NCBI GenBank assembly: GCA_944393195.1 | Contig: CALXZG010000002.1 | Coordinates: forward strand, 33,646 to 97,645 | From: an uncultured Alphaproteobacteria bacterium | Lineage (GTDB): Bacteria; Pseudomonadota; Alphaproteobacteria; CAAHEQ01; UBA3637 | Length of the DNA: 64,000 nucleotides | Direction: 5' to 3' | Shown here: one piece after another, positions 1 to 64,000 of the stretch | How positions within the stretch are numbered: the first letter of the stretch is position 1 | How the letters are laid out: each line of letters starts with the position of its first letter | Position numbers and translations under genes: made by a program | Notes under the pieces: model-generated | The model's input: the letters and a program-made list of their open reading frames with translations, nothing else | The model's database searches: none | Told to the model about the DNA's origin: nothing

Positions 1-786
1 CTCTGTCGTGACACCGTTTTCCGTTTTTTTCTGCGAATACGTTCCGTCCGGATTTGTTGTCAATTCGAACGAATCTCCGTTTTCATCCTTCTTTGCGTAC
101 GTCTGAACACCGGTTGTGGGATCCTTTGATTGTTTTTCATAAGCAATCACCTCCCCGGATTTATCCGTCGTTTCTCTAAAAATAGAATCCCCGTTTATCC
201 GTTCAACCGTCTTTGTTCCGTCCGCCGTTACCGTTTCGCTGACAACCGCTTCTCGCGTCGTTCCGTCCGCATTCTGAATCGTCGTCACCGTTTTCTTTTC
301 CGTGTAGCCGTCCGCTTTTGTGAAAGAGGTTTCCGTCGTATTTCCGTTCTGAACAACCGTCCTTTTGGTACCGAAGGCATCCTCATACTGCGTTGTCTTT
401 TTTCCTGAGGCTTCCGTCGTCACTGTCTGCGTAACACCATTCTTGGTCGTTGTCACAACATTCGATCCGTCCGTTTTTGTTTCCGTTTTGGTCGTGCTTC
501 CGTCTTTGGCCTTCACCGTCACAACGGTTGACCCATCCGCATTTTTCGTCGTATTTGTCGTTGCGCCCGTCCGATAGTCCTTCGTTGACGTATATGTGCC
601 CAACGTTTCCGTCCGTGATAAAGTCGCCCCTTCCTTACTCCGAACAATTGTGATGTTTCCGTCAACAACCGTTACCGTCCCGTCCGGATTCGTTGTTTCA
701 ACCGGTACCGCCCATACAGGCTCAACCACACCGATAGCCGCAATTAAAGCAATACCGCAAACTGTTGTTAAAAGATGATTTTGCAT
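1..786 (-). CDS. secreted Thr/Asp/Gly-rich repeat protein, truncated by the window edge (first 262 codons present)
   Basis: Absent from the ORF track because it runs off the window. The reverse strand is open for all 262 codons from the ATG at 786, with a GGAAGGAG Shine-Dalgarno just upstream. The N-terminus MQNHLLTTVCGIALIAAIGVVEPVWA looks like a Sec signal peptide. The body consists of reiterated xDG(T/S)xx(V/T) motifs. The + strand ORFs at 130-778 are antisense shadows of this gene. Confidence 0.75.
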   Translation of the reverse strand, partial: MQNHLLTTVCGIALIAAIGVVEPVWAVPVETTNPDGTVTVVDGNITIVRSKEGATLSRTETLGTYTSTKDYRTGATTNTTKNADGSTVVTVKAKDGSTTKTETKTDGSNVVTTTKNGVTQTVTTEASGKKTTQYEDAFGTKRTVVQNGNTTETSFTKADGYTEKKTVTTIQNADGTTREAVVSETVTADGTKTVERINGDSIFRETTDKSGEVIAYEKQSKDPTTGVQTYAKKDENGDSFELTTNPDGTYSQKKTENGVTTE

Positions 787-804
787 GACCTATCTCCTTC
801 CCTT

Positions 805-2013
805 TTATCGTCCACTCTGTAAGCGATTGAATCGTGCTGCCTGCCCCGCCTTTATTCCGGAAGCCGTCACCCGCGCCGTTTTCGGCTCACCGCCCATTTC
901 CCAACTGCGCGCAATATCCGGTGCTTTGTTTAAAACACGCTGACTGTGCAATGCCTGAATTTCTTCCGTCTTCCCTTCTGTTGCGGCACTGACACGATTT
1001 CCTTCATCCGTCAAAGCAACGGCAACACCTCCATGCTGATCCGCAACCTGAATTGTCGGATACCGTTCATCCGGATACCCGATGACAACCTGTTCCGATG
1101 CCTCTCCGGCCGCCGCATCGCCCGCTTCAACCCGTAAATTAAAACGATAATCTCCCAAAGCGACATTAAACCGCGTTCCCGCCATCGGCCGTGACTCACC
1201 CGACAAATGAGACGGCATCGTTGTCATTAACAAAGAAGTACATCCTTTGTTGGCCTGACTCGGCAAAACGCCTAAACCGAACACAATCACATTGTCCGGA
1301 TTGGCCGTATCCTGAATGTAAATCACCGCATCCGCCGTTTTGTCATAATTAGCCCCATTACTGACCGCTTCCGATAATTCTTTGCGAATCATGGTGACAG
1401 GACTTAATTGTAACGGCTCCGGCTCAAAAAATTGATCCCCTCCTGTGTCTTCCAACAATTGAGAAGTTGTCAACCGCCCCTCACGATGATACTCGGCCGG
1501 TGTCTTATCCGGATGATCCCAAACCGGTTCTCCGGCCGGTCGGGATGAATCGTTAACGATCGGCGTATAGCTTCCCGTTTTCCGAAACGTTTCCTCTGCC
1601 TCCCGCGCCATCCGTTCGGCTAATTGGCTCTGGTATTCTTGTTGTGACATCTTTTGTGTTTTTTGAACCAAAGTCCTTTTCTCCGGCATCCGATGTTGCG
1701 TTTCTGTTTGTGACGATCTTGACGCATAATATCCGCCAATACCAATGGCTGCCAAAAGGATCAATAACCCCTTGTTAAACCGTTTATACGTCCATGCCAA
1801 CGGCTTTAAAACCAGATATTGAATCGGCTTCCATACCCCATACTTCAATACCTTTCCGACAATAGATCCCCTCTTGGCCCGAGGACGCTCTGCCACCCCT
1901 CCATCACGCTCTGATTCCCGTCCTTTTCCGATGGATTCCCCTCTTGGCTCAGAAGCGATTTCTGTATAATCTCTTTTATCCTCTACTGTGTAATCTCTTG
2001 TTTCACGTGCCAT
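805..2013 (-). CDS. hypothetical single-pass membrane protein
   Basis: 402-aa ORF with a GGAGG Shine-Dalgarno before the ATG at 2013. It has a charged N-terminus, one hydrophobic helix (LLILLAAIGIGGYYA) and a large C-terminal domain. I recognise no family motif. It lies in tandem with the 1-786 gene. Confidence 0.6.
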   Translation of the reverse strand: MARETRDYTVEDKRDYTEIASEPRGESIGKGRESERDGGVAERPRAKRGSIVGKVLKYGVWKPIQYLVLKPLAWTYKRFNKGLLILLAAIGIGGYYASRSSQTETQHRMPEKRTLVQKTQKMSQQEYQSQLAERMAREAEETFRKTGSYTPIVNDSSRPAGEPVWDHPDKTPAEYHREGRLTTSQLLEDTGGDQFFEPEPLQLSPVTMIRKELSEAVSNGANYDKTADAVIYIQDTANPDNVIVFGLGVLPSQANKGCTSLLMTTMPSHLSGESRPMAGTRFNVALGDYRFNLRVEAGDAAAGEASEQVVIGYPDERYPTIQVADQHGGVAVALTDEGNRVSAATEGKTEEIQALHSQRVLNKAPDIARSWEMGGEPKTARVTASGIKAGQAARFNRLQSGR

Positions 2014-2093
2014 GGCTGACCTCCATTTATATATGCCTTTTCTTTTATTATACTGTCGAACCGCTTTTTTGTAAATACTTTTTCACAAACTCA

Positions 2094-2122
2094 AAAAAAC
2101 GGCCGGCAAAACCGACCGTTTT
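2094..2122 (-). terminator. rho-independent terminator downstream of ndk
   Basis: On the minus strand the hairpin ACGGTCGG-TTTT-GCCGGCCGT is followed by a T7 run. Confidence 0.6.
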
Positions 2123-2137
2123 GGACTTGATATACCG

Positions 2138-2560
2138 TTAACCGGCAATTTCACATCCGCTGAACCAATACCCGATTTCCCGAGCCGCACTAGCCTCCGA
2201 ATCCGACCCATGCACACTGTTGCACGGCAAAGGCAACCCGAATTCCGCCCGCAAAGTCCCCGGCGCGGCCAAATCCCGATTTTTATCCCCCATTAACTCC
2301 CGATAATCGGCAATTGCGTTTTCTTTTTCCAAAACCTGAACCACCACCGGTCCGGCCGTCATCGATTCCACCAATCCGTCAAAGAAGGGCTTTCCTTCAT
2401 GCTCGGCATAAAACCCGCGTGCTTGATCCACACTCATTTTAATCCGCTTCTGCGCCACAATCCGAAACCCGGCCGCTTCAATTTTAGCGTTAATAGCCCC
2501 CGTAATGTTCCGTTCCGTTGCATCCGGCTTAATCATTGAAAAAGTACGTTGAATAGTCAT
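2138..2560 (-). CDS. ndk: nucleoside diphosphate kinase
   Basis: 140 aa. Near-canonical NDK sequence: [27 protein letters not shown] and the active-site region NSVHGSDS. Confidence 0.95.
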
Positions 2561-2693
2561 TTTTTCTCCTTCTGTTCATGTCATTTCGACAGATGATGTA
2601 CCATATACCATCTGACTTGTCAACCATTCTGATTTCTCTCGACTGGACTTCCTGTCAAAAATATGCTATATTGTTGCAACAAAGGAGAAAACC

Positions 2694-3086
2694 ATGACAC
2701 AATCCAAAGCACCGTCCCAACGCCAATTGCGCGTCGCCGAAGAAATTCGCCATGTTCTGGGACGTCAATTTTCCGAAGACAACCTGTTTATAGACGGGCT
2801 GAAACCGGCTTATGATATGATTACCGAAGTCACCGTTTCGCCTGACCTGTCCTACGCCACCGTTTTGATCCGCGCCATCGCACCGGTCAATACACTGGAA
2901 CAAGTCACCCTGCTCAACGCCCACAAAGGTGTTTTTCGGAAAGAAATCGGTCGTAAAGTCAAATTGCGCATCGTCCCCGATATTCTCTTTCGTCCGGATC
3001 TTCAGTTTGAAGAAACCAATCGGATGGACGATATCTTGAACGATCCGCGCGTCCGCGCCGACGTTGCCAAATACGCCGACGATTAA
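2694..3086 (+). CDS. rbfA: ribosome-binding factor A
   Basis: 130 aa. Contains the RVAEEIRHVLG-type RbfA N-terminus and sits immediately upstream of truB, the conserved order. Confidence 0.9.
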   Translation: MTQSKAPSQRQLRVAEEIRHVLGRQFSEDNLFIDGLKPAYDMITEVTVSPDLSYATVLIRAIAPVNTLEQVTLLNAHKGVFRKEIGRKVKLRIVPDILFRPDLQFEETNRMDDILNDPRVRADVAKYADD

Positions 3087-3088
3087 TC

Positions 3089-4009
3089 ATGCCGACACCC
3101 CGTCATCACATTAACGGCTGGCTGATTATTGATAAGCCCTATTCTCTCGGCTCAACCACCGTTGTCGCCCGACTGAAAAAAGCCCTTTCCCCGACTAAAA
3201 TAGGCCACGCCGGAACGTTGGATCCCTTGGCCTCGGGCATCTTACCCATTGCGTTGGGACAGGCTACCCGCCTCATCCCCTATGTCATGGACGGTCAAAA
3301 AACATACGAATTTCAAATCACTTGGGGTGCCGAAACCACGACGGACGATAGCGAAGGAACGATTACCCAAACAACCGCCGACCGACCGACTGAGGCTGAA
3401 ATTAAAGCCGCCCTGCCCGCCTTCATCGGTACCATCAATCAATTACCACCGGCTTATTCTGCCCTCAAAATCAACGGGCATCGCGCTTATGATTTAGCCC
3501 GTAGCGGTCGGGAAGTTTCCCTTGCACCCCGTCCCATCCGTATTGATACGCTGGAATTACTCCGCACCACAACCGATACCGCCGATTTTCGTGTCTCTTG
3601 CGGCAAAGGCACCTACGTTCGCGCTCTGGGACGGGATATCGGTCGCCGCCTCGGTTGCCTCGGCTATATTACCCACCTGCGCCGCACCGCTTGCGGTCCC
3701 TTTACGCTCGCCGACGCGGTTCAGCTGGATACGTTGACCACACCCCCGCTCCCCGATCCTATTCCCCTGCTACCGTTGGAAAAAGCCCTTAACCATATGC
3801 CAACCTTAACCGTTCCGCCCGCCGAAGCCCATCGCCTGAGCCAAGGCCAACGACTGGCCCTTAAACCATTGTCCGCCGGCCTTTCCCGCCCCGTTTCCGA
3901 AGATGAAGTAGCGTGCCTTCTGTGCGCCGGTCATGTGCTGGGCTTAGTCAAAATCGCCCATAATACCATCCACCCCTATCGCATTTTTGCGGATAACATT
4001 TCCTCTTGA
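3089..4009 (+). CDS. truB: tRNA pseudouridine-55 synthase
   Basis: 306 aa. Contains the catalytic GHAGTLDPLASGILPIALGQATR motif. Confidence 0.95.
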   Translation: MPTPRHHINGWLIIDKPYSLGSTTVVARLKKALSPTKIGHAGTLDPLASGILPIALGQATRLIPYVMDGQKTYEFQITWGAETTTDDSEGTITQTTADRPTEAEIKAALPAFIGTINQLPPAYSALKINGHRAYDLARSGREVSLAPRPIRIDTLELLRTTTDTADFRVSCGKGTYVRALGRDIGRRLGCLGYITHLRRTACGPFTLADAVQLDTLTTPPLPDPIPLLPLEKALNHMPTLTVPPAEAHRLSQGQRLALKPLSAGLSRPVSEDEVACLLCAGHVLGLVKIAHNTIHPYRIFADNISS

Positions 4010-4067
4010 TAGGGTAAAACTGTGTCGGATATTCCGTTTTTCGTCAACACAATAATTCCATTAACCT

Positions 4068-4328
4068 TTACCGTATATTCTGCTGATAAATCGAATTAAA
4101 TATCGTCTTATTTGCATTTGTTTCTGCCGCCACAGGCTTTCGATTATTCGCATTCCCCATAGCCCACGCCAACGCCGACCGATGAATACCGGATTTTTGG
4201 GGAGGCGTTAAACCGATTGTCTCTGCCAACCGCCGCTCCACACCATCCATTCCCGACCATTCCCAAACATACGGATAACCCCCGTTATTGGAATTTAAAT
4301 TATTATCAACAACAACATCAAAATACAC
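4068..4328 (-). CDS. hypothetical small protein (possibly a gene fragment)
   Basis: 86-aa ORF at the edge of an AT-rich segment. No recognisable motif and no clear RBS. Confidence 0.3.
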   Translation of the reverse strand: MYFDVVVDNNLNSNNGGYPYVWEWSGMDGVERRLAETIGLTPPQKSGIHRSALAWAMGNANNRKPVAAETNANKTIFNSIYQQNIR

Positions 4329-4344
4329 CTTCTCTGAATATTCT

Positions 4345-4377
4345 AAAACCCTCTCCCTGTTGGGAGGTTTCTTTGTG
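4345..4377. repeat. direct-repeat copy 1 (hairpin CCTCCC-loop-GGGAGG plus TTTCTTT); partner at 5861-5891
   Basis: aaaaccctctccctgttgggaggtttctttgtg compared with aaaaccctccctgtcgggaggtttctttatg. The two copies bracket the AT-rich hydrolase segment. Confidence 0.7.
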
Positions 4378-4411
4378 ACAATACTTAACTCACAGTTTCC
4401 GAGCTGAAAAC

Positions 4412-5428
4412 TTATTTCAAGTTATCTCTGAAAAACTGAGTTATTTTATCAAATGGAATAACATCTGTTTTATCGTATAAATCTGTATGGTTAGCATTGG
4501 GAATAATCATCAGTTCCTTGTTATTGCCAGCCAGTTTTTTATAAGCATCTTCGCTGAAATAACGACTGTGTGCATTTTCACCGTGAATCATAAGAACCGC
4601 ACTTTTTATTTCATCGCTATAAGCCAAGATAGGCATATTAATAAATGACAAAGAAGATGTCATATTCCAACCGGTATTTGAATTTTTAGAACGTTTATGA
4701 TATCCGCGCGGAGTTTTATAATAATCGTAATAATCTTTAACAAACTGCGGTTCTTCTCCTGTCAATTTATCAGGAAGCCCGACCTCTGCGGCATAAGTTC
4801 CGTTTCTAAAGTCTTTCGTACGTTGAGCATTGAGTTTTTCTTTTAGCCGATAACGATCCTCTTTACTCATCACATCAAAATATCCATTAGCATTCACTCT
4901 GCTCATATCATACATTGTTAACGTAACCGTAGCCTTAATTCTTGTATCCATCGCCGCTGCATTTAAAGCAAAACCACCAAACCCGCAAATTCCTATAATA
5001 CCTATTTTATTGGTATCAACATTATCTTGTATACTCAAAAAATCAACCGCGGCGCTCATATCTTCCGTATTAATATCCGGCGACGCTACCAAACGCGGAT
5101 TTCCACCGCTTTCTCCCGTATAAGATGGATCAAATGCCAGTGTAATAAAGCCTCTTTCCGCCATTGTCTGCGCATACAGGCCGGATGATTGCTCTTTAAC
5201 TGCTCCAAAAGGACCAGCAACAGCAATCGCTGGTAATTTTTCTGCCGTTTTATTTTTAGGAATATATAAATCCCCAACCAATTCAATACCATACCGATTT
5301 TTAAACTTTACTTTTCTGACCGTAACATTGTCACTTTTGGTAAAAGTTTTATCCCATACATTTGCAGAATAAAACCACCAGGTCAAAATTGCCGCTATAA
5401 TAGTCAATAAAGATAATCCAACCTTCAT
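4412..5428 (-). CDS. alpha/beta-hydrolase fold protein with N-terminal membrane anchor or signal
   Basis: Start moved to the ATG at 5428, which has a GGAGGA Shine-Dalgarno 5 nt upstream. The N-terminus is MKVGLSLLTIIAAILTWWF. A nucleophile-elbow-like stretch IGIIGICGFGG and the motifs AVLMIHG and NHTDLY are typical of the fold. The gene is markedly more AT-rich than its surroundings. Confidence 0.7.
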   Translation of the reverse strand: MKVGLSLLTIIAAILTWWFYSANVWDKTFTKSDNVTVRKVKFKNRYGIELVGDLYIPKNKTAEKLPAIAVAGPFGAVKEQSSGLYAQTMAERGFITLAFDPSYTGESGGNPRLVASPDINTEDMSAAVDFLSIQDNVDTNKIGIIGICGFGGFALNAAAMDTRIKATVTLTMYDMSRVNANGYFDVMSKEDRYRLKEKLNAQRTKDFRNGTYAAEVGLPDKLTGEEPQFVKDYYDYYKTPRGYHKRSKNSNTGWNMTSSLSFINMPILAYSDEIKSAVLMIHGENAHSRYFSEDAYKKLAGNNKELMIIPNANHTDLYDKTDVIPFDKITQFFRDNLK

Positions 5429-5740
5429 ATTTTCCTCCAAAAAATAACTAATAAATATCAAACAAAGAAATGATAATTTTTAGAGTATACTCTAAGTCAA
5501 GATAAATTTTTTTAATGTGAATGTTTTTTATTTATGAAAACAACATTATGATTTAATAATAAGCCAACAATCCCAATACATAACGAGATTAAAACAAACT
5601 TATTGAAAAATAAATTATTATCATCAAATAAGCTCGAAAAATTCTCCCCAAATGGCATTTTCAAAAAACAAACTTTCAAACTCGATCAACCACTTAATTT
5701 ATAAAATAAAAACAGCATTTTTTATACCTACCATTTGTGT

Positions 5741-5759
5741 TGGCGACCCTAACGGGATT
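5741..5759 (-). repeat. 19-nt perfect duplicate of the tRNA-Glu 3' end (att-like remnant)
   Basis: tggcgaccctaacgggatt occurs at 5741-5759 and again at 5891-5909, the real tRNA 3' end, in the same orientation. Confidence 0.7.
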
Positions 5760-5860
5760 CATTCGGCAAGCCTCACCCCTTACGGGGCCGCCTACGGCGT
5801 TACCTTCGTTTCACTTCGGTCGAACCCTACGGCTTCAAATTTTCTGCGAAATCGCATAAA

Positions 5861-5891
5861 AAAACCCTCCCTGTCGGGAGGTTTCTTTATG
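5861..5891 (-). terminator. hairpin terminator directly after tRNA-Glu; also direct-repeat copy 2
   Basis: On the minus strand CCTCCC-GACA-GGGAGG is followed by GTTTTTTT. The sequence is repeated at 4345-4377. Confidence 0.65.
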
Positions 5892-5965
5892 GCGACCCTA
5901 ACGGGATTTGAACCCGTGTACCGGCCTTGAGAGGGCCGTATCCTAACCGCTAGATGATAGGGTCT
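5891..5965 (-). tRNA. tRNA-Glu (anticodon CUC)
   Basis: 75-nt cloverleaf folded by hand. Acceptor stem GACCCTA/TAGGGTC, anticodon stem CGGCC/GGCCG, loop CTCTCAA, T-loop TTCAAAT, and an encoded CCA. Confidence 0.9.
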
Positions 5966-6016
5966 TAATGCGGGAAACAGTATACGCCGCTACCGATTAA
6001 AAATCAAGCATTTTCA

Positions 6017-6322
6017 TTAAGCGGTAAACATTTTCTGCAACAATTGCAAAATTTGCCGATGCGTTTCCCGGGGCAGTGTCCCGATTTTTTCAATCAAAGC
6101 CGCTTTCGGAACCGCGCGCACCATATCCAATGCGATTTGCCCCTGTTTTCCCTTTAACCGAACCCCGATACGACACGGAAAAGCCCGCTCAACCATCGTA
6201 ATCGGCGCAACAATTAAGTATGGCAAAGCTGCATTCATTTCATCGGGAGAAACCACCACACACGGTTTAGCCTTTCCCCGCGAATCACACATAAAAACAT
6301 CAAATCGCACTACCATTCCCAT
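6017..6322 (-). CDS. type II toxin, MazF/PemK-family endoribonuclease
   Basis: 101 aa. PemK-like pattern (KPCVVVSPDEMN ... IVAPIT ... IALDMVRAV). Overlaps the upstream antitoxin ORF by 13 nt. Confidence 0.8.
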   Translation of the reverse strand: MGMVVRFDVFMCDSRGKAKPCVVVSPDEMNAALPYLIVAPITMVERAFPCRIGVRLKGKQGQIALDMVRAVPKAALIEKIGTLPRETHRQILQLLQKMFTA

Positions 6323-6528
6323 TCTCCCCGTTCACGCACCGGATTTTCTTTTACATCCGCTTCAAAAGCTTGTTGCCAAGTCGCTCGCACCCCGTCCGCC
6401 GGAGCCAAAATGATCTGCCCGTCCGCGACACTGAGTTCCGCCTCAGTCCCCAATCCACACGCTTGAATCACACCTTTCGGTAAACGGACCCCCATTGAAT
6501 TTCCGATTTTAATTAATTTAATCCGCAT
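6310..6528 (-). CDS. type II antitoxin, AbrB/MazE/SpoVT-type
   Basis: 72 aa. The N-terminus MRIKLIKIGNSMGVRLPKGV is the looped-hinge-helix signature. The gene is coupled to the MazF-like ORF. Confidence 0.8.
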   Translation of the reverse strand: MRIKLIKIGNSMGVRLPKGVIQACGLGTEAELSVADGQIILAPADGVRATWQQAFEADVKENPVRERGEWEW

Positions 6529-6529
6529 C

Positions 6530-8050
6530 CTACTTTCCTTTCAAAACATCGGCTAAAACCATATACAACCGCCCTGCGTCCGATCCGATTACAATGCTGA
6601 GCAACAACTTGTTTCCATCATCCTGCCCAACCTGCTGCGTCATTTTTTCAAAAGCCGCCATATATCCCTGCGCCGCCGTCCGGAAAGCCCGATTGCTTTG
6701 ATACATTTCTTTCATTTTCTTGGCTGTACCACTCCCCAATTCCGTCCGAATATGCCGCATAAAGACTGCCTTATCTCCGCTATAATAGCGTTCCCACAAC
6801 GTTTCTTCGGCTTTCGGCGAAAATAAATGCGCCATATCCACGGATAATGTTTGCAACTGATCTAAAATAGCCGCCGCTTCGGCTAACATGTCCTTTTCAT
6901 CCTTTCCCCCGGCCAAAGGATGCGCCGCTATCTGACGCCCAACCGACTCCATTTGCTCCCCGACCGCACCTAAATCATCTTTTAAAGCCATCGCCGCTGT
7001 TCGGAAAGCCGCTGTCTGCCGCGTTAAAGCCCCGCCGGCTTGTTCAAACTGAGTCACCGCCTGTTCGGCCGTCCCCTGTAACCGACGCGCACTGTCCGCC
7101 ATACCGGATTCAACAACGGCAATCCGATTGGCAATTTTACCGACTTCCTGATCCAACAACTCACCTTGCGCCCGAAAAACAGACAACACCTTTTCTAAAT
7201 TACCGAACAACCGCGCATTCTGTTTGTGCGCATCGGTTTCATACATATCCACTGCCGCTTCAATTTTTTGCGCCGCCGTCGCTAAATCCTGAGTTGTCTG
7301 ACCCGCTTGAACCGTCGCCGCTCCAATTCGATTATTGACCGCATCGATCGCATTGATTAAAGATTGTAAATGATCCGCCCGACCGCTCAATGTTTGCGCC
7401 AAAGACTCTGTTTCTGCCACACTCTGCGTTGTTACGCGCTGTAAAATAACCGCCTGCTCCGAAAATAAATTCGCTGCCTGTTGGGTTTGCTCTGTTGCTC
7501 CCGCTGTTGCCTCAGATAAAGCCCGAATATGCTCCGCAATCTCCCGAACCGAAGACACCGTCTGGGTATCCACATGATTGATCACCGTCCCTAAATCCGC
7601 AATCCAATGCTTCAAATCATCCCGAACCGATTGCGTTTGCTCATTAACTTCATTGAAAACACTACGAAATTCCTGAATTTGCGCCCGCAACGCATCCGTC
7701 AGAGTTTTGGTATAAATAGCCCCCTCCTCCGTCGGATACACTAATTCATTTAAATACGCCCGCAACGTTTCCGCTTCATCCGCTAATTGCTCGGATCGGT
7801 CAAAATAGGCACAAACCAACCAAACAACCAACACCGGCAAACACAAGCCGCCTAGTCCACCGACAAGCTCGGCCGGTGATAAATCAGCTCTGGCCGCCCA
7901 CCATCCGGCCGTTCGTAAATAATTGATAACAAAAGCTAACCAAATAACACCAAAGACAATGGAAACAATCACACCTTTTTTGCGCCAAATAGCCGGCCGA
8001 ACCGGTGTATCCTCTTCAAATAACACTTGTTTTTGAATTTTCTTGGGCAT
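6530..8050 (-). CDS. hypothetical membrane-anchored coiled-coil protein
   Basis: 506 aa. Two N-terminal hydrophobic helices are followed by a long Q/A/T/E-rich helical region. No catalytic motif recognised. Confidence 0.6.
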   Translation of the reverse strand: MPKKIQKQVLFEEDTPVRPAIWRKKGVIVSIVFGVIWLAFVINYLRTAGWWAARADLSPAELVGGLGGLCLPVLVVWLVCAYFDRSEQLADEAETLRAYLNELVYPTEEGAIYTKTLTDALRAQIQEFRSVFNEVNEQTQSVRDDLKHWIADLGTVINHVDTQTVSSVREIAEHIRALSEATAGATEQTQQAANLFSEQAVILQRVTTQSVAETESLAQTLSGRADHLQSLINAIDAVNNRIGAATVQAGQTTQDLATAAQKIEAAVDMYETDAHKQNARLFGNLEKVLSVFRAQGELLDQEVGKIANRIAVVESGMADSARRLQGTAEQAVTQFEQAGGALTRQTAAFRTAAMALKDDLGAVGEQMESVGRQIAAHPLAGGKDEKDMLAEAAAILDQLQTLSVDMAHLFSPKAEETLWERYYSGDKAVFMRHIRTELGSGTAKKMKEMYQSNRAFRTAAQGYMAAFEKMTQQVGQDDGNKLLLSIVIGSDAGRLYMVLADVLKGK

Positions 8051-8119
8051 ACAAACCTCCTTCGGTATATATCAATTCATTTCTACTATACCGAATTTTC
8101 ATCCCGAAATCAAGAAAAA

Positions 8120-8197
8120 TAATTACATCGTAATTACTTTTTAATGTGGTAATTACAAAATAATTACTTTCCTATTTTGAAATTACATTGTAATTAC
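8120..8197 (+). promoter_or_regulatory. array of three TAATTAC-N4-TAATTAC direct-repeat boxes at 30-bp period; putative operator or iteron-like sites
   Basis: Boxes at 8120/8131, 8150/8161 and 8180/8191, the last starting AAATTAC. Every pair has exact 7+4+7 spacing. The array lies 70-150 bp upstream of the 6530-8050 gene on the opposite strand. Confidence 0.5.
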
Positions 8198-8236
8198 ATT
8201 ATTAGAAACAAGAACACAATACGTTGATACACATCC

Positions 8237-9265
8237 TTAACGCCGTAACCGGGCGGCTCTAGCCGTAATTTGGGTCACGGTACGGGCTAAAATCAATTCC
8301 GGCGGTAAACCGGTACTTTTTGTTTGCCGCTCTGTCCCCAAAAGCAATTCCAATACTTTAAAAATATACTCTTTTTTCCACATCATGACTTGTCGCCGCA
8401 TTGTTTCTTCTAACCGAAACTGGGCGGGTTTCAGGATTTTTTTAACAGCGGTATCCAATGTTCCCCCTTGCGCCATGATATCCGCCGCAATTAATAAGTT
8501 ATTGAAATGATTTGTTAAGATACGAACCAAACCAACCGGGTTTTCGCCGTTTGACAATAATAAAGCCGCCGCATGATCGGCCGTTTTTTGATTTCCTTCG
8601 GCAACCGCACAACAAAAAATATCGGCTGACGTATTCGCCGTATCGGTCACAACCGCCGCAACATCGGCCGCTGTCACCGTTTTTTGATCACCCAAATAAA
8701 CCATCAACTTTTCCAATTCCCGCCGCGTCGCCAATCGATTTTCATTCAACCGCTCCACCAACATCGGCATAGCTTTTGGATCAACCGAAAAACCGGCGGA
8801 TGATAATGTTTCCCGAATAAATACGGCCACATCTTTGGCTTCATCCGCATAACAGGCAACCGTTAATATATCCGGACACGTTTCACAAAACACCCGTAAA
8901 GCCGATGATTTTGTTAAATTATCCGCCGTGATGAGTAAAAAAGAATCCGTCTGCACATGTTCAACAAAAGACGTAACGGCTTCCTCCGCATGATTATCCG
9001 CATCCCGTAACCAAATCAGACGCCGCCCCCCCATCAACATCACACTGTTGCCTTCATCCAACAACAAACTCGGCGTTTCACGTAATTGCGCCGGCATGAC
9101 ACGACATACGGCAAAACTGTCCTGCATATCCGATACAATTAAGCCTGCTATTTTCGCGGCCGTTTCCTGTACCACACCAAAATCAGGTCCGAAAATCAAA
9201 GCCCCCTTAAACCGTCCCTGGATTTGCGGCTTTAATGCATCGATTTGATAGGCTTTTGCTTTCAC
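8237..9265 (-). CDS. holA: DNA polymerase III delta subunit
   Basis: 342 aa. Position directly downstream of lptE is the conserved lptE-holA order. The N-terminal region ALIFGPDFGVVQE is HolA-like. Confidence 0.75.
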   Translation of the reverse strand: MKAKAYQIDALKPQIQGRFKGALIFGPDFGVVQETAAKIAGLIVSDMQDSFAVCRVMPAQLRETPSLLLDEGNSVMLMGGRRLIWLRDADNHAEEAVTSFVEHVQTDSFLLITADNLTKSSALRVFCETCPDILTVACYADEAKDVAVFIRETLSSAGFSVDPKAMPMLVERLNENRLATRRELEKLMVYLGDQKTVTAADVAAVVTDTANTSADIFCCAVAEGNQKTADHAAALLLSNGENPVGLVRILTNHFNNLLIAADIMAQGGTLDTAVKKILKPAQFRLEETMRRQVMMWKKEYIFKVLELLLGTERQTKSTGLPPELILARTVTQITARAARLRR

Positions 9266-9759
9266 GAAACAGTTCCCCGCAGATAGGAAAATAAATGCAA
9301 AACAATATCATCCGCCAATATCTGGACCAAATTTTGATACATTTTCTCCTTGGCCATTGTCGTGGCATACGGCTCATTGATAATGTTATAAGATCCGCTG
9401 GCCGATACGCTGGAAGAAATAACCTGTTCCTGTGTTGTCAGGTTAACTAACTGATACGATGCCGTTAATGTCATTTTTTCCAAGCTGGCAAAGTTATCTC
9501 CCCGAATACTTTGATCATAAAATACCGGCTCGGCCAATTGAACGCGCAATTCCCAAGTTTTGGCCACATCCACCTGTCTCGGATTTAGTTTGTGCCGAAA
9601 AATCATATCCATCTGATAACCGGCCGCATTCGCAATCGGCGCAATCCGAATACGCTCCGATTCCTGAATGACATCCGTATTATCCTCTGCCCAATATAAC
9701 GGCCGGAAACCACATCCCACTATACCGATACAACACAATAAAACAATCACCCAACGCAT
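9262..9759 (-). CDS. lptE: LPS-assembly lipoprotein LptE
   Basis: Start moved to the ATG at 9759, because the longer ORF would overlap miaA. The lipobox LLCCIGIVGC is followed by the GFRPLY signature of LptE/RlpB. Confidence 0.75.
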   Translation of the reverse strand: MRWVIVLLCCIGIVGCGFRPLYWAEDNTDVIQESERIRIAPIANAAGYQMDMIFRHKLNPRQVDVAKTWELRVQLAEPVFYDQSIRGDNFASLEKMTLTASYQLVNLTTQEQVISSSVSASGSYNIINEPYATTMAKEKMYQNLVQILADDIVLHLFSYLRGTVS

Positions 9760-9849
9760 ACGCTTCTCCTTTTTGCTCTTTCTCAGTATACCGATTTTTA
9801 ACTTGAAAGACAAGGAAAAATCGGCTATTCTTTTTGAAAAAGGATAAAC

Positions 9850-10707
9850 ATGACCCGACAACGCATTATCGTTATTGCAGGCCCGACCGCCAGCGGTAAA
9901 TCCGGATTAGCCGTCCAAACGGCGGCGGCAATCGACGGAACCGTCGTGAATGCCGATGCAACCCAAGTCTACCGCGATTTAACCATTGTTTCCGCCCGTC
10001 CGACGCCGGCGGATATGATGGGCGTTCCCCATGTTTTATACGGTTATGTCGATGCCTATACCCAAAATACAGTTCAAGATTGGCTGCGCGATGTCATTCC
10101 CGTCCTGCAAAACACCCCCAATCCGGTTGTTGTCGGGGGAACAGGCTTGTATATCGGTGCCCTGGTAAACGGTATGCATGCCATTCCGGATATCGATCCC
10201 GCCATTCGTGCCCAAGTCCGCGCCCTGCCCTTGGATGATATCCGGCGTCAGGTTCCGGATTGCCGCTTTACCGACCCCCAACGCCTGCAACGCGCGTTGG
10301 AAGTTTACCTCGGCACCGGTAAACCGTTATCTTATTTTTACGAACAACCGAAAGTCAAACCGATTGATGCCGATTTTACGGTTGTTTTCCTGAACCCTGA
10401 CCGACAAACCCTGTATACCCGCTGTGATACCCGTTTTCGCCAAATGATAGAGCAGGGCGCTCTGGATGAAGTCCGCGCATTAATGACCTTACATCCGATC
10501 GGCGGTGTCTTAAAAGCCATCGGTGTTCCGGAAATAGCGGCTTATCTGCGGGGCAAAACAACGTATGACGAGATGATAACGGCCGCCACAACCGCAACCC
10601 GCCACTATGCCAAGCGGCAAATCACCTGGTTTCGCCACCAATTAACGGCCGATATTATCACAACCGCCGCGGACGCGGATACCCTTCACCGCTTGACAAA
10701 TACATAA
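9850..10707 (+). CDS. miaA: tRNA dimethylallyltransferase
   Basis: 285 aa. Contains the P-loop [10 protein letters not shown] and MiaA-type motifs (QVYRDL, HY..RQ.TWF). Confidence 0.9.
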
Positions 10708-10790
10708 AAAACGAGTATTTTATTATCAGCGACCATTCGGTCGTTCTTTTTCCACTTATTTTTTTGACATATACCTGCATAGGAGACACC

Positions 10791-12050
10791 ATGCAATTAA
10801 AAGACCTTAAAAAGAAAACACCGGCCGAATTGTTGATTTATGCCGAAGAATTAGCTGTTGAAAACGCGGCGTCTTTACGGACACAGGATTTAATGTACGC
10901 CGTGCTGAAAAAACTATCGGAATCGGAAACAACCCTGTACGGGGAGGGGGTCTTGGAAGTCATGCAGGACGGATTTGGTTTTCTGCGCTCACCCGAAGCC
11001 AATTATCTGGCCGGCCCGGACGATATTTACGTCGCACCTGCCCATATCAAAAAATGGGGATTACGCACCGGCGATACGGTTGAAGGGGAAATCAGCGCAC
11101 CGCAAAACGGTGAAAAATACTTTTCTTTGGCCCATATCAATACTGTCAATTTCGTAAAACCGGAAGAACTGCGCTATCGAATTAACTTTGACGATTTAAC
11201 GCCGCTGTACCCCGATACCGGCATCAAAATGGAACACGATACAACGCCGGATGATAAAGACATGACGGCGCGGATTATTGACTTAATTTGCCCCCAAGGA
11301 TTCGGCCAACGCTCTTTGATTGTGGCCCCGCCGCGAACGGGGAAAACCGTGATGTTGAAAAACATCGCACATGCCATTACGGCCAATTATCCGAACGCCC
11401 ACCTGATTATGCTCCTCATCGACGAACGCCCCGAAGAGGTGACCGACATGATTCGTTCCGTTAAAGGCGAAGTCATCAGTTCAACCTTTGACGAACCGGC
11501 CGCCCGCCATGTTCAAGTCGCCGAAATGGTCATTGAAAAAGCTAAACGTCTGGTCGAACATAAAAAAGACGTGATTATCTTATTGGATTCAATCACCCGT
11601 CTGGCGCGGGCATATAACACCGTTATCCCAAGCTCGGGCAAAGTCTTAACCGGCGGGGTGGATGCCAATGCTTTGCAAAAGCCGAAACGCTTTTTCGGGG
11701 CGGCTCGTAATATAGAGGAGGGTGGCTCTCTCACGATTTTCGGAACGGCATTAATTGATACGGGTTCACGCATGGATGAAGTTATCTTTGAAGAATTTAA
11801 AGGTACCGGTAACAGCGAAATCATCCTTGACCGCAAAGTGTCGGATAAACGTATTTTCCCGGCCATTGACATTACCAAATCCGGAACAAGAAAAGAAGAA
11901 TTATTGGTTGATCGGAACCGGCTCCCCAAAATGTGGGTGCTGCGTCGCGTTCTGATGCCGATGGGCGTGACGGATTCCATGGAATTTCTCATGGATAAAC
12001 TGCGCCATTCCAAAACAAATGACGACTTTTTTGACAGCATGAATCAATAA
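10791..12050 (+). CDS. rho: transcription termination factor Rho
   Basis: Start at the ATG at 10791 after AGGAGA. Contains the GFGFLR RNA-binding motif, Walker A PPRTGKT and a conserved Rho C-terminus. Confidence 0.95.
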
Positions 12051-12069
12051 TAGGGCAGGAGGGATGCCG

Positions 12070-12768
12070 TTACGGCGTTTCCTCTTCTTCCGATAAACGA
12101 TTGGCAATGGAATACGGCTTTTTATTACCGCCGATAATTAAATGATCGGCCAAATAAATCCCGTTGGGAGCCAATACACGCCGTAACTCTTTCGTCATAC
12201 GGATATCATCCGGGGAAGGCGTCATATTACCCGACGGATGATTATGCGCCAAAACAATCGTTGTTGCGTTTAAATGTAACGCCCGCTTTAAAATTTCCCG
12301 CGGATAAATTTGAACCTGATTGTTTGTTCCGATTGTTGATAATTCCTGCCGAATCAATTGCATATTCTTATCTAAATAAAAAACGATAAAACGTTCAACC
12401 GGCTCCTGCCCGATCGTCATACGGCAATAATCCACAACATTTTGCCATTGCGCCAATACCGGCCGACATTTTAATTCTTCATGAAGCAACGCCTTATTTG
12501 CTTCAACAATGATCTTAAACATCGCAATCGTGGATTCTTTAACTCCTTTAAATTGCTTCAATTCATCCGGACTGGCATGCAATACTCCCGCAAACGAAAA
12601 GAAATGCTTCAATAATTGTTTTGCCAGCGGTTTCACATCCCGGCGCGGAATACACCGCATCAAAATCAACTCTAAAAATTCATACTCCGGTAAAGGATTG
12701 CCTTCTGTCGATAAAAATCGCTCCTGCAATCGTTGCCGATGACCTGTGTAATCAGACGAACCGGCCAT
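12070..12768 (-). CDS. radC: RadC-family JAB-domain protein
   Basis: Start at 12768 with an AGGAG Shine-Dalgarno. Contains the HNHPSG JAMM motif and a helix-hairpin-helix N-domain. Confidence 0.85.
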   Translation of the reverse strand: MAGSSDYTGHRQRLQERFLSTEGNPLPEYEFLELILMRCIPRRDVKPLAKQLLKHFFSFAGVLHASPDELKQFKGVKESTIAMFKIIVEANKALLHEELKCRPVLAQWQNVVDYCRMTIGQEPVERFIVFYLDKNMQLIRQELSTIGTNNQVQIYPREILKRALHLNATTIVLAHNHPSGNMTPSPDDIRMTKELRRVLAPNGIYLADHLIIGGNKKPYSIANRLSEEEETP

Positions 12769-12776
12769 ATTCACTC

Positions 12777-13586
12777 CTATTCGGCCGGGTAGGGCGGATA
12801 CGTCCATCCCTTGGGAGATAACGTAAAAATTTCATACCCCGTCGGCGTTATCCCGATCATATGTTCAAATTGAGCCGATAACGACCGATCCTTGGTAATC
12901 ACCGTCCATCCGTCGGATAAAGTTAATGTTTCCGATCCACCGATATTCACCATCGGTTCTACCGTAAATACCAATCCGGGAACCAATTCTATTCCCGTCC
13001 CGGGAACACCGTAATTCAATACATTCGGCTGTCCGTGATACACACGGCCGATACCATGCCCGCAATAATCCGTTACCACGGAATACCGGTTTTTGGCCGC
13101 TGTTTGCTGCATCGCATGCCCAACATCCCCTAAAGTCCGCCCCGGGGCCGCCGCCTCAATCCCGGCCATCATCGTCGCATACGTCGTTTCCACTAACCGC
13201 TTGGCTTTCACGGACGGCTTACCAACATAATACATACGCGATGTATCACCGTACCAACCGTCTACAATCACCGTAATATCAATGTTAATAATATCACCGG
13301 CCTGTAATACTTTATGCTCGGACGGAATACCGTGACACACCACATGATTGGGGGAAATACAACTGGCTTTCGGAAAACCGTGATACCCGATATTGGCCGG
13401 AATTCCGCCATGTGAAGTCATAAATTCCGTTAATAAATCATCCAAAGCCCCTGTCGTCACACCCGGTTGAACAAACGCCGTAATGTAATCCAATGTTTCC
13501 GCCGTCAACCGACCGGCGCGCCGTAAACCGTCAAAATCGGATAGAGGATAAATCGTTAATTCATTTTTGTGTTTCATGCCCCGCAT
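12777..13586 (-). CDS. map: methionine aminopeptidase type I
   Basis: 269 aa. Contains the canonical metal-ligand blocks (DIINIDITV, HGIGR, FTVEP). An alternative start is possible at 13577. Confidence 0.93.
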   Translation of the reverse strand: MRGMKHKNELTIYPLSDFDGLRRAGRLTAETLDYITAFVQPGVTTGALDDLLTEFMTSHGGIPANIGYHGFPKASCISPNHVVCHGIPSEHKVLQAGDIINIDITVIVDGWYGDTSRMYYVGKPSVKAKRLVETTYATMMAGIEAAAPGRTLGDVGHAMQQTAAKNRYSVVTDYCGHGIGRVYHGQPNVLNYGVPGTGIELVPGLVFTVEPMVNIGGSETLTLSDGWTVITKDRSLSAQFEHMIGITPTGYEIFTLSPKGWTYPPYPAE

Positions 13587-13665
13587 TTTATCCGATTTCC
13601 TGAAAAAATACTAGCTTTTTTTTATCCGATGTTTTAGATTAAAAGAAAAACAAAGGACTCATTAC

Positions 13666-13758
13666 ATGATGACACGTTACGAACATATCTTGATTATGAT
13701 CGCCATCATCGGCTTTATTGTGTATTATTTGCTGAAAAATTCACCGCTGGTTAATTAA
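13666..13758 (+). CDS. possible 30-aa hydrophobic micro-protein
   Basis: ATG after AAAGGA. The peptide is MMTRYEHILIMIAIIGFIVYYLLKNSPLVN and is followed by a hairpin CCCCCG..CGGGGG. No other support. Confidence 0.3.
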   Translation: MMTRYEHILIMIAIIGFIVYYLLKNSPLVN

Positions 13759-13794
13759 CAAAATCCCCCGCCTGCCGACGGGGGATATCATTGA

Positions 13795-15195
13795 TTAGGC
13801 CTTCATAATGCGCCACACGGGTCCCTGCGGCGTATCTTTTATGTCAATCCCTTGCGCAATCAATTTTTGCTTTAAGGCATCCGCCGTCGCCCAATCTTTG
13901 GCTAATCGAGCCGCCTGCCGTTGATCAATCAAAGCCTGTTGTTCCGGTGTCAGCACCGCTTCTTCTTCGGCCGGCAATAACGCTAAAACCGTATCAAAAC
14001 GCCGCATGACATCCGCTATCCGCGTCGCATCGGCCACACTTAATGCCGCAAAGTTTTTATTGACTTCCGTCATTAAGGTGAAAATTGCCGCCAAAGCTTC
14101 CGGCATATTTAAATCATCATCCAAACCGGCCTCAAAACCGGCTTCCGCCCGCGTCAAAGCATCATCCGTTCCGGCCCAACCAGCACCATTCGCTTCCCGG
14201 CTCAATCGCGTCATAAAGTTGCCCAGCCGATCAATCACACTTTGATTGCCGGCCATATTACTTTCCTGAAAATCCAAAACAGCCCGATAATGCGCCTTTA
14301 AAAACTCATATCGGATGGCTTCCGGGGAATATCCTTTTTGTACCAAATCGTTAACCGTGTAAAAATTATTGGCGGATTTAGCCATCTTTTTCCCGTTCAC
14401 CATCAAATGCGCATTATGCATCCAATAATTCACAAACTTTTCCCCATAAGCGCATTCGGATTGTGCAATTTCATTCGTATGATGCGGAAAGATTAAATCC
14501 ACCCCACCGATATGTAAATCAAACGGTTGGCCTAAATATTTGCGCGCCATGGCGGAACATTCAATCGACCATCCCGGCCGCCCTTTTCCGAAAGGCGTTT
14601 CCCAATAATTGTCCCCGTCACGCTCTTCCCAAGCTTTCCAAAGCGCAAAATCCTGCGCATCTTCTTTATCATATTCATCCGACAATCGCCCGTCTGCGTT
14701 GGCTAACAAAGACTGTGCTTCAATCCCGGCCATACGCCCGTATTCGGAAAACCGACTGATTTTAAAGAAAACATCTCCGCGCGCCGTTTGATACGCATAC
14801 CCTTTGTCCAATAATAATTGAATCAATTCAATCATAGCCGCAATTTCTTCGGTAGCCCGCGGAACAATATCGGGTTTACGAATATGTAACGTTGCAAAAT
14901 CCTTAAAAAAAGCTTCCGCATAAAAATCCGTAAACTCCCGCAACGATTTACCGGCCGCCCGAGAATCGCGAATGGTTTTATCATCGACATCCGTTAAGTT
15001 CATACAATACGTTACCCGATATCCTTTATACCGGAAATACCGATTGACCAAATCATAAAATACATATGCCCGCATGTTGCCGATATGCGCATAATTGTAA
15101 ATCGTCGGTCCGCAACCGTAAAAACGAATCTCTCCATCTCGAATGGGTTTAAACTCTTCTTTACGATGCGTTGCCGTATTGTATATTTTTAACAT
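13795..15195 (-). CDS. cysS: cysteinyl-tRNA synthetase
   Basis: 466 aa. Contains the class I motifs HIGN and KMAKS. Confidence 0.95.
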   Translation of the reverse strand: MLKIYNTATHRKEEFKPIRDGEIRFYGCGPTIYNYAHIGNMRAYVFYDLVNRYFRYKGYRVTYCMNLTDVDDKTIRDSRAAGKSLREFTDFYAEAFFKDFATLHIRKPDIVPRATEEIAAMIELIQLLLDKGYAYQTARGDVFFKISRFSEYGRMAGIEAQSLLANADGRLSDEYDKEDAQDFALWKAWEERDGDNYWETPFGKGRPGWSIECSAMARKYLGQPFDLHIGGVDLIFPHHTNEIAQSECAYGEKFVNYWMHNAHLMVNGKKMAKSANNFYTVNDLVQKGYSPEAIRYEFLKAHYRAVLDFQESNMAGNQSVIDRLGNFMTRLSREANGAGWAGTDDALTRAEAGFEAGLDDDLNMPEALAAIFTLMTEVNKNFAALSVADATRIADVMRRFDTVLALLPAEEEAVLTPEQQALIDQRQAARLAKDWATADALKQKLIAQGIDIKDTPQGPVWRIMKA

Positions 15196-15273
15196 ATCCT
15201 TCTCCTTTACGGCTCACCATATCATATTCTTGCTTATATTGCAATGCTTTTTCCCCACACCGGCGTTTGTTTT

Positions 15274-15560
15274 TTATCCACATCAACCAGCCCATCTTAT
15301 ATAAAAAAATAAATATAGTATTGGTATGTCCCTGTGGATAAGTGGTATATCTTTTTTATTTTTTGCTTGACATACGATTTGATTTTGAACGAATCGGTAA
15401 TTTAATGTATTTTTTTGCGATAAACAGGTCTATTTTTCCGAATCGTCAGCCGATTTTTGCTGTGTGGATATCAGACTGGATAAAAAAGGATATCTTTTTC
15501 TGATTTTTTGTTAACGCCTATAATAAGGCGACTTATCCCCAATATGCATACTTATCCACA
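15274..15560. promoter_or_regulatory. DnaA-box cluster; candidate oriC or DnaA-regulated region
   Basis: Perfect TTATCCACA/TGTGGATAA boxes at 15274-15282, 15333-15341 and 15552-15560. One-mismatch boxes at 15463-15471 and 15533-15541. An AT-rich run lies at 15297-15322 and two GANTC sites at 15391 and 15440. The region sits between divergently transcribed cysS and dnaQ. Confidence 0.5.
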
Positions 15561-15620
15561 ATCGGCTTGCGTTGTGTGAAAAAATACTGTATACTCTTCT
15601 TTATTAAAAAAGGAGAAAGT

Positions 15621-16328
15621 ATGCGGGAAATCGTTTTGGATACCGAAACAACGGGGTTGGATCCCGCCGCCGGAGAACGGATTGTCGAAATCGGATGTGT
15701 TGAGTTGGATAACCATGTCCCGACCGGTCGAAAATATCAATGTTACCTGAATCCTGAAAAAGTCATGAGCGAAGAAGTCATTGCCGTTCACGGCTTGACA
15801 AACGATTTCTTGGCCGATAAACCCAAATTTGCCGATATTGCCGACGAATTTTTGGCCTTTGTGGGGGAGGATGCTAAACTGGTCATCCATAACGCTGCGT
15901 TTGATATGAAGTTTTTAAACGCCGAATTGACGGCTTGCGGCCGCCCGACACTCAGTTTTGATCGTGTTGTGGATACGTTATTGATTGCCCGCCAAAAATT
16001 TCCGGGATCTCGTGTCAATTTAAACGAATTATGTAAACGTTTTAATGTGGATGCATCGGCGCGAACGGTTCACGGCGCTTTGTTGGATAGTGAATTACTG
16101 GCTGATGTGTATTTGGAACTGATCGGCGGCCGCGAACCGGGATTAGTCTTAACAACACTAAAAAAAGAAGCCGCTACTCCAACCGTTGTACAACCGACCG
16201 TATCAACCGCCCCCAAAGAATTTCATGCACCGCGCGTTTTTGAAATTCCGGCGGAAGAATTATCACAACATATTGAATTTGTAAGAAAAATTAAAAATAA
16301 CATTTGGGGTATTCCCGAAAGGGAATAA
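15621..16328 (+). CDS. dnaQ: DNA polymerase III epsilon subunit (3'-5' exonuclease)
   Basis: Start at 15621 after AAGGAGA. Contains the ExoI motif VLDTETTGL plus the ExoII and ExoIII (HGALLDSELLADVY) motifs. Confidence 0.92.
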   Translation: MREIVLDTETTGLDPAAGERIVEIGCVELDNHVPTGRKYQCYLNPEKVMSEEVIAVHGLTNDFLADKPKFADIADEFLAFVGEDAKLVIHNAAFDMKFLNAELTACGRPTLSFDRVVDTLLIARQKFPGSRVNLNELCKRFNVDASARTVHGALLDSELLADVYLELIGGREPGLVLTTLKKEAATPTVVQPTVSTAPKEFHAPRVFEIPAEELSQHIEFVRKIKNNIWGIPERE

Positions 16329-16351
16329 CTTTTTTGGGATTGGGGGAACGG

Positions 16352-16804
16352 ATGAAAATCGTATTCGGAATGATGGTTGGTTTGATGATGTCGGCGACTA
16401 TGGCATCGGCACAAATGTTGGATAGTTTAAGTAATCTGGCTATCCAAGGAACATTGACACAGCAATCGACCCATCGCGTCGGGCAAGGCTTGTCTGCCTT
16501 AAAACAAAATCAAATTTTACAGGATTTAGCGCAAACCGTAACGCAAATTCGTATCAATCATATGAACGGTTATACCGGATTGAACGCCGCTTCCGTATCG
16601 GGGCAACCGTTTACAGATATTTCTTGGTCCGTTGGTCCCCATGGGACAAGTCAGTTTTATATTCAATTGGAAGAAATGAATATGCCGACTTGCCGTAAGC
16701 TTGTTTCCGGTATGACGGAAGCGCGGGAAATTCAGATTAATAACAAGGTTGGAACGGCGCGTAACTGTCAATCCGTAAATACACTTACCTTTATATTTGA
16801 CTAG
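16352..16804 (+). CDS. hypothetical secreted protein
   Basis: The N-terminus MKIVFGMMVGLMMSATMASA is a signal peptide. The C-terminal part has a two-Cys pattern (FYIQLEEMNMPTCRKLV ... CQSVNTLTFIFD) that resembles the head domain of the pilin-like family in this window. Confidence 0.55.
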   Translation: MKIVFGMMVGLMMSATMASAQMLDSLSNLAIQGTLTQQSTHRVGQGLSALKQNQILQDLAQTVTQIRINHMNGYTGLNAASVSGQPFTDISWSVGPHGTSQFYIQLEEMNMPTCRKLVSGMTEAREIQINNKVGTARNCQSVNTLTFIFD

Positions 16805-16906
16805 ATTGAGAATCCCCTGATACCTGTTTAGGGGCGTTAGGGGATTTCTTTTTTTTGAAATAATCGATAAAAAAATACTTGCAAATATATCTCGACACGG
16901 ATACAT

Positions 16907-16922
16907 TGTTTCACATGAAACA
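16907..16922. promoter_or_regulatory. parS-like site (one mismatch to TGTTTCACGTGAAACA)
   Basis: tgtttcacAtgaaaca, immediately upstream of rsmG-parA-parB. Confidence 0.7.
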
Positions 16923-16934
16923 CATAAAAAAAGG

Positions 16935-17546
16935 ATGAATATGTTTCACGTGGAACAATTAAATACGCTTTTGCAACAAGTACGGCCACAGTTAGTGGCT
17001 TATTTAGCGCTTTTGGAACGGTGGCAAAATGCCGTGAATTTGGTGTCAAAATCAACATTACCGGATGCTTGGCAACGGCATATCGTGGATTCGGCACAGT
17101 TGTTTCCATTATTACCGGCCGGAACGAAAACGCTCGTGGATATGGGAAGCGGGGCGGGTTTTCCGGGATTGGTGTTGGCTGTTTTGACGCAAGCCCAAAT
17201 GAACCCGCCACCGACTGTCACCTTGATTGAAAGTGATACTAAAAAATGTTTGTTTTTAAAGGAAGTTGCTCGGCAAATTCATGTTCCGGTTACGATTTTA
17301 AATCAACGCTTGGAAACGTGCGAACAGCGCCCGTCGGATGTGATTACGGCTCGGGCATTGGCGTCATTGGATCAATTGTTGGGGTGGGCTAAACCGTTTT
17401 TGACGCCGATATCAACCTGCCTGTTTCTGAAAGGGGAGGAAGTTGATACGGAAATAGCGTCGATTGAACATAAAGCGGTGATTGAAAAAATACACAGTTT
17501 AACGCATCCGCGCGGATGTATTTTAAAAATAACGGAGGTCAAATAA
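16935..17546 (+). CDS. rsmG: 16S rRNA m7G527 methyltransferase
   Basis: 203 aa. Contains the SAM motif DMGSGAGFPGLVLA. Gene order is gidB-parA-parB. Confidence 0.9.
   Translation: MNMFHVEQLNTLLQQVRPQLVAYLALLERWQNAVNLVSKSTLPDAWQRHIVDSAQLFPLLPAGTKTLVDMGSGAGFPGLVLAVLTQAQMNPPPTVTLIESDTKKCLFLKEVARQIHVPVTILNQRLETCEQRPSDVITARALASLDQLLGWAKPFLTPISTCLFLKGEEVDTEIASIEHKAVIEKIHSLTHPRGCILKITEVK
16942..16957. promoter_or_regulatory. parS-like site (one mismatch)
   Basis: tgtttcacgtgGaaca, inside the first codons of rsmG. Confidence 0.65.
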
Positions 17547-18313
17547 TGTGTCCATTGGTGTTTTCTGTTTCAAATCAAAAAGGCGGGGTCGGTAAAACCA
17601 CAACGACGGTAAATGTGGCAACGGCTTTGGCCGCATTGGAAAAGAAAGTATTGATTATCGATTTAGATCCGCAAGGCAACGCAACCGTCAGTTTGGGGCG
17701 TCAACGTGTCAGTGGCGGGCCGAATTCATATACGGTTCTGACGGGACGACATACGGTGGCTGACAGTATTCAACAAACGGATATTCCGTACTTGTCTCTG
17801 TTGCCGGCCGGTCCGGAATTGTTGGGATTGGATATGGAGTTGGCCGATGTGGAAAAACCGCAGTTCTTTTTGAAAAAAGCAATTGAATCCATTGATTTTG
17901 ATTATGTATTTATTGATTGTCCGCCGGCTGTCGGACTGTTAACCATGAATGCTTTGGTGGCTTCCAATCGTGTGATTATTCCGGTTCAATGTGAATATTT
18001 GGCCTTGGAAGGTGTGGCGGATCTGATGAAAACGATTGAGCGGGTTAAGCGCAATTTTAATCCGGATTTGATGATTCAAGGGATTGTGATGACGATGTTT
18101 GATGGGCGTTCCAACCTGTCTAAATCGGTTGTCAATGATGTGCGTTCTTTCTTTAAAGAATTGGTTTTTGAAACCGTTATTCCCCGAAATGTACGTATTC
18201 CCGAGGCTCCATCCCATGGTAAACCGGTTATGTTGTATGATTTCAGAAGCGTCGGTGCGCAAAACTATATTCGGTTGGCCGGTGAAATTTTAAAACGAGA
18301 AAAGGAGAAATAA
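17546..18313 (+). CDS. parA: chromosome partitioning ATPase ParA
   Basis: Start at 17546 after GGAGG. Contains the deviant Walker A KGGVGKTT. Confidence 0.93.
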   Translation: MCPLVFSVSNQKGGVGKTTTTVNVATALAALEKKVLIIDLDPQGNATVSLGRQRVSGGPNSYTVLTGRHTVADSIQQTDIPYLSLLPAGPELLGLDMELADVEKPQFFLKKAIESIDFDYVFIDCPPAVGLLTMNALVASNRVIIPVQCEYLALEGVADLMKTIERVKRNFNPDLMIQGIVMTMFDGRSNLSKSVVNDVRSFFKELVFETVIPRNVRIPEAPSHGKPVMLYDFRSVGAQNYIRLAGEILKREKEK

Positions 18314-18314
18314 T

Positions 18315-19223
18315 ATGGAAAAAAACTTGGGATTGGGAAAAGGCCTTAGTGCGTTGATGGGCGATGATAATCTGTATGCCCCACAGGCTTTACGAAAAGC
18401 AACGACTTCTGATATTATTTTAGTCAATGTGACGGATTTGGTGCCAAGTCCCTTTCAACCGCGTCGTGTTTTTACGGAAGCGGCTTTGAGCGATTTAGTT
18501 TCTTCCATTCGGGAAAAAGGGGTTTTACAGCCTTTATTGGTGCGTCGTAATCCCCGTCAACCGATGGGATATGAAATTATTGCCGGGGAACGGCGTTTCC
18601 GGGCTTCTAAAATGGCCGGCTTAAACCAAGTCCCTGTTATCGTTAAGGATTTTGATGATAAAGCCGCTTTGGAGGTCGCTTTAATTGAAAACTTGCAACG
18701 GGAAGATTTAAACCCGTTGGAAGAAGCCGAAGCCTATCATCGGTTGTTGCAAGAATTTCAATATACACAGGAAGAATTATCTCAGGTTGTCGGTAAAAGT
18801 CGCAGCCATGTGGCCAATATGATGCGTTTGCTTGATTTACCGAATGAAATCAAAGTGTTGGTTGAAAATAAAGAGCTGACAATCGGGCATGCACGGGCTT
18901 TGTTAAATGCCCAAAATCCACTGGAATTAGCTCAGGAAGTCATTCGAAAAGGGTTAAGTGTCCGCCAAACCGAAAAGTTGGCGACAACGGCCGGCGGTGT
19001 GAAAACGCATCGTAAAACCATGCAGCATATTCAAAAGAAAATGACGCAACAAAAAGATGAAGATATTTTGGCGTTGGAAAAAGAAATGTCGCATTTATTA
19101 AAAACACCGGTGACGATTAATTGGACGGGGCAGGGCGGTGAAGTGGTTGTTGCCTATGATACGTTGGATAAATTAGATATTATTTTACAACAACTGATGA
19201 AGATGGATCCGATAGGATATTAG
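18315..19223 (+). CDS. parB: chromosome partitioning protein ParB
   Basis: 302 aa. Contains the ParB box GERRFRA and an HTH region. Confidence 0.93.
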   Translation: MEKNLGLGKGLSALMGDDNLYAPQALRKATTSDIILVNVTDLVPSPFQPRRVFTEAALSDLVSSIREKGVLQPLLVRRNPRQPMGYEIIAGERRFRASKMAGLNQVPVIVKDFDDKAALEVALIENLQREDLNPLEEAEAYHRLLQEFQYTQEELSQVVGKSRSHVANMMRLLDLPNEIKVLVENKELTIGHARALLNAQNPLELAQEVIRKGLSVRQTEKLATTAGGVKTHRKTMQHIQKKMTQQKDEDILALEKEMSHLLKTPVTINWTGQGGEVVVAYDTLDKLDIILQQLMKMDPIGY

Positions 19224-19233
19224 GGGTTACCCG

Positions 19234-20574
19234 ATGGAAAATCAGGCAGAAATTGTTTTATCCGTCACCGAAATTTCGTTAGCTTTAAAAGGGTGTGTGG
19301 AACAGGTTTTTGGCCATGTGAAAGTCCGTGGGGAAATTTCCGGCCTGAAAAAAGCGGCTTCCGGCCATACCTATTTTTCTTTAAAAGATAACGATTCCGT
19401 TTTGTCGGCTGTGTGTTGGCGGGGACGAAACGAAGCAACTCGCGCCGCGTTACAAGAGGGTTTGGAAGTCGTTTGTACGGGGAAACTATCCACTTATCCG
19501 GGGCGTTCCAATTATCAAATGATTGTTGAAACGGTTGAGCCGGCGGGGGAGGGTGCCCTTTTAAAATTACTGAAAGAACGAAAAGAAAAGCTTGAAAAGG
19601 AAGGCCTTTTTGATCCGTCACGTAAGAAAAAAATCCCCTACTTACCGGATGTAATCGGTGTTGTGACAAGCCCGTCCGGCGCCGTTATTCGGGATATTAT
19701 GCACCGCTTGCGGGATCGTTTTCCGCGCCCGGTTTTGTTATGGCCTGTTTTGGTTCAAGGTGAGGGGGCTGCCGAACAAATTGCAAAAGCTATTCAAGGA
19801 TTTAATACTATTCCCCCGACTGGTTTGATGACACCGAACGGCCTTGTTCCCCGACCGGATGTTTTGATTGTGGCGCGTGGTGGCGGTAGTTTGGAAGACT
19901 TGTGGTGCTTTAACGAAGAAATCGTTGTTCGGGCGGCGGCGGCTTCCGATATTCCGCTGATTTCGGCTGTCGGTCATGAAACGGATACAACATTAATTGA
20001 TTATGTTGCGGATTTACGGGCGCCGACACCAACCGGTGCGGCCGAAAAAGCTGTTCCGGTGCGCAGTGAATTACAAATTCAATTACAAAATGCTCAAAAT
20101 CGGTTGATGGATGCGACATATCGTCTGTGTGAAGAACAAGCTGTTCGATTGGATGCTTTAAAACGATCTCTTCCGAATTTATCTGAAATAATTGAAGGAT
20201 TTATTCAAAAATTAGATGACAGATCCGAACGGTTGGATCAGGCTTTTGATGTTTGTATTCGCTTGATTCAAAATAAATTAGAAACAGCGTCTAAGTTATT
20301 GAAATCATATTCATATCACTCTGTTTTGGAACGTGGATTTACCCTTGTTTCAGGGCCGTCAGGTCAAATTATCGGGCAATCGCGCGTTGCAGGGGCGGAA
20401 AAATGGTTGCAAATTGCTTTTGCGGATGGTAAAATAACGGTTGTTCCCAGGGGGCGTGTGGAACAAAAAGATTGTTTAAGTTCAATGGGTTTTGATGGGA
20501 AAAACGTTGTTAAAAAGAAAAAAGAAATCCCAAATACACAACCGGATTTATTTTTCAATTCAGACAAGGAGTAA
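19234..20574 (+). CDS. xseA: exodeoxyribonuclease VII large subunit
   Basis: 446 aa. N-terminal OB fold (VRGEISG...SGHTYFSLKD) and the catalytic core ARGGGS..DLW.FN. Confidence 0.9.
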   Translation: MENQAEIVLSVTEISLALKGCVEQVFGHVKVRGEISGLKKAASGHTYFSLKDNDSVLSAVCWRGRNEATRAALQEGLEVVCTGKLSTYPGRSNYQMIVETVEPAGEGALLKLLKERKEKLEKEGLFDPSRKKKIPYLPDVIGVVTSPSGAVIRDIMHRLRDRFPRPVLLWPVLVQGEGAAEQIAKAIQGFNTIPPTGLMTPNGLVPRPDVLIVARGGGSLEDLWCFNEEIVVRAAAASDIPLISAVGHETDTTLIDYVADLRAPTPTGAAEKAVPVRSELQIQLQNAQNRLMDATYRLCEEQAVRLDALKRSLPNLSEIIEGFIQKLDDRSERLDQAFDVCIRLIQNKLETASKLLKSYSYHSVLERGFTLVSGPSGQIIGQSRVAGAEKWLQIAFADGKITVVPRGRVEQKDCLSSMGFDGKNVVKKKKEIPNTQPDLFFNSDKE

Positions 20575-20656
20575 TTACATTGAAATTACAAAATACATTA
20601 AATAATTACAAAGTAATTACATTTTTAACACAGAATTGTAATTACAAAGTTATTAC
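20572..20656 (+). promoter_or_regulatory. second array of three TAATTAC-N4-(T/A)A(A/T)TTAC boxes
   Basis: Pairs at 20572/20583, 20603/20614 and 20639/20650, with the same 7+4+7 architecture as 8120-8197. The array lies directly upstream of, or overlapping, the annotated start of the M23 peptidase gene. Confidence 0.5.
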
Positions 20657-21509
20657 AGCGCGATGTTTTATATATACATTGTGCTTACTTTTTTTATTGT
20701 TCATACATTTACCTGTGCGGGCCTTTGAATTATTGACACCGGTTCGGGAAGGACAGCTTGTCTATGGGCGGTTGGCACCAGATGAGCGGTTGTACGTGGA
20801 CGGTCAATTGTTGCACAATGGTGAACAATCGGACAGGTATCAGATTCCCGTGAATGAGGATGGTTTATTTGTTTTAGGTATTCCGCAAGATGCAGCACAG
20901 CATTTGACAGTTTTTTTGGAAAACAAACAAGGTATTGTCCCAAAACACATAGCGGTTGATCGGGTTCATTGGAAAGAAGATATTGTCAATGGGTTACCGG
21001 CAGGCAAAGTATCCCCGGATACGAAAGCACAAAAGCGTATCGTGGATGAAGCGTTGTTATTACAGAAAGCGCGTCAATCATCCGACGGGGCCTTTTTTCC
21101 GGAAACGTGGATTCTTCCTGTTGCACAATATACCAGAATATCAAGTCCTTTTGGATCTCGGCGGGTATTAAACGGGACTAAAAAAGCGGGACATAGCGGT
21201 ACGGATTTTGCAGCACCGACGGGAACGGCGGTGGTTGCTCCGGCCGACGGTCGGGTAAAGGTGGTTCATCCGGATATGTTTTATACCGGTAAGACAATTT
21301 TAATTGACCACGGACAAGGTGTTTTTTCCAGCTATTCTCATTTGAGTGAGATTAACGTTACTGAAAATCAAGTTGTTAAGCAGGGGGATGTTATTGGTGC
21401 CGTGGGGATGACGGGGCGATCGACCGGACCGCATTTACATTTTGCCGTGACGTGGTTTGGGGTGCGGGTTAATCCGGAATTTTTGTTTGAAGATGCATTG
21501 AAAAAGTAA
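20580..21509 (+). CDS. M23-family metallopeptidase (LytM/EnvC-like), secreted
   Basis: Contains HSGTDFAAP, SYSHLS and GPHLHF motifs. The true start is probably internal (for example TTG at 20679, giving the signal peptide CLLFLLFIHLPVRA), because the first about 30 codons are the AATTAC array. Confidence 0.85.
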   Translation: MKLQNTLNNYKVITFLTQNCNYKVITARCFIYTLCLLFLLFIHLPVRAFELLTPVREGQLVYGRLAPDERLYVDGQLLHNGEQSDRYQIPVNEDGLFVLGIPQDAAQHLTVFLENKQGIVPKHIAVDRVHWKEDIVNGLPAGKVSPDTKAQKRIVDEALLLQKARQSSDGAFFPETWILPVAQYTRISSPFGSRRVLNGTKKAGHSGTDFAAPTGTAVVAPADGRVKVVHPDMFYTGKTILIDHGQGVFSSYSHLSEINVTENQVVKQGDVIGAVGMTGRSTGPHLHFAVTWFGVRVNPEFLFEDALKK

Positions 21510-21528
21510 TCGTCAGACTTTTATATCA

Positions 21529-21551
21529 CCCGCCCGATCGGGCGGGTTTTA
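21529..21551 (+). terminator. rho-independent terminator of the M23 peptidase gene
   Basis: Palindrome CCCGCCCGATCGGGCGGG followed by TTTT. Confidence 0.65.
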
Positions 21552-21731
21552 TTGTTATTGATACGATCGTGAAAAAAACAGTATTTATTTTTGTTTTATT
21601 TTCAAATAGATATTTTTTTTGTGTCACAAGACAGAAAAAAGAATTCCCAGTATAAAACGTATATAAGTGTTACATATTAAAATGTAACAGTAATTTTGGA
21701 AAGATGTTGTTTTTCAATATGTTATTTAACG

Positions 21732-21899
21732 AGTGTAACAATTTAATGTTCCTTTTTTTGTTATACTTTTTGCACCTTACACGACTTTTAACTAAATGAA
21801 CAGGAACCCTTTATAATATAAATATTTTCTTCTTGCTTTACCTTTCTTTTTGTGATACATAATTTTATAACATTTTAAGGAACATTAAATTGTTACACT
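21732..21899. repeat. perfect 23-bp inverted repeats (21732-21754 and 21877-21899) flanking a 122-bp AT-rich segment; part of the gene-less copy of the pilin-family 5' module
   Basis: agtgtaacaatttaatgttcctt and aaggaacattaaattgttacact are exact reverse complements. The enclosed segment is homologous to 51436-51533, which is upstream of gene 51585. Confidence 0.85.
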
Positions 21900-22050
21900 T
21901 CATTTGACATCTGTTTGATTAATAATCTATATGTGAAGTGCCCCAAAATCGGAAAAAAGTAAAATAGGGACAGATTCGCGGATTAATGCCGTGATACCGT
22001 TTTTATTGTATGGCGATATGTAAAAAAATCCCCGCGCCGGCGGGGATAAT
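21900..22050 (-). promoter_or_regulatory. conserved 5' module of the pilin-like family (orphan copy, minus orientation)
   Basis: The reverse complement aligns with 58183-58312 and with the reverse complement of 42392-42505 (tttttacatatcgcc ... atcaaacagatgtcaaatgaa). It is preceded by the hairpin terminator of ORF 22085-22480. Confidence 0.7.
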
Positions 22051-22084
22051 GTAAAAGAGAAAAGATAACGGGGATGTAAAAGGG

Positions 22085-22480
22085 TTATTCGCTTTTTTCG
22101 CGTTGTATTTCCCGGTTTAATTTTTCCCGATAATAATGTCGATATAAAACATGCCCGGCGATCGCCTCCCGAACATTAGATACTGTTCCGACCAAAGCAG
22201 CCAGACCGAATAACCCGCTAACCGCAATCAACGCCGTTGCCGTATCCGAATCGATTTCTTTTTGGCGGTGTTTCGCGGCCGCATTGGTGGCAACCATGAC
22301 AGACGCCGCCAAAATCCCCGAAAACACAAAAGCCGCTACGCCGGGGACAAGAGAATATGTCCGATAAAACTTTGTCCAATAGGCGATTGATGTATCACTC
22401 TTCCGCGGAATACGGGGCAAAGTTTCTTGTTCTTTATCGTTTAATATCAAAGATGTAATCAGGTTTTTGGATGAACTCAT
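22085..22480 (-). CDS. hypothetical two-helix membrane protein
   Basis: 131-aa ORF with two hydrophobic segments. A terminator hairpin (TCCCCGCCGGCGCGGGGA plus a T-run) lies downstream. Confidence 0.5.
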   Translation of the reverse strand: MSSSKNLITSLILNDKEQETLPRIPRKSDTSIAYWTKFYRTYSLVPGVAAFVFSGILAASVMVATNAAAKHRQKEIDSDTATALIAVSGLFGLAALVGTVSNVREAIAGHVLYRHYYREKLNREIQREKSE

Positions 22481-22634
22481 ATCATATCCTTTGGTTGATT
22501 TGTGACATCAGTATATGCTTTTATTTTTCTTTTGTCAATAAATTTCGTAAAATGTGCATCGGGGTGCAGAAAAACCTTGCCAAGGGAGATGTTTTAGGAT
22601 AGAATGCATACAATTTAACAGGAAAGCAGGCAAG

Positions 22635-25600
22635 ATGACGGAACCCGAGTTTATTCATTTACGTGTCCATACGGAGCATTCTTTATTAGAAGGGGCTATT
22701 AAAACGGCCAAGTTAGTAGCTTGGGCGGCGGAACAACAAATGCCGGCGATCGGTATTGCCGACAGCGGGAATATTTTCGGGGCTATGTTGTTGGCCAAAG
22801 AGGCGTCGCATGCAGGGGTACAACCGATTTTGGGGTGTCAGTTGTTAATTCGGTCACCGAACCGGGAATCTCAGGCTTTTTCGGTTGAAAAACCAACGTA
22901 TGACAAAGTTGTCTTAATTGTGCAAAATGAACAGGGGTATCAAAATTTACTGCTCCATTTTTCGGAATATTATATGGGTGCGGACAAACAGGATACACCT
23001 CATTTAACTTTTGATGAATTGTTGACGAAAACGGAAGGGCTTCTTATCCTGACCGGTGGGATTGAAGGCATTCTGGGGCGACCGGTGTTAAGCGGTCATG
23101 CGGATTTTGCGGCGGAATTGTTGCAACGGTTACAGGCGGCTTATCCGGGACGGGTATATATGGAACTGCAACGGCATGGATTGGCGGCGGAAGCGCAGGC
23201 TGAGCCGGCTTTTTTAGAGATGGCGTATCGGTTGAATGTGCCTTTGGTCGCGACGAATGAGGCTTTTTTCAAGACGCCGGATATGTATGAGGCGCATGAT
23301 GCCATGTTATGCATTGCAGAAAAGACGTTTGTCACGGAACAAAACCGACGGCGGGTAACACCGGAACATTATTTAAAAACGGCGGCGGAGATGAAGGCTT
23401 TATTTGCCGATCTGCCGGAGGCTTTACAAAATACGGTTCAGATTGCAAAACGGTGTTATTTCATGGCGGTGAAGAAAAAGCCGGCGTTCCCGAACTATGA
23501 TTGTCACGGCAAGACGGAAGATGAAGTTTTGCGGGAAATGGCCGAACGGGGCTTTGAAATGCGGATGGCCGGTCGGTCGGAGGAGGATCGACACAAATAT
23601 CGGGAACGCATGGAGTATGAACTTGGCATTATCAAGCAGATGGGCTTCCCGGGGTACTTTTTAATCGTGGCGGATTTTATTCAATGGTCAAAGGCGCATG
23701 GGGTACCGGTGGGGCCCGGCCGTGGATCGGGGGCCGGATCGGTTGTCGCGTGGTGTTTAACGATTACGGATATTGATCCGTTGCGGTTTAATTTGTTGTT
23801 TGAACGGTTTTTAAATCCGGAACGGGTATCTATGCCGGACTTTGACGTTGATTTTTGTCAGGAAAACCGCCAAAAGACGATTGAATATGTTCAAAATCAT
23901 TACGGATTTGACCATGTGGCGCAAATTATTACGTTTGGTAAGTTGCAGGCCAAAGCGGTCATTCGGGATGTCGGGCGGGTCTTACAGATTCCGTATCCGG
24001 TTGTGGATCAGTTATCAAAGTTGGTACCGAACACGTTGGGAATCACCCTTAAAGAAGCATTAGAGCAAGAGCCGGAGTTTGAAAAGGAAGCGGCATCGGA
24101 CGAATCGATTAAAGTCCTATTGGAAATTGCGTTAAAGTTAGAGGGGCTCTATCGCAATTCATCGACACATGCGGCGGGCGTTGTGATCGGGAACAAGCCT
24201 TTGGATCAAATCGTACCGATTTACAAAGATCCGTCGTCGGACATGCCTGTCACGCAATACAACATGAAATTTGTTGAGGATGCGAGTCTGATCAAGTTTG
24301 ACTTTTTGGGATTAAAAACACTGACGACGATTGCAAAGACGGTTGAACTCATTCAAAAGCGGGGAATTACGGTCGATGCGGGCAATCTGCCTTTGGATGA
24401 TGAGGAAACTTTTGCGCTGTTAAAATCGGCAAATACGACGGGTGTGTTTCAATTGGAATCGACGGGGATGAAAAAGATTCTGCATGACATGCAGCCGGAT
24501 AAGATTGAAGATATTGTGGCGTTGGTTTCGTTGTATCGACCGGGGCCGATGGACAGTATTCCAAGCTATATTGCACGCAAGAAGGGGCTTGAAAAGCCGG
24601 ACTATATGCATCCGAGTTTGGAACCGATTTTAAAAGAAACTTACGGGATCATGATTTACCAAGAGCAGGTGATGCAGATTTCTCAGGTCATGGCGGGATA
24701 TACGCTGGGCGGTGCGGATTTGCTGCGGCGGGCGATGGGTAAAAAAATCAAGGAAGAAATGGTTCGGCAGCGGGGGATTTTTATCGACGGGGCCATTAAA
24801 AAGGGTATTGACAAGGCGACCGCCGAGCTTGTGTTTGATAAGATGGCGAAATTTGCCGAATACGGGTTTAACAAATCGCACGCGGCGGCGTATGCGTACG
24901 TGGCGTATCAAACGGCTTATTTAAAGGCACATTATCCGGTTGAATTTATGGCAGCAACGATGACGTTGGATAAAATCAATACGGACAAGCTGGCTTTTTT
25001 CCGGAATGATTTACAAAAAATGAAAATTGCGGTGTTACCGCCGGATGTCAATAAGTCCGAAGTCAACTTCACGGTTGAAAACGGTGCGGTACGGTATGCT
25101 TTGTCGGCGATTAAAAATGTCGGGGAAGCCGGGATGCAGGCAATTGTGGCGGAACGGAACAAAAACGGTCCGTTTAAATCGATTGAAGATTTTGCGCGTC
25201 GGGTGGATATATCGGCTTTGAATAAACGATACTTGGAAAACATGGCCAAAGCGGGGGCTTTTGAATGTTTGGATAAGAATCGGGCTAAAATTCATGACAA
25301 TGTGGAAAAAATCATGGCTTTTGCGGCACAGGCGACAGAGGCGCGGACAAGTGCGCAAATCGGGTTGTTCGGGGCGGATCCGGCTGTCACACGGTTAAAA
25401 TTGGATGAGGTGCCGGATTGGCCGCATGTCGAAAAGTTGGAACATGAAGCAACCGCTTTGGGATTTTATTTGTCGGCGCATCCGTTGGATACGTATGATG
25501 CGGTTTTTGACCGGTTGCGGGTTGTTTCTTCCGGTGATGTAGCGGGAATGGTTAAGACGGCCGGTGCGGTACGTGTTCAGATGGCGGGTATTGTATCGGG

Positions 25601-26054
25601 TGTGCGGGAACGTATCAGTCAAAAGGGAAACAAGTTTGCTTTTGTATCGGCAAGTGATAAAGCCGGCGGATTTGAAATGATGTGTTTTGCGGATACCTTG
25701 GCGGTTGTTCGGGATAAATTAAAATCGGGCCAACCGTTATTGTTGAGTGTGACGGCGGACAAACGACCGGACGATGATGAAAATATTCGGATGACGTTAC
25801 AAAGTGCCGAGTATTTATCGGATGTGATGGCAAAAACGGCGTCGACTTTATTGATTTCCGTCAATCAACCGGCGGCGGTAACGGCGGTGCAACAATTATT
25901 GGAGCGGGATCCGGCCGGAAAAAGTCGCGTTTTCATCTTGGTACGCGCCAAGGGGCATGAAGTGGAAATCTCTCTGCCAAAACGGTACAGTTTGAACAGC
26001 GAAACGATGAATGATTTGCAACGTCTGAGCGGTGTTGAATATCGGCAGGTTTAA
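22635..26054 (+). CDS. dnaE: DNA polymerase III alpha subunit
   Basis: Start at the ATG at 22635. Contains a PHP domain (FIHLRVHTEHSLLEGA), the palm motif PDFDVDF and an OB fold at the C-terminus. Confidence 0.97.
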   Translation: MTEPEFIHLRVHTEHSLLEGAIKTAKLVAWAAEQQMPAIGIADSGNIFGAMLLAKEASHAGVQPILGCQLLIRSPNRESQAFSVEKPTYDKVVLIVQNEQGYQNLLLHFSEYYMGADKQDTPHLTFDELLTKTEGLLILTGGIEGILGRPVLSGHADFAAELLQRLQAAYPGRVYMELQRHGLAAEAQAEPAFLEMAYRLNVPLVATNEAFFKTPDMYEAHDAMLCIAEKTFVTEQNRRRVTPEHYLKTAAEMKALFADLPEALQNTVQIAKRCYFMAVKKKPAFPNYDCHGKTEDEVLREMAERGFEMRMAGRSEEDRHKYRERMEYELGIIKQMGFPGYFLIVADFIQWSKAHGVPVGPGRGSGAGSVVAWCLTITDIDPLRFNLLFERFLNPERVSMPDFDVDFCQENRQKTIEYVQNHYGFDHVAQIITFGKLQAKAVIRDVGRVLQIPYPVVDQLSKLVPNTLGITLKEALEQEPEFEKEAASDESIKVLLEIALKLEGLYRNSSTHAAGVVIGNKPLDQIVPIYKDPSSDMPVTQYNMKFVEDASLIKFDFLGLKTLTTIAKTVELIQKRGITVDAGNLPLDDEETFALLKSANTTGVFQLESTGMKKILHDMQPDKIEDIVALVSLYRPGPMDSIPSYIARKKGLEKPDYMHPSLEPILKETYGIMIYQEQVMQISQVMAGYTLGGADLLRRAMGKKIKEEMVRQRGIFIDGAIKKGIDKATAELVFDKMAKFAEYGFNKSHAAAYAYVAYQTAYLKAHYPVEFMAATMTLDKINTDKLAFFRNDLQKMKIAVLPPDVNKSEVNFTVENGAVRYALSAIKNVGEAGMQAIVAERNKNGPFKSIEDFARRVDISALNKRYLENMAKAGAFECLDKNRAKIHDNVEKIMAFAAQATEARTSAQIGLFGADPAVTRLKLDEVPDWPHVEKLEHEATALGFYLSAHPLDTYDAVFDRLRVVSSGDVAGMVKTAGAVRVQMAGIVSGVRERISQKGNKFAFVSASDKAGGFEMMCFADTLAVVRDKLKSGQPLLLSVTADKRPDDDENIRMTLQSAEYLSDVMAKTASTLLISVNQPAAVTAVQQLLERDPAGKSRVFILVRAKGHEVEISLPKRYSLNSETMNDLQRLSGVEYRQV

Positions 26055-26094
26055 CCGGTGATGTTTTTTTTCGAAGAAGAGTGGCTGATTTCCG

Positions 26095-27483
26095 GTGGTT
26101 AAAAGGATGTTTTATTTTTTTTCTTGTCTTTTTCGGAAAATAGGATATACTAAAATTATGTCCACTATTTTTAAAAAGGTTTCACATATGATGCATAAAA
26201 CGGCTTGTCAAAATGGGATGGCGGCGGGTTCCCGTCATTTATTTAATCGAAAAGAGCGGTGCGGCAAGGTATTTTTTACCAATCGGGATGCTATGCCGGT
26301 GGCTTTTGTTCAAGTTTCCCTGCGTGATTTAAAGGGTGGGCCGGCATGTTTGCCGGTGCCAGCTTCCGTTGTTCGGTCGTATATGATGAAACTGGCGCAA
26401 AACGGGGCTTTGACGGAAGCGGGATTTTTACCGAGTGAGGTTGAAGCGGCGCGGTGTCGCGGAATTGTCCCGACCGGGTATCAGGTGGAACAAATTGTGC
26501 CGATGGGGTGTGGCGCTCGGCCGACATTGAATAATATTTGTTTAATGGAGTCGGGGTTACAGACGTATTTGACACGTCATTTATGGCGATTGTTACATCG
26601 GGATTTAGTGGCGGAAAAGGCCGCCTGTGAGAAAAAAGGCCGACCGTATGAGCAAATTTCCGTCGGATTATCGGGATTTCGGGCGGTGATGCGGGTCACG
26701 GATTGGACGCGGGTATTGGATAAGCCTTTGTTACGGCGGGCGCGGTTAGTGGAAGAGCGGTTAAAGGTACAACAATTAAAAGCAATGCCTTTGGCGGTTG
26801 TGGCAACGGCCGACGGGGTTTTGTTGGCGCATCCGGCTTTTATGTCCATGAATGCCCAAGACGGATATCTGAAAAATGCGACGGGAATGGTTCCGGCGGT
26901 TGTGAATGTTCGCTTGGCTTCGGCGCATGAGCGGCAAGCGATTAAAGCGGAATACGGACAGGTTCGGCGGGATATTATTCGGGCTTTCGCCGCGCGGGGA
27001 CAACTGCCGGAAATTCGGCCGAATAAACAACGGGTTATTGCCCAAACAGGGTGGTTGCCGGATCGGTATCCGTACACATGTCATCACATTGTACCGCGGG
27101 CTTTGGGCGGTAGCAATGAAGCGGGAAATGTGTGTTGGTTGCCGGCGGCGGAGCATGCGGATTTACATGTCATTGTCAACAAATATCAGCACGAATTAAA
27201 AACGCGGTATGCCGATTTGGCAACACGGGGGCTGGCTTATTTGGTGTTACCGATTCCGGCTTCATTCCAAGGGCCACAATTGCGGATCATATCGCCGGTG
27301 GATCAGCGGTTGGTTTCAATTGCGGAATTGGCAGATGCGGTTTTTGCCTGTCATCCGGCGGTTAATATCCGAAAGAAGAAAGGACACTTTGCGTCTCAGG
27401 CGGTTAAACGGCGGTTATTGGTGGCCAAATATCAACGTCGTGTTCGGCGGGGCGGTATGGATGTATCGCGTGTTCATATATAG
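26095..27483 (+). CDS. basic protein with two HNH-like units (one intact HNH motif)
   Basis: The start is uncertain (ATG at 26158 or 26188 is possible). The intact motif YPYTCHHIVPRALGGSNEAGNVCWLPAAEHADLH lies at about 27067-27168. An earlier unit (VPTGYQVEQIVPMGCG...) has lost the His residues. The protein is Arg-rich. Confidence 0.65.
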   Translation: MVKRMFYFFSCLFRKIGYTKIMSTIFKKVSHMMHKTACQNGMAAGSRHLFNRKERCGKVFFTNRDAMPVAFVQVSLRDLKGGPACLPVPASVVRSYMMKLAQNGALTEAGFLPSEVEAARCRGIVPTGYQVEQIVPMGCGARPTLNNICLMESGLQTYLTRHLWRLLHRDLVAEKAACEKKGRPYEQISVGLSGFRAVMRVTDWTRVLDKPLLRRARLVEERLKVQQLKAMPLAVVATADGVLLAHPAFMSMNAQDGYLKNATGMVPAVVNVRLASAHERQAIKAEYGQVRRDIIRAFAARGQLPEIRPNKQRVIAQTGWLPDRYPYTCHHIVPRALGGSNEAGNVCWLPAAEHADLHVIVNKYQHELKTRYADLATRGLAYLVLPIPASFQGPQLRIISPVDQRLVSIAELADAVFACHPAVNIRKKKGHFASQAVKRRLLVAKYQRRVRRGGMDVSRVHI

Positions 27484-27492
27484 GAGGGGCAC

Positions 27493-37605: not shown

Positions 37606-38276
37606 CCCTGCCGACAGTCCTTGTCGTGGACGATGATACCCGCCTACGCCGCCTGCTTAAAAAATATCTCTCCGAAAACGGCTTTTCCGTGACGGAAGCG
37701 CCGTCGGCGGACGAAGCACTTCCTATTTTAAACCTGCTTCGTATCGACATGATCATTATGGATATGATGATGCCGGGTACCGACGGTCGCGAAATGACAA
37801 AACAATTGCGAACCATGGGTAATACAACCCCCATTCTCATGCTGACGGCTATGGGCGACACCGATAACCGGATCGGCGGTCTGGAAGCCGGCGCCGACGA
37901 TTATCTCAGCAAACCATTCGAACCGCGTGAACTGTTGCTGCGCCTCCATAATATCCTGCGTCGCAGCAAACCATCCGCCGGCATGTTGCCGATTCATTTC
38001 GGTACCTGCCTCTTCGACGGAAAAACCGGTGTCTTAACAAAAGACGGAATCGTTGTCCCCCTGACCGGTGGCGAAACCAATCTGTTACGCCTGTTGATCG
38101 ACCACGCCGACACCCCCGTCTCTCGGGAAGAACTGATGCACCAAATGCAAACCGATAACGAACGCACCGTCGATGTCCAAATGACACGCCTGCGTAAGAA
38201 AGTAGAAGCCGATGCCGCGTATCCGACCTGCATTCAAACCGTCCGTGGTCAAGGCTATATGTTGGTGACCAAATGA
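37602..38276 (+). CDS. OmpR/PhoB-family response regulator (ChvI-like)
   Basis: 224 aa. Receiver domain (VLVVDDD ... DMMMPG) plus a winged-helix C-terminus (VDVQMTRLRKK ... IQTVRGQGY). Confidence 0.9.
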   Translation: MTLPTVLVVDDDTRLRRLLKKYLSENGFSVTEAPSADEALPILNLLRIDMIIMDMMMPGTDGREMTKQLRTMGNTTPILMLTAMGDTDNRIGGLEAGADDYLSKPFEPRELLLRLHNILRRSKPSAGMLPIHFGTCLFDGKTGVLTKDGIVVPLTGGETNLLRLLIDHADTPVSREELMHQMQTDNERTVDVQMTRLRKKVEADAAYPTCIQTVRGQGYMLVTK

Positions 38277-39667
38277 CCCGTCAAGCTCCCAAAACACATA
38301 TTGTCCGTTTTGATTGGCGCTCCGTCTGGGACTGGATACGCTACGGGGAACGAATGTTACGCAAACACATTTTTCCCAAAGGCCTCCTCTTTCGTTTTAT
38401 CCTGATTATTATCCTGCCTCTGATTTTATTACAGGCGCTTGTCCTTCTCTTTTTCTATGATCGCCATTGGGATACGATCAGCCGTCGCCTCGCTTCCGAT
38501 ATCGCCGGCGAAATCGGTGCCGTCGCCGATATGATTCAATCTGCCGATATCGTTTCCCCGACGGAACAAACCGCTTTTCTCCAAGCCATGAGCCACTCCC
38601 TCGGTATGACATTCGCTTTTGAACCAGGGGCGCACATTCCCGACCATATCCCTCCCACCCAAGACAAAACCGTCCGCACCCTTGTCCGCGCCTTGAACGA
38701 AATGACGTACCCCGTCCTGATACACGAATCCGACGGTAGTCAAAAAATTGTTCGTCTTCAATTAGACAGCGGCGTTCTGACCGCCGAAATTCAACGCAAA
38801 CGGTTTTTCAGCTCGACTGTCGATGTTTTCCTCATCTGGATGATCGGCTTTTCCATCCTGCTCTTCTGGATTGCGTTCCTGTTTATGAAAAATCAGGTTC
38901 GCTCCATTGTCCGCCTGTCCCAAGCCGCCGAATCATTCGGCCGCGGTCAAATTCGTGAAGACTTTAAACCCGAAGGGGCCACCGAAGTCAAACAAGCCGG
39001 CCTTTCCTTTTTGTCCATGAAAAACCGTATTCAAAAATATGTGACGGAACGTACCACCATGCTGTCCGGCGTTTCTCATGACCTGCGTACCCCGCTGACA
39101 CGAATGAAATTGCAACTTTCCATGATGCCGGATACCGAAACCACCCGCGATTTAACGGCCGATGTCACCGAAATGGAAAATATGTTGGAAGCCTACCTTT
39201 CCTTTGCCCGTGGCGAAGGAAAAGAACAACCGGATTGCATCAACCTCAATCGCTTAGTGGAAGACTTAATCGATAAACTCCGCAAATCCGGACAAATAAT
39301 CGATTTTCATGCCGAACAGGATATCACGTTAACCTGCCGCCCGAATAACGTTTCTCGCGCCCTGATGAATCTGTTGACGAACGCCGGGCGGTACGCTGAT
39401 CGGGCCAACGTCACACTCGGTCTCTATCGCGGTATGGCGCGCATTATCGTCGATGACGACGGTCCCGGGATTCCCGCTGATAAAAGAACCACCGTCTTCC
39501 GGGCCTTTACCCGATTGGAAACATCCCGTAATACCCATACGGGCGGGATCGGCCTCGGCTTAACCATCGCCCGCGACGTGGCACTGGCTCACGGCGGTGA
39601 TATTTATCTGGAAGACAGCCCCATGGGCGGCCTCCGCGCCATTATGCTCATCCCCATCGGCACATAA
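38273..39667 (+). CDS. sensor histidine kinase (EnvZ/ChvG-like)
   Basis: 464 aa. Two TM segments, HAMP domain, H-box SHDLRTPLTR, and N, G1 and G2 boxes. Confidence 0.9.
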   Translation: MTRQAPKTHIVRFDWRSVWDWIRYGERMLRKHIFPKGLLFRFILIIILPLILLQALVLLFFYDRHWDTISRRLASDIAGEIGAVADMIQSADIVSPTEQTAFLQAMSHSLGMTFAFEPGAHIPDHIPPTQDKTVRTLVRALNEMTYPVLIHESDGSQKIVRLQLDSGVLTAEIQRKRFFSSTVDVFLIWMIGFSILLFWIAFLFMKNQVRSIVRLSQAAESFGRGQIREDFKPEGATEVKQAGLSFLSMKNRIQKYVTERTTMLSGVSHDLRTPLTRMKLQLSMMPDTETTRDLTADVTEMENMLEAYLSFARGEGKEQPDCINLNRLVEDLIDKLRKSGQIIDFHAEQDITLTCRPNNVSRALMNLLTNAGRYADRANVTLGLYRGMARIIVDDDGPGIPADKRTTVFRAFTRLETSRNTHTGGIGLGLTIARDVALAHGGDIYLEDSPMGGLRAIMLIPIGT

Positions 39668-39689
39668 CACCTTCTCCCCGTATTATAAT

Positions 39690-39762
39690 CCTGTCATCCT
39701 TGCGAAAGCGAGGATCTCTTAACATTAAAAACGCGTCATTCTCGTATAGGCGGGAATTTTTT
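39690..39762. repeat. two palindromic GTCAT-type mini-repeats
   Basis: gtcatccttgcgaaagcgaggat and gtcattctcgtataggcgggaat. They belong to the same family as the repeats around the pilin-like loci. Confidence 0.7.
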
Positions 39763-39824
39763 GACGCCTCCCCTTCCCCTTGACACACCCCATATTGACC
39801 TTTATATATTCCGCAAGGGGGAAA

Positions 39825-40064
39825 ATGATGAAACAATCATCCGATCATCGATGGACACTCAAAGATAAACTGGATATGGCCGAAGCCATTTGCACCATCA
39901 TCGTCACAATCATGGCATTATGGGGAACTATTGCCGCCTATCGTAGCCACCTGTTCCATAAGGCCAGCCGCCTTATCGACCATTACCACGCCGAAATCGC
40001 CAAAGTCGAAACCGAATTGTCCGCCAAAGAAAAAACAATACCTGTTTTGCCCAAAACCTTGTGA
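39825..40064 (+). CDS. hypothetical small membrane protein
   Basis: 79 aa from ATG 39825 after AAGGGGGAA. One hydrophobic helix. Confidence 0.45.
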   Translation: MMKQSSDHRWTLKDKLDMAEAICTIIVTIMALWGTIAAYRSHLFHKASRLIDHYHAEIAKVETELSAKEKTIPVLPKTL

Positions 40065-40140
40065 CCGTCCCTGTTTTTTTTAGTTGATTTTTACGCCGTT
40101 TCTGGTACAATAGGGCATTATTTAACCGGAAAGGATACAC

Positions 40141-40701
40141 ATGGAATACGCACAAATTAAAGCTGATATGTTGGCTCATATGGCCAAAACGGAAGAAGCA
40201 TTGAAAAAAGATTTTGCCGGCCTCAGGACGGGTCGTGCGACAACTGCTTTGCTCGACGGTATTATGGTCGACGCTTACGGTTCACTCGTTCCTTTGAATC
40301 AGGTCGGGAACGCCTCCGTGCCGGAAGCCCGCATGCTGTCGGTTCAGGTTTGGGATAAGAATTTGTTGAAAACGGTTGAAAAAGCCATTCGCGATGCCGG
40401 TCTGGGTTTAAACCCGATGAATGACGGGCAAATGATTCGCATTCCCATTCCCCCATTGTCCGAGGAACGCCGTCTGGAACTCGTGAAGATCGCCGGTAAA
40501 TATACCGAAACGGCGCGTGTTTCCGCGCGCAACGTCCGCCGGGAAGCCTTGGACGAAGTTAAAAAGTTAAAACAAGCAAACGAAATTTCGGAAGACGATC
40601 AAAAACGATTCGAAACCGAAATTCAGGACGCAACGGATAAAACCATCGCCGTTCTGGACGATATGTTAAAGAATAAAGAAGCTGAAATTAAACAAGTATA
40701 A
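40141..40701 (+). CDS. frr: ribosome recycling factor
   Basis: 186 aa with a canonical RRF sequence. Confidence 0.95.
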   Translation: MEYAQIKADMLAHMAKTEEALKKDFAGLRTGRATTALLDGIMVDAYGSLVPLNQVGNASVPEARMLSVQVWDKNLLKTVEKAIRDAGLGLNPMNDGQMIRIPIPPLSEERRLELVKIAGKYTETARVSARNVRREALDEVKKLKQANEISEDDQKRFETEIQDATDKTIAVLDDMLKNKEAEIKQV

Positions 40702-41420
40702 TGACGACACAAGAACAAAATCTGCCCGTCCATATCGGTATTATTATGGACGGAAACGGTCGCTGGGCGACCAATCAAGGCCTGCCGCGCAGTGCCGGCC
40801 ATAAAAAAGGCGCTGAAAATATCGGTCCTATTTTGGAACACGCCCGCGCCCGCGGGATAAAGGTCGTTACTCTGTATGCCTTTTCATCGGATAATTGGAA
40901 ACGCCCGAAAGCCGAAGTTGACACCCTGATGGGGTTGTTCCGCCGGTATATGAATGAAGATATTAAACAGTTACAGGAAAAACACGTCCGTATTTCCTTT
41001 ATCGGTGATCGGGAACGCTTTGAACCCGATATGATTAAACGGATGAACGAAATCGAACGGGATACCGCCGCGTTTGACGATTTCCATGTATTGCTGGCGC
41101 TCAGCTACGGCGGCCGGGAAGACTTGATTGCCGCCATCAAAAAAATAGCCATTGATGTCTTGGATCGCAAATATCTGATTTCCAATATTGACGAACACAA
41201 AGTCCATAACGCCTTGTCCACCCATGCGGTTCCCTACCCCGATTTAGTGATTCGGACAAGCGGTGAACAACGGATTAGTAATTTCCTGTTGTGGGAAATC
41301 GCTTTTGCCGAACTGTACTTTACACCGATTTATTGGCCGGATTTCAACGAACACGATTTAGACGACGCGATAGAAGCTTACGGCCGCCGCCACCGGCGCT
41401 TCGGCAACGTTACTCCCTAA
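40701..41420 (+). CDS. uppS: undecaprenyl diphosphate synthase
   Basis: 239 aa. Contains the HIGIIMDGNGRWA motif. Confidence 0.95.
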   Translation: MTTQEQNLPVHIGIIMDGNGRWATNQGLPRSAGHKKGAENIGPILEHARARGIKVVTLYAFSSDNWKRPKAEVDTLMGLFRRYMNEDIKQLQEKHVRISFIGDRERFEPDMIKRMNEIERDTAAFDDFHVLLALSYGGREDLIAAIKKIAIDVLDRKYLISNIDEHKVHNALSTHAVPYPDLVIRTSGEQRISNFLLWEIAFAELYFTPIYWPDFNEHDLDDAIEAYGRRHRRFGNVTP

Positions 41421-41490
41421 AAAGTCGCCTTTTATAAATCTACGTCATCCCCGCACAAGCGGGGATTTTTTAATATTAAAAACCGAAAAC

Positions 41491-42357
41491 TCATCGACAG
41501 AGGGCAAATAGTAGTAGTCGACGTCCCAAACGGTTGAACCCGATCGCACCTGAACTACTACCCTGTATATAATACGAACTACATCCACTCAACTTCGTAC
41601 TTGTCCAATAAGGCTTACCTGTCGTGTGTGCCCATCCCGAACAGCTACCATAATAACTGTTTGCCTTAGCCGCCGCCAATTCTTCCGCCGTACACCCGTC
41701 CGTTAGCGGTGCTAAACTCTTCCCAAGTGCTTGACAGAAGTTCTCTGCTGCATGATAGGACATAGATCCTGTTGATGTTGTGCATGTTGTTCCGTTAATC
41801 TCTACTGTTGCAGTACTCATATTTGTGCACGTCCCAATCACCACATCACAACTATAAGTATTTTTACAATATTGATTATCCCCCGTACAATCATCATTTG
41901 TCATACATTTATTTGTTCCTAATGCGGATACACAGGTACCTATACCGGAACTATATTGACACTTCTCGTCTTTTCCACAACATTTGTCACCGCATGTAAC
42001 GCCATCCGGACAATAGACGCAATAACGAGGATCGTATCCCCCGATTTGAGCACCTGTACATCTCTCACATGTATCCTCTATATCTCCCGTATGCGTTTCG
42101 ACTGGATTTCCTTCTGTTGGACAAGCAATACAGGACGAAGACGCATATTTATTATAAAACTCACCTTCTTCACATTCCGGATAAAAATCTGTCACACATT
42201 CCCCTGTTGATAATCGATATTCATTCTCCCCACACTCTTGTTCTTCCGACTCACCATCTCCATCCCCTGAAATTTGGGAGCCGACCAACGCATTATGGAA
42301 AGCAAATAATATCTCGTTATCCTCTTGCTTTGTTTTCCCTTTTATGATACACAACAT
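41491..42357 (-). pseudogene. 5'-truncated member of the pilin-like/Cys-rich/lectin-like family (candidate silent cassette)
   Basis: The ORF begins inside the family 5' module. It joins the family alignment at EILFAFHNAL (EMLFAFANTL in the intact genes). It therefore lacks the RBS, the prepilin leader and the whole N-domain. The Cys-rich and YHAAENFC...ALCR parts are intact. Confidence 0.7.
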
Positions 42358-42596
42358 CTATAACAAAAAAATGTACATTAAATTGTTACACTTCATTTGA
42401 CATCTGTTTGATTAATAATCTATATGTGAACTTCCCCAAAATCAAAAAAAGTAAAATAGGGATAGATTCGCGGACTAATGCCGTGAATAATGTTTTTGTG
42501 TGGTGATATGTAAAAACGCCCTGTTATCACAAAAACTTTCCTGCCCGACAAAAAAGCGTCCCGAAACGGAACGCTTTCTTAACATATCGGCTACGT
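42358..42596 (-). promoter_or_regulatory. family 5' module including the recA terminator; inverted copy of 58005-58346
   Basis: The reverse complement aligns with the region downstream of rpsT apart from a roughly 110-nt repeat insertion there. It contains the palindromic site gtgtaacaatttaatgtacatttttttgttatag (42358-42391). Confidence 0.75.
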
Positions 42597-43631
42597 CTAT
42601 TCGCCATCCGCCGGTACGCCCTCATCATTATCCAACATTTGTTGTGATAAATCCTTGGCATCGTTGCGAATAATTGCCTCAACTTCATCGGCCATAGCCG
42701 GATGCGCCTTTAAATAAGCCCGCGCCGTTTCTCGCCCTTGCCCGATTCGCTCCCCACGGCAAGAAAACCAAGCACCGGCCTTTTCCACAACGCCTGCTTT
42801 AATCCCTAAATCCAACAATTCACCGGTTTTGGAAATTCCTTCACCGTACAGGATATCAAAGTCAACCGTTTTAAACGGCGGTGCAACCTTATTCTTAACA
42901 ATTTTAACCCGCGTCTGATTCCCGATCGTATTGTCCCGATCCTTAATAGCCCCGATCCGCCGAATATCCAATCGAACGGAAGCATAGAATTTTAACGCAT
43001 TACCGCCCGTCGTTGTTTCCGGACTACCGAACATAACCCCTAATTTCATCCGAATCTGATTGATGAAAATGACCAAGGTATTCGCACGCGCCACCGACGC
43101 CGTAATTTTACGCAAAGCCTGACTCATCAGCCGCGCCTGTAACCCCATGTGAGAATCCCCCATTTCGCCTTCCAATTCGGCTTTCGGAACCAACGCCGCC
43201 ACCGAATCCACAACCAAAACATCCAACGTTCCCGACCGTACTAACGTATCCGCGATTTCCAACGCCTGTTCCCCCGTATCCGGCTGAGAAATCAATAAAT
43301 CATCAATCTTAACCCCCAACTTTTTGGCATACGACGGATCCATGGCATGTTCAGCATCGATATAAGCACATACCCCGCCTTTTTTCTGAGCCTCTGCCAC
43401 CACATGCAAAGCCAACGTTGTTTTTCCCGAGCTTTCCGGCCCATAGATTTCCACAATCCGTCCGCGTGGCAGACCACCGATCCCCAAAGCCATATCCAAC
43501 CCCAAAGATCCCGTTGAAATAGCCGGAATTTCCATCGCGTTTTCCTGTTGCCCCAAGCGCATAATGGATCCCTTGCCAAACGCCCGTTCAATCTGTGCCA
43601 AAGCGGCTTCAAGTGCTTTTTCTTTTTCCAT
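42597..43631 (-). CDS. recA: recombinase RecA
   Basis: 344 aa. Contains Walker [10 protein letters not shown] and canonical RecA sequence throughout. Confidence 0.98.
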
Positions 43632-43636
43632 GTTTT

Positions 43637-43651
43637 GTTCCTCTTTTGTTC
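43637..43651. promoter_or_regulatory. GTTC-N7-GTTC motif (alphaproteobacterial LexA-box form) just upstream of recA
   Basis: gttcctcttttgttc, which reads GAAC-N7-GAAC on the recA strand. It lies 6-20 nt before the start codon and overlaps the RBS, which is an atypical position. Confidence 0.35.
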
Positions 43652-43778
43652 GTTTTTGGTAAGGTCACTATATCTTATTTTTTTACCCGACGCAACTTCT
43701 TTTTACATTAGACGATTCAAAAAATTAAAAAGCCCTTTTTCTGTAACGAAATAACCCCCGAAAAACAAAAGCGGACGC

Positions 43779-44372
43779 TTAACGCCCGCTTAAAAAATCA
43801 ACCAATTGACACATGGCTCGCGCTCGATGGGATATTCGGTTTTTAACCGCTTCATCCAAAGCGCCGAACGACGCGTCATACCCTGTCGGCACAAAAATCG
43901 GATCATAGCCGAATAAATGCGTTCCCGTCGCCGTTCGGGCAATGGTACCATCCACCCGACCGGTGAACACATGCTCCGCTCCATCTTCGGTCACCAAAGC
44001 CAAACAACACATAAAATATGCCGACCGATCCGGATTATCCCCGATTAACCGTTGCACAACATCAAACACGGCCGGATACCCGCCATGCTCCGACGCAAAC
44101 CGTGCCGACCGAATCCCCGGCGCATCCCCCATCGCCGCAATACATAATCCGGAATCATCCGCCAACGTGGGCATTCCCGTCTGTTGAAAGCCGGCCCGCG
44201 CCTTAATTAAGGCATTTTCCGCAAAAGTCGTCCCGTTTTCAGGTACATCAACCAACCCGGCCTCTCCCCCGCCGATAACCGTGATACCCAAAGGTGCCAA
44301 CATTGCCCGCACCTCGGCCAACTTATGCGCATTTTGTGTCGCCAACACCAACCGACTAAGCATGCGCCGCAT
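43779..44372 (-). CDS. rdgB: non-canonical purine NTP pyrophosphatase (RdgB/HAM1)
   Basis: 197 aa. Contains [13 protein letters not shown] and the rph-rdgB order. Confidence 0.9.
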
Positions 44373-45084
44373 CCACCAAAGCCGATTTTTGGATCTGAAT
44401 CAACGTTCCGATTCCCTTTTGCGCCAAAGCCAACAAAGCCGTCAATTCCGCCGGTGAAAAAGGCGCATGCTCGGCGGTTCCTTGAACTTCAATCAGATTG
44501 CCATGCCCGTTCATAACAAAATTAGCATCCGTTCCGGCGTTTGAATCCTCCACATAGTCCAAATCCAAAACCGGCACACCCTGTACCACACCACATGAAA
44601 CCGCCGCCACAAAATCCGTAATCGGTAAAGTGGCCCAAGCCTTTTTCGCCCCCACCTTTTGTAAAGCCAAATATAAAGCCACAAAACCACCTGTCACCGA
44701 CGCAGTCCGTGTTCCGCCGTCCGCTTGAATCACATCACAATCAATCTTGACCGTCATACCGTCCAAAGCCCGTAAATCGACACAAGCCCGCAACGCCCGC
44801 GCAATTAAGCGCTGAATTTCCTGCGTCCGCCCCTGCTGCCCTTTTTTAGCCTCCCGCTCCATGCGCGTTCCGGTTGATCGCGGCAACATACCATACTCTG
44901 CCGTCACCCACCCTTGCCCGGTACCCTTCACCCACAAAGGCACCTTTTCTTCTACCGAAGCCGTACACATGACATGCGTATCGCCCCATTTGATGAGGCA
45001 AGATCCCTCGGCATATTTATTGACATTTGGTATAATTTGAACAGAGCGCAATTCATTATCGGCACGTCCGGACGGTCTCGTCAT
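44356..45084 (-). CDS. rph: ribonuclease PH
   Basis: 242 aa. Contains [11 protein letters not shown] and other canonical RNase PH blocks. Confidence 0.95.
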
Positions 45085-45235
45085 TTTTTTCTCCTTTTAA
45101 AAAGCTGATAAGGATTGTCATTGTATGCCTTTTCCCCCGAAAAATCAAGCATTCACTGCCGAAATCCGTAAAAAGTCTTGATTTTTATTCCGAAAGTATT
45201 TACATATATGTATATATCAATATAAGGAAACAAAA

Positions 45236-45832
45236 ATGGCAAAACATCAACATGAATCAAAGCCGGCCGCCGAAACCACGGCCGACAAAGATAAACAAAC
45301 ATCCGCGCCGACCGAAACACCGGCGCAACCCGAACCGAATCCGGCCGAGGAAATCACACACTTAACCGAAGAAGTCGCGCGTTGGAAAGACACCGCGGCC
45401 CGGGCCATGGCCGAAATGGAAAATCTCCGGAAAAGAACCCGGATTGATATCGAAAAAGCGACGCGCTACGCCAACGCTTCTTTTGCCAAAGAATTATTGC
45501 CCGTCGCCGATTGCCTGGAACGTGCCGCCGATTGCGCTCGGCAAGAGTTAGCTCAGGAAAAAGCAACCGGCAAAACCGATTGCACAACCGTTGAAAACCT
45601 ACTGACCGGCGTCGATATGACCTATAAACAATTACAGGACGCCTTGAAAAAACAAGGCATCGAACGCATGGATTGCCTTGATCGGATTTTTGATCCCAAC
45701 TTGCATAAGGTGATTCAGGAAGTCGATACCCCCGATAAACCGGCCGGAACGATTGTCCAAATTCTGCAACCGGGATACACCATCGGCGGCGATCGCGTCC
45801 TGCGCGAAGCAATGGTTGTCGTCGCGAAATAA
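45236..45832 (+). CDS. grpE: nucleotide exchange factor GrpE
   Basis: 198 aa with a GrpE coiled-coil and beta domain. A terminator lies at 45851-45877. Confidence 0.93.
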   Translation: MAKHQHESKPAAETTADKDKQTSAPTETPAQPEPNPAEEITHLTEEVARWKDTAARAMAEMENLRKRTRIDIEKATRYANASFAKELLPVADCLERAADCARQELAQEKATGKTDCTTVENLLTGVDMTYKQLQDALKKQGIERMDCLDRIFDPNLHKVIQEVDTPDKPAGTIVQILQPGYTIGGDRVLREAMVVVAK

Positions 45833-45850
45833 CCGATATCTGATGCATCA

Positions 45851-45877
45851 AGGGGGCGTTTCCGCCCCCTTTTTTTT
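45851..45877 (+). terminator. grpE rho-independent terminator
   Basis: GGGGGCG-TTTC-CGCCCCC followed by T8. Confidence 0.8.
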
Positions 45878-46280
45878 CGTCACCCCTTATTATTAGTCCA
45901 TCATCCCCTATAATTCTACGTCATCCCCGACCCCATAAGTAATCCGTCACCCCCGACTTGATCGGGGGTCTCATGACCATCTTACCCCCTTTTAAATTCC
46001 AACATCCGCTTGCCGGCGGAGACTCCCGCTGCCTTGGCGCGCGGTGTTTCATTGCCTTACGCGAAAAAACAATTCACCGGATTGTTTTTTCTTGCGCGGT
46101 ATCCTTGCGTAAGCGAGGATCTCATGACACGCACTCCATCCCTTTATAAAAAACCCGCACGGCCACCCCCCGCGGGGAAAGGCGGGGCGGCCATAATGAC
46201 CTCTTTGCCCGTGTCGGGGCTCTTAAATGCCCCGACACAAATAATTAAATAGGTAAAGGAGATATTAAAAAATCAGAACC
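45878..46280 (-). repeat. 3' flank plus repeat array of the family, inverted copy of 59742-60255
   Basis: The reverse complement is colinear with the region after gene 58482-59741: ttttttaatatctcctttacctatttaattatttgtgtcggggc, then the roughly 130-nt unit gatcctcgcttacgcaagg...ggcaagcggatgttggaat, then catgagacccccgatcaagtcggggg and GATGACGG modules. Confidence 0.8.
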
Positions 46281-46550
46281 TTAGCGACACAGGGCGTTGA
46301 CGGCGCCGCCGCTCCAACCGACAGACCCGACCGCGCCTGACCAGGGATATACATAATACGAAGCACATCCACTCAATTTTGTTGCTGTCCAATAATGGTT
46401 AGAAAGACTACTATTCAACCATCCACTACAACTACCATAATAATTATTTGCCTTAACTGTTGCTAATTCTTCCGCCGTACACCCGTCTGTCACCGATACC
46501 AAACTCTTCCCGAGGGCTTGACAGAAATTAACTGCTGCATGATACGGCAT
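46281..46550 (-). pseudogene. isolated C-terminal (lectin-like) fragment of the family
   Basis: Encodes PYHAAVNFCQALGKSLVSVTDGCTAEELATVKANNYYGSCSGW...GAVGSVGWSGGAVNALCR. Family homology stops abruptly at about 46550. Confidence 0.8.
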
Positions 46551-47090
46551 ATAATTCGTTGGTTCCGGGGGAGAGGGGAGAAGGTAATGACGAATCCGAA
46601 GTTGAAGTGTGTGAAGAGGGTGAATATCGGTTATCGACAGGAGAGTGTGTGATAGATTCACATCCGGAATGTGGTGATGGAGAGTTTTATAATAAATGGA
46701 TATCTTCTTCCTGTATTGCGTGTCCAACGGAAGGAAATCCGGTCGAAATTAGTGTATCGGATGTGGAAGATAGTTGTGAAAAATGTGCGGGGGCGCAGTA
46801 TGGTGGGTATTATCCTAATTATTGCGTCTATTGTCCATCCGGTGTTGTGTGTGGTGATCAATGTTGTGGGGAAGGACAAATGTGTCAATATAGTTCCGGT
46901 ACCTATACCTGTGTATCGGAATTAGGTGACGGCGAATGTTGGACAAATGATGATTGTGCCGGAGCCAATCAATATTGTCAAAATGGTGGAAGTTGTGAAG
47001 TGACGATTGGGACGTGTGAAACGATCAGTAGTACAGCTGTGATAATTAACGGAAAAGAGTATACGGCTTCAACGGATTATGTATCTTACC
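46551..47090 (+). pseudogene. isolated middle (Cys-rich) fragment of the family on the opposite strand
   Basis: Encodes NSLVPGERGEGNDESEVEVCEEGEYRLSTGECV...EYTASTDYVSYQAA. It abuts the minus-strand C-terminal fragment head-to-head at 46550/46551. It ends at the YHAA-equivalent point, where it joins a repeat unit through the shared string ggcagcgg. Confidence 0.8.
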
Positions 47091-47232
47091 AGGCAGCGGG
47101 AGTCGCCGCCGGCAAGCGGATGTTGGAATTGGAATGGAGTAAGATGGTCATGAGACCCCCGATCAAGTCGGGGATGACGGATTACTTATGGGGTCGGGGA
47201 TGACGGACTAATGATAAGGGAATGGCGGAAAA
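47091..47232 (+). repeat. distal repeat block (ggcagcgggagtcgccgccggcaagcggatgttggaattgga...catgagacccccgatcaagtcggggatgacgg...)
   Basis: Same orientation as 60117-60230 and inverted relative to 45905-46025. Confidence 0.8.
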
Positions 47233-47310
47233 CAAAATGGGGATGGGGGAAGATGTGAGATAAAAAAATCCCCCGGGGAGGCCGGGGGATGGAGAAAATG
47301 ACAGAAAACG

Positions 47311-47766
47311 TTAGTCTTCTTTGTCGTTGTTTTGAATCAACGTGTAGATTGCGTCGGCATCTTTGGCATGGCGCAGGTCGGCGGCGACGGTTTCGTCCCG
47401 CAACAGGCGCGACAAGCGAGCCAATGCTTTCAAATGATCGGCGCCGGCTTCTTCCGGAACCAGCAACAAAAACACGAGGTCGACGGGTTTATCGTCAACG
47501 GATTCAAAATCGACGGGTGTTGTCCGCACAAATGCACAGAAAATTTTATTCAGCGCATTCAAACGGGTATGCGGTAATGCCACGCCATGGCCGATACCGG
47601 TTGTCCCGAGGCGTTCGCGTTCAATCAAGGCATCCAAGATGAGGCGTTCGTCCAGTCCCGTTTTTTGAGCGGCCAAGCCAGCCAGCGTTTCCAGCAATTG
47701 TTTTTTACTACCAACGGACGCATCGCAAATAACCGCGTCTTTGGGTAAAATATCGATAATTTTCAT
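47311..47766 (-). CDS. ptsN: PTS IIA-Ntr regulatory protein
   Basis: 151 aa. Contains the GIGHGVALPH active-site His motif. A terminator hairpin plus T7 lies at 47266-47292 on the minus strand. Confidence 0.9.
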   Translation of the reverse strand: MKIIDILPKDAVICDASVGSKKQLLETLAGLAAQKTGLDERLILDALIERERLGTTGIGHGVALPHTRLNALNKIFCAFVRTTPVDFESVDDKPVDLVFLLLVPEEAGADHLKALARLSRLLRDETVAADLRHAKDADAIYTLIQNNDKED

Positions 47767-47775
47767 GGGGCAAAC

Positions 47776-48324
47776 CTATTTATGTTTCGGATCAACCCAA
47801 CCGATATTGCCGTCCGCCCGACGATAGACCATATTCAAACCGCCGTGTGCCGTATTTTTAAACATTAAAGCCGGCAAACCCGCCAAGTCCATACGCATAA
47901 CAGCCGCGCTGACCGTACAGACGGGTAATTCGGTTTGCATTTCCGCAATGATAATCGGTGCGTCGCCGACTTCTTCTTTATCCGCTTCGGACGCAATAAC
48001 GGACATATCAACCATTTCGACCGGTTGCGCTTTGTGATCCGTCAGTTTGTTTTTATATTTCCGCAGTTGGCGGGCGATTTTGGCAACGGCATCGTCAAAG
48101 GAAGCGTATGCATCCGTTGAAGTACCCGTGGCCCGAACGATTGTCCCGGAAGCCGGATGAACCGTGATTTCCGTTTTAACGTCAGCGCCTTCTTTCGTTA
48201 CGCGAATATCGGCGTTAACGGCTTCTTCAAAGTATTTGGCGACAGCCGCATCCAATGCTTTTTCGGCATAATCGCGCAGGTTTTCGCCTAAATTAATTTG
48301 TTGTCCAGTAATAATAATTTGCAT
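47776..48324 (-). CDS. hpf: ribosome hibernation promoting factor (long form)
   Basis: 182 aa. The N-terminus MQIIITGQQINLGENLRDYAEKAL is a sigma54-modulation-protein fold. Sits in the hpf-ptsN order. Confidence 0.9.
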   Translation of the reverse strand: MQIIITGQQINLGENLRDYAEKALDAAVAKYFEEAVNADIRVTKEGADVKTEITVHPASGTIVRATGTSTDAYASFDDAVAKIARQLRKYKNKLTDHKAQPVEMVDMSVIASEADKEEVGDAPIIIAEMQTELPVCTVSAAVMRMDLAGLPALMFKNTAHGGLNMVYRRADGNIGWVDPKHK

Positions 48325-48399
48325 TGTTCAGTCTTTCTTGTTAAAATTCAAAATACAAACTTTACCATAGCTTTTTTTATTGCCGGTGTCAAGGAAAAC

Positions 48400-49473
48400 A
48401 TGAAAACTTTACAAAAACCGTTCGGAATTTACATTCATTGGCCTTATTGTTTATCCAAGTGTCCCTATTGCGATTTTGCCAGTTGTCCGGCCGCGGACTT
48501 TGACGAAGCGGCTTTGTGGCCGGGGTATGAGCGGGATATTCGGGCTTTACCGGAAGAACGGCCGATAACGAGTATTTTCTTTGGGGGTGGGACACCGTCC
48601 TTAATGTCGGCATCGTTTTGTCGGCGGATGTTGGATTTGATTCGGGCGCGGCATCCGGTGGCAGATGATTGCGAAATAACGATGGAGGCCAATCCCGACG
48701 CGATCGATATGGACAAGATGGTGGCTTTTCGGGAAGCGGGTGTGAATCGCCTGTCTATCGGTGTGCAATCGTTGCTCACGACAGACTTACGTTTTTTGGG
48801 GCGGCGACACGGACGAGATTCGGCTTTGGCACGGGTGGCGGAAGCGGTGCGTGCCTTTCCGGAGGTCAGTATGGATTTGATTTACGCACGGCCACATCAG
48901 ACGTTAGCGGCTTGGCAGATCGAATTGACGGAGGCTTTGGCGTTGGGGTTGCAACATTATTCGTTGTATCAGTTGACAATTGAAGAGGGGACGGCTTTTG
49001 CACGGCGGGGTGTTCAGCCGGCAGATGAGGAAATGGCGGCGGAATTATATCGGTTGACGGATCGGTTAATGGCGGCAGCGGGTATTCCGGCCTATGAGGT
49101 GTCGAACTATGCGGCGCCGGGGCATGAATGTCGGCACAACCTAACGTATTGGCGGGGAGAGGATTATGGTGCGGTCGGGCCGGCCGCGCACGGGCGAATC
49201 GGGTTGTGGGCCGTGCAACATCCGGCCTCGGTCGCAGAATGGTTGCGCGTTGGGGCAGAGCGGGTAAAATTAACGCCGGTCGAAAAGCAGGAGGAACAGT
49301 TAATCATGGGAATTCGGTTGCGGCAAGAGGGGTATCCGTCGGCCGGATTGTCCCGTGAGGCGGTAGCAGACGCAATCCGGCGGCGGTGGGTGGATGAGCG
49401 GGACGGTCGTTTATTCCCGACGTTAAGCGGTGTATTGATGTTAAATCAGTTGACACTTCTATTAATGCCTTAA
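48400..49473 (+). CDS. hemW: radical SAM heme chaperone HemW
   Basis: Start at the ATG at 48400. Contains the CPYCDF radical SAM cluster motif and GGGTPS. Confidence 0.88.
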   Translation: MKTLQKPFGIYIHWPYCLSKCPYCDFASCPAADFDEAALWPGYERDIRALPEERPITSIFFGGGTPSLMSASFCRRMLDLIRARHPVADDCEITMEANPDAIDMDKMVAFREAGVNRLSIGVQSLLTTDLRFLGRRHGRDSALARVAEAVRAFPEVSMDLIYARPHQTLAAWQIELTEALALGLQHYSLYQLTIEEGTAFARRGVQPADEEMAAELYRLTDRLMAAAGIPAYEVSNYAAPGHECRHNLTYWRGEDYGAVGPAAHGRIGLWAVQHPASVAEWLRVGAERVKLTPVEKQEEQLIMGIRLRQEGYPSAGLSREAVADAIRRRWVDERDGRLFPTLSGVLMLNQLTLLLMP

Positions 49474-49588
49474 CGGGTATCGGGGTAGTGGATTTTTTTA
49501 TGAAATAGGGGTTGACAGGCCTGTTATTTTGTGCTAATCTGAAAGTATAAGAAAAAAATATTGACAAAAATTGTTAGGAGACCTACGT

Positions 49589-49765
49589 ATGATGACATCA
49601 AAAGATTTTTCGTCGAGTGAAACGATGGTTTATGCGAGTGGCTCTGACAATCGCAACAATGAGACGCGGCGGTATCCGTCGCCGAAACGTTTGGCGGAAA
49701 CGGGTATTCGGTTCGTAAAGGAAGAGGCTAAGGTTTCGGCCCCGGTTCCGGAAACGTCTCGATAA
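49589..49765 (+). CDS. hypothetical small protein
   Basis: 58 aa from ATG 49589 with an AGGAGA Shine-Dalgarno. An upstream TTGACA-17-TAATCT promoter lies at about 49513. The protein has no motif. Confidence 0.45.
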   Translation: MMTSKDFSSSETMVYASGSDNRNNETRRYPSPKRLAETGIRFVKEEAKVSAPVPETSR

Positions 49766-49779
49766 TCCGAGAGACCGTT

Positions 49780-50958
49780 ATGATACGGCGGATTATTTTT
49801 ATTTCTTTCATGATAGGTATTTGTTGTGCCGGCTTTTTTATATACCGGTCGGTAACGGCACCGCGGGTATCGGTTGTTATGGCGACATACAATCGGGCTC
49901 ATTTATTACCGCGGGCGATCGAGTCGGTCTTGCGCCAGACTTTTTCGGATTTTGAATTCATTATTATTGATGACGGATCAACGGATGAAACGGCAGATGT
50001 TGTTCGGTACTTTCAAAATCGGGATCGGCGGATTGTCTTTTTACAAAACAAGAAAAACAAAGGATTGGTTGCTTCGTTAAATCGCGGATTGGCGGCGGCG
50101 CGGGGGCGGTATATTGCGCGAATTGACGATGATGATGAAATGTTGCGGGAGCGGTTGGCGCGACAGGTGGCTTATTTTGAAGAGCATCCGGAGGCGACAG
50201 TTTTGGCGACGGGGTATTACACGTACAAATATAAAACAAGGGCGGATGGGGTTAAAGTTCGATGGCGGCATCATTTGGGATGTCCGGCACCGACGGAGCA
50301 GGTATTTGTGAATATGATGCGGGCGACGGGGGGGGTGGCTCATCCGACGGTGATGATTGACGGCGCATACTTGGCGGCACGTGATATTATGTATGATCCG
50401 GATTTTAAAAGTGCGGAAGATTACAAGCTATGGTATGATATTTTATCAACGGGCGGGGAGATTCATTGTTTACAGGATCCTTTGATAGAGTATACGCGGG
50501 CGGGGGATAATCCTTCTTCTTTTTATCGGGAGCAAAACAGTAACACGCGGCGCATTCAGGTTTTATTTTTGTCGTTATTGGCGGATAATGCGGTTTTTTT
50601 GAACGAACAACACGAATGTGAAATTTTTCGGGAGTTGGTAAAGCAGAATAGTGTCAAAAGGGTTGTGGATCAAGAACGCTTGCTCAATAAAATAAAAGAG
50701 AACTGTCCGCCGGATGAGGTTGACTCTGTTTTGGTGGAGCATCCGGAATGGCGGGATTACGTTATTTTTACGGATGGGGGAAAGCGGTTGTATCGGTTTA
50801 AAAAGCCAAAACAGACGGCTCGGGTGGATTTATTGCCCGGTGGGCGATTGGTGGTTGCATGGGACGAATGGGCGCCGGAAACTTTTTTATGCGATTCGGC
50901 AATGACAAAATGTATATTGGAAGGTCAAAATGACGCAGGAACGACAAAAACAAATTGA
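49780..50958 (+). CDS. family 2 glycosyltransferase with extra C-terminal domain
   Basis: 392 aa. Contains VSVVMATYNRAHLL, IIIDDGSTD and a DDDD acidic motif. Confidence 0.85.
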   Translation: MIRRIIFISFMIGICCAGFFIYRSVTAPRVSVVMATYNRAHLLPRAIESVLRQTFSDFEFIIIDDGSTDETADVVRYFQNRDRRIVFLQNKKNKGLVASLNRGLAAARGRYIARIDDDDEMLRERLARQVAYFEEHPEATVLATGYYTYKYKTRADGVKVRWRHHLGCPAPTEQVFVNMMRATGGVAHPTVMIDGAYLAARDIMYDPDFKSAEDYKLWYDILSTGGEIHCLQDPLIEYTRAGDNPSSFYREQNSNTRRIQVLFLSLLADNAVFLNEQHECEIFRELVKQNSVKRVVDQERLLNKIKENCPPDEVDSVLVEHPEWRDYVIFTDGGKRLYRFKKPKQTARVDLLPGGRLVVAWDEWAPETFLCDSAMTKCILEGQNDAGTTKTN

Positions 50959-51121
50959 AAAAATCATTCTCTTTTTATCGATTATAGCCGGTATTGTGAT
51001 CGGGTGTGCCGGCGGGTTTGAGATGATGAGTCGCTATGTTCAAGCGAGGGAGGATGTTGTGGTATCGACGCGGCCGGCGGCTTCTGCTTTATATCAATGG
51101 GATATGGGACGCGAGCGTTGA
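50930..51121 (+). CDS. hypothetical small membrane protein
   Basis: 63 aa with one hydrophobic helix. Overlaps the GT2 gene's 3' end. Confidence 0.35.
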   Translation: MTQERQKQIEKIILFLSIIAGIVIGCAGGFEMMSRYVQAREDVVVSTRPAASALYQWDMGRER

Positions 51122-51193
51122 TAAAATAAATTTAACGGTCGGTGCAAAAAAGGCTTGCTTTTTTTTTGTATTCGGAGTATAAAGAAATGCGCG

Positions 51194-51269
<76 letters not shown>

Positions 51270-51380
51270 TTTTAACAGCCTCCATCGAGGCTGTTTTTTT
51301 ATGGAAAATCCGGTAAATTGAGACTATTTTTGAAAAAAATGCCTTTTCGGAGAAAGGGATGTTTTTGATATGGTTGATAA

Positions 51381-51584
51381 ATCAAACAGATGTCAAATGA
51401 AGTGTAACAATTTAATGTTCATTAAAATGTTATAAAATTATGTATCACAAAAGTGAAAACAAAGCAAGAAGAAAATATTTATATTATAAAGAGTTCCTGT
51501 TCATTTGGTTAAAAGTCATGTAAGGTGCAAAAAGTATAACAAAAAAGGGAACATTTTTTTGTTATAGTTGAAAAGGAGCGATAA
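51381..51584 (+). promoter_or_regulatory. 5' control region of pilin-like gene A
   Basis: Conserved block atcaaacagatgtcaaatgaagtgtaacaatttaatgt (possible ATGTCA-17-TAATGT promoter). Palindromic site 1 lies at 51402-51435 and palindromic site 2 at 51534-51567, the latter directly before the AAAGGAG RBS. Confidence 0.5.
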
Positions 51585-52994
51585 ATGACTGAAACAAAAA
51601 ACAAAAACGGGAAAAGTGGTGTGTATCAAAATAGTGATTTAGGGGCATCGTGTGTGTGTCATAAGACCCCCGATCAGGTCGGGGATGACGGTTTAACAGT
51701 AGGGAGTGCGTGTTCAAAGATCCCCGCTTTCGCAGGGATGACGGGTAGTAACCGCGGGGAGCGGGGACGGAGCATGGTTGAGATGTTGGGCGTTCTGGCG
51801 GTCATGGGCGTATTGTCGATCGGCGGTGTGGCCGGGTATCGGTATGCGATCGATAAAATGAATGCGAATGACATTATCAATGAAGTGAAAAAAAGAGCCG
51901 TGACGGCGAGTCAACAACGCATCTTGGGACACGATATTAATTTATCGGAATACGGGGATAATGGTCGGATTAAGGGAATTCATGCCGTTACAGCGACAAA
52001 CGATTATGCGGGGGATAAAGGGTTCTTTGCGTTGACGGTATCAAATATACCGCAACGGGTATGCGATGACATTCTGAAACAGGATTGGAATATGCCGGTG
52101 GAAACAGCGGTCGGAGGTGTTGTGGTTGATGATGATACAGCCTGCGCCGCCGGGGATAATGAAATGTTGTTTGCGTTTGCGAATACGTTGGACAGCTCTC
52201 TGGTTCCGGGAGAAGGGGGAGAAGATGACGGGGATGAAGAGGAAGTACAGGAATGCGCCGAGGGTGAATATCGGTTATCGACAGGGGAATGTGTGACGGA
52301 TTCACATCCGGAATGTGGTGATGGGGAGTTTTATAATGGACTCACGGATTCTTGTACAGCCTGTCCGACGGAAGGAAATCCTGTCCATATTTATTCGTCG
52401 GATATGGAAGATACGTGTGAAAAATGTACGGGGTCGCGGTATGGTGGACCTTATCCCAGCTATTGTGTCTATTGTCCGGATGGTGTTACCTGTGGTGATC
52501 AATGTTGTGGGGAAGACGAAATGTGTCAACGCGATACAAGTTCTTGGCCATATACATTTACCTGTGTCTCTACATTAGGGGAAGGAGAATGTTTGACGAA
52601 TGATGATTGTGTAGATAATCAATATTGTCGGAATAGTTATGGTTGTGAAGTGACGGTTGGGACATGTACGGATATTAGTAGTACGCCGGTAGAGATTAAC
52701 GGAACAGAATACACAGCGTCAACGGGTTCTATGCTGTATCATGCGGCGGAGAATTTCTGTGATGCGCTTGGGAAGCGTTTAGCACCGGTGACAGACGGAT
52801 GTACGGCGGAAGAATTGGCAGCGGTTAAAGCAAATGGTTCAGGTAGTTGTTCGGGATGGGCACAGACGACGGGTGAGCGTTATTGGACAGCAACCAAATT
52901 AAGCGGATGCGCTTCGTATTATGTATGGAGTAGTAGTTCAGGCGCGGTCGGGTCTGTCGGTTGGAACGGCGGCAACTACGCCCTGTGTCGCTAA
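51585..52994 (+). CDS. modular type-IV-pilin-like protein with Cys-rich repeats and lectin-like C-terminal module (copy A; leader expanded by a repeat insertion)
   Basis: 469 aa. The class III signal-like core G-RSMVEMLGVLAVMGVLSIGGVAGY lies at aa 61-85. It is followed by a conserved head domain, an acidic linker, a region with about 25 Cys, and a C-terminal YHAAENFC...W...ALCR. Confidence 0.8.
   Translation: MTETKNKNGKSGVYQNSDLGASCVCHKTPDQVGDDGLTVGSACSKIPAFAGMTGSNRGERGRSMVEMLGVLAVMGVLSIGGVAGYRYAIDKMNANDIINEVKKRAVTASQQRILGHDINLSEYGDNGRIKGIHAVTATNDYAGDKGFFALTVSNIPQRVCDDILKQDWNMPVETAVGGVVVDDDTACAAGDNEMLFAFANTLDSSLVPGEGGEDDGDEEEVQECAEGEYRLSTGECVTDSHPECGDGEFYNGLTDSCTACPTEGNPVHIYSSDMEDTCEKCTGSRYGGPYPSYCVYCPDGVTCGDQCCGEDEMCQRDTSSWPYTFTCVSTLGEGECLTNDDCVDNQYCRNSYGCEVTVGTCTDISSTPVEINGTEYTASTGSMLYHAAENFCDALGKRLAPVTDGCTAEELAAVKANGSGSCSGWAQTTGERYWTATKLSGCASYYVWSSSSGAVGSVGWNGGNYALCR
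51612..51770 (+). repeat. 159-nt in-frame insertion of palindromic mini-repeats inside the leader of gene A
   Basis: Absent from copy B (MTEIKMENG-LSMVE). It contains agacccccgatcaggtcggggatgacgg and agatccccgctttcgcagggatgacgg, both found in intergenic copies elsewhere in the window. Confidence 0.8.
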
Positions 52995-53170
52995 GGTTCC
53001 CGCTTTTTGTGTGATAGGGCAAGCGAAACGGGGTGAAGATAGCTCTTCACCCCGTTTCTTGCCCCCTTTTTATCCCATGGAGCCTCTTCTGTATTCCGTG
53101 GAACAACGTTAGTATATACACCAATATGGTGTGTTGTCAATATCAAAACAATTTTGTTTCATTTTTTTTG

Positions 53171-53300
53171 AGGGAGTGAGATGGTCATAAGATTCCCGCT
53201 TTCGCGGGAATGACGGACTAATAATAAGGGATGACGGGATTATAATGGGATGCATTAAAAGCCCCCCCCCGAAACAAGTCCGGGGGTGACGAGGTTATCA
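53171..53300. repeat. cluster of GATGACGG-type palindromic mini-repeats
   Basis: agattcccgctttcgcgggaatgacggactaataataagggatgacgggattataatggg ... ccccccccgaaacaagtccgggggtgacg. Confidence 0.75.
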
Positions 53301-53314
53301 TAAAGGATAACACA

Positions 53315-54268
53315 CTACTTATCCAGCAGGCGGGTCATATCCAAGAATTTATCGTGGCGGCAACGTACCAGTTCATCCGGTTTAAAGCTTAACCATTTAT
53401 CCAGATGACGGTCAAGCGCGTCGGCGACGGCCGTCATTGTTTCCGTCGGAAAGCGGTGAGCCCCGCCAATCGGTTCCGGAACAATTTCGTCAATAATCCC
53501 CAAGCGAAGCAAATCCTGTGCCGTTAAGTTTAAAATTTCGGCCGCTTTGGGGGCAAATTTGAAATCTTTCCATAAAATAGAGGCGCAACCTTCCGGTGAA
53601 ATCACGGAATAAACGGAATTTTCAAGCATAATCACGCTATTACCCGCAGCCAAAGCAATGGCTCCGCCGGAACCGCCTTCACCGATAATACAGGCGACAA
53701 GCGGAACGCGCAAATCCAAGCAGGCTTCCGTGGCGGTGGCAATGGCTTGACCCTGACCACGTTCTTCGCCTTCCAACCCCGGAAAAGCGCCAGCCGTATC
53801 CACCAACGTTATGACGGGAACACCGAATTGTTCGGCCAGTTTCATTAAGCGGATGGCTTTACGGTAGCCTTCCGGTTTAGCCATCCCGAAATTGTGTTCC
53901 AAACGGGATTCGGTGTCGTGGCCTTTTTCGTGACCGATAACCATAACGGTTCGGCCTTTCAGTTTTGCAAAACCGCCGATGATGGCTTTATCTTCGGCAA
54001 ACTGACGATCGCCGGACAAAACGCAAAAATCGGTAAAAACGGTGTTGATATAGTCCCGTGTATGGGGCCGATTTTCGTGGCGGGCAACATTGGCTTTCTG
54101 CCACGGGGTCAGGTTTTTATACGCTTGGGTTAATGCTTTTTCGCGTTTGGCGGACAAGCGTTCCAATTCGGCGGCGATATCAATGCCGCGGGTGGATTGA
54201 TTGAGTTTCAAGGCCTCAATCTTCGCATCAATTTCCATTAAATTTTGTTCAAAGTCTAAATATTGCAT
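53315..54268 (-). CDS. accA: acetyl-CoA carboxylase carboxyltransferase alpha subunit
   Basis: 317 aa with canonical AccA sequence (DTAGAFPG, GEGGSGGALA). Confidence 0.96.
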   Translation of the reverse strand: MQYLDFEQNLMEIDAKIEALKLNQSTRGIDIAAELERLSAKREKALTQAYKNLTPWQKANVARHENRPHTRDYINTVFTDFCVLSGDRQFAEDKAIIGGFAKLKGRTVMVIGHEKGHDTESRLEHNFGMAKPEGYRKAIRLMKLAEQFGVPVITLVDTAGAFPGLEGEERGQGQAIATATEACLDLRVPLVACIIGEGGSGGAIALAAGNSVIMLENSVYSVISPEGCASILWKDFKFAPKAAEILNLTAQDLLRLGIIDEIVPEPIGGAHRFPTETMTAVADALDRHLDKWLSFKPDELVRCRHDKFLDMTRLLDK

Positions 54269-54367
54269 TATGGATCCTTTTCAATTTGATTTTTTGAATT
54301 ATACAAGGTATAATCAAAAATGTCCAGCCTTTCCGGCTATTTGTCATAAAAAGGAAACACGAAAGTC

Positions 54368-54703
54368 ATGTCCGATATTGAAAAAGTCTTTATTTTAGCC
54401 GCTACATTGTGGGTAACGGCGGTTGGTTTTATTATTTTTTCTTGGTTGTTAGAAGTCCGGCGGCAACAGGCGTTAGTCTTTATCGCACGGCGGTTGGAAT
54501 CGATTGACAAGCGGTTGCGGCGTCTGACGGGAGAGGTTCGGCCGGAGCGAAAAGCATCTGTCGAACAGAGTGCCGATTCGGCAGAGGCTCAGACGGCGAT
54601 CCCCGTGGTTGATATTCCGAAGAATATGCCCTTATCGGCCTATGAATCGGTGACGTTGCCGGATAATGCGGCGGTTCATTTTGTTGATGAGCATGCGTCT
54701 TAA
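54368..54703 (+). CDS. hypothetical membrane protein
   Basis: 111 aa with one N-terminal hydrophobic helix. Confidence 0.45.
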   Translation: MSDIEKVFILAATLWVTAVGFIIFSWLLEVRRQQALVFIARRLESIDKRLRRLTGEVRPERKASVEQSADSAEAQTAIPVVDIPKNMPLSAYESVTLPDNAAVHFVDEHAS

Positions 54704-56507
54704 ATTTTGGTATTCGATGTTGTGTTGGCTATGCCTCGGGGTGGGGAGTGTGTCGGTATCGGCAACCCCCGCGACGGGAATTGCCATGCGGGGAGAGCCA
54801 AAGTATTCCGACGGATTTGAGGCTTTTGACTATGTTAATCCCGATGCACCGAAAGGCGGTGTGTTGCGGCAGGCGGCGTTATCGACGTTTGACACGTTTA
54901 ATCCTTTTACGGTGATAGGGATGGCGGCACCGGGTGTCGGGTTGTTGTACGATACCTTAATGAAGCCGAGTTTGGATGAGCCGTTTTCTTTATACGGGTT
55001 AATTGCCGAACGGATCGATGTGGCGGCAGACCGATCACGGGTCACTTTTTTCCTGAATCCGGCAGCGCGGTTTTCGGACGGAACCCCGATTACGGCGGCA
55101 GACGTTGTTTTTTCTTTTGAAAAACTACGGGATGAAGGGTTACCGATGTATCGGGCGTATTATCGGGATGTGGTTCGGGTGTCGGCACCGGATGATCGGA
55201 CGGTGGTCTTTGATTTACCGGCGGACGGCGGAAATCGGGAGCTGCCTTTGATTTTGGGAGAGTTACCTGTTGTCCCGCGTCATTTTTGGGAAAATCGGGA
55301 TTGGGGGGCGACAACGCTTGACAAGCCGATCGGCAGCGGACCGTATGTGGTTGAGTCGGTCGAAGCCGGACGATCCGTTGTATATCGGCGGAATCCGAAT
55401 TATTGGGCGGCGGATTTAAATGTCAATCGCGGGGCATATAATTTTGATGTGATTCGGTTTGATGTGTATCGGGACACAACGGTTGCGGTGGAGGCTTTTA
55501 AAGCCGGATTGATTGATATTCGGTTTGAAAATGAAGCCAAAAAATGGGCGGCGGCTTTGATGTCTGAACCGGTTCAAAAAGGAAAAATTGTGGCGCGGGC
55601 TTTTCCGCATCAAATGCCGGCGGGGATGCAAGGGTTTGTTTTTAACCTGCGGCGGCCTTTGTTTCGGGACAGGCGCGTTCGGGAGGCATTGGCCTATGCT
55701 TTTGATTTTGATTGGGTAAATCGGCATTTGTTTCATGGGGCGTACCGGCGGACGAACAGTTTTTTTGATAATTCTTTTTTAGCCGCCGAGGGGTTACCAT
55801 CAACACGGGAGTTGGCGTTGTTAGATCCGTGGCGGGATATGCTTCCGCCAGAGGTGTTTGGGGAAGCTTATCGAGCGCCACAGCCGGATTCGGGGGATAT
55901 ACGACCGGCTTTGGAAAAAGCATTGGCTTTGTTGGGGGAGGCCGGATGGCATGTTCAAGACGGTGTGTTACGCAATGCGGCGGGGGAGGCTTTTCGGTTT
56001 GAGATTTTAATTGATGCACCGAGTGCGGGCACATGGGAACGTGTTATTTTACCGTTTACCAATCGGTTAAAACGGTTGGGGATTGAAGCGGTTGTTCGGG
56101 CCGTGGATGTGATTCAATACAAAACGCGGTTGGATCAGTTTGATTTTGACATGATTGTGGCGGTTTGGGGGCAATCACTATCCCCGGGGAATGAACAACG
56201 GTATTTTTGGGCCTCGGCGGCGGCAGAAACAGCCGGTTCGATGAATTATGCGGGATTTCAACATCCGGCGGCGGACGCGTTGATCGAAGCCATTGTGCGG
56301 GCGCGGACGAATGAAGAGCTTGTAGCAGCAGTACGGGCGTTGGATCGGGTTTTGTTATCTTATCATATTGTGATTCCGCAATGGCATATGCCGGAGCATC
56401 GTTATTTATATCAGGCGCATATCGGGGTTCCGGCAACGGTTCCGATGAAAGGAGCGGATCCGATGTTGTGGTGGGATAAACGGATGGAAAAGGCAGTTCA
56501 AAAATAA
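54693..56507 (+). CDS. ABC transporter substrate-binding protein, family 5 (peptide/YejA-like)
   Basis: Signal peptide MRLKFWYSMLCWLCLGVGSVSVSA followed by a long SBP_bac_5-like body. The start could be 54687 or 54693. Confidence 0.8.
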   Translation: MRLKFWYSMLCWLCLGVGSVSVSATPATGIAMRGEPKYSDGFEAFDYVNPDAPKGGVLRQAALSTFDTFNPFTVIGMAAPGVGLLYDTLMKPSLDEPFSLYGLIAERIDVAADRSRVTFFLNPAARFSDGTPITAADVVFSFEKLRDEGLPMYRAYYRDVVRVSAPDDRTVVFDLPADGGNRELPLILGELPVVPRHFWENRDWGATTLDKPIGSGPYVVESVEAGRSVVYRRNPNYWAADLNVNRGAYNFDVIRFDVYRDTTVAVEAFKAGLIDIRFENEAKKWAAALMSEPVQKGKIVARAFPHQMPAGMQGFVFNLRRPLFRDRRVREALAYAFDFDWVNRHLFHGAYRRTNSFFDNSFLAAEGLPSTRELALLDPWRDMLPPEVFGEAYRAPQPDSGDIRPALEKALALLGEAGWHVQDGVLRNAAGEAFRFEILIDAPSAGTWERVILPFTNRLKRLGIEAVVRAVDVIQYKTRLDQFDFDMIVAVWGQSLSPGNEQRYFWASAAAETAGSMNYAGFQHPAADALIEAIVRARTNEELVAAVRALDRVLLSYHIVIPQWHMPEHRYLYQAHIGVPATVPMKGADPMLWWDKRMEKAVQK

Positions 56508-56578
56508 GGTGTATTTTATACTTGCTTTCTATCGGAAAAGCAGTTATAACAGAAAAAGCAGATGAAAAGGAAAAGCAG

Positions 56579-57271
56579 ATGATGCGCAAATGGATATGGA
56601 TAATCGGTTTAGGGTGCGGTATCGGTTTGGGAATGCCGGTGCGGGCACAACTGGCTTTTTGGAATTATGACGACATGGGGCGGGAATCGGCTATTCCGGC
56701 CGAATGTGACGGTGTGTTTGATGAAACGTTAGGGGGCGTTTTTATGCCTTCCGCCGATGAATTATACGAACGCGGGGAAGCTTTTTTATTGGCGGCCGAT
56801 CCGATTGAACGGAACAAAGCCGGTTATTGTTTGATTGCGGCGGCTTTACAGGGAAATGTTCCGGCTCAGTATCGGGTGGCACAATTATATAATAAGGGTA
56901 TAGTGTTGCCGCAGGATGAATTGAGCGCTTACCGGTGGGCTTTTACGGCATCGTTGAACGGTCATGAGGAAGCGGATCGGTTGGCTTTGTTGTTGGAGCG
57001 TTTTTTAACAACGGAAGATATTCGGACGGCGACGGAATCGGTGTCGTCTTTATTACCGGATATTGAAGCCCGGTATCGTCGAGAGTTGGAAGAACAGGCG
57101 GACAAGGTATCGGAAAAACAGGAAGAATTGGATAAAATCAATGCCGAAATCGATCGGATTTTAGGTATTGACACGTCAAAGATTGTGACACAGAAACCCG
57201 AAACACCGGTGGCGGTTGTTCCGGCCGGGAAAAAGGGCGCTGTTTTTTCGGAGGCCGATCGGCCCAAATAG
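56579..57271 (+). CDS. secreted Sel1-like repeat protein with C-terminal coiled coil
   Basis: Signal peptide MMRKWIWIIGLGCGIGLGMPVRA. Contains Sel1-type repeats (AALQGNVPAQYRVAQLYNKG). Confidence 0.6.
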   Translation: MMRKWIWIIGLGCGIGLGMPVRAQLAFWNYDDMGRESAIPAECDGVFDETLGGVFMPSADELYERGEAFLLAADPIERNKAGYCLIAAALQGNVPAQYRVAQLYNKGIVLPQDELSAYRWAFTASLNGHEEADRLALLLERFLTTEDIRTATESVSSLLPDIEARYRRELEEQADKVSEKQEELDKINAEIDRILGIDTSKIVTQKPETPVAVVPAGKKGAVFSEADRPK

Positions 57272-57280
57272 AGGCATAAC

Positions 57281-57634
57281 ATGCGGTATGCGGCAATCTT
57301 GTTTTTAGTTATCGGCTTGATTGGCGGGGTGGTTGCGGCTTTTTTACCCGGGACGGCGGATGTCCCTTTAATGGAGGGAATGGTTGTTTCGGATGACGGG
57401 GAAAGTTTTGATTTTGACACGCCGGCGGGACAAATTTTAACGGTAACGGCGGTAACGGCGGCTACACCGGATCGGGTGCGGGCATTCTATCAGAAAACAT
57501 TGCCGGCTTTGGGATGGACGCAACAACGGGACGGATTTTTTACCCGGGACGGGGACGAATTGACGTTAACAATTGACCGGCAAAATCAACAAACAACCGT
57601 TTCTTTTGAGATGATGTTGACGGGAACACGATAA
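57281..57634 (+). CDS. hypothetical exported protein
   Basis: 117 aa with an N-terminal hydrophobic helix. No motif recognised. Confidence 0.5.
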   Translation: MRYAAILFLVIGLIGGVVAAFLPGTADVPLMEGMVVSDDGESFDFDTPAGQILTVTAVTAATPDRVRAFYQKTLPALGWTQQRDGFFTRDGDELTLTIDRQNQQTTVSFEMMLTGTR

Positions 57635-57722
57635 GAATTTGAAAAAAATACTTGACTTTTAGTATTTTGAGGTGTATAAAAAAGACCTCTGTTTTTTTTA
57701 ATATCATTCATTGGGGAATAAA

Positions 57723-57989
57723 ATGGCCAATATCAAGTCTGCTAAAACGCGTATCAAACGCAACAAAAAACGTGAAAAAATCAATCTGGATCGCTTGAAC
57801 GCTGTCCGGACGGAAGAAAAGAAGGCGCGCAAAGCAATTGCCGCCGGTGATAAAGAAGCGGCTAAAACGGCCGTGAAATCTGCCGAAGCGGCGTTGGCTC
57901 GCGCCGCCGGTAAAGGGACTGTTCATAAAAAGACGGCTTCCCGTCATACATCTCGGTTGGTGCAAGCGTTGAAAAAGTTATTCAGCTAA
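57723..57989 (+). CDS. rpsT: 30S ribosomal protein S20
   Basis: Start at the ATG at 57723 (MANIKSAKTRIKRNKK). Confidence 0.95.
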   Translation: MANIKSAKTRIKRNKKREKINLDRLNAVRTEEKKARKAIAAGDKEAAKTAVKSAEAALARAAGKGTVHKKTASRHTSRLVQALKKLFS

Positions 57990-58010
57990 GCTTGACGATT
58001 TTTTTAGAAA

Positions 58011-58038
58011 AGCGTTCCGTTTCGGGACGCTTTTTTTT
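58011..58038 (+). terminator. rpsT terminator, sequence-identical to the recA terminator (42550-42577, minus strand)
   Basis: AGCGTTCCG-TTT-CGGGACGCT followed by T8. This is the first element of the duplicated family 5' module. Confidence 0.8.
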
Positions 58039-58481
58039 GTTGGGCAGGAAAGTTTTTGTGATAACAGGGCGTTGTTATTTTTCCGTCATCCCTGCGCAGG
58101 CGGGGATTTTTGGACGCACAACCACACCTTTAAAAGACCCCCGATCAGGTCGGGGGTGACAGGGTACTTGTGGATCGGGGATTTTTTTACATATCGCCAT
58201 ACAATAGAAACGGTATTCACGGCATTAGTCCGTGAATCTGTCCCTATTTTACTTTTTTCTGATTTTGGGTCACTCCCAATCTAAATGATTTATCAAACAG
58301 ATGTCAAATGAAGTGTAACAATTTAATGTACCTTAAAATGTTACAGTTTTTATAACATAATCAGGAATGCGATGCAAGTCCTTTTTTATTAAGAATTAAT
58401 CGGTTATCGATTTGTCATTTTTTGTCCAAACTGTAACACAAAAGGGTACATTTTTGTGTTACAGTTCGAAAGGAGTATTAA
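58039..58481 (+). promoter_or_regulatory. 5' control region of pilin-like gene B
   Basis: Conserved module 58183-58346, with a roughly 110-nt mini-repeat insertion at 58072-58182. Site 1 lies at 58313-58346. Site 2, ctgtaacacaaaagggtacatttttgtgttacag, lies at 58431-58464 (13-bp arms), followed by the AAAGGAG RBS. Confidence 0.5.
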
Positions 58482-59741
58482 ATGACTGAAATCAAAATGG
58501 AAAATGGTCTGAGTATGGTTGAGATGTTGGGTGTTCTGGCGGTGGCGGGTGTCCTGTCGATTGGCGGTGTGGCCGGATATCGGTATGCGATTGATAAAAT
58601 GAATGCGAATGACATTATCAACGAAGTGCGGAAACGGGCCGTGACGGCAAGTCAACAACGCATCTTGGGACACGATATTAATTTATCGGAATACGGGGAT
58701 AATGGCCGGATTAAAGGAATTCATGCCGTTACAGCGACAAACGATTATGCTGGGGATAAAGGGTTCTTTGCGTTAACGGTATCAGCAGTCCCGCAACGGG
58801 TATGTGATGACATCCTGAAACAGGATTGGGCAATGCCGGTAGAAACCGCCGTCGGTGGTGTTGTGGTCGATGATGATACCGCCTGCGCCGAAGGGGATAA
58901 TGAGATGTTGTTTGCGTTTGCGAATACGTTGGATAATTCGTTGGTCCCGGGAGAAGGGGGAGGAGAGAACGGAGATGAATCGGAAGTACAGGAATGCGCC
59001 GAGGGCGAATATTGGTCATCAAGTTTAGAAACATGTGTGACAGACCCGCATACGGAGTGCGCGGATGGGGAGTTTTATAATGGATATACAAACTCCTGTA
59101 CGGCTTGTCCAACAGATGGAAATGCCGTTCCAAATGATTCATTAGATATGGAAGATACGTGTGAAAAATGCGTAGGGTCGCGGTATGGTGGATCTCATCC
59201 CGGCTATTGTGTCTATTGTCCGGATGGCGTTACCTGTGGCGATCAATGTTGTGGCGAAGGACAAATGTGTCAACGTAGTGGTCCTTATCCGTATACATTT
59301 ACCTGTGTCTCTGCATTAGGGACAAATGAATGTATGACGAATGATGATTGTACGGGAGCAAATCAATATTGCCAGAATGATTCTGGTTGTAGTGCGACAA
59401 ATGGGACGTGTCAAACGATCAGTAGTACGACGGTGACGATTAACGAAAAAACATACACAGCATCGACAGATCGTATGTCGTATCATGCGGCAGAGAACTT
59501 CTGTGATGCGCTTGGGAAAAAATTAGCACCGGTGACAGACGGGTGTACATCGGAAGAATTGGCAGCGGTTAAAGCAAACAATTATTATGGCAGTTGCACA
59601 GGATGGGCACACACGACGGGTAGGTATTATTGGACAAGTACGAAGATAAGCGGGTGTCATTCGTATTATGTAAGCAATAGCAGTTCAGGCGCGGTCGGGT
59701 CTGTCCATCCGTTCGTCGGCTACCACGCCCTTTGTCGCTAA
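58482..59741 (+). CDS. modular type-IV-pilin-like protein with Cys-rich repeats and lectin-like C-terminal module (copy B, canonical)
   Basis: 419 aa. The N-terminus MTEIKMENG-LSMVEMLGVLAVAGVLSIGGVAGYRY has Gly at -1, Glu at +5 and a hydrophobic helix. The downstream architecture matches copy A. Confidence 0.85.
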   Translation: MTEIKMENGLSMVEMLGVLAVAGVLSIGGVAGYRYAIDKMNANDIINEVRKRAVTASQQRILGHDINLSEYGDNGRIKGIHAVTATNDYAGDKGFFALTVSAVPQRVCDDILKQDWAMPVETAVGGVVVDDDTACAEGDNEMLFAFANTLDNSLVPGEGGGENGDESEVQECAEGEYWSSSLETCVTDPHTECADGEFYNGYTNSCTACPTDGNAVPNDSLDMEDTCEKCVGSRYGGSHPGYCVYCPDGVTCGDQCCGEGQMCQRSGPYPYTFTCVSALGTNECMTNDDCTGANQYCQNDSGCSATNGTCQTISSTTVTINEKTYTASTDRMSYHAAENFCDALGKKLAPVTDGCTSEELAAVKANNYYGSCTGWAHTTGRYYWTSTKISGCHSYYVSNSSSGAVGSVHPFVGYHALCR

Positions 59742-60300
59742 GGTTCCCGCTTTTTTAATATCTCCTTTACCTATTTAATTATTTGTGTCGGGGCATTTAA
59801 GAGCCCCGACACGGGCAAAGAGGTCATTATGGCCGCCCCCGCTTTCCCCGCGGGGGTGGCCGTGCGCGTTTTTTATAAAGGGATGGAGTGCGTGTCATGA
59901 GATCCTCGGGTCAAGCCCAAGGATGACAGTTTTATAATAAGGGATTGTGTTAAAAGATTCCCGCTTGCGCGGGAATGACGAGATATTTATATGGGATGAC
60001 GTAGGAGGGGAGGAGTGAGGTGGTTGAAAGATCCTCGCTTACGCAAGGATACCGCGCAAGAAAAAACAATCCGGTGAATTGTTTTTTCGCGTAAGGCAAT
60101 GAAACACCTCGCGCCAAGGCAGCGGAAGTCGCCGTCGGCAAGCGGATGTTGGAATTGGAAAGGTGTGTGCGTCATGAGACCCCCGATCAAGTCGGGGATG
60201 ACGGATTACTTATGGGGTCGGGGATGACGGATTACTTATGGGGTCGGGGATGACGGGGTATTTATAGGGGGGGGTGACGGAGGCAGGGAACGAGGTGTGG
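59742..60300 (+). repeat. 3' flank and dense repeat array, including 2.3 tandem copies of a 26-nt unit at 60197-60256
   Basis: Contains the hairpin gtgtcggggc...gccccgacac, the roughly 130-nt unit at 60030-60160, catgagacccccgatcaagtcggggatgacgg, and tandem gatgacggattacttatggggtcggg units. Confidence 0.8.
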
Positions 60301-60306
60301 GGGAAA

Positions 60307-61242
60307 TCAGGTGAGAGGGGTACCCGGGGTGGTGAGGAATTTTTCCGCGCTGAGCGCTGCGATCGCGCCGGAACCGGCGGCGATGATGGCTTGGCGGTGG
60401 ATGACCTCTTGGCAATCTCCGGCCGCAAAAACGCCGGCGATAGAGGTGGCACCCGTATATTTTTGTGTCATGAGGTAACCGTTTTCATCCATCGCGAGTT
60501 GTCCGGTAAACAGTTGGGTGTTCGGGATGTGGCCGATTGCTTCAAAGACACCGTCGGCATCAAGGGTTGTTTCCAGTCCCGTTTGGGTGTGCCGGCAGCG
60601 GACACCGGTTAATTTTTCCGTACCGAGAAAAGCGGTCACTTCGGTTTCCCAAATGATGGTAATTTTCGGTTCTTGATGGACTTGCTGAATCAGATTATGT
60701 TCGCCGGTTAAACGGTTGCCGCGGGCGATAATGGTGACGGAGGCAGCGACTTTGGCCAAAAAAAGGGCTTCGTATGCGGCTGTATTGCCGTCGCCGATGA
60801 TAATGACTTTTTTGTTCCGATAGAAAAAGCCGTCGCAGGTGGCGCAGACGGAAATGCCTTTGCCGCGGAAGGTGTCTTCGCCGGGGGCGTGCAGCCAGCG
60901 CGGGCTGGCTCCGGTTGCGATAATCAAGGTATCGGCTGCCCAAACCGTGCCGGCGTTCGTTGTGATGTGGAAAGGACGTTTTGTCAGGTCGGCTTTTTCG
61001 GCGCGTTCCATGATGATGCGGGTGCCAACGGCTTGGGCCTGTTGTTGGAAAGTGGTCATCAGATCGGCGCCGGATATATTGGTATAACCGGGGTAGTTTT
61101 CGATTTCGTGTGTCAGCATCAGTTGGCCGCCGGGGGTTGATCCGGTCAACAGAGTGGTGGTTAAGCCGGCACGGGCAGCATAAATGCCGGCGGCGTAACC
61201 CGCCGGGCCGGCACCTAAAATTAAAACGTGTGTATCAGGCAT
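60307..61242 (-). CDS. trxB: thioredoxin reductase
   Basis: 311 aa. Contains the FAD motif GAGPAGYAAGIYAARA and the redox-active CATCDG. Confidence 0.95.
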   Translation of the reverse strand: MPDTHVLILGAGPAGYAAGIYAARAGLTTTLLTGSTPGGQLMLTHEIENYPGYTNISGADLMTTFQQQAQAVGTRIIMERAEKADLTKRPFHITTNAGTVWAADTLIIATGASPRWLHAPGEDTFRGKGISVCATCDGFFYRNKKVIIIGDGNTAAYEALFLAKVAASVTIIARGNRLTGEHNLIQQVHQEPKITIIWETEVTAFLGTEKLTGVRCRHTQTGLETTLDADGVFEAIGHIPNTQLFTGQLAMDENGYLMTQKYTGATSIAGVFAAGDCQEVIHRQAIIAAGSGAIAALSAEKFLTTPGTPLT

Positions 61243-61278
61243 GTGTTGTTTCCTTCTGATACGTTATATAGGGTGTGA

Positions 61279-61755
61279 TCAGATGTATTGCACGGATAAA
61301 ATTTCGTACGATTTTTCCCCTTTGGGAGTTTTAACCTCAACCAAATCACCGAGTTCTTTGCCGATCAGGGCTTTGGCCAGTGGGGAAAGCAGAGAAATCA
61401 GGCCTTTTTCCAAGTTGGCTTCATACTGACCGACGATTTGGTAGGTGGATTCTTGTTCGGTATCGGCATCAGAGAGGGTGACGGTGGCACCGAACAGGAT
61501 TTTATCGCCCGACAGGGTTTTGGTATCGATGACTTGGGCATGAGACAGCGCGCCTTCCAATTCCATAATGCGGCCTTCGATAAAGCTTTGTTGTTCACGG
61601 GCAGAGTGGTATTCCGCGTTTTCGGACAAGTCACCGTGGCCGCGGGCTTCTTCAATAGCGGCCACAATACGGGGGCGTTCTTCGAATTTCAATCGTTTCA
61701 ATTCCGTATTTAATTCTTCGTATCCTTTACGGGTCATGGGTACTTTTTCTTCCAT
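61279..61755 (-). CDS. greA: transcription elongation factor GreA
   Basis: Start moved to 61755 after AAGGAG. Contains [23 protein letters not shown]. Confidence 0.93.
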
Positions 61756-61961
61756 GGTATTCTCCTTTATTTTCAAATTAAAAAAGATACCGCGGGCCTG
61801 ACGGACAGGTCGCGATATATGTATGAATGATGTTAGTATAAGCCTTTTTCAAAAAAAATGCAACCCCTATCAAGACCGCAGAAAGGCTGGGGTTATTCAT
61901 TTTTGTTGCTTTTTGTTTTATTTGCCTGTATACTAACCCCCTATACGAAAGGAACCAATGT

Positions 61962-63518
61962 ATGAAAAAAATCAATCCTGTTTTAATTTCCGGAAAAGAA
62001 GTTATCCCTTTAATTGAAGGCGGTAAAGGTATTGCCGTATCCGATGGGCAATCGTCGGGCGCTTGGGCCGCGGCGGGGGCGGTCGGGACTATTTCCGGTG
62101 TCTTTGCGGACATTGTGGATGAGAAAGGAAACGTGGTTCCGAAGGTGTATACGCGCAAGTCGCGGAAAGAGCGGCATGATGAATTGATTGAAATGTCCAT
62201 TAAGGGTGGGATTTCTCAGGCCAAGATTGCGCATGAAATTGCCGGCGGTAACGGGCGGATTCACATGAATGTGCTATGGGAAATGGGGGGATCTCTGCCG
62301 ATTTTGGAAGGTGTGATGAATTCGTGCGAAAACTTGGTCGTCAGCTTAAAACAAAAGGCGCCCGAAAAGTATCAGGAACGGTTATCGGCCGTTGGGGAAC
62401 GGGTTCAGAAAACGTTGGGGGCTTTGCGGTTTCAGTATCAAAAACGGTTAGGGGAAGCCATTCCGGTGGTGGATGGTGTTTTGGGAGAAGTCAAAAACTT
62501 AATCCACGGGTTAACATGTGGGGCGGGAATGCCGTACAAGTTAGCGGAAATAGCCTCTAAATACGGGATTTTTTATTATCCGATTGTATCGTCGGCACGG
62601 GCTTTCCGGGCTTTGTGGTTGCGGAGTTATAAGAATTGTGCCGAATGGTTGGGCGGTGTTGTGTATGAGGATCCTTGGTTGGCGGGCGGACATAACGGGC
62701 TGTCAAACTCAGAGGATCCGGAAAAGCCGGAGCGGCCGTATGAACGGTTGGTGGCTTTGCGCTCTCAAATGAATGAATACGGATTACAGACGACGCCGAT
62801 TATTTTGGCGGGTGGTGTTTGGAATCTGAGCGAATTTGAGGACTACATTGATAATCCGGAAATCGGGCCGTTGGCTTTTCAATTGGGAACGCGGCCGTTG
62901 TTAACGCAGGAAAGTCCGGTGGCTAAGGCTTGGCAAGGATGTTTGCGGGGCTTAAAAAAAGGCGATGTGGTGTTGCAACAATTTTCGCCGACCGGTTTTT
63001 ATTCGTCGGCAGTGCGTAACAAATTTTTACAGGGATTATTTGACCGGAAAGATACGGAAATGCCGTATACGGAAAAGCCGGAGGGAATTTTTGTTAAACC
63101 GTTCAAAGTGTCGGAAGCGCATACGGTCTATTTAACGGAACATGATCGGCGGCGGGCGGACAAGTACTTAAAAGGCGGAAAACCGCATGCGGTACGGACA
63201 CCGGATTCTTCACTCATCTTTTTATCGGATGAGGAAGATGCGCAGATAAAAGCCGATCGGGCGGCGTGTGTCGGATGTTTGTCGGCGTGTGCTTTTTCGG
63301 GATGGTCGCAGGCAAACGGGCATTTGGATCGGTTACCGGATGCGCGGTCATTCTGTATTACCAAAACATTGACGGCCATTGCGCACGGGGAAAGCATTGA
63401 TAACAACCTGATGTTCGCGGGGCATTCGGCGTATCGGTTCGGAACGGATCCGATGTATAAAAACGGACATATTCCGACTGTGGCCGAATTAATTGACGCT
63501 TTGTTGGCAGGAAAATAA
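61962..63518 (+). CDS. nitronate monooxygenase (NPD/FMN-dependent oxidoreductase) family protein, long form
   Basis: 518 aa. TIM-barrel FMN-binding-like blocks are present (GGKGIAVSDG..., ILAGGVWN). An upstream promoter reads TTGCTT-17-TATACT. The family assignment is from memory only. Confidence 0.5.
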   Translation: MKKINPVLISGKEVIPLIEGGKGIAVSDGQSSGAWAAAGAVGTISGVFADIVDEKGNVVPKVYTRKSRKERHDELIEMSIKGGISQAKIAHEIAGGNGRIHMNVLWEMGGSLPILEGVMNSCENLVVSLKQKAPEKYQERLSAVGERVQKTLGALRFQYQKRLGEAIPVVDGVLGEVKNLIHGLTCGAGMPYKLAEIASKYGIFYYPIVSSARAFRALWLRSYKNCAEWLGGVVYEDPWLAGGHNGLSNSEDPEKPERPYERLVALRSQMNEYGLQTTPIILAGGVWNLSEFEDYIDNPEIGPLAFQLGTRPLLTQESPVAKAWQGCLRGLKKGDVVLQQFSPTGFYSSAVRNKFLQGLFDRKDTEMPYTEKPEGIFVKPFKVSEAHTVYLTEHDRRRADKYLKGGKPHAVRTPDSSLIFLSDEEDAQIKADRAACVGCLSACAFSGWSQANGHLDRLPDARSFCITKTLTAIAHGESIDNNLMFAGHSAYRFGTDPMYKNGHIPTVAELIDALLAGK

Positions 63519-63520
63519 AA

Positions 63521-63916
63521 ATGGATCGATCGATTGGGCGGGACTACCTCATTGTGAGTGTGATGGTTATCGCCAGCATTTTTATTGCTATGGAAGGAAA
63601 GAAAACGGTTGAAGCCGAGGAAGCCGCGCGGCGGGCTAAAACACAGGCGCAATATGCGCAAGGTGCCGGTCGGAAGCAGGCTTGGTTGGCGGCTTGGAAA
63701 GCGCGACGGGACGGATTGACGGGGCCACGGCGGGTTTTTGTTCCGTATCAGGAACCTTTGCCGGCTATTTTAGGGGGAAAACCGAATAACGCGGCGCAGA
63801 AAGTCGCGGATCCGTTTTCAGAGATGATGAAGCCATGGCGGGTGTTGCGCGGGGGCTATTTCGGGGAAGAAAAGGCGATATCGGCCGGGATATTTTCGGA
63901 GTTGGTTCGGGAGTAA
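63521..63916 (+). CDS. hypothetical membrane protein
   Basis: 131 aa with one hydrophobic helix near the N-terminus. Translationally adjacent to the upstream gene. Confidence 0.45.
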   Translation: MDRSIGRDYLIVSVMVIASIFIAMEGKKTVEAEEAARRAKTQAQYAQGAGRKQAWLAAWKARRDGLTGPRRVFVPYQEPLPAILGGKPNNAAQKVADPFSEMMKPWRVLRGGYFGEEKAISAGIFSELVRE

Positions 63917-64000
63917 CGAAACAGAAAAAGCAGCGGTTATTGCCGGTGAGAGGGACCGTCTTTGGGTGGGGGATGCATTAAAAGCTTGTATTTAAAAACA

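Follow-up and report, generated by a model that had tools for sequence, protein, structure and literature searches.

Type IV pilin-like adhesin genes with putatively invertible upstream segments in an uncultured gut alphaproteobacterium

Five loci (D, C, S, A and B) share sequence modules in the window, i.e., the whole 64,000-nt stretch of DNA analysed here. They are part of a dispersed multigene family of type IV pilin-like adhesins in an uncultured gut alphaproteobacterium. We consider this family to be subject mainly to on/off phase variation by small flipping segments, accompanied by secondary recombination, and not to Neisseria-style cassette copying (probability roughly 0.7). An earlier note on this DNA overlooked that the shared 5' module itself appears to be a site-specific invertible switch. 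Because of this, promoter inversion of the fimS or hin type is the most plausible primary mechanism.

Results

Family members and their products

The five loci of the earlier note are real, i.e., they were reproduced by self-BLASTN and tblastn within the window. In self-BLASTN, A (51770-53008) and B (58511-59755) show 82.7% identity over 1251 nt, C (41473-42253, minus strand) aligns with both at 73-74% over ~780 nt, and D (21736-22034) matches the regions upstream of A, B and C at 84-92%. Each of the five lies between convergent genes, and in the alignment the five peptide motifs reported before are shared exactly in the pattern claimed. The two genes described as intact are complete open reading frames (ORFs):

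51585..52994, + strand: gene A, intact family member of 469 aa
58482..59741, + strand: gene B, intact ORF of 419 aa for a modular pilin-like protein

The leader (MTEIKMENG/LSMVEML in gene B) has G at -1 and E at +5 and is followed by a hydrophobic helix; the +1 residue is R in most members, which is unusual for a pilin. In gene A, a mini-repeat insertion of ~150 nt (~51600-51760) extends the leader in frame before GRSMVEML. The gene B protein (26 Cys) comprises a pilin module (to ~aa 147), a Gly/Glu linker (152-168), a Cys-rich beta stalk (~24 cysteines in A and B) and a C-type-lectin-like domain (CTLD; ~aa 320-419). Given its AF2 model (pLDDT 78), Foldseek matched the N-domain to TcpA (8uhf) and an ETEC type IVb pilin (9iuf) with probability 1.0 and the C-domain to the CTLDs 8oks and 3vpp; a profile search against the PDB found the CTLD at E 0.036. 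Based on these models, the products of A and B are predicted to be modular type IV pilin-like proteins, i.e., prepilin leader and pilin fold, Gly/Glu linker, stalk and C-type-lectin-like tip. The fetched DNA showed no genes for type IV pilus or type II secretion machinery.

At least four intact family genes are encoded on the source contig and more loci elsewhere in the genome. The family occurs only in MAGs of gut Alphaproteobacteria. More than 1,200 modular pilins with 264 architectures have been reported (PMC8179133). As in S. sanguinis PilB (vWA module) and PilC (lectin module; PMC9934059) and in the ETEC type IVb minor pilin CofB (beta-repeat and beta-sandwich/lectin domains; PMC6048534), a linker connects the pilin module at the N-terminus to a grafted binding module, and type IVb pilins are the folds that match the N-domain best. 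In contrast to these, the graft is a Cys-rich stalk plus CTLD, there are many copies per genome instead of one minor pilin in a pil operon, and pilin HMMs score below threshold (N_methyl 12.4 vs. 21.2 bits, TIGR02532 10.8 vs. 16.3 bits).

Inverton architecture of the 5' module

The shared 5' module contains an inverton, i.e., two 34-bp palindromic sites around a segment of ~85-100 nt, with a spacing of site centres of 118-132 nt. The site consensus is GTGTAACA-N8-GTWC-N8-TGTTACAG, and the segment ends just short (~20 nt) of the ribosome binding site (RBS). The respective elements of the intact genes are:

51402..51567, + strand: inverton of A (site1, A-type segment, site2)
51402-51434: site1 of A, centre GTTC
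51534-51567: site2 of A, centre GAAC
57996..58312, + strand: upstream part of the 5' module of B, comprising the preceding gene's terminator hairpin, hairpin mini-repeats (58137-58161) and core
58313..58464, + strand: inverton of B (site1, B-type segment, site2)
58313-58346: site1 of B, GTGTAACAATTTAATGTACCTTAAAATGTTACAG
58431-58464: site2 of B, CTGTAACACAAAAGGGTACATTTTTGTGTTACAG

The core, which starts in B at 58292 (ATCAAACAGATGTCAAATGAA) and continues into site1, is nearly invariant over ~55 nt and common to all copies. The RBS of B (GAAAGGAG) follows directly after site2, with the ATG at 58482; that of A is located at ~51570-51578. Palindromes of the form TAACA-N17-20-TGTTA occur seven times in the window, compared to 0.15 expected by chance, and none lies outside loci D, C, A and B. 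The segments are of two unrelated types (A-type and B-type), which are found on the same kind of site. With TT and AA, the central dinucleotides of the A-type sites are inverted, which is what serine invertases require. With promoters called as consensus matches (9-10 of 12), a promoter-like TTAAAA-N17-CATAAT (58333-58361) is directed toward gene B, and the best such element of A, TTAACC-N18-TATAAT (51512-51483), is directed away from gene A.

The window further holds nine mini-repeats composed of a hairpin and RTGAC(G/A), eight of them at C, S, A and B and none at D; the one left, at 5329, matches weakly and is AT-rich. Mini-repeats dominate the following stretches:

45904..46122: mini-repeat block left of S, an inverted copy of 47091-47221 that also resembles 60029-60229
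47091..47221: mini-repeat block right of S
59743..60234: 3' flank of B, mini-repeats and a strong terminator-like hairpin (59828-59864)

Both orientations of the segments

At the P0019 locus of L102, the A-type segment of window A is inverted, with a promoter-like element facing the gene. That is, TTAAC(C/T)-N18-TATAAT, conserved within the A-type segment, points toward the gene in L102 and away from it in window A; some promoter-like hexamers are present in both orientations of this segment. The hybrid half-sites of L102 exactly match the prediction for a crossover at the site centres. Conspecific strains carry the B-type segment at the tRNA-Thr locus in either orientation. Here, the 90 nt after the site centre of L118 are the reverse complement of the L124 segment (90/90), while the upstream flanks match at 135/136 positions, and L121 to L124 are oriented oppositely to L118. 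Both orientations were observed by comparing samples and paralogs in assembled contigs, and the junction k-mers cannot result from misassembly since the two paths share only the 4-7-nt centre. At the level of sequence comparison, this demonstrates the sites, their confinement to family loci and both orientations of one segment allele at one locus.

Related species and candidate invertase

This inverton architecture is shared by further species of the clade. For species JAZLAQ, 36-bp palindromes surround 109 nt, and paralogs match better inverted (98/109) than forward (67/109). Over loci of other species, inverted repeats of at least 16 nt around 100-140 nt segments at -240 to -55 were detected for 30/69 loci, compared to 4/66 controls and 3/69 shuffles.

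In two species, a 197-aa protein with Resolvase and HTH_7 domains, i.e., a Hin-like serine invertase, is encoded directly upstream of and divergent from a family gene. An orthologue adjoins a YadA-like adhesin, where the intergenic segments of L112 and L113 match at 74/105 positions inverted vs. 55/105 forward. The link to a Hin-like invertase comes from these other species. For the window, neither Pfam on the main ORFs nor phmmer with Hin, FimB and XerD against all ORFs of at least 100 aa yielded a recombinase, in agreement with the earlier note, and a recombinase gene is likewise absent from ~150 kb of fetched contigs of the source species.

Partial copies

By sequence, the copies at C, S and D are either truncated or rearranged:

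21662..22050, - strand: locus D, gene-less inverton with an A-type segment between sites 21733-21766 and 21866-21898
41491..42357, - strand: cassette C, an ORF of 288 codons with its start within the A-type segment and a fusion to the family protein at ~aa 139
41496..41686, - strand: replaced 3'-terminal tract of C, differing by ~27% and by in-frame indels from the allele of L002, L003, L004 and L006
42358..42596, - strand: 5' module of C with a single palindromic site (42358-42391), core, upstream module and a terminator hairpin adjoining recA
46281..46559, - strand: cassette S2, C-terminal fragment (aa ~329-419), head-to-head with S1
46535..47098, + strand: cassette S1, variable region from the linker (aa 146) to ..SYQAA, its 3' end cut by a mini-repeat

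The ORF of C passes from the 5' module straight into ..EILFAFHNA.. (~aa 139). It thereby agrees with the reported fusion to mid-gene, i.e., C holds the whole variable half and is without RBS, leader and pilin module, a structure kept in L001-L004 and L006. The middle and C-terminal fragments of S are indeed on opposite strands, with tblastn/BLASTN matches at 46535-47122 (+, aa 146-348) for S1 and 46559-46284 (-) for S2. In L120, the S1 cassette continues to the stop codon (aa 146-419). The 3' flank of S2 is nearly identical to that of B; in L002 and L003, S2 has 13-nt and 29-nt deletions and has lost its stop region. D had rightly been described as a 5' module without gene. One of its sides is the x-flank found upstream of the P0019 gene and the other is reversed core plus upstream module, i.e., two "upstream" halves face each other with no gene between them. 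The label "promoter-less partial cassettes" fits S1 and S2, which have no 5' module, but not C and D, which carry it.

C and S1 stay open across strains, even with alleles that differ by 8-24%, and the dN/dS of C and S vs. other copies is 0.25-0.34, i.e., not near 1. Elsewhere, the B locus of L094 is deleted to codon 38, and only leader plus repeats are left of the recA-side copy of L005. We also observe that the starts of C and S1 are close together on the family protein (aa 139 and aa 146); pure decay does not predict a common start with kept frames.

Divergence, mosaicism and rearrangement

The N-terminal halves of A and B are less similar than the "nearly identical at nucleotide level" of the earlier note, with 90% nucleotide identity, pS 0.32, dS 0.42 and dN/dS 0.08, against dS 0.50 for the variable half. 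By these rates, A and B are old paralogs (dS 0.4-0.5) whose N-domain constancy is at the protein level, consistent with purifying selection; recent homogenisation or copying is rejected on this basis.

The patchiness noticed before exceeds chance. Informative sites of the four copies split as AB/CS (32), AS/BC (24) and AC/BS (21), and these splits fall in clusters (runs test p=0.0018; PHI-like p=0.076). PHI shows the variable halves to be mosaic (p<0.001). For 24 full-length proteins, PHI is 0.868 vs. 1.223±0.020 when permuted, and same-species nucleotides give z=-10.5 (8 copies), -5.2 (7 paralogs) and -3.1 (6 copies). The replaced tract of C is sharply bounded over 190 nt, while the rest of the locus (~900 nt, 41690-42596) differs by 0-2 nt per 100; no donor was found for this tract. 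At the S and B loci, alleles are 76-90% identical in strains with 98-99% identical flanks. Between non-orthologous loci, no donor-recipient pair was found, the longest near-identical stretches being 38-48 nt.

Conspecific strains also differ in gene order, with breakpoints at family loci. For the tRNA-Thr locus, at least five structural states were counted. Next to TrxB, some strains have B and others a CcrM-like gene, and the segment type (A-type or B-type) varies between strains at the tRNA-Thr and D loci. Three samples contain a join between tRNA-Thr and 131aa/dnaE; its junction sequence is identical in L005 and L091, and the BLAST join coordinates of L119 are the same. The block 31.4-46 kb has reversed GC skew, with its right edge at S. 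Arrangements among strains are thus not identical and blocks not congruent, the opposite of what the earlier note had expected of ordinary decaying paralogs. Its suggestion of recombination at these loci is upheld by the mosaic variable halves, the C tract and the differences in alleles and gene order.

Alternative explanations

The rearrangements could reflect a genome-wide shufflon, where the same invertase joins sites of different loci and large inversions reassort 5' modules or promoters with gene bodies, similar to promoter inversion at Campylobacter fetus sapA or the long-range inversions of B. fragilis. The partial loci would then be products or substrates of exchange. The hybrid site of D (site2-left plus reversed site1-left) between two facing upstream-type flanks fits such exchange, as do the switches of segment type, the structural states at tRNA-Thr, the alternating TrxB neighbour, the tRNA-Thr to 131aa/dnaE join and the skew block ending at S. 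However, homologous recombination within the nearly invariant core before site1 gives the same type switches, because of which the crossover point is not resolvable. Furthermore, the junction of L005, L091 and L119 is a short AT-rich microhomology outside the sites, the gene order of these strains is not derivable from the window by a single inversion, and the left edge of the skew block has no family sequence. We thus regard this explanation as unlikely, if worth keeping in mind.

Following Neisseria pilE/pilS, C, S1 and S2 would be maintained silent cassettes for RecA-dependent gene conversion into A and B. In favour of this, C and S1 begin almost at the same point, the constant/variable boundary, hold the whole variable half and stay open despite allelic differences, at dN/dS well below 1. 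Mosaic variable halves, the conversion-like tract in C and variable alleles at the B locus point in the same direction. Yet the only clear tract has C as recipient, without a donor-recipient pair among the loci, and A and B are old paralogs. A single expression site is lacking, as the intact genes are numerous and each is preceded by a switch of its own. Decay is seen in S2 (deletions), S1 (mini-repeat cut), the B locus of L094 and the recA-side copy of L005. The layout proposed earlier is therefore not supported, given at least four intact genes, 5' modules at C and D and an N-domain kept by selection, and we consider cassette conversion as the main process quite improbable.

Ordinary birth-and-death of paralogs, with palindromes as transcription-factor operators, partial copies as junk and no programmed variation, agrees with the age and purifying selection of the intact genes, the signs of decay and a window free of recombinases, but is contradicted by one segment allele in both orientations at one locus (90/90 reverse complement, hybrid half-sites, misassembly excluded), by the same architecture and both orientations in other species and by the invertase gene next to a family gene in two of them, which leaves it a very slim chance.

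Discussion

Phase variation by flipping segments has close counterparts in known invertons (E. coli fimS with FimB/FimE, Salmonella hin/hix, B. fragilis Mpi). Like these, our loci have a short, putatively promoter-bearing segment between inverted repeats that immediately precedes a surface-structure gene and is found in both orientations. As for the multi-locus serine invertase Mpi, many loci carry one site type; therefore, a trans-acting invertase is implied. The candidate enzyme resembles Hin in its Resolvase plus HTH_7 domains. The core of hix sites is an A-run, a short palindrome with central dinucleotide and a T-run, and the sites described here are alike in this respect. The hix site spans 26 bp and works with an enhancer (PMC2724282). 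In contrast to known invertons, a 34-bp palindrome with TGTAACA arms forms each boundary, two unrelated segment types use the same sites, and the targets are modular type IV pilin-like genes of Alphaproteobacteria, with the invertase candidate coming from related species.

Site-specific inversion varies a type IV pilus adhesin also in the R64 shufflon (Rci recombinase, PilV) and with Moraxella Piv. There, C-terminal coding segments of a single gene are swapped, whereas here a non-coding segment upstream of complete genes is concerned; coding pieces on opposite strands are present only at S, where no site was found. Neisseria pilE/pilS is similar in its pilin-like family with conserved N-terminal and variable C-terminal parts, 5'-truncated copies and mosaic variable regions. 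The dense intergenic hairpin repeats around our loci recall the dRS3/NIME elements. In contrast to Neisseria, the family here has many intact genes, 5' modules are kept at C and D, and donor-recipient tracts were not seen. In Campylobacter fetus, conserved 5' regions lie in opposite orientation at several sapA homologues and serve as inversion end points. One promoter on one invertible element is moved there among clustered homologues by RecA-dependent inversion. We likewise see oppositely oriented 5' regions and chromosomal rearrangements with breakpoints at homologues, but every gene comes with a small switch of its own, at loci dispersed between housekeeping genes.

Taken at its preferred reading, i.e., promoter inversion, a site-specific recombinase would flip the segment upstream of each intact gene. 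Going by the related species, the most likely enzyme is a serine invertase of the Hin type whose gene lies elsewhere in the genome. The repeated sites, conserved 5' modules and mini-repeats may in addition act as hot spots for homologous and illegitimate recombination, which would give rise to mosaic variable regions, allele replacement between strains, rearrangements and truncated leftovers. We prefer to take the leftovers C, S1, S2 and D for by-products in decay, which may now and then donate sequence; evidence for a donor role of C, S and D was not found. Each flip would turn a promoter presumed within the segment toward the gene (presumably ON) or away from it (presumably OFF), such that every family member could be switched independently. 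Given prepilin leader and pilin module, the products would be incorporated into a type IV filament, with a C-type-lectin-like tip that probably binds glycans.

Family loci and their setting

Self-BLASTN of the window recovered five loci, and tblastn found no further family copy there. Coordinates are given below together with the number of 34-bp palindromic sites per locus; none of these sites lies elsewhere in the window.

Family loci of the window
D, 21736-22034: 5' module (the shared upstream region) without a gene; matches (84-92%) confined to upstream regions, namely those of A, B and C; two sites
C, 41473-42253, minus strand: partial copy, 73-74% to A and B; one site
S2, 46559-46284, minus strand: partial copy, one of the two opposite-strand pieces of locus S
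S1, 46535-47122, plus strand: partial copy, the other piece of S
A, 51770-53008: intact pilin-like gene, 82.7% to B over 1251 nt; two sites
B, 58511-59755: intact pilin-like gene; two sites

Copy C starts within the 5' module and then reads directly through into about residue 139 of the family protein. The five peptide motifs that an earlier note on this DNA had quoted are shared among the copies exactly in the pattern it gave. The same note called the N-domains of A and B nearly identical at nucleotide level, which overstates their likeness: identity is 90%, with dS 0.42 and dN/dS 0.08. These values argue for purifying selection on old paralogs, and not recent copying, as the source of the constancy. 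For the variable half of the two genes, dS is 0.50 and dN/dS 0.39.

Nine mini-repeats, i.e., a hairpin plus RTGAC(G/A), occur in the window. Eight are found at loci C, S, A and B and none at D, and the ninth (5329) is a weak AT-rich match.

The window is chromosomal and rich in housekeeping genes (gidB-parAB, dnaE, rho, cysS, recA, grpE, accA, trxB). GC skew changes sign at ~15.5 kb, beside gidB-parA-parB (15000-19300), so the replication origin is probably located there. Rfam reports three tRNAs in the window and nothing else, and the ORFs at 805-2013 and 6530-8050 have no Pfam match. Positions 4000-6000 are low in GC (0.38 vs ~0.48) and hold an S15/hydrolase-like gene and tRNA-Glu. The position of recA beside C was treated as coincidence; on the recA side of the conspecific contig L005, the copy consists of leader and repeats only.

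Invertible segments upstream of the genes

Alignment of the upstream regions reveals ~55 nt that hardly vary (the core), along with two palindromes, both built as GTGTAACA-N8-GTWC-N8-TGTTACAG, which we call site1 (directly downstream of the core) and site2. By pattern search, the window contains seven such sites, while 0.15 are expected by chance. At A, B and D, the paired 34-bp sites bound ~85-100 nt (118-132 nt centre to centre). Site2 ends ~20 nt before the RBS at A and B; D has no gene.

We compared the orientation of the bounded segments between samples and loci. In L102, a conspecific contig with another family locus, the A-type segment is inverted. Its left site is composed of the left half of site1 and the reverse of the left half of site2, its right site of the reverse of the right half of site1 and the right half of site2. 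That is, the half-sites are hybrid in the way predicted for crossover at both site centres. A B-type segment lies downstream of tRNA-Thr, where contigs from five samples share one flank. It has one orientation in L121 to L124 and the opposite one in L118: the 90 nt past the site centre in L118 match the reverse complement of the L124 segment at 90/90 positions, and the upstream flanks agree at 135/136. Assembly error cannot make such flipped junctions because both paths share only the 4-7-nt centre. We had at one point read the start of contig L003 as two modules placed head to head; after the comparison of L121-L124 this was replaced by an inverton in opposite orientation.

The central dinucleotides of the A-type sites are TT and AA, and the sites are therefore in inverted orientation in the serine-invertase sense. 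B-type sites have a symmetric GTAC centre. A promoter-like TTAAC(C/T)-N18-TATAAT (consensus match 10/12) is conserved in A-type segments and switches direction with the flip, i.e., in L102 it points toward the gene, in the window away from gene A. The B-type segment carries a promoter-like TTAAAA-N17-CATAAT (9/12) directed toward gene B. Because of these directions, we tentatively predict B to be ON and A to be OFF in the window state.

A further observation from L102 concerns positions 9921-10040, where a tandem duplication of ~60 nt in the part coding for the N-domain splits the gene of family protein P0019 into ORFs of 69 and 376 aa. The inverton still aims its best promoter-like element at this split gene.

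Sites in other species and a candidate invertase

The core sequence itself shows no conservation across other species, nor does it occur in JGI metagenome contigs. Paralogs within each of the other genomes do have 5' modules of 200-300 nt in common. For species JAZLAQ, 36-bp palindromes (TATATTAAATCTAGACGGTCGTCTAGATTTAATATA) bound a 109-nt segment that matches between loci L016 and L072 at 98/109 positions when inverted vs 67/109 forward, and TTGACA-type promoters point toward the gene in L016 only. Searching positions -240 to -55 for inverted repeats of at least 16 nt that flank 100-140 nt, we find them at 30/69 other-species loci compared to 4/66 control regions and 3/69 shuffles. The sites of the other species have a common core made of an A-run, a 4-6-bp palindrome and a T-run.

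With regard to the enzyme, no site-specific recombinase was found in the window or in ~150 kb of same-species contigs. A phmmer search with Hin identified, in two species, a 197-aa serine recombinase (Resolvase and HTH_7 domains) whose gene lies immediately upstream of a family gene, in divergent orientation. Its closest database relatives show 72-80% conservation; of these, the few with a named source come from Alphaproteobacteria MAGs, and some are annotated as invertase. Within the clade, the gene is conserved. In contigs L112 and L113 (3700-4000) of a related species, an orthologue of this recombinase, identical between the two, is encoded divergently from a YadA-anchor adhesin whose length varies (526-660 aa). 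The 105-nt segment between both genes is bounded by the hix-like AAACCAAGGTT and AACCTTGGTTT and matches between L112 and L113 at 74/105 positions inverted vs 55/105 forward. By analogy, a Hin-like invertase would be the enzyme in the window's species as well, and a single conserved Hin-like invertase, with a link to a YadA-like adhesin too, appears to drive the whole system.

The evidence best supports a modular pilin-like adhesin family in which each gene has its own invertible switch. Promoter inversion, the probable primary mechanism, was missed by the earlier note. Invertons in front of adhesin or pilus genes, as well as one invertase serving many loci, are well known; what is new is the gene family and the clade.

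Rearrangement, decay and assembly breaks

At least five structural states of the tRNA-Thr locus are found among strains. In one of them, seen in three independent samples (L005, L091, L119), tRNA-Thr is joined directly to a 131-aa gene and dnaE; L005 and L091 agree exactly in their junction sequence, and L119 shows the same BLAST join coordinates. We found no simple path of one or two inversions that leads from the window to this gene order. Next to trxB, some strains carry B and others a CcrM-like gene. In L105, L106 and L109 (~5936-6195), this CcrM-like N6/N4 methyltransferase follows trxB in place of gene B, a further break point at a family locus.

Several copies show decay, among them the split P0019 gene and the recA-side copy of L005. 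The stop region of S2 is lost in L002 and L003, and S1 is interrupted by a mini-repeat in the window and complete in L120. Since L120 has S1 complete to its stop codon beside S2, we rejected the view of S as one cassette whose middle was flipped in place. The B locus of L094 (369-470; strain ERZ16268158) has a deletion from mid-segment to about codon 38, which leaves another 5'-truncated copy, as C is.

GC skew in window 31400-46000 is negative even for plus-strand genes while both flanks are positive, which suggests an inverted chromosome block. The right edge of the block lies at locus S; its left edge (31280-31570) shows terminator hairpins only and no family sequence. Most same-species metagenome contigs (L088-L093, L094-L101, L121-L126) terminate at a family 5' module or inverton, either inside it or shortly before it. 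The loci therefore systematically break short-read assemblies.

Under the reading of individually switched genes, recombination hot spots would be a by-product of the repeated sites, modules and mini-repeats, with C, S and D as the debris left behind. A more far-reaching alternative assigns the sites two levels of function, i.e., local flips that turn each lectin-tipped pilin ON or OFF independently, and invertase-mediated exchange between distant loci. The latter would bring switches, gene bodies and the cassettes lacking a 5' part (C, S1) into new combinations across the chromosome, such that the system forms a chromosome-scale shufflon with C and S1 as a maintained reservoir, not debris. 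Chromosome-wide exchange of this kind is suggested by the hybrid site at D and by segment types that switch between strains. On the other hand, the nearly invariant core of ~55 nt upstream of site1 keeps crossover points from being resolved, and for this reason we dropped type switches at site1 as proof of site-specific exchange. We consider the two-level scheme unlikely.

Mosaicism and the cassette-donor model

Informative sites among the four copies support all three possible groupings (32, 24 and 21 sites) and are clustered (runs test, p=0.0018). For the variable half of 24 proteins, the PHI statistic is 0.868 vs 1.223±0.020 when permuted; on the N-domain, PHI gives no significant signal. 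When applied to nucleotides of same-species copies, it yields z=-10.5, -5.2 and -3.1, depending on the set.

Allele replacement is seen at several loci. C of the window is identical to its counterparts in L002, L003, L004 and L006 save for the last 190 nt, which are ~27% divergent with in-frame indels. S2 of L120 is 80% identical to that of the window next to an S1 at 99%, while the S1 allele of L121 reaches 76% amid flanks that are 98.9% identical. Similarly, L094 and L107 have B-locus genes that share 78-90% identity with B, beside flanks at 98-99%.

The earlier note had interpreted the five loci as a cassette family resembling Neisseria pilE/pilS or Campylobacter fetus sapA. It was right that recombination shapes the loci and that their layout recalls pilin and S-layer variation systems. 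Its donor model finds no direct support, i.e., in the sampled strains we did not find silent-cassette sequence copied into an expression locus. No donor was identified for the replaced alleles; for the 3' tract of C, the best match among the window, the fetched loci and 120 family proteins was 81-83%. Recent conversion tracts between non-orthologous loci (at least 94% identity; ~8 loci sampled) amount to only conserved motifs of 38-48 nt. C and S1 both start at the boundary between constant and variable part, and both remain open across strains, which leaves the donor model some probability. When compared to pilE/pilS, S1 and S2 fit a promoter-less cassette without 5' constant region, whereas C and D retain the 5' module. 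Taken together, a pilE/pilS-type donor system has a low probability. The sapA layout does not fit: in C. fetus, one promoter sits on an invertible element between opposed homologues, whereas here there is one switch per intact gene, and the loci are scattered among housekeeping genes.

Protein architecture

As a pilin leader we accepted one that ends in Gly, with Glu at +5 and a hydrophobic N-terminal helix of ~20 residues. B shows all of these in its prepilin-type leader: its N-terminus is MTEIKMENG and then LSMVEMLGVLAVAGVLSIGGVAGY, with the Gly at -1. The pattern MVEM.GVLA..G.L..G..GYR is invariant among 20-39 homologues. Position +1 is R in most members, which is unusual for a pilin, and the pilin N-terminal models score below cut-off (N_methyl, PF07963, 12.4 vs 21.2 bits; TIGR02532, 10.8 vs 16.3 bits).

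The AlphaFold (AF2) model, based on an alignment of 39 sequences (pLDDT 78), places residues 14-61 in a long helix that is packed on a small four-strand sheet, and this first part reaches residue 147. C108 and C135 are invariant in this N-domain. A disordered Gly/Glu linker (residues 152-168) is followed by a beta-rich stalk and by an alpha/beta domain at residues ~320-419 (pLDDT 84-96); 24 of the 26 cysteines are within residues 170-419, i.e., in stalk and tip. Foldseek matches the N-domain to the type IVb pilins TcpA (8uhf) and ETEC (9iuf) with probability 1.0, E-values of 3e-3 to 1e-2 and TM scores of 0.44-0.46 per target, such that we have moderate confidence in a pilin fold of the modelled N-domain. 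For the C-domain, the matches are the C-terminal domain of Bd2740 (8oks), CLEC9A (3vpp) and many other CTLDs, and a profile search of PDB sequences retrieves a langerin-type CTLD at E 0.036. The tip, as modelled, has a CTLD fold.

Modular pilins are a described class that includes S. sanguinis PilB and PilC as well as CofB (PMC8179133, PMC9934059, PMC6048534), and the architecture of the family proteins is of the same type. The proteins may assemble into filaments and bind glycans. Neither a prepilin peptidase nor filament assembly machinery is among the Pfam-matched genes on the fetched contigs.

The leader of gene A (51600-51760) contains an in-frame mini-repeat insertion of ~150 nt, translated as ..PDQVGDDG.. 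and ..IPAFAGMTG... It is also present in family protein P0025, and analogous insertions are found in the other-species members P0078 and P0091.

Family size and distribution

The protein collection contains 320 family matches, nearly all of which are unnamed. Two more intact copies (P0007, P0025) are encoded on the source contig beyond the window. In the same species, L102 has a locus flanked by alaS and a peptidase gene, and L103 and L104 have one following rpmJ. In L103 (1-5100; strain ERZ16268270), phage capsid and head-tail connector genes are found a few kb upstream of the P0008 locus.

Scanning one genome per species gave at least 539 stretches. This genome-contig scan worked with the family alignment as query, and the window's own species falls outside the best 80 loci; with B alone as query, it returned no matches. 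Of the best 80 loci, uncultured Alphaproteobacteria MAGs account for 77; a MAG contig of Acidaminococcaceae and two of Pseudomonadota make up the rest. Some genomes, several in number, are represented by at least six of these 80 loci each. Wherever the isolate or contig name of the listed Alphaproteobacteria loci states a source, it is the gut (human, rabbit or ruminant).

Our search of the available literature retrieved no description of this pilin-lectin family.

Implications

To our knowledge, human and animal guts commonly harbour uncultured Alphaproteobacteria, which have hardly been studied. These bacteria gain here a concrete and testable host-interaction system, i.e., what would be a repertoire of type IV filament subunits with C-type-lectin-like tips, each switched by an inverton. 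As the 34-bp sites are easily scored in metagenomic reads, ON/OFF states could be tracked across hosts and over time without cultivation. In addition, the loci break assemblies and mark rearrangement break points, which matters for MAG quality in this clade.

Follow-up and report, generated by a model that had tools for sequence, protein, structure and literature searches.

A gene-less 168-bp inverted-repeat element as a probable relic of crossover between two pilin-like-gene switches in an uncultured gut alphaproteobacterium

The 21.7-kb element and the family modules of the window

The DNA analysed here is a 64-kb stretch (hereafter the window) from an uncultured alphaproteobacterium, and at 21.7 kb it holds a locus on which two genes converge, an M23 peptidase gene (20580-21509) and a gene for a 131-aa protein (22085-22480, minus strand). 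No open reading frame of at least 40 aa was found between the peptidase stop codon (21509) and the 131-aa gene. This intergenic region contains an element of 168 bp, bounded by an exact 23-bp inverted repeat, AGTGTAACAATTTAATGTTCCTT, whose arms are 122 bp apart (Table 1); a repeat finder extends the inverted repeat to 34 nt at 88% identity. The repeat had been reported in the initial annotation and is real, given the exact match and a search for the 23-mer with up to 3 mismatches, which returned 5 occurrences in the window and none in 100 dinucleotide shuffles. The locus has the layout of an inverton in that inverted repeats flank a short non-coding segment (100-122 bp).

The element is one of four copies of a module found in the window, at 21.7, 42.3, 51.4 and 58.3 kb. 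In the orientation of the gene family to which it belongs, the module consists of an upstream flank, a first palindromic site (site 1), a segment of ~100 bp, a second site (site 2), a ribosome-binding site (RBS) and the ATG. Two copies precede full-length genes, one (42.3 kb) is truncated, and the copy at 21.7 kb, on the minus strand, is the gene-less version of the family's 5' module that the initial annotation had recognized: the intact units at 51.4 and 58.3 kb have genes, whereas at 21.7 kb there is no downstream gene to switch. Complementarity of 91% was found both between the stretch 21736-21932, comprising the interior and right flank, and 51368-51564 and between 21868-21994 and 58217-58343; the right flank also matches 42359-42450. 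The interior, which had been described as homologous to the segment upstream of gene 51585, is indeed 91-92% identical to it and constitutes a distinct copy. Comparison of its A-type segment with 51435-51534 gave a local score of 158 forward and 22 reverse, both copies having the same orientation relative to site 1. The possibility that the B-type segment of the 58.3-kb unit is a flipped A-type segment was rejected, as no homology was found in either orientation.

Table 1. Coordinates of features at the 21.7-kb locus and of the other family modules in the window
Feature	Position	Strand	Basis or remark
M23 peptidase terminator hairpin, also start of flank X	21528..21547	+	Terminator scan; a similar hairpin begins the homologous L010 flank
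Flank X, of the type found before site 1 of a plus-oriented family module	21550..21731	+	Homology to L010
Small separate palindrome TGTTACATATTAAAATGTAACA, heptamers in order opposite to the sites	21668..21689	.	Sequence and heptamer scan
Left repeat arm	21732..21754	+	Exact 23-bp match
Left 32-bp site, hybrid TGTAACAATTTAATG-TT-CCTTTTTTTGTTATA, putative crossover dinucleotide 21749-21750	21734..21765	+	Comparison with sites 51403-51434 and 51535-51566
A-type inter-site segment, putatively invertible	21766..21865	-	Local score against 51.4-kb copy
Best sigma-70-like match in segment, TTAACT-18-TATAAT, 10/12, consensus match only	21788..21817	+	Points to site 1 and flank 21
Right 32-bp site, intact site 1 of minus-oriented module; plus strand TATAACATTTTAAGG-AA-CATTAAATTGTTACA, centre 21881-21882	21866..21897	-	
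Right repeat arm	21877..21899	-	Exact 23-bp match
Flank 21, near and far upstream flank of minus-oriented module	21900..22047	-	Common to 42.4-kb and 58.2-kb copies
Truncated module	42342..42516	-	Flank, single site 42390-42359, ~40 nt of A-type segment fused to 5'-truncated family gene 41491-42357
Intact A-type reference module	51368..51572	+	Near flank, site 1 51403-51434 (centre TT), site 2 51535-51566 (centre AA), then RBS-ATG of full-length gene 51585-52994
Intact B-type reference module	58176..58467	+	Far and near flank, site 1 58314-58345 (TA), unrelated 86-bp segment, site 2 58432-58463 (TA), full-length gene 58482-59741

Each repeat arm lies within a 32-bp imperfect palindrome composed of two 15-bp half-sites around a 2-bp centre, an architecture (15 + 2 + 15) common to all copies. 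The pattern T[GA]TAACA-N18-TGTTA[CT]A occurs at 7 sites in the 64 kb, and all 7 are inside the four family modules. At 51.4 kb, site 1 reads TGTAACAATTTAATG-TT-CATTAAAATGTTATA and site 2, at 51.5 kb, TATAACAAAAAAGGG-AA-CATTTTTTTGTTATA, so that the centres of A-type units are reverse complements of each other; the 58.3-kb unit has the same centre at both sites. The outer arm of site 1, AGTGTAACAATTTAATGT, is invariant over 18 nt in five of five window copies. The two outer arms of an intact locus match at 16 of 23 positions at 51.4 kb and 17 of 23 at 58.3 kb, in agreement with the initial annotation. Site pairs 118-145 bp apart, centre to centre, stand before family genes both in the window and in related gut Alphaproteobacteria. 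More distant metagenome-assembled genomes (MAGs) share the design with species-specific arms (TTGCAATTAAAGG-TA-CGTTTAATTGCAA, TATAACAAAAACG-AT-CGTTTTTGTTATA and TGTAAAAATTAAATG-CC-CATTAAATTTTTACA); there, site pairs are 130-145 bp apart and the second site is located immediately before the RBS.

The family proteins carry a type IV pilin-like signal (G/RSMVEMLGVLAV, with Glu at +5), followed by a conserved domain and a cysteine-rich region, and no Pfam or NCBIfam match was obtained for them. The protein database holds 320 homologues, one of which is labelled a PulG-like pseudopilin by JGI. A scan of representative genomes, a set to which the window's own species does not belong, identified the relatives as MAGs of uncultured gut Alphaproteobacteria from human, rabbit and roe deer samples. 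Family genes of the MAG SGB_4864 (L014, L015, L017 and L025) lack palindromic sites; their promoter region is fixed and of the TTGACA type, and a GC-rich hairpin precedes the RBS, so not every member of the family has the switch.

The window also contains scrambled family pseudogenes or cassettes at 41491-42357 (minus strand) and 46281-47203. The latter has its C-terminal part (46281-46727, minus strand) inverted beside its middle part (46559-47203, plus strand), and there are no palindromic sites at the junctions of either. GC-rich REP-like palindromic elements, such as GTCATAAGACCCCCGATCAGGTCGGGGATGACGG, were seen at 51658-51790, 47147-47215, 58129-58197 and 60171-60265. Such elements interrupt the 5' part of the coding sequence of gene 51585-52994 without shifting its frame, producing a longer pre-pilin leader, and similar insertions are present in the homologues P0011 and P0078.

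A hybrid site between two upstream flanks

The left site of the 21.7-kb element is chimeric. To the left of its centre stands the outer arm of a site 1, AATTTAATG, and to the right the reverse complement of a site-2 inner arm, CCTTTTTTTGTTATACT, and next come the A-type segment, also as its reverse complement, and an intact site 1 accompanied by its usual flank. The parental sites share only ATGTTCC (21746-21752), so the point at which one gives way to the other lies within 7 bp around the centre. On the outer side of the hybrid site, flank X is homologous in the forward direction to L010 9690-9848, a stretch of a related assembly that precedes site 1 of a different family gene. A blastn alignment of the two covers 54 nt at 83% (E = 9e-7), and local scores are 58 in the forward orientation and 23 in the reverse, with shuffles reaching at most 32. 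The two flanks are alike also in the terminator hairpin and in the bases adjacent to the site; the small palindrome at 21668-21689 is absent from the L010 flank. On the opposite side, flank 21 shows homology to the flanks at 42 kb and 58 kb and extends to the terminator of the 131-aa gene (22047-22028).

A single segment with an upstream flank on either side, the two in opposing orientation, is the expected product of a crossover at the centres of site 1 of a plus-oriented unit and site 2 of a minus-oriented unit, both of which read TT on the plus strand. The initial annotation had described the distal site as the hybrid left by crossover with an inverted site 1, and both the join at the core and the forward homology of flank X to the L010 upstream flank bear this out. 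It had also held that the distal arm was replaced by an inverted copy of the proximal arm; of this, the hybrid site stands, but special homogenisation does not, since both arms are site-1 outer halves, invariant over 18 nt, from which a perfect 23-bp repeat arises automatically. The reciprocal hybrid site that had been anticipated, TTATAACATTTTAAGGAACATTTTTTTGTTATAG, was looked for and is not in the 64-kb window. An inversion between distant units would leave such a reciprocal site; the direct route is deletion of the DNA between two units that converge. Since Hin-type invertases tend not to delete DNA between directly oriented sites, a fusion of this kind would be atypical for that class. In another sample and assembly (L004), a complete B-type unit comes after the same 131-aa gene and extends through site 2, where the contig ends; since the unit is complete to that point, a family gene has probably been kept at this locus in other strains.

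Site pairs in related genomes and alternative readings

In relatives, homologous inter-site segments were found in both orientations. Comparisons between paralogous loci of one MAG, SGB_6327, with shuffle maxima of 19-22, gave local scores of 15 forward and 125 reverse for L026 versus L029a (shuffle maximum 19), 12 and 56 for L026 versus L028, and 17 and 63 for L026 versus L044. Similarly, L030 and L039 scored 25-31 forward and 62-63 reverse against L042. In these inverted segments the inner arms move with the segment and the outer arms are fixed in place. Locus L037 has a solo site composed of a site-1 outer arm and a site-2 outer arm, and this site is a deletion product. The centres of paired sites were also compared: asymmetric ones are always reverse complements (TT/AA in the window and L010, GG/CC in L016, GT/AC in L016b and L020, TC/GA in L053), symmetric pairs TA/TA and AT/AT occur too, and no exception to the rule was found among the pairs examined. 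A single lineage, or even a single genome, can hold the dinucleotides TT/AA, TA, GG/CC, GT/AC and TC/GA. In the reference sequence of phage Mu, gixL (TTATCCAAAACC-TC-GGTTTACAGGAA) and gixR (...AAACC-GA-GGTTT...) likewise have reverse-complement centres, partner sites being opposite in polarity as they are in L053 (TC/GA) and the window (TT/AA).

A recombinase gene adjoins one site pair. L042 3596-4198 encodes a 200-aa serine invertase of the Mpi family (Pfam Resolvase and HTH_7; NCBIfam NF009949 at 271.4 bits, just under the cut-off of 272) that is ~30-33% identical to Gin and Hin, and the gene lies 1.2 kb from a same-core site pair preceding a glycosyltransferase gene. In tblastn searches of the window and all loci with five recombinases (Hin, gamma-delta resolvase, XerD, FimB and the L042 invertase), only the L042 gene was matched; no recombinase gene was found in the 64-kb window, for which the initial annotation had noted the absence of an invertase, or in 37 of the 38 related genome loci. 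The core of the window's sites, AATGTWCATT, differs from the L042-type core, AACGTACGTT, and the AAACGTACGT core of the L029, L030 and L039 sites matches the Mpi repeat consensus, which we take to be ARACGTWCGT. The L042-type invertase, encoded in a rabbit-gut alphaproteobacterial MAG, has thousands of homologues with 72-82% identity in gut metagenomes, a hint that this type of invertase has recently spread horizontally, perhaps with Bacteroidales as donor or recipient. A scan of JGI metagenomes for GTGTAACAATTTAATGTWC returned two chance matches, both without a second half-site.

Taken from sequence comparison, the inversions in relatives, the solo site, the covariation of the centres and the L042 invertase indicate that the paired palindromes are putative recombination sites and not operators. 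The sites would be equally compatible with a tyrosine recombinase that has a 6-bp overlap. We consider it unlikely that the palindromes are operators of a dimeric transcription factor acting on the pilin-like genes, each pair flanking or overlapping a promoter and perhaps looping the DNA, and that the 21.7-kb copy is a decayed promoter in which illegitimate recombination or gene conversion re-created the distal operator. Such a factor would account for sites that are palindromic, species-specific and constant in position, site 2 coming immediately before the RBS, and for the lack of a nearby recombinase in most loci; moreover, site 2 coincides with a sigma-70-like TTGCAA-17-TACAAT in SGB_6327 loci, and the site-2 outer arms of the window, TGTTATAGT, resemble an extended -10. 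However, it leaves unexplained the inverted homologous segments with exchanged inner arms, the solo-site deletion product of L037, the strict central reverse complementarity across four dinucleotide types, and a junction confined to the 7-bp shared core with unrelated flanks on either side, and it has to contend with the Mpi-family invertase beside one site pair.

The proposal of the initial annotation that the element is an inverton receives indirect support from what is seen in relatives, namely both orientations, complementary dinucleotides and an adjacent Mpi-family invertase, whereas the uniform orientation of all A-type copies speaks against it. No flipped A-type or B-type segment was seen among the copies compared from the window's species, the same orientation relative to site 1 being shared by the A-type copies at 21.7 kb, 51.4 kb, L010 and L011 and by the B-type copies at 58.3 kb, L004 and L050. 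A look-up of the gene upstream of the 51.4-kb unit returned only the same arrangement.

Two further observations concern the sites of individual genes. In a related species, L053 contains an additional site, CTGTAAAAAAATG-GT-CAATAAAAACG, 3' of the family gene (~3830-3860), and in L023 (9770-9800) the left half of the gene-proximal site and its flank are the reverse complement of such a 3' flank, which suggests whole-gene inversions or shufflon-like exchange. For gene P0008, represented in two samples (L010 9950-9965 versus L011 75-125), the L010 copy has lost its site-2 inner arm through a 33-bp deletion between AAAAAAG repeats, which would lock the switch if the sites are recombination sites.

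We propose, with a probability of roughly 0.6, that the 21.7-kb element is an orphan fused inverton, the relic of a recombinase-mediated crossover between two switches of the pilin-like family. A normal unit would be a small inverton before a type IV pilin-like cysteine-rich gene, with half-sites that bind the recombinase and a 2-bp centre at which crossover takes place; site 1 and site 2 have dinucleotides of opposite polarity (TT and AA), an arrangement that would give inversion. At 21.7 kb, two such units would have become joined at the crossover position, the plus-oriented unit supplying its site-1 outer half together with flank X and the minus-oriented unit beside the 131-aa gene supplying its site-2 inner half, through a deletion between convergent units or through a larger inversion. 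The event would have removed the family gene or genes and left two site-1 outer arms facing each other as the perfect 23-bp repeat. The enzyme, presumably active in this genome, would be a serine invertase of the Mpi/Hin type whose gene lies elsewhere in the genome. With both 21.7-kb sites intact and opposite in polarity, flipping of the 100-bp segment may still be possible, although the segment would have no gene under its control.

Quite unlikely, in our estimate, is that the element persists as a functional switch, its flipping redirecting an internal promoter into flank 21 or flank X so that a small RNA is made, or transcripts antisense to the convergent genes for the 131-aa protein and the M23 peptidase. 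Besides the intact sites of opposite polarity, this would accord with the internal promoter-like element, which aims into flank 21, and with the conservation of that flank among copies, including an outward TTGACA (21904-21909) beside site 1 and a hairpin with a T-run (21976-22004) ~75 nt further on. However, sigma-70-like calls number 2 where 3.3 are expected by chance, and the flanks are accounted for as the usual upstream flanks of family units. The motif TTAAC[CT]-18-TATAAT is present in both A-type copies (21.7 and 51.4 kb) and is directed away from the family-gene side, so that, if it acts as a promoter, both copies would be OFF. At gathering score, Rfam matches in the window were confined to three tRNAs, and nothing significant was found in 21500-22100, a permissive search included. 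RNAalifold on the conserved flank gave essentially no covariation (covariation term +1.36); its two compensatory pairs are both in the terminal hairpin, and each is broken in other sequences.

The combination of TTGACA and hairpin recurs in the conserved upstream flanks, at 21904-22004 (plus strand), 58160-58311 (minus strand) and 42393-42545 (plus strand), and on this pattern the flank could encode a divergent small RNA. In SGB_6327, the sites themselves double as the TTGCAA-17-TACAAT motif, the -35 element lying in the inner arm and the -10 element in the outer one (L028 9813-9841; L044 9847-9875 and 9743-9715; L026 9905-9932). One end of the SGB_6327 segment is a long A-tract, so the switch could move an UP-like element and not a whole promoter.

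Contigs break repeatedly inside family modules in several assemblies. Independent assemblies end inside site 2 (contig starts of L054, L055 and L056, and also of L013, L018 and L019), and the start of L055, TG-GA-C, coincides exactly with the first base that the two orientations of site 2 have in common. Contig ends of this kind fit the pattern expected of an orientation bubble or population heterogeneity and are also explained by the repeats. At L007 1980-2152 (ERZ24773523, coverage 3.3x), window positions 51386 and 21946 meet, strand unchanged, at an 8-bp microhomology, TTTGATTT, and no module separates them; this represents either a circle-type or duplication-type junction or a chimera. Although the repeated modules, the many contig breaks and this odd junction in a low-coverage assembly could raise the suspicion of a false join of two modules during metagenome assembly, such an origin of the 21.7-kb element is highly improbable: its junction occurs at 100% identity in two records, the window and ERZ28613992 scaffold_343 (which ends elsewhere), its junction k-mers are unique, and its interior is 91-92%, not 100%, identical to the 51.4-kb copy. 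Least credible is a MITE, to which the size of 168 bp, the terminal inverted repeats of 23-34 bp and the absence of coding capacity would be suited, as there is no target-site duplication (flanks ...atttaacg and tcatttga...), homology with other copies continues ~150 bp past the right repeat, and the same pair of ends is present in no other copy.

Relation to known switches and significance

The orphan fused inverton and the units around it can be set beside several characterized systems. Mpi of Bacteroides fragilis is a serine recombinase that inverts 13 unlinked regions (PMC4747536), and Bacteroides repeats are described as hix-like in the title of Patrick et al. (2003). As in the Mpi system, short, putatively invertible segments between inverted repeats are positioned upstream of surface-structure genes, with many units per genome and the recombinase unlinked to most of them, and in the relative L042 an Mpi-family invertase lies beside one unit. 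In contrast to that system, the host here is an uncultured gut alphaproteobacterium, the targets are pilin-like proteins and not polysaccharide loci, the segments are not as long (118-145 bp between centres), and the core of the window's sites is AATGTWCATT. The 21.7-kb copy differs further in having no downstream gene, and no invertase was found in the 64-kb window.

With the sites of Hin, Gin, Cin and Pin, those described here share the form of an imperfect palindrome with A-tract half-sites around a 2-bp crossover position, which is the form expected of serine-invertase sites. The hix and gix sites are 26 bp long, lie 1-3 kb apart and act with a Fis-bound enhancer (PMC3798978), whereas the sites of the window are 32 bp long and ~130 bp apart. 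Rearrangements tied to type IV pilin-like proteins are also known from shufflons and pilin-gene inversions (R64 Rci and Moraxella Piv), in which, as proposed here, recombination between units makes new junctions. In those systems the crossover occurs within coding sequence and protein segments are swapped, whereas the sites here are upstream of the start codon; the possible 3' site that would extend the comparison with shufflons is restricted to relatives (L053 and L023). A promoter-sized segment between inverted repeats before a pilus-type gene also recalls fimS. That switch has 9-bp repeats, a 314-bp segment and adjacent fimB and fimE genes; here the repeats are hix-like palindromes, and tblastn found no tyrosine recombinase in any locus.

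A broader picture can be drawn tentatively, and we hold it to be possible but below even odds: a genome-wide network of ~130-bp Mpi-type invertons would phase-vary a large family of pilin-like cysteine-rich surface proteins, the individual switches being insulated from one another by private dinucleotides, with occasional cross-reaction between switches of the same dinucleotide, which would delete or invert the genes in between and leave orphans. The covarying centres suggest a simple means by which many switches under one enzyme could remain independent. The units also explain the assembly breaks at these loci. For analysis of orientation, the intact units at 51.4 and 58.3 kb are the targets, and the orphan would serve as a control without selection on a downstream gene.

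Invertons themselves are already known, and the main interest of the orphan is in what it reveals of the surrounding system. If our reading is correct, phase variation by a master invertase and its invertons, best known from Bacteroides, would also operate in uncultured gut Alphaproteobacteria, where it would act on pilin-like surface proteins, and the 21.7-kb orphan would be direct sequence evidence of cross-reaction between the sites of different switches, with loss of genes. Should the network exist, the invertase would also drive turnover of the gene family and rearrangement of the chromosome, and the orphan would be a molecular fossil of that process.

Follow-up and report, generated by a model that had tools for sequence, protein, structure and literature searches.

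The window, a 64,000-nucleotide stretch of DNA from an uncultured Alphaproteobacteria bacterium, carries directly downstream of recA a minus-strand open reading frame that we call cassette C. Two intact paralogs (genes A and B) and two fragments (D1 and D2) of the same family lie further along the window. The module upstream of cassette C recurs upstream of A and B, and once more at ~21650-22040 (the solo module). The features are:

21650..22040, minus: solo copy of the upstream module; both palindromes present, 91% identity to that of A
41443..41466, minus: REP-like palindrome (CCCCGCTTGTGCGGGGATGACG), a terminator-like hairpin downstream of cassette C, facing uppS
41477..41686, minus: replaced tract specific to the window strain, ~210 nt, with ~55 substitutions and three indels relative to seven identical alleles
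41491..42357, minus: cassette C, a 288-codon ORF for stalk and lectin-like part; N-domain, leader and ribosome-binding site absent
41507..41533, minus: apparent compensated frameshift (+1 then +5 nt) inside the replaced tract
42321..42323, minus: fusion junction, upstream module (..caaagcaaga) joined to mid-gene sequence (gg/gataacgag)
42358..42596, minus: upstream module retained by cassette C, ~240 nt
42359-42390, minus: first TGTAACA-N-TGTTATA palindrome, kept in cassette C
42549-42575: recA terminator hairpin and T-run, within the cassette C upstream module
42597..43631, minus: recA, directly upstream of cassette C
46284..46553, minus: fragment D1, the last ~90 codons (lectin-like part), open, 5/5 Cys; downstream region 45919-46280
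46542..47097, plus: fragment D2, a 5'-truncated stalk part, open, 19/19 Cys
51585..52994, plus: intact gene A, 469 aa; upstream module 51368-51584
58482..59741, plus: intact gene B, 419 aa; upstream module 58009-58481, with a copy of the recA-type terminator
51401-51440 and 51533-51572 (A), 58312-58351 and 58430-58465 (B), 21732-21771 and 21864-21903 (solo): module palindromes
45945-45968, 47156-47179, 53195-53291, 58138-58161 and 59960-60265: REP-like palindromes other than that at 41443-41466

Anatomy of cassette C and its upstream module

On the minus strand, the shared upstream module ends in ...tgtatcataaaagggaaaacaaagcaagagg (42351-42321), with ...caaagcaagagg as its last letters (42321), and continues directly with (g)ataacgagatattatttgctttccataatgcg. 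This codes for DNEILFAFHNAL, the counterpart of DNEMLFAFANTL in gene A (51585-52994) and gene B (58482-59741). The DNA after the junction, ataacgagatattatttgctttccataat, is translated as DNEILFAFHN and aligns with DNEMLFAFAN at codon 139 of gene B and codon 191 of gene A; gene A has a REP-like insertion in its leader. The joining of a promoter module to mid-gene sequence on the minus strand, as described in the original prediction, was thus confirmed at 42321-42323 and is identical in seven other assemblies. The prediction had placed the join at about 170 codons into the intact genes, which is correct for neither, and one base of its junction sequence had been miscopied (gctttccat, not gcttttcat).

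The ORF of cassette C starts with an ATG at 42357, inside the upstream module. Codons 1-12 are read from the module, and family sequence is confined to codons 13-288. The 288-codon frame is open, as predicted, but only 276 of its codons belong to the family. All 24 of the 24 retained positions that are Cys in both A and B are kept, and the window allele has one additional Cys (Y-to-C, codon 192).

With gene A as the reference, the deletion at cassette C measures about 684 nt (51470-52153), and its junction shows an imperfect microhomology of ~9 nt, GA(A/G)GA(A/T)AA. The second TGTAACA..TGTTACA palindrome, the AAAGGAG ribosome-binding site and the start codon were lost, together with the prepilin leader and the whole N-domain. 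No Shine-Dalgarno sequence was found at cassette C, which reads gttatagATG where A and B have AAAGGAG-N7-ATG. Upstream of and within the start of its ORF there was no signal sequence, and no hydrophobic or pilin segment.

All four copies of the upstream module have the same core, with exact matches of 39-56 nt within 42375-42430, and the same ATCAAACAGATGTCAAATGAAGTGTAACAATTTAATGT, which overlaps the first palindrome. Intact modules contain a pair of TGTAACA-N18-TGTTACA-type palindromes at a spacing of 132 nt (A and solo) or ~118 nt (B), the second of them sitting directly before the ribosome-binding site. The palindrome could be a regulator-binding site or a 5'-UTR hairpin. Scans with the sigma-70 consensus located no promoter conserved across the four upstream modules. 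A short ORF (MYHK..., 22-27 codons) lies between the two palindromes in module A (51447-51530) and in solo (21792-21860); it is not conserved in module B, and in cassette C the matching frame ends at the junction.

As predicted, cassette C lies immediately downstream of recA (42597-43631), its module (42358-42596) abutting that gene. This adjacency looks incidental, as family copies are scattered, placed singly between housekeeping genes. The recA terminator had also been described as part of the repeated module. This holds for gene B, where the terminator and the next ~45 nt recur (42511-42577, matching 58009-58077; the block at 42511-42555 is common to both), but the terminator block is absent from the module of gene A and from the solo module at 21.7 kb. 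Behind the solo module we found no Shine-Dalgarno sequence, ribosome-binding site, start codon or gene. Some ~200 nt of AT-rich DNA, in which a third small palindrome lies, separate it from an M23 peptidase gene in convergent orientation.

The gene family and sequence exchange within it

The products of the intact genes appear to consist of a C-type-lectin-like tip joined through a Cys-rich stalk to a type IVb-like pilin N-domain, and are predicted to be pilus-displayed adhesins. The N-termini of A and B read G|(L/R)SMVEMLGVLAV (prepilin-type G|xSMVE) followed by a hydrophobic helix, and matched Pfam N_methyl and TIGR02532 below threshold (E 0.12-0.36). An AlphaFold2 model of gene B (mean pLDDT 78) has a long N-terminal helix, with a Cys-rich beta stalk between the N-domain and the lectin-like end. 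In Foldseek searches, the N-domain of this model gave weak matches to the type IVb pilins TcpA and CofA (E ~5e-3). The last ~100 residues matched the C-terminal domain of Bd2740 (a Bdellovibrio tip), CLEC9A, NK receptors and others, again weakly (E 4e-3 to 0.1, probability 0.9-1.0, TM about 0.5 on target). The C-part of the family had no Pfam match and no sequence relative in the PDB.

The family is hugely expanded, with hundreds of copies across uncultured gut Alphaproteobacteria. A profile scan with the N-domain returned >558 matches in MAGs from the gut of humans, goats, sheep and buffalo that are labelled as uncultured Alphaproteobacteria, all of them distant relatives (<=65% identity), the window's own species being absent from GTDB representatives. 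A search of genome contigs of GTDB representatives with gene B found nothing, and no description of this gene family was found in the literature. Among the ORFs scanned around family copies there was no recombinase or pilus-assembly gene. These ORFs included no tyrosine recombinase, and no short conserved crossover repeats were found at the junctions, whose sequences differ and have microhomology only. No G4 motif was found near any family copy, and an Rfam search returned three tRNAs only.

Full-length members of the family differ strongly between near-identical strains. At a locus between gyrB and a GT52 sialyltransferase-like gene, L093 (5600-7400) and L084 (7300-9060) carry positional orthologs, in which the flanks are 99.5% identical and the N-domains ~97-100%, but the C-domains only ~75%. 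Gene A of the window and this L093 gene, at different loci and in different strains, have an identical run of 196 nt in common. This run and the divergent C-domains within near-identical flanks establish that the family is a recombining, hypervariable set.

Cassette C has tracts in common with several intact genes. The common cassette C allele and gene A of the window have 43 identical nt, a tract that includes a 3-nt deletion (KANGSGSC) otherwise present only in P0018. P0007, which is intact and lies beyond the window on its source contig, has a block of 38 aa that is identical to cassette C and made of otherwise rare residues; P0029 has 23 aa of it. D1 and P0025 similarly have 25 aa in common. 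These tracts, together with the replaced 3' tract described below, point demonstrably to cassette C taking part in segmental gene conversion with other copies. A reciprocal swap of 3' ends between C and A was considered and rejected, as only 43 nt are in common.

Exchange among full-length genes is much stronger than that of cassette C with intact genes. Exact DNA matches of the coding part of cassette C with A, B or D in the window are at most 23 nt long. When coverage by 9-mers was measured against 27 sampled full-length domains, a limited sample of mostly intact genes, it was 57-60% for cassette C and 31% for D2, compared with a median of 82% for full-length genes covering each other. These values suggest that cassette C is weakly integrated into the expressed repertoire.

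Strain variation and selection at the truncated copies

The fusion was open between recA and uppS in all eight assemblies examined, of which one (L001) matches the window at 100% along 12.9 kb and may go back to the same data. The other seven (L002, L085-L090) have the exact cassette C protein or a 91-99% variant of it, with the same junction. As these come from other samples, the fusion is a real genomic feature, and cassette C is confirmed as a 5'-deleted copy of a variable gene for a predicted pilus adhesin. A scan of JGI metagenomes with a C-specific 26-mer gave no match.

The recA and uppS flanks are ~99% identical between strains, and this divergence of ~1-2% is matched by cassette C outside the replaced tract, where it differs at 9 sites in 223 codons. 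Four of these SNPs are nonsynonymous and five synonymous, and they are clustered in small groups. The Y-to-C change is carried by two cassette C haplotypes. A 57-nt REP element follows the stop codon in cassette C of other strains and is absent in the window.

The replaced tract at the 3' end is the product of gene conversion, with cassette C certainly the recipient. Its dN/dS relative to the common allele is 0.28, so that the donor was a constrained coding sequence; none of the known paralogs of the same genome fits as donor (69-80% identity). The tail of the window allele reads GAIGFNRLGRRLLLFALCR rather than the family's GAVGSxxW..ALCR, and a family-like STVWDVDYYY is found in another frame of this tail.

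The locus beside grpE that contains D1 and D2 (window 45900-47210; L088 1-2050, L089, L092 1-1600) is polymorphic between near-identical strains. In some of them, the window strain included, it consists of two partial copies head to head. D2 begins ~10 codons past the breakpoint of cassette C. In L092 it runs in frame into a full C-terminal part, giving a 268-codon copy head to head with D1, while in the window this C-terminal part is deleted at an 11-nt microhomology or direct repeat (AGGCAGCGGAA). D1 has been rewritten between strains (79% identity, 21% differences). L088 and L089 have a full-length gene of 445 aa here, with an A-type promoter and in the orientation opposite to gene A. A simple inversion was rejected as the origin of locus D, as inverted copies cannot yield the D1|D2 head-to-head junction; L092 shows two separate partial copies, of which the window lost more by deletion. 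Contigs of L085, L086 and L088 break inside or at family genes or promoters, which may reflect mixed arrangements in the samples.

Other family genes are broken as well. A 20-nt tandem duplication has caused a frameshift in the L084 gene at the gyrB locus, and a deletion of ~75 nt has done so in L083. P0037 and P0039, considered as further fusion cassettes, were rejected, being full-length genes with frameshifts. The partial copies near cassette C look like decaying fragments.

Comparison of cassette C with the intact copies, which the original prediction had proposed as a check, gave a low dN/dS (0.21-0.24, about 0.22), within the range for intact against intact genes (0.20-0.34). However, the corresponding dS is 1.1-1.3 and cassette C is the most divergent copy, so the low ratio mostly reflects its history before truncation. 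Recent substitutions are no more decisive. At face value, the ratio of 4 nonsynonymous to 5 synonymous changes departs from neutrality with p about 0.05 by our estimate, but the SNPs are clustered, which makes the ratio uninformative as to the relaxed or neutral substitution that had been named as evidence against a donor role. In D2, there are 6 nonsynonymous and 0 synonymous SNPs between strains, with a probability of ~0.006 by our binomial estimate if omega is the family-typical 0.25, and its recent polymorphism looks neutral. Support for selective maintenance of cassette C is thus weak.

At family-invariant sites, where intact genes carry a median of 0 private changes, cassette C has 3-4, three of them no further than 13 aa from the junction; beyond these 13 aa, the P0043/P0125 alleles have no such change. 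The open frame had been thought unexpected for a dead pseudogene. Taking substitutions that create a stop at about 4.5% and indels that shift the frame at about 7% of the substitution rate, we roughly estimate that an open frame of 276 codons is compatible with up to ~3% neutral divergence, and the sampled strains are 1-2% apart. The open frame is unsurprising on this estimate.

Origin of cassette C and comparison with known systems

We consider it probable, though by no means certain, that cassette C is a recently 5'-deleted paralog, fixed in this lineage, and a passive member of a recombining family, more a young pseudogene than a donor cassette. It would be the remnant of a divergent member of the multigene adhesin family, in which a single deletion of ~0.5-0.7 kb between short, imperfectly matching sequences fused the proximal module to the first stalk codons. 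The distal 5' region, with the second palindrome, Shine-Dalgarno sequence, start codon, prepilin leader and whole pilin domain, was removed in this step. The deletion is older than the common ancestor of all sampled strains, and is probably young relative to neutral decay, so that no stop or frameshift has accumulated yet. To judge from the parts it lacks, cassette C could not make a pilin-type protein. It is still a substrate for homologous recombination within the family, with the ~210-nt tract received in the window strain and short tracts identical to intact genes. This suggests a peripheral, mostly passive member of the C-domain pool, in which occasional patching may slow decay.

The private changes next to the junction, the Y-to-C change and the compensated frameshift in the tail are signs of incipient decay. 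Pseudogenisation is common in the family, as seen in the D2 SNPs, the loss of the 3' part of D2, the frameshifts in L084 and L083, and the solo module. Cassette C resembles an ordinary deletion pseudogene of a birth-and-death family in the loss of its start codon, ribosome-binding site and export signal, the microhomology at its junction, the early signs of decay, its frameshifted siblings and the one promoter standing alone. It is unlike such a pseudogene in that its frame and all its cysteines are intact and tracts are still exchanged with functional paralogs.

Several observations count against a pseudogene. The dN/dS is as low as that of intact genes, the 24 Cys are kept, and cassette C is open in 8/8 assemblies, as are D1 and D2. 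Cassette C is static between strains compared with the ~75% identity of C-domains at the gyrB locus, as a silent-archive model would also predict. Finally, derived tracts are common to cassette C and the intact A, P0018, P0007 and P0029, so that C may have donated sequence.

These observations could also mean that cassette C, D1 and D2 form a maintained silent archive of stalk and lectin sequences, as in the pilE/pilS system, from which full-length expressed paralogs are fed by RecA-dependent segmental gene conversion, or by inversion between copies in opposite orientation, so that a surface adhesin would vary. Such a maintained donor cassette is a possible but unlikely explanation. It would account for static partial copies alongside varying expressed loci, which are hypervariable between near-identical strains, and for breakpoints that recur at domain borders: C and D2 are both cut off where the N-domain meets the stalk, at positions no more than ~10 codons apart, and D1 and the deletion of D2 in the window both break at a YHAA motif. 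It fits as well that locus D holds fragments in some strains and, in others, an oppositely oriented full-length gene behind an A-type promoter, as do the conserved open junction, the family-typical dN/dS (0.22 for cassette C) and the tracts in common with intact genes (43 nt with A and P0018; 38 aa with P0007). The frame disruptions in orthologs that had been named as counter-evidence were not seen in any of the eight assemblies.

However, the only conversion whose direction can be read has cassette C as the recipient, D1 has also been rewritten between strains, and D2 looks as if it evolves neutrally. The junctions resemble spontaneous microhomology deletions, much of the sequence of C and D2 was unseen in the 27 sampled full-length variants, and the exact identity of the coding part of C to in-window paralogs does not exceed 23 nt. 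Full-length genes swap far longer tracts (196 nt) and are thus sufficient donors themselves. No G4 motif or recombinase lies nearby, and cassette C retains a promoter module, unlike pilS.

In Neisseria, pilin antigenic variation draws on partial pilS copies, which lack the N-terminal coding region and feed one expression locus, pilE. As in this system, the proteins here look like type IV pilin relatives of the cell surface, conserved in their N-terminal and variable in their C-terminal part, there are extra partial copies (C, D1 and D2) without the N-terminal coding region, and short tracts flanked by conserved motifs are common to partial and full-length copies, with homology-based exchange and no site-specific recombinase nearby. 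In contrast to the single expression locus of Neisseria, several full-length, separately promoted genes stand here among housekeeping genes, and they exchange longer tracts mutually than with partial copies. Cassette C keeps most of the promoter module, although D1 and D2 do lack it, and there is no G4 element. One-way transfer from a silent copy that itself stays unchanged is not what we observed, as cassette C has been overwritten in one strain and is the recipient in the sole event with a readable direction.

In the R64 shufflon, the C-terminal segments of the type IVb minor pilin PilV are switched by Rci. The family appears to have the same plan of a type IVb-like pilin domain in a constant N-terminal part with alternative C-terminal adhesin segments, and the head-to-head partial ORFs D1 and D2 resemble shufflon segments. 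Here, however, no tyrosine recombinase was present in the scanned ORFs and no conserved crossover repeats at the junctions, which are those of microhomology deletions, and the copies are dispersed over tens of kb. In Anaplasma, the 'functional pseudogenes' of msp2/p44 are donors without both ends that feed a single expression site. That, too, is an alphaproteobacterial multigene family of surface proteins in which truncated open copies exchange segments with expressed genes, but in the present family the truncated copies lack the 5' end only, the expressed paralogs are numerous, and C, D1 and D2 are no more than candidate donors.

The broader proposal is that uncultured human-gut Alphaproteobacteria vary a large family of pilus-displayed lectin proteins by homologous recombination, with 5'-truncated copies (C, D1 and D2), whether they retain a promoter or not, maintained as silent archives for scattered expressed paralogs. 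In our view it is rather unlikely. If it were true, this would be a pilE/pilS-like system with several expression sites in a commensal alphaproteobacterium, and partial copies acting as donors would extend pilS-type variation to such commensals. Cassette C itself is probably an ordinary young pseudogene, yet it flags a gene family for which no description was found, in a little-studied bacterium of the human gut. Its C-domains differ by ~25% inside 99.5%-identical flanks and tracts of 40-200 nt move between loci, a signature pattern of surfaces that contact a host or serve as phage receptors and are under strong pressure to diversify.

The original prediction also raised an alternative leaderless product. 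The module would drive transcription and the ATG at 42357 would start a 288-aa stalk-plus-lectin protein, which we regard as very improbable. The core that is identical in four copies and the first palindrome are intact upstream of the in-frame ATG, which lies a few bases past the palindrome, so that a leaderless or short-leader mRNA is conceivable, and the frame is open in all strains. Against this, there is neither a Shine-Dalgarno sequence nor a signal peptide or pilin segment, a 25-Cys domain of extracellular type would be unlikely to fold in the cytoplasm, the consensus scans located no promoter, and three private substitutions lie just past the junction.

One could also suspect metagenome assembly of having collapsed repeats and so produced the fusion, or the 3' tract specific to the window, as a chimera, but this is scarcely credible. 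The family is indeed repetitive, contigs of L085, L086 and L088 end inside family genes or promoters, and the tract is found only in the window and in L001 (itself possibly the same data). Against this, seven assemblies, from other samples and built by different assemblers, have the identical junction. The tract is embedded in correct recA/uppS flanks, and it corresponds to none of the known paralogs in its genome, to which it is 69-80% identical. An artefact is excluded for the fusion itself and is a remote caveat for the tract.

The surroundings of the family copies have two further features. The region at 15567-26054 contains origin-proximal housekeeping genes (an RNase T-like exonuclease, gidB, parA, parB, xseA, an M23 peptidase and a 1166-aa ORF that is probably dnaE), and related strains have a further family locus beside dnaN-recF-gyrB, which suggests that family copies are concentrated around the origin of replication. 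The neighbourhood of the copies is also dotted with REP-like palindromes (CCCCG-N-CGGGGATGACG and variants). Gene A carries two of them as in-frame insertions in its prepilin leader (about 51640-51760, HKTPDQVGDDG...KIPAFAGMTG), in a manner that may be likened to the Rickettsia palindromic elements, which are in frame as well. Such insertions may be tolerated because a prepilin leader is normally removed by cleavage. P0066, from other strains, has leaders of ~140 aa made of REP-like elements.

Follow-up and report, generated by a model that had tools for sequence, protein, structure and literature searches.

The inverted arms that bracket recA through rpsT in the window (the whole 64,000-nt stretch analysed) are copies of the upstream module of a dispersed gene family encoding predicted pilin-like adhesins, and they are probably explained by ordinary homologous recombination among dispersed paralogues, without a dedicated switch. 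The conclusion that recombination between family copies has inverted housekeeping DNA in this species is supported by comparison of strains. The initial annotation had expected such an effect from these arms and was right in part: a block from recA to grpE is inverted in some strains, but the flip of recA through rpsT that it envisaged was not seen.

The reverse complement of 42358–42596 aligns globally with 58005–58346 at 91.3 % (200 matches and 19 mismatches, i.e. 200 of 219 positions), where an identity of 85–90 % had been judged by eye, and the two sequences are indeed inverted copies of the family 5′ module on opposite strands. The interruption previously placed at 58072–58182 and put at approximately 110 nt is a single 112-nt block of small palindromic, MITE-like repeats (58072–58183, repeat family D4), which is present in the B copy only and appears as a gap in the alignment. 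The arms share exact runs of 40 nt (ATCAAACAGATGTCAAATGAAGTGTAACAATTTAATGTAC), 32 nt (GGGCAGGAAAGTTTTTGTGATAACAGGGCGTT) and 28 nt (AAAGCGTTCCGTTTCGGGACGCTTTTTT), the last of which is the terminator hairpin, identical in both as originally described, and a repeat search of the window recovers them as pairs I16, I21 and I22. The coding homology that was thought to extend the inverted repeat outward does exist beyond the arms (I1, 41538–41938 with 59300–59700, 401 nt, 79 %; I5, 41950–42135 with 59094–59279, 72 %), with exact runs of at most 23 nt; in B, however, it is not contiguous with the module arm, as approximately 580 nt (58347–58923, the remaining 5′ UTR and the N-domain codons) have no counterpart in C. 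The C/B module pair is not unique. Further module copies lie at 21736–22035 (minus strand) and 51368–51564 (plus strand), and the same search yields many more inverted pairs of family sequence, including stronger recombination substrates than the C/B arms (45988–46122 with 60029–60163, 96 %; 46167–46272 with 59751–59856, 98 %). Since both orientations occur among the scattered copies and decayed fragments, inverted pairs arise automatically, and the inverted repeat is therefore an ordinary consequence of a dispersed gene family.

The module is built from a terminator, a 5′ region that carries a 40-nt core together with two palindromic elements, and an RBS. At least six family copies are scattered over the region, and the window contains four module copies (X, C, A and B; 87–91 % identity). 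The B copy (58005–58481, plus strand), of which the arm 58005–58346 is a part, has both the upstream part and the core (58290–58329), along with the rpsT terminator hairpin, the palindromic elements TGTAACA-N18-TGTTACA at 58314 and 58432, and the RBS. The C copy (42358–42596, minus strand) is truncated in its downstream part and retains the recA terminator hairpin, upstream part and core, with a single palindromic element, while the A copy (51368–51584), directly after tRNA-Thr, retains only the core and the downstream part. Copy X (21736–22035, minus strand; 91 % identical to the A module, I3, and 91 % to the B module, I9) is an orphan lacking a coding part, located between an M23 peptidase gene and a 131-aa ORF adjoining dnaE. 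Because each full-length gene, namely A, B and gene E of other strains, carries its own module, there is no single shared promoter, the promoter role of the module being putative. No Rfam family was found to match the module.

Gene B (58482–59741, plus strand; 419 aa) is full length and encodes the leader G↓LSMVE, a pilin-like N domain, a Cys-rich region and a C-type-lectin-like C domain. Gene A, which together with its module occupies 51368–52994 (plus strand), has a 469-aa CDS (51585–52994) whose leader is interrupted in frame by MITE-like repeats; the N domains of A and B have exact runs of up to 56 nt in common. The family unit ends in a conserved 3′ flank, partly made of MITE-like repeats (59742–60271, plus strand), which is 89–98 % identical to 45904–46272 (I7, I12, I18 and I19), with exact runs of up to 89 and 80 nt. 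The family proteins are predicted to be prepilin-type surface proteins that combine a type IVb pilin-like N domain with the Cys-rich region and the lectin-like domain. The leader G↓(R/L)SMVEMLGVLA, with E at +5, is invariant or nearly so in 20 aligned homologues, and both a prepilin-type leader and a hydrophobic N-terminal helix, by which the type IV pilin/pseudopilin superfamily is recognized, are present, although the profile scores lie below the curated thresholds (N_methyl, 12.4 bits against a cut-off of 21.2; TIGR02532, 10.8 bits against 16.3). In the predicted model (mean pLDDT 78) a helix spans residues 11–61, and the best Foldseek matches of the N domain are TcpA (8uhf) and the ETEC type IVb pilin (9iuf), with E-values of 1.5e-3 to 4e-3, a probability of 1.0 and a target TM-score of 0.41–0.47; the model thus suggests, with moderate confidence, a pilin fold with a long helix packed on a beta-sheet. 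For the C domain of the model, Foldseek points to C-type lectin domains, to which a weak sequence-profile match was also obtained. A homologue search returned 320 proteins, and at least 539 loci occur in species-representative genomes; of the 80 loci listed, nearly all come from MAGs of uncultured Alphaproteobacteria of the gut or rumen, in which the family is abundant and a genome frequently carries several of them. Neither Pfam nor NCBIfam has a curated model for it.

Three of the five coding copies or fragments in the window are truncated (C, D and D′), and all three lack the leader and the N domain. Cassette C (41491–42357, minus strand; a 288-aa ORF) retains its upstream module, which is joined directly to the Cys-rich and lectin-like C-terminal half following deletion of the prepilin leader and the pilin N domain. 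Fragment D′ (45904–46551, minus strand) comprises the last ~90 codons of a family gene and its 3′ flank, equivalent to B 59474–60229, and is arranged head-to-head with fragment D (46542–47221, plus strand), in which the Cys-rich region (equivalent to B 58924–59491) is joined to the 3′ flank (equivalent to 60117–60229). The D′/D junction and the junction within D use 5-nt microhomologies (ATACG and GGCAG), which marks both as illegitimate rather than homologous. C and D begin at the same point, equivalent to B ~58924, in the linker between domains; C starts within GAGATATTATTTGC, D at ATACGGCAT and D′ at the equivalent of B 59474, and no short crossover site common to the three starts was found. 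The three segments are most simply regarded as deletion remnants of formerly full-length genes, C itself probably being a decayed gene. A full-length gene occupies the D′ site in type-2 and type-3 strains, and the C locus next to recA exists in three allelic (decay) states among strains, one of them probably full length. As a separate observation on this locus, the ORF of C is unbroken in nine assemblies, with an in-frame indel and a pN/pS of 0.32, which runs counter to the deletion-remnant view and could mean upkeep as a donor cassette.

Conspecific metagenome assemblies, which are 97–99 % identical, display at least three arrangements of the region, and as consensus assemblies of different samples they show that rearrangement occurs, not how frequently, so that they are also compatible with a fast programmed process. 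All six breakpoints relative to the window fall at family copies. In type-2 strains (L005, L007 and L010), block K (recA, rdgB, rph and grpE; 42597–45832) is flipped with respect to block P (ptsN, hpf, genes for a HemW-like radical-SAM protein and a glycosyltransferase, and tRNA-Thr; 47311–51269), as seen for recA–grpE against ptsN–tRNA-Thr in assemblies ERZ24773541 and ERZ28613591. Block P lies between recA and dnaE in these strains (L005 and L127), and block Q (accA to rpsT; 53315–57989) directly adjoins uppS. The type-2 arrangement is contained in a single contig of 34,160 nt (L005 plus L021), with a coverage of only about 6.5×, and runs from grpE to recA in reverse complement through the module, a gene remnant and the 3′ flank to 47091–51386, and then through 21946–41455 and a 128-nt 3′-flank scar to 53228–59121. 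The breakpoint at 21946 lies inside module copy X, and the 51386/21946 junction sits exactly on the 12-bp near-palindrome TTGATAAATCAA, where two upstream sides are joined head-to-head, so that one simple homologous crossover does not yield it. In three type-2 samples trxB is joined to a methyltransferase block from 60271 onwards, the point at which homology between the 3′ flank of the window and the type-2 strains ends. At the positions of D′ and D, type-3 strains (L014, L015 and L129) carry full-length genes.

Sharp replacement tracts are also seen in the alleles. Family loci are 78–94 % identical between strains, compared with 98–99 % for their flanks. Allele C diverges by 0.3 % over nt 1–650 and by 24.4 % over the last 217 nt (nt 651–867), which constitutes a replacement tract, and in L030 the allele at the B locus has a mosaic structure, with segments of 85–100 % identity, some nearer to A, within flanks ~98 % identical to the window. 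Cumulative GC skew turns at 15,296, 31,407 and 46,511; the last is the cumulative minimum, at which the skew changes sign beside the D′/D junction. Genes of both strands within 31.4–46.5 kb have a skew shifted towards negative values, and no family relic was found at the left skew boundary at 31.4 kb.

Family copies and decayed fragments lie on both strands throughout the origin-proximal 60 kb. According to the preferred reading, general, presumably RecA-dependent, homologous recombination would act between them, swapping sequence patches by gene conversion to produce mosaic alleles; occasional resolution by crossover may invert or relocate the housekeeping blocks between copies. The C/B pair would then be one possible substrate among many, with no sign of use. 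How recombination proceeds, in which order the events took place and that no dedicated switch is involved are inferences. No recombinase domain (integrase, resolvase or IS110 type) was detected in the 10 previously unassigned ORFs of the window, the other ORFs of which read as housekeeping genes.

The initial annotation had proposed a sap-like switch, in which crossover between C (minus) and B (plus) flips recA through rpsT and places the promoter and N domain of B onto C. Such a crossover in the coding arms could, in principle, rebuild a full-length gene from C. The geometry suits it: the two are inverted with their 3′ ends outward, and what is missing from C is exactly the leader plus the N domain. 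The long exact runs of the module arms and the inversion of a different recA-containing block would also suit recombination of this kind. A module crossover, however, alters no protein, the coding arms are only 72–79 % identical with short exact runs, and the recA-adjacent locus is found in several states of decay. The parental junctions are moreover constant: rpsT is followed by the module in all six contigs that read through (L021, L023–L026 and L030), with B in plus orientation wherever the contig extends, and recA is followed by the module in 10 of 10 RecA-anchored places shown. Synteny comparison, suggested as a means of finding both orientations of the recA–rpsT block in relatives, returned parental junctions only, in every assembly that reaches them. 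Neither a recA–module–B–trxB nor an rpsT–module–C–uppS junction occurs in the assemblies, from which low-frequency flips could escape as short-read contigs mostly break at repeats, and the GC skew of 46.5–58 kb agrees with its present orientation. A switch operating on the C/B pair is thus not supported and appears highly improbable. A second possibility is programmed variation of the pilE/pilS type, in which C, D and D′ are maintained silent donors of variable C-terminal sequence and inversions are by-products. The missing N domains, the common start of C and D at the domain linker, the sharp replacement tracts and mosaic alleles, the divergence of family loci from their flanks and the intact C ORF would all fit. 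This explanation is nevertheless rather unlikely, because there are several full-length copies with their own modules instead of one expression locus, C has an upstream module, which pilS copies lack, D and D′ resemble wreckage in their illegitimate junctions and internal deletion, and the same sites hold full-length genes or an empty remnant in other strains. Furthermore, no G4 motif (G3+ N1-7 x4) lies within or next to family copies, the sole matches in the window being at 17144, 44907 and 62057, and a search for the donor of the C tract identified none.

Site-specific recombination of the shufflon, Piv or Xer type, acting at TTGATAAATCAA (the core edge) or at TGTAACA-N18-TGTTACA with a recombinase encoded elsewhere, would account for the position of the 51386/21946 junction on a near-palindrome, the symmetry of which makes a head-to-head join easy, and for its recurrence in two independent samples. 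It could likewise be seen in the X locus of L034 and L035, which departs from the window immediately after a TGTAACA...TGTTACA element, and the predicted type IVb pilin-like character of the family is shared with the shufflon target PilV (PMC5430464). However, TTGATnnATCAA is present at just one module copy within the window, the remaining breakpoints lie in coding sequence, 3′ flanks or microhomologies without a common site, and the constant part would be joined at one position by C and at another by D′. Upstream of the family genes at 73 loci of other species the palindromic elements are missing, divergence that switches at conserved elements is also produced by homologous recombination, and no recombinase match was obtained for the window ORFs mentioned above; such a mechanism is therefore very unlikely. 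Assembly chimeras at repeats, in which case the strains would not truly differ in arrangement, are suggested by the tendency of short-read contigs to break at family copies and by the low coverage of the type-2 contig, yet are barely credible: the 51386/21946 and uppS–scar–accA junctions have no long repeat in common that would cause misassembly, the former is reproduced base for base in an assembly from an independent study (L127), the trxB junction recurs in three samples, and a boundary at 46.5 kb is indicated independently by the GC skew of the window. A bolder reading, which we consider doubtful, is high-frequency variation in a gut commensal, in which RecA-dependent exchange among full-length genes and N-domain-less cassettes would re-assort the Cys-rich/lectin-like module, while essential blocks including recA are flipped near the origin as a tolerated side effect.

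The S-layer sap system of Campylobacter fetus, known from the work of Dworkin and Blaser, uses a single promoter on an invertible element and tightly clustered cassettes. The present family resembles it in that several homologous genes for surface proteins point both ways and keep a conserved 5′ region, and in that recombination between conserved parts inverts the intervening DNA. In contrast, a separate module here accompanies every full-length gene, essential housekeeping genes lie between the copies, and the inversion that was proposed has not been seen. In Neisseria pilE/pilS, a pilin whose N-terminal part stays constant is varied by patchy, non-reciprocal replacement from partial cassettes that lack N-terminal coding sequence. 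The family is likewise predicted to be of pilin type with a constant N-terminal part, its truncated segments may correspond to such cassettes, and its replacement tracts may reflect transfer of this kind; it differs in its several full-length copies, predicted to be expression-competent, in the module on C and in the lack of a G4 element, and its variable part is a separate Cys-rich and lectin-like module rather than the globular head of the pilin. Inversions between dispersed paralogues occur at rrn operons, IS copies and the surface-gene families of Mycoplasma and Helicobacter. As in those cases, homologous recombination acts at inverted dispersed repeats, the repeats serve repeatedly as breakpoints and flipped segments are recognizable by their reversed GC skew, whereas the repeats here belong to an uncharacterised adhesin-like family and six breakpoints within ~40 kb of chromosome by the putative origin are unusually dense. 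In the shufflon of R64/IncI plasmids, a compact array that carries 19-bp sfx sites next to the gene for the tyrosine recombinase Rci, PilV is a minor type IVb pilin adhesin (PMC5430464, PMC9045228). The likeness lies in a type IVb pilin-like constant N-terminal part that can be combined with alternative C-terminal segments, and in head-to-head partial ORFs that hamper assembly; in contrast, sfx-like sites and an Rci-like gene are absent from the window, and the family copies spread across 40 kb or more of chromosome.

The family is the most variable part of otherwise 98–99 % identical genomes, and a family copy lies at each of the rearrangement breakpoints identified in this part of the chromosome near the origin. 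Its members, which combine a predicted pilin anchor and a lectin-like head, are candidate host- or glycan-binding adhesins and candidate determinants of strain individuality in a poorly known gut lineage. If exchange is frequent within clones, the family would add a new case of surface variation by recombination to those known from classical pathogens, and high-frequency variation, if true, would amount to a hybrid of pilE/pilS and sap in an uncultured human-gut alphaproteobacterial lineage. The dispersed family copies also explain the fragmentation of these MAGs at family loci, and in most assemblies block Q is a lone contig of ~5 kb.

The inverted repeat noted on either side of the recA-to-rpsT segment is accurately described and lies far beyond chance. 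The reverse complement of 42358-42596, from the minus-strand upstream module of the truncated cassette C, aligns end to end with 58005-58346, from the plus-strand module of the full-length gene B (58482-59741, plus strand), with 200 identical and 19 mismatched positions (91 %). The insertion reported within one arm is a single 112-nt block (58072-58183) that is present only in the right-hand copy and is composed of the small palindromic repeats abundant in the region (repeat family D4). The longest identical runs between the module arms of C and B are 40, 32 and 28 nt, the last being a hairpin with its T-run that terminates recA at one arm and rpsT at the other. Homology does extend outward into the coding sequences, with 72-79 % identity between C and B over approximately 0.75 kb (inverted repeat pairs I1 and I5), but in B the module arm is separated from the coding arm. 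Cassette C (41491-42357, minus strand) is the module joined straight to the C-terminal half of the gene. It lacks any equivalent of approximately 580 nt of B, which take in the rest of the 5′ UTR, the leader and the codons of the N domain.

The initial annotation proposed that recombination between C and B inverts the recA-to-rpsT segment as a sap-like switch. Strain contigs from approximately 25 other metagenome samples were retrieved by exact-protein look-ups with RecA, UppS, RpsT, AccA, Hpf, TrxB, ParB and the M23 peptidase; their housekeeping genes are 97-99.9 % identical to those of the window. The module follows recA in all ten RecA-anchored places shown, and it follows rpsT in six of six contigs reading that far (L021, L023-L026 and L030), with B on the plus strand behind it wherever the gene is reached. 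Neither recA-module-full B-trxB nor rpsT-module-C-uppS occurs in any contig retrieved from these samples. The accA-rpsT block is mostly an isolated contig of approximately 5 kb, broken at both repeats; only a few long contigs thus bear on the test, which leaves room for a rare subpopulation. All contigs obtained with the M23 peptidase and ParB reached their end within module X, a copy of the upstream module with no gene behind it (21736-22035, minus strand).

What the strains show instead is three arrangements, referred to here as types 1, 2 and 3. Type 1 is the order of the window; its uppS-C-module-recA junction is common to at least nine samples, while its D′/D and A side was read in L001-L003 and L128 only. 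Type 3 (ERZ16268158 and ERZ16268159) shares the uppS-grpE stretch with type 1, and at the site of the truncated copies D′ and D, grpE is followed by a full-length gene of 445 aa and ptsN is preceded by a continuous one (L014, L015 and L129). Type 2 is represented by a single contig of 34,160 nt (L005 and L021, ERZ24773541), which begins with a family gene followed by grpE-rph-rdgB-recA, continues with a module and its start codon and a repeat-carrying leader, the CDS being deleted, and then passes through a 3′ flank into window positions 47091 to 51386 (ptsN to tRNA-Thr), 21946 to 41455 (dnaE to uppS), a 128-nt scar of 3′ flank, and 53228 to 59121 (accA, rpsT, module and B). The recA-grpE block is thus inverted relative to ptsN-tRNA, both are located on the opposite side of the 19.5-kb dnaE-uppS block, and accA adjoins uppS. 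The sequences flanking the type-2 recA block on both sides are also found in L007 and L010, and in three type-2 samples the homology at trxB ends at 60271, the edge of the B 3′ flank. Beyond this position, the type-2 contigs L135, L136 and L139 encode, in place of gene B, a CcrM-like N6/N4 DNA methyltransferase containing a RAMA domain, then a SIMPL-domain protein and the products of further genes.

Types 1 and 2 are separated by six breakpoints, each of them at a family copy (21946, approximately 41455, approximately 42519, 45906-47091, 51386-53228 and 60271). With S, K and P denoting dnaE-uppS, the recA-rdgB-rph-grpE block and ptsN to tRNA-Thr, the signed orders (S,K,P) and (-K,P,S) require at least three inversions; neither one inversion nor excision followed by reintegration led from type 2 to type 1. 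The interpretation of the initial annotation is partly borne out in spirit, since family copies do drive inversions, the recA block among them, while its specific C/B exchange is not. The junction of 51386 with 21946 (L005 8474-8481) coincides exactly with a 12-bp near-palindrome, TTGATAAATCAA, located at the core's 5′ edge in the module, fuses two upstream sides head to head, and is identical base for base in the assembly of an independent study (L127, approximately 4943-4950); a single homologous crossover is insufficient for such a join. A fourth arrangement at the A breakpoint is seen in L023 (1-4494, ERZ16268226), where neither gene A nor uppS lies ahead of accA; the position is taken by a DUF805 gene, a gene for a PAS histidine kinase and a 770-aa ORF.

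The truncated copies D and D′ carry marks of illegitimate joining. D (46542-47221, plus strand) contains the Cys-rich region, shares its starting point with C (corresponding to approximately 58924 in B, in the inter-domain linker) and jumps to the 3′ flank at a GGCAG microhomology; D′ (45904-46551, minus strand) retains the last approximately 90 codons and the 3′ flank, and the two are joined head to head at an ATACG microhomology. Given the full genes at this site in type 3, D′/D is most simply read as a deletion across a divergent full-gene pair, which would be an inferred ancestor, as the pair is spanned by no contig. Approximately 0.5 kb of the 3′ flank also belongs to the conserved family unit, and the flanks of D′ and B, which share 96-98 % identity and exact runs of 80-89 nt, are better recombination substrates than the C/B pair. 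At the rpsT locus, one strain's allele (L024 5503) lacks approximately 190 nt (58401-58589), which removes the second palindromic element of the module, the RBS, the start codon and approximately 36 initial codons. It represents a further state of decay at a family locus.

Sequence is also exchanged between copies. The window allele of C and the common allele differ at 2 positions in their first 650 nt and at 53 in their last 217, which is a sharp replacement tract. A third allele beside uppS in ERZ16268162 (L017 and L009) is a longer gene, probably of full length. In L030 the gene at the B locus is a mosaic of segments of 85-100 % identity, some nearer to A than to B, within flanks approximately 98 % identical to the window, and the alleles at the E (a full-length gene of other strains), F and D sites share 78-83 % identity between strains.

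The GC skew, which is strong in this genome, gives evidence of its own within the window. Its cumulative curve turns three times within 64 kb: at 15,296, a minimum between cysS and dnaQ beside gidB-parAB that looks like an origin; at 31,407, between thrS and rplS; and at 46,511, approximately 30 nt from the D′/D junction. Genes on both strands between 31.4 and 46.5 kb are shifted negative relative to their neighbours, so that this 15-kb segment is inverted on its replichore, with rplS-trmD-rimM-rpsP-ffh and recA-rdgB-rph placed on the lagging strand. The type-2 orientation of the recA block fits the skew, and that of the window is therefore probably derived. A search for a family relic at the 31.4-kb boundary found none.

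These observations are, in our view, likely to reflect ordinary homologous recombination between dispersed paralogous copies. Tracts of conversion would diversify the adhesin-like C-terminal half, occasional crossovers and some illegitimate joins would rearrange the housekeeping blocks between copies, and the C/B inverted repeat would be a passive by-product. A sap-type switch, in which one promoter is moved among coding segments, is not supported, as every full-length gene carries a module of its own, the coding arms make poor substrates and the recombinant junctions are absent. Shufflon- or Piv-type site-specific recombination is argued against by the lack of a recombinase match in the window and of a crossover site common to the copies, the head-to-head join on the near-palindrome being the one point left over. 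That C, D and D′ serve as silent donors, as in pilE/pilS, seems unlikely: the C ORF is intact with a pN/pS of 0.32, but the C locus occurs in three decay states, several copies appear expression-competent and the G4 motif is absent. The locus belongs with the known recombining surface-protein gene families, here in an uncharacterised pilin-lectin family of gut Alphaproteobacteria.

The prepilin-like leader, G|(R/L)SMVEMLGVLA, shows little or no variation among 20 homologues, with Pfam N_methyl and TIGR02532 matches under their cut-offs. In the AlphaFold model (mean pLDDT 78), residues 152-168 form a disordered linker; the other elements are a long N-terminal helix with a small sheet, a beta region rich in Cys and a compact C domain. 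Foldseek matched the N part to two type IVb pilins, TcpA and one of ETEC, and the C part to C-type lectin-like domains, to which a sequence profile also matched weakly. No curated model or informative name was found for the family. The homologue search returned 320 members and species-representative genomes hold at least 539 loci; of the 80 loci listed, almost all belong to uncultured alphaproteobacterial MAGs from the guts of humans, rabbits and ruminants, and one genome often carries several. Scans of genome contigs gave no matches with B alone and, with the alignment, only other species at 57 % identity or less, and thus no close-relative synteny. Small palindromic MITE-like repeats (e.g. 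GTCATGAGACCCCCGATCAAGTCGGGGATGAC and CCCGCTTTCGCGGGAATGACG) lie inside gene A (51,650-51,765) and at 45.9-46.3, 47.1-47.2, 53.18, 58.07-58.18 and 59.95-60.27 kb; some are in frame in the leader of gene A, adding approximately 50 residues ahead of the G|RSMVE site, and homologues P0011, P0078 and P0091 have comparable leader insertions that contain a 'GMT' motif. The repeats resemble Rickettsia palindromic elements.

The module, of which the window holds four copies (X, C, B and A, the last at 51368-51564 on the plus strand, directly 3′ of tRNA-Thr and limited to the core and downstream part), comprises a terminator, an upstream part, an invariant core of approximately 40 nt, two palindromic elements TGTAACA-N18-TGTTACA and an RBS. 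The elements (58314-58345 and 58432-58463, with variants at 21732, 21864, 42357, 51401 and 51533) could be operator sites or RNA hairpins; folding of 58280-58500 gave z = -4.1. They are specific to this species group: in 73 loci of other species, no such element was found ahead of the family genes. No Rfam family matched the module, a scan of its sense strand gave no convincing sigma-70 promoter, and JGI metagenome scans with 38-nt and 23-nt core sequences gave no matches. The second element was ruled out by eye as a sigma-54 promoter, its -12 region lacking GC. Elsewhere in the window, two adjacent large ORFs (26095-27483 and 27493-29265; 462 and 590 aa) without Pfam matches share repeated motifs such as 'YPYTCHH(I/L)VP..GG.N', which recall an HNH-like nuclease signature.

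Follow-up and report, generated by a model that had tools for sequence, protein, structure and literature searches.

The locus between grpE and ptsN in the 64-kb window (that is, the whole stretch of DNA analysed here) probably consists of what is left, in fixed form, of two copies of a variable gene for a pilin-like putative adhesin, which lay in opposite orientation and were trimmed by deletion, and is not a segment that switches orientation. Its head-to-head junction has a single orientation in the window and four other assemblies, the window contains no recombinase gene, and other strains carry intact full-length genes downstream of grpE, all of which speaks against switching. Hereafter, the family gene downstream of grpE is denoted Y and the family gene upstream of ptsN is denoted Z. 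The locus itself would represent ordinary genome wear and is a worked example of an apparent invertible cassette that, upon comparison of conspecific assemblies, turns into two gene remnants and a microhomology deletion. The greater interest lies in its context.

The family consists of undescribed, highly multicopy pilin-like proteins with a lectin-like end from uncultured gut Alphaproteobacteria; a literature search for such a family in gut Alphaproteobacteria yielded nothing relevant. The proteins are about 420 aa long and contain an N-terminal pilin domain, a Cys-rich middle domain and a C-type-lectin-like end. The full-length reference copy, g59k (58482-59741, plus strand), encodes a prepilin-like leader followed by all three domains. 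This leader is a class III signal peptide (...NG|LSMVEMLGVLAVAGVLSIGG), recognized as a short leader with G at -1 and E at +5 followed by a hydrophobic helix, and the motif G|RSMVEML is invariant in 120 homologues. HMM searches with g59k give matches below the threshold, to PF07963 (E 0.12) and TIGR02532 (E 0.36). In the AlphaFold model (mean pLDDT of 77 for the whole model), a helix spans residues 13-61 and strands span residues 81-147, and among PDB folds it comes closest to two type IVb pilins, those of V. cholerae TCP and of ETEC (probability 1.00, target TM 0.46-0.47, E 6e-3 to 9e-3). With moderate confidence, the model predicts a type IV pilin-like arrangement in which a long N-terminal alpha-helix is packed on an antiparallel beta-sheet. 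The C-terminal module has no match in Pfam and only weak CTLD matches in a profile search against PDB sequences (E 0.17-0.7); a Foldseek search with the predicted structure identifies many CTLD matches (probability 0.9-1.0, target TM 0.4-0.57, E 0.02-0.15).

A second full-length gene in the window, g52k (51585-52994, plus strand), contains REP-like elements in frame inside the leader peptide. Upstream region, ribosome-binding site and leader are all present in both g52k and g59k, and two more full-length copies, P0007 and P0025, are encoded on the same 116-kb contig. The partial copy g41k (41491-42357, minus strand) retains the middle and C-terminal domains; its N-terminal pilin domain and proximal upstream region are deleted, so that only the distal upstream region (42358-42596) remains, adjoining recA. 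Altogether, the MAGs scanned contain at least 542 loci of this family, including several full-length and partial copies in the 64-kb window. A search of reference genomes with an alignment query detects the family in other species at no more than 63% identity, with the species of the window absent among the 80 loci listed. The same search with g59k alone finds no confirmed relative, and an exact-protein lookup of g59k (P0001) among contigs returns no match.

Modular type IV pilins are known in Streptococcus sanguinis, namely, PilB and PilC (PMC8179133, PMC9934059). As in these proteins, a pilin module with a prepilin-type leader is combined here with extra C-terminal modules, one of which is lectin-like, a likeness that suggests an adhesive pilus subunit. 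Unlike PilB and PilC, the family described here has a modelled C-type-lectin-like fold and a Cys-rich, beta-rich middle, its pilin module resembles the type IVb pilin TcpA, it is highly multicopy and hypervariable in gut Alphaproteobacteria, and no genes for pilus machinery or a prepilin peptidase are found in the 64-kb window.

On the left, the locus is delimited by grpE (45236-45832, PF01025) and its intrinsic-terminator-like hairpin (45850-45871, plus strand; a 9-pair stem followed by a T run), and on the right, by the intrinsic-terminator-like hairpin (47268-47290, minus strand) of ptsN (47311-47766, minus strand). A blastn search with 45800-47300 against the window combined with ORF translation assigns 46281-46556 on the minus strand to the lectin-like C-terminal end of the family (NYMPYHAAVNFC...NALCR*), the remnant of Y, and 46553-47090 on the plus strand to the Cys-rich middle (NSLVPGERGEG...STDYVSYQAA), the remnant of Z. 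Specifically, 46114-46551 aligns with the reverse complement of 59474-59908, the C-terminal end and 3' flank of g59k (82% identity, E 5e-118), and 46551-47082 aligns with 58933-59478 of g59k in the forward orientation (73%, E 4e-81). The blastn alignments, the ORFs and the repeats thus confirm that, as stated in the original prediction, this is a scrambled cassette with the C-terminal and middle domains head-to-head on opposite strands.

Both fragments are uninterrupted ORFs, the Y fragment being readable from the junction on as (N)YMPYHAAVNFC...NALCR*. Start codon, leader peptide and family upstream region are missing from both; the Y remnant also lacks the N-terminal and middle domains, and a tblastn search with g59k as the query finds no N-terminal domain at 45.8-47.3 kb. 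The fragments meet at, and have in common, the 4-nt palindrome AATT (46553-46556), from which the minus strand reads AAT TAT ATG CCG and the plus strand reads AAT TCG TTG GTT. Alignment to intact family members defines the breakpoints, with the left one moving from the predicted 46550/46551 to 46552/46553, 4 codons upstream of YHAA, and the right one turning out to be a deletion scar (see below). The two breakpoints, thought to fall at the same codon of the family, are in fact at different codons, no more than about 25 nt apart when projected onto the family coordinates. The junction also contains one match to the sigma-70-like consensus; such matches carry no evidence of function.

The locus is flanked by inverted blocks of 131 nt, 45904-46034 and 47091-47221 (132 columns with 91% identity, E 2e-46 in blastn; a repeat finder returns the same arms), and the claim that the distal block is present in inverted orientation at both ends therefore stands. 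The left arm is the distal 3' flank (flank2) of the Y remnant on the minus strand, with a REP-like hairpin at 45951-45967, and the right arm is flank2 of the Z remnant on the plus strand, with a REP-like hairpin at 47157-47173. The first 39 nt of flank2 occur exactly 3 times in the window, with 0 copies expected by chance. Between the left arm and the end of the Y remnant lies its proximal 3' flank (flank1, 46035-46280, minus strand), which is 89-98% identical to positions 59742-60116 of the g59k flank, apart from an extra insertion of about 120 nt in the latter. The complete 3' flank of g59k (59742-60265, plus strand), which consists of flank1, flank2 and 26-nt repeat units, serves as the template for both 45904-46280 and 47091-47221; in particular, 45919-46122 matches the inverse of 60029-60229 with 93% identity in blastn, and 45919-46280 shares 89-98% identity with the g59k flank. 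A repeat array had been described in 45878-46280; TRF detects no tandem array anywhere in 45800-47320, only one trivial 9-nt repeat, and the region instead contains the REP-like hairpin and units that recur at other family loci. The string ggcagcgg noted at the right junction is indeed present, at 47092-47099.

The right end of the locus is clarified by a conspecific metagenome contig, L017 from ERZ24773524. The head-to-head junction of L017 is identical to that of the window, and its plus-strand middle runs on into its own C-terminal domain, a stop codon and a 3' flank (...STDYVSYQAAENFCRALGKK...YYALCR*; about 290 nt of flank belonging to this copy separate it from CCAAGGCAGCGG|GAGTCGCC). In the L017 segment, numbered after flipping, the 9-mer AGGCAGCGG is found at 873, in the YQAA codons, and again at 1446, in the 3' flank, so that the two direct copies bracket the Z C-terminal domain and the proximal flank. 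The 573 bp between these direct repeats are missing in the window, where the 9-mer occupies 47091-47099 (plus strand). Hence the right breakpoint, 47090/47091, is a deletion scar. The sequences next to the deletion are nearly the same in the window and L017: the middle shows 0.9% mismatch, and flank2 and ptsN show 0%. Given that the L017 middle is colinear with its own C-terminal domain and flank, the inverted blocks are the 3' flanks that belong to the two oppositely oriented remnants themselves, and the reading of 46551-47090 as a flipped piece of a single minus-strand cassette finds no support. Between L017 and the window, the distal half of the Y remnant has been replaced as a block, with the frame preserved (20.7% mismatch, against 0.9% in the adjoining middle).

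The contigs used for comparison all come from short-read metagenome assemblies. The 42-nt sequence spanning the junction recurs without a single change, and always in this orientation, in ERZ28613992, ERZ16268138, ERZ16268270 and ERZ24773524 contigs. These assemblies come from different samples and differ in sequence by 0.1-5%, which rules out an artefact, the assembly error that had been named as potential grounds for rejecting the prediction. Exact-pattern scans of JGI metagenomes found no match to the junction or the middle fragment. L031 and L032 carry an intact minus-strand gene after grpE (445 aa in L031), in the same uppS-recA-grpE context as in the window, and at the Y position of L005 the gene is likewise intact, over at least 381 aa. 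L121, from the same sample as L031, ERZ16268158, contains a colinear plus-strand middle and C-terminal domain adjoining ptsN; the L031 contig breaks off within the Y leader or upstream region, and L121 starts within the Z middle. As for an unscrambled version, an artificial protein that combines this middle with this C-terminus was compared with 5.8 billion protein clusters, and the only match above 72% is the truncated ORF itself. In L015 and L029, a 13-nt deletion removes the LCR-stop end of the Y remnant, and in L030, the same end is removed by a deletion of about 43 nt. The middle fragment shows no unusual conservation, with 0.6-0.9% mismatch, similar to that in the neighbouring genes.

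These observations are best compatible with the following course of events. The starting point would be two paralogues, Y on the minus strand downstream of grpE and Z on the plus strand upstream of ptsN, facing away from each other. A single deletion would then have taken both upstream regions, both N-terminal domains and the Y middle, fusing the Y C-terminal end with the beginning of the Z middle via the 4-nt AATT overlap; we infer this step, as no contig links intact Y and intact Z in the divergent orientation. Subsequently, a 573-bp deletion between the direct AGGCAGCGG 9-mers would have removed the Z C-terminal domain and its proximal flank. Comparison with L017 shows this difference, with the loss presumably on the side of the window; in principle, the direction could be the reverse if L017 had been repaired by gene conversion from another copy. 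Finally, the alignments of sister strains show further small deletions and a segmental replacement in the Y remnant. In these respects, namely, the loss between 9-bp direct repeats, the 4-nt overlap at the other junction, the additional small deletions and the coincidence of synteny breaks with repeat copies, the locus resembles ordinary remnants left by microhomology deletions. Unlike ordinary gene remnants, the fragments keep their open reading frames and belong to a family that shows block-wise exchange. Neither the open frames in both remnants nor the proximity of the breakpoints is predicted by pure decay, and the chance of such proximity is estimated at roughly 5%.

A programmed reversible switch that flips the middle between the inverted blocks, or an assembly artefact in its place, has already been largely refuted and is barely credible. 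The geometry would admittedly suit a switch: with 46553-47090 flipped, the minus strand would carry the middle and C-terminal fragments one after the other, and the locus has inverted blocks on both sides. In the R64 pilV shufflon, inversion is carried out by Rci. Inversion of a pilin gene by Piv is known in Moraxella bovis and Moraxella lacunata (PMC4073114). As in these systems, pilin C-terminal segments are found here in opposite orientation, and an inversion would change which one is read. Unlike in the Piv, Rci and Hin systems, the ORFs of at least 120 aa checked across the window with Pfam include no gene for a Piv/IS110-like protein, an Rci tyrosine recombinase or a Hin-type invertase; they represent housekeeping genes and family copies, with a few lacking a Pfam match, and the sole recombination gene among them is recA (42597-43631). 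Nor are there conserved short inverted sites: the intact genes have none at the segment ends, which agree at about 12 of 24 positions, the YHAA and YQAA strings of the window agree at about 9 of 13 positions, and at its left end the segment does not adjoin an inverted block. In a further difference from Moraxella and R64, neither a constant N-terminal segment nor the family upstream region adjoins the locus, and one of the breakpoints is a direct-repeat deletion. The alternative orientation, which the original prediction proposed to look for, is absent from the four other assemblies, the window and these assemblies having a single orientation, and no protein among the 5.8 billion clusters joins this middle to this C-terminus, or either of them to any other sequence, at more than 72% identity. 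Of the proposed frozen or reversible product of an inversion, a frozen rearrangement of family genes is supported and reversibility is not.

It is possible, although doubtful, that the two remnants and g41k are silent donor cassettes of the kind represented by Neisseria pilS, i.e., promoterless stores of variable middle and lectin-like sequence, from which RecA-dependent gene conversion into full-length genes would vary the pilus tip, with the head-to-head layout being incidental. A pilS-like role of the remnants is a possible analogy with pilin antigenic variation in Neisseria, where pilE is combined with silent pilS cassettes (PMC2784325). In both cases, full-length loci of the type IV pilin type coexist with copies cut short at the 5' end, in which the upstream region and the constant N-terminal part are missing (here, 46281-46556 and 41491-42357 on the minus strand and 46553-47090 on the plus strand, all without the N-terminal domain and all with open reading frames), a conserved block lies 3' of full-length and partial copies alike, strain differences are mosaic and block-wise, and the copies occur on both strands. 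Several further observations point the same way. Truncated ORFs with similar start points are found in other strains (P0033, P0037 and P0043 among them); the 3' flank of the Y remnant is 89-98% identical to that of g59k, compared with 72-82% for the coding parts, which recalls the conserved repeat located 3' of pil loci; between L017 and the window, a block comprising the distal half of the Y remnant has been exchanged in frame; and g41k differs by 5.6%, compared with 0.1-1.5% for the neighbouring genes. Under this scenario, the shared 3' flank and the REP-like elements would guide the exchange, and the same recombination would reshuffle the origin-proximal chromosome, where copies adjoin recA.

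Other features distinguish the family from that of Neisseria: there is no sequence similarity to Neisseria pilins, the proteins have an extra Cys-rich middle and C-type-lectin-like end, there are several full-length copies instead of a single expression site, and the copies are dispersed among housekeeping genes instead of being clustered. A regular-expression search for canonical G-quadruplexes (four G runs of at least 3, loops of 1-7 nt) identifies 3 sites in the window, none of them near a family locus. Furthermore, among the 5.8 billion clusters, no full-length protein carries sequence that matches this middle or C-terminus above 72%; no recent conversion tracts between the remnants and full-length genes are detected in the window, where the longest identical runs between them (18-28 nt) do not exceed those between one full gene and another, and no tracts from these remnants are seen in full-length genes or proteins across a few dozen contigs and the protein clusters. 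The look is also that of decay: the Y remnant has lost its 3' end in sister strains, and the entire Z C-terminal domain is gone in the lineage of the window. Taken as a whole, pilE/pilS-like variation of a lectin-tipped modular type IV pilin, with the dispersed upstream-less partial copies (both remnants and g41k) as the putative donors, is unlikely; if these copies were active donors, they would form a system of antigenic or adhesin variation in poorly known gut commensals.

The head-to-head junction could also be produced by an inversion that starts within one family copy and stops within another in direct orientation to it, in an arrangement like that of L014 and L005. Here the breakpoints would lie at the middle/C-terminal border of Y and at the N-terminal/middle border of Z, and the inverted unit, comprising at least the recA-grpE block, would be at least 4.5 kb instead of 540 bp, so that the locus would be an inversion product after all. 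In L014 and L005, an intact Y and the Z remnant flank recA-grpE in direct orientation, the block being inverted relative to ptsN in comparison with the window, and a large inversion with those two breakpoints would yield exactly the observed junction of a minus-strand C-terminal end with a plus-strand middle. GC skew is negative at 32-45.9 kb between positive flanks, with the sign change at about 46 kb, at the locus, which also favours a large inversion. This origin of the junction is nevertheless very unlikely. The reciprocal junction, in which the middle would abut an inverted N-terminal domain and upstream region, is not found beside recA, where the position is held by g41k, colinear with its remaining upstream region; no family sequence is present at about 31.5 kb, where the skew block has its left edge; and Y is intact in L031 in the window-type orientation, which implies that this orientation is older than the truncation.

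Larger inversions between family copies do occur, as indicated by the skew break and by two samples, ERZ24773541 and ERZ24773521, in which the recA-grpE block is inverted relative to ptsN. This alternative arrangement supports the view that inverted family copies recombined homologously at an earlier time and that the resulting inversions probably account for both the divergence of Y and Z and the skew break at 46 kb. In the L004, L014 and L005 contigs, the ptsN side is joined to the recA side. More generally, most breaks in synteny between the strains compared in this region coincide with family copies, and the copies differ between strains in a block-wise manner. In the arrangement represented by L014/L016, the junction is 51386|21946.

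A blastn search with 45800-47300 as the query against the window bears out the layout originally predicted for the scrambled locus, two opposed fragments accompanied by inverted blocks, with small coordinate corrections. Between grpE and ptsN lie, head to head, the C-terminal fragment of a minus-strand family gene next to grpE (gene Y, 46281-46556) and the Cys-rich middle fragment of a plus-strand family gene next to ptsN (gene Z, 46553-47090). Apart from these fragments, the window contains two full-length members of the family, g52k and g59k, and a third, N-terminally truncated copy, g41k. The segment 46114-46551 is the reverse complement of 59474-59908, the C-terminal end and 3' flank of the full-length gene g59k (58482-59741, plus strand; 82% identity, E = 5e-118); 46551-47082 matches 58933-59478 of g59k in the forward orientation (73%, E = 4e-81); and 47091-47221 is the inverse of 45904-46034 (91% over 132 columns, E = 2e-46). 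The coding parts of the remnants are only 72-82% identical to g59k, below the 89-98% found between 45919-46280 and the g59k 3' flank (59742-60265). At the left junction, the two fragments overlap by exactly four nucleotides, AATT (46553-46556), with AAT TAT ATG CCG TAT CAT (NYMPYH) on the minus strand and AAT TCG TTG GTT (NSLV) on the plus strand; the right junction, at 47087-47107, is TACC-AGGCAGCGG-GAGTCGCC. The joining of the two fragments creates a sigma-70-like match (TTAACT, 16 nt, TATAAT; 46528-46555) that spans the junction and is directed into the middle fragment; it is a consensus match only, with no start codon and leader peptide downstream. In the g59k 3' flank, a 26-nt G-run unit (GGGGTCGGGGATGACGGATTACTTAT; 60171-60265) is also repeated about three times in tandem, and the flanks of the remnants have one or two units each; none of these units forms a canonical short-loop G-quadruplex.

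Conspecific contigs from many samples were identified by exact protein matches to grpE, ptsN, hpf and uppS. Across the locus, the window is colinear with the assemblies ERZ28613992 (99.9% identical), ERZ16268138 and ERZ16268270, and a 42-nt junction is identical in these three and in ERZ24773524; therefore, the scrambled structure is not an artefact, and the assembly error that the original prediction had considered is excluded. The ERZ24773524 contig, L017, has the same head-to-head junction as the window. Its plus-strand middle fragment (5 mismatches in 538 nt) continues as ...STDYVSYQAAENFCRALGKK...YYALCR-stop, followed by ~290 nt of its own 3' flank and then by ...CGCGCCAAGGCAGCGG joined to GAGTCGCC, from which point L017 and the window are identical through ptsN. 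The 9-mer AGGCAGCGG occurs twice in L017, 573 bp apart, vs once in the window, so that the right "breakpoint" is a direct-repeat deletion within the plus-strand cassette, to which the YQAA codons belong.

Sequence comparison indicates that the locus is a frozen rearrangement product, for which a three-step deletion history is the simplest account. A single deletion would have removed the 5' halves of the divergent paralogs Y and Z, producing the L017 state; we infer this step from L031 and L121, two contigs that are not physically linked. L031 and L032 (ERZ16268158 and ERZ16268159) keep the window order (uppS, g41k-like copy, recA, rdgB, rph, grpE) and carry after grpE, on the minus strand, a family gene that is intact and full-length (445 aa in L031); L121, from the same sample as L031, carries a colinear plus-strand middle and C-terminal domain adjoining ptsN. 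A contiguous family copy of at least 381 aa follows grpE in L005 as well. A 573-bp microhomology deletion would then have taken the C-terminal domain and proximal flank of Z, yielding the window state; the deletion is evident from comparison, and we infer its direction. Small deletions followed in sister strains: the LCR-stop end of the Y remnant lacks 13 nt in L015 and L029 and ~43 nt in L030. The inverted blocks are the own distal flank (flank2) of each remnant.

Less probably, the left junction arose by an inversion: breakpoints falling within two copies in direct orientation, arranged as in L014 and L005, would yield an identical junction. In L004/L014 (ERZ24773541) and in L005 (ERZ24773521), which agree at 100% identity where they overlap, ptsN adjoins the recA side, and thus the recA-grpE block is inverted relative to ptsN; the joint passes through flank2, a proximal flank matching that of L017 (99%), a REP element, a stub of the leader and an upstream region, so that only upstream region, leader and flank are left of Z. 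An inversion is also compatible with the GC skew, which is positive at 16-31 kb, negative at 32-45.9 kb and positive again from 46 kb; however, the reciprocal junction is not present beside recA, and Y is intact in the window orientation in L031. Whether by deletion or by inversion, the moved unit is other than the 540-bp middle segment. Of the original reading as an inversion product, the frozen rearrangement is supported, and inversions do occur nearby; the flip of the middle segment is not supported.

The reversibility of that flip is not supported either. Four features define a switch of the Piv or shufflon type, and none of them is seen here: in the window, there is no recombinase gene nearby, no constant segment with a promoter adjoining the locus and no conserved inverted sites, and the assemblies compared show a single orientation. 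The locus does not fit Moraxella Piv inversion (PMC4073114), the counterpart of the model first proposed. Functionally, Neisseria pilE/pilS (PMC2784325) is the nearest analogue. The remnants could possibly act as pilS-like sequence donors, given that they are truncated copies with open frames, share a 3' flank with other copies and show block replacement (between L017 and the window, in the distal half of the Y remnant, with the frame kept); against such a role, none of the full-length genes or proteins searched carries a remnant tract, and the remnants are undergoing erosion. The locus consists of gene remnants or silent-cassette-like fragments within a variable surface-protein family.

Full-length family proteins open with a prepilin-type leader (...NG/LSMVEMLGVLAVAGVLS, E at +5), and G/RSMVEML is invariant across 120 homologues; scores of the family N-terminus against the N_methyl and TIGR02532 models stay below threshold. 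AlphaFold modelling with 28 homologues gives a structure (mean pLDDT 77) that starts with a 49-residue helix packed against a beta-sheet and continues through an acidic disordered linker and a Cys-rich, beta-rich middle to a C-terminal alpha/beta domain. In Foldseek, the N-terminal part resembles the type IVb pilins of V. cholerae (TCP) and of ETEC, and the C-terminal part resembles C-type lectin-like domains (CTLD), to which sequence-profile matches are weak. This modular build resembles that of the S. sanguinis modular pilins (PMC8179133, PMC9934059). The 320 homologues on record are almost all nameless; at least 542 family loci are confirmed in reference MAGs, with many copies per genome, and nearly all of these MAGs carry the label uncultured Alphaproteobacteria and come from human, rabbit and ruminant guts. 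In the literature searched, neither the family nor its role as a hotspot of rearrangement in gut Alphaproteobacteria seems to have been described.

In the full-length gene g52k (51585-52994, plus strand), REP-like palindromic elements lie in frame within the leader (51585-51790), between MTEIK..NG and G/RSMVEML; one (CCCCGATCAGGTCGGGG) is translated as PDQVGDDG and another as IPAFAGMT. Such elements also occur in P0009, P0011, P0013, P0016, P0024, P0025 and P0031, and in many members of the family they extend the leader by ~50 or more residues; the REP-like hairpin is found at family loci in 5/5 window copies. The family upstream regions (21732-21994, 42357-42596, 51368-51572 and 57996-58481) are 81-96% conserved and contain palindromes, TGTAACA-N12/13-TGTTACA, that look operator-like; the copy at 21736-21994 is orphaned, as no family gene follows it.

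Synteny breaks among conspecific assemblies (L014, L016, L004-L007, L024 and L025), at window positions 21946, 42353, 51386 and 60300, fall at family copies or upstream regions. Position 51386 is joined to 21946 in L014 and L016 (two samples), homology changes at 42353, and g59k is absent beside trxB in L024 and L025, where a ccrM-like methyltransferase is found instead.

The window covers core chromosome close to the origin of replication; an origin-like gidB-parA-parB cluster lies at 16.9-19.2 kb, and recA is the only recombinase gene found in it. Relative to its own replichore, the 32-46 kb block appears to be inverted; its right edge coincides with the scrambled locus, and no family sequence is present at its left edge (~31.5 kb). 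A family upstream region directly follows recA (42597-43631), so that one family locus lies immediately downstream of that gene, represented in the window (41491-42596 region) by the N-terminally truncated g41k (41491-42357, minus strand) and in L014 by the stub of gene Z; this proximity may be a coincidence. Two neighbouring large ORFs (26095-27483 and 27493-29265), for which the neighbour annotation records no Pfam family, share the motif YPYTCHH(I/L)VP...GG.N...N, which is reminiscent of HNH nucleases.
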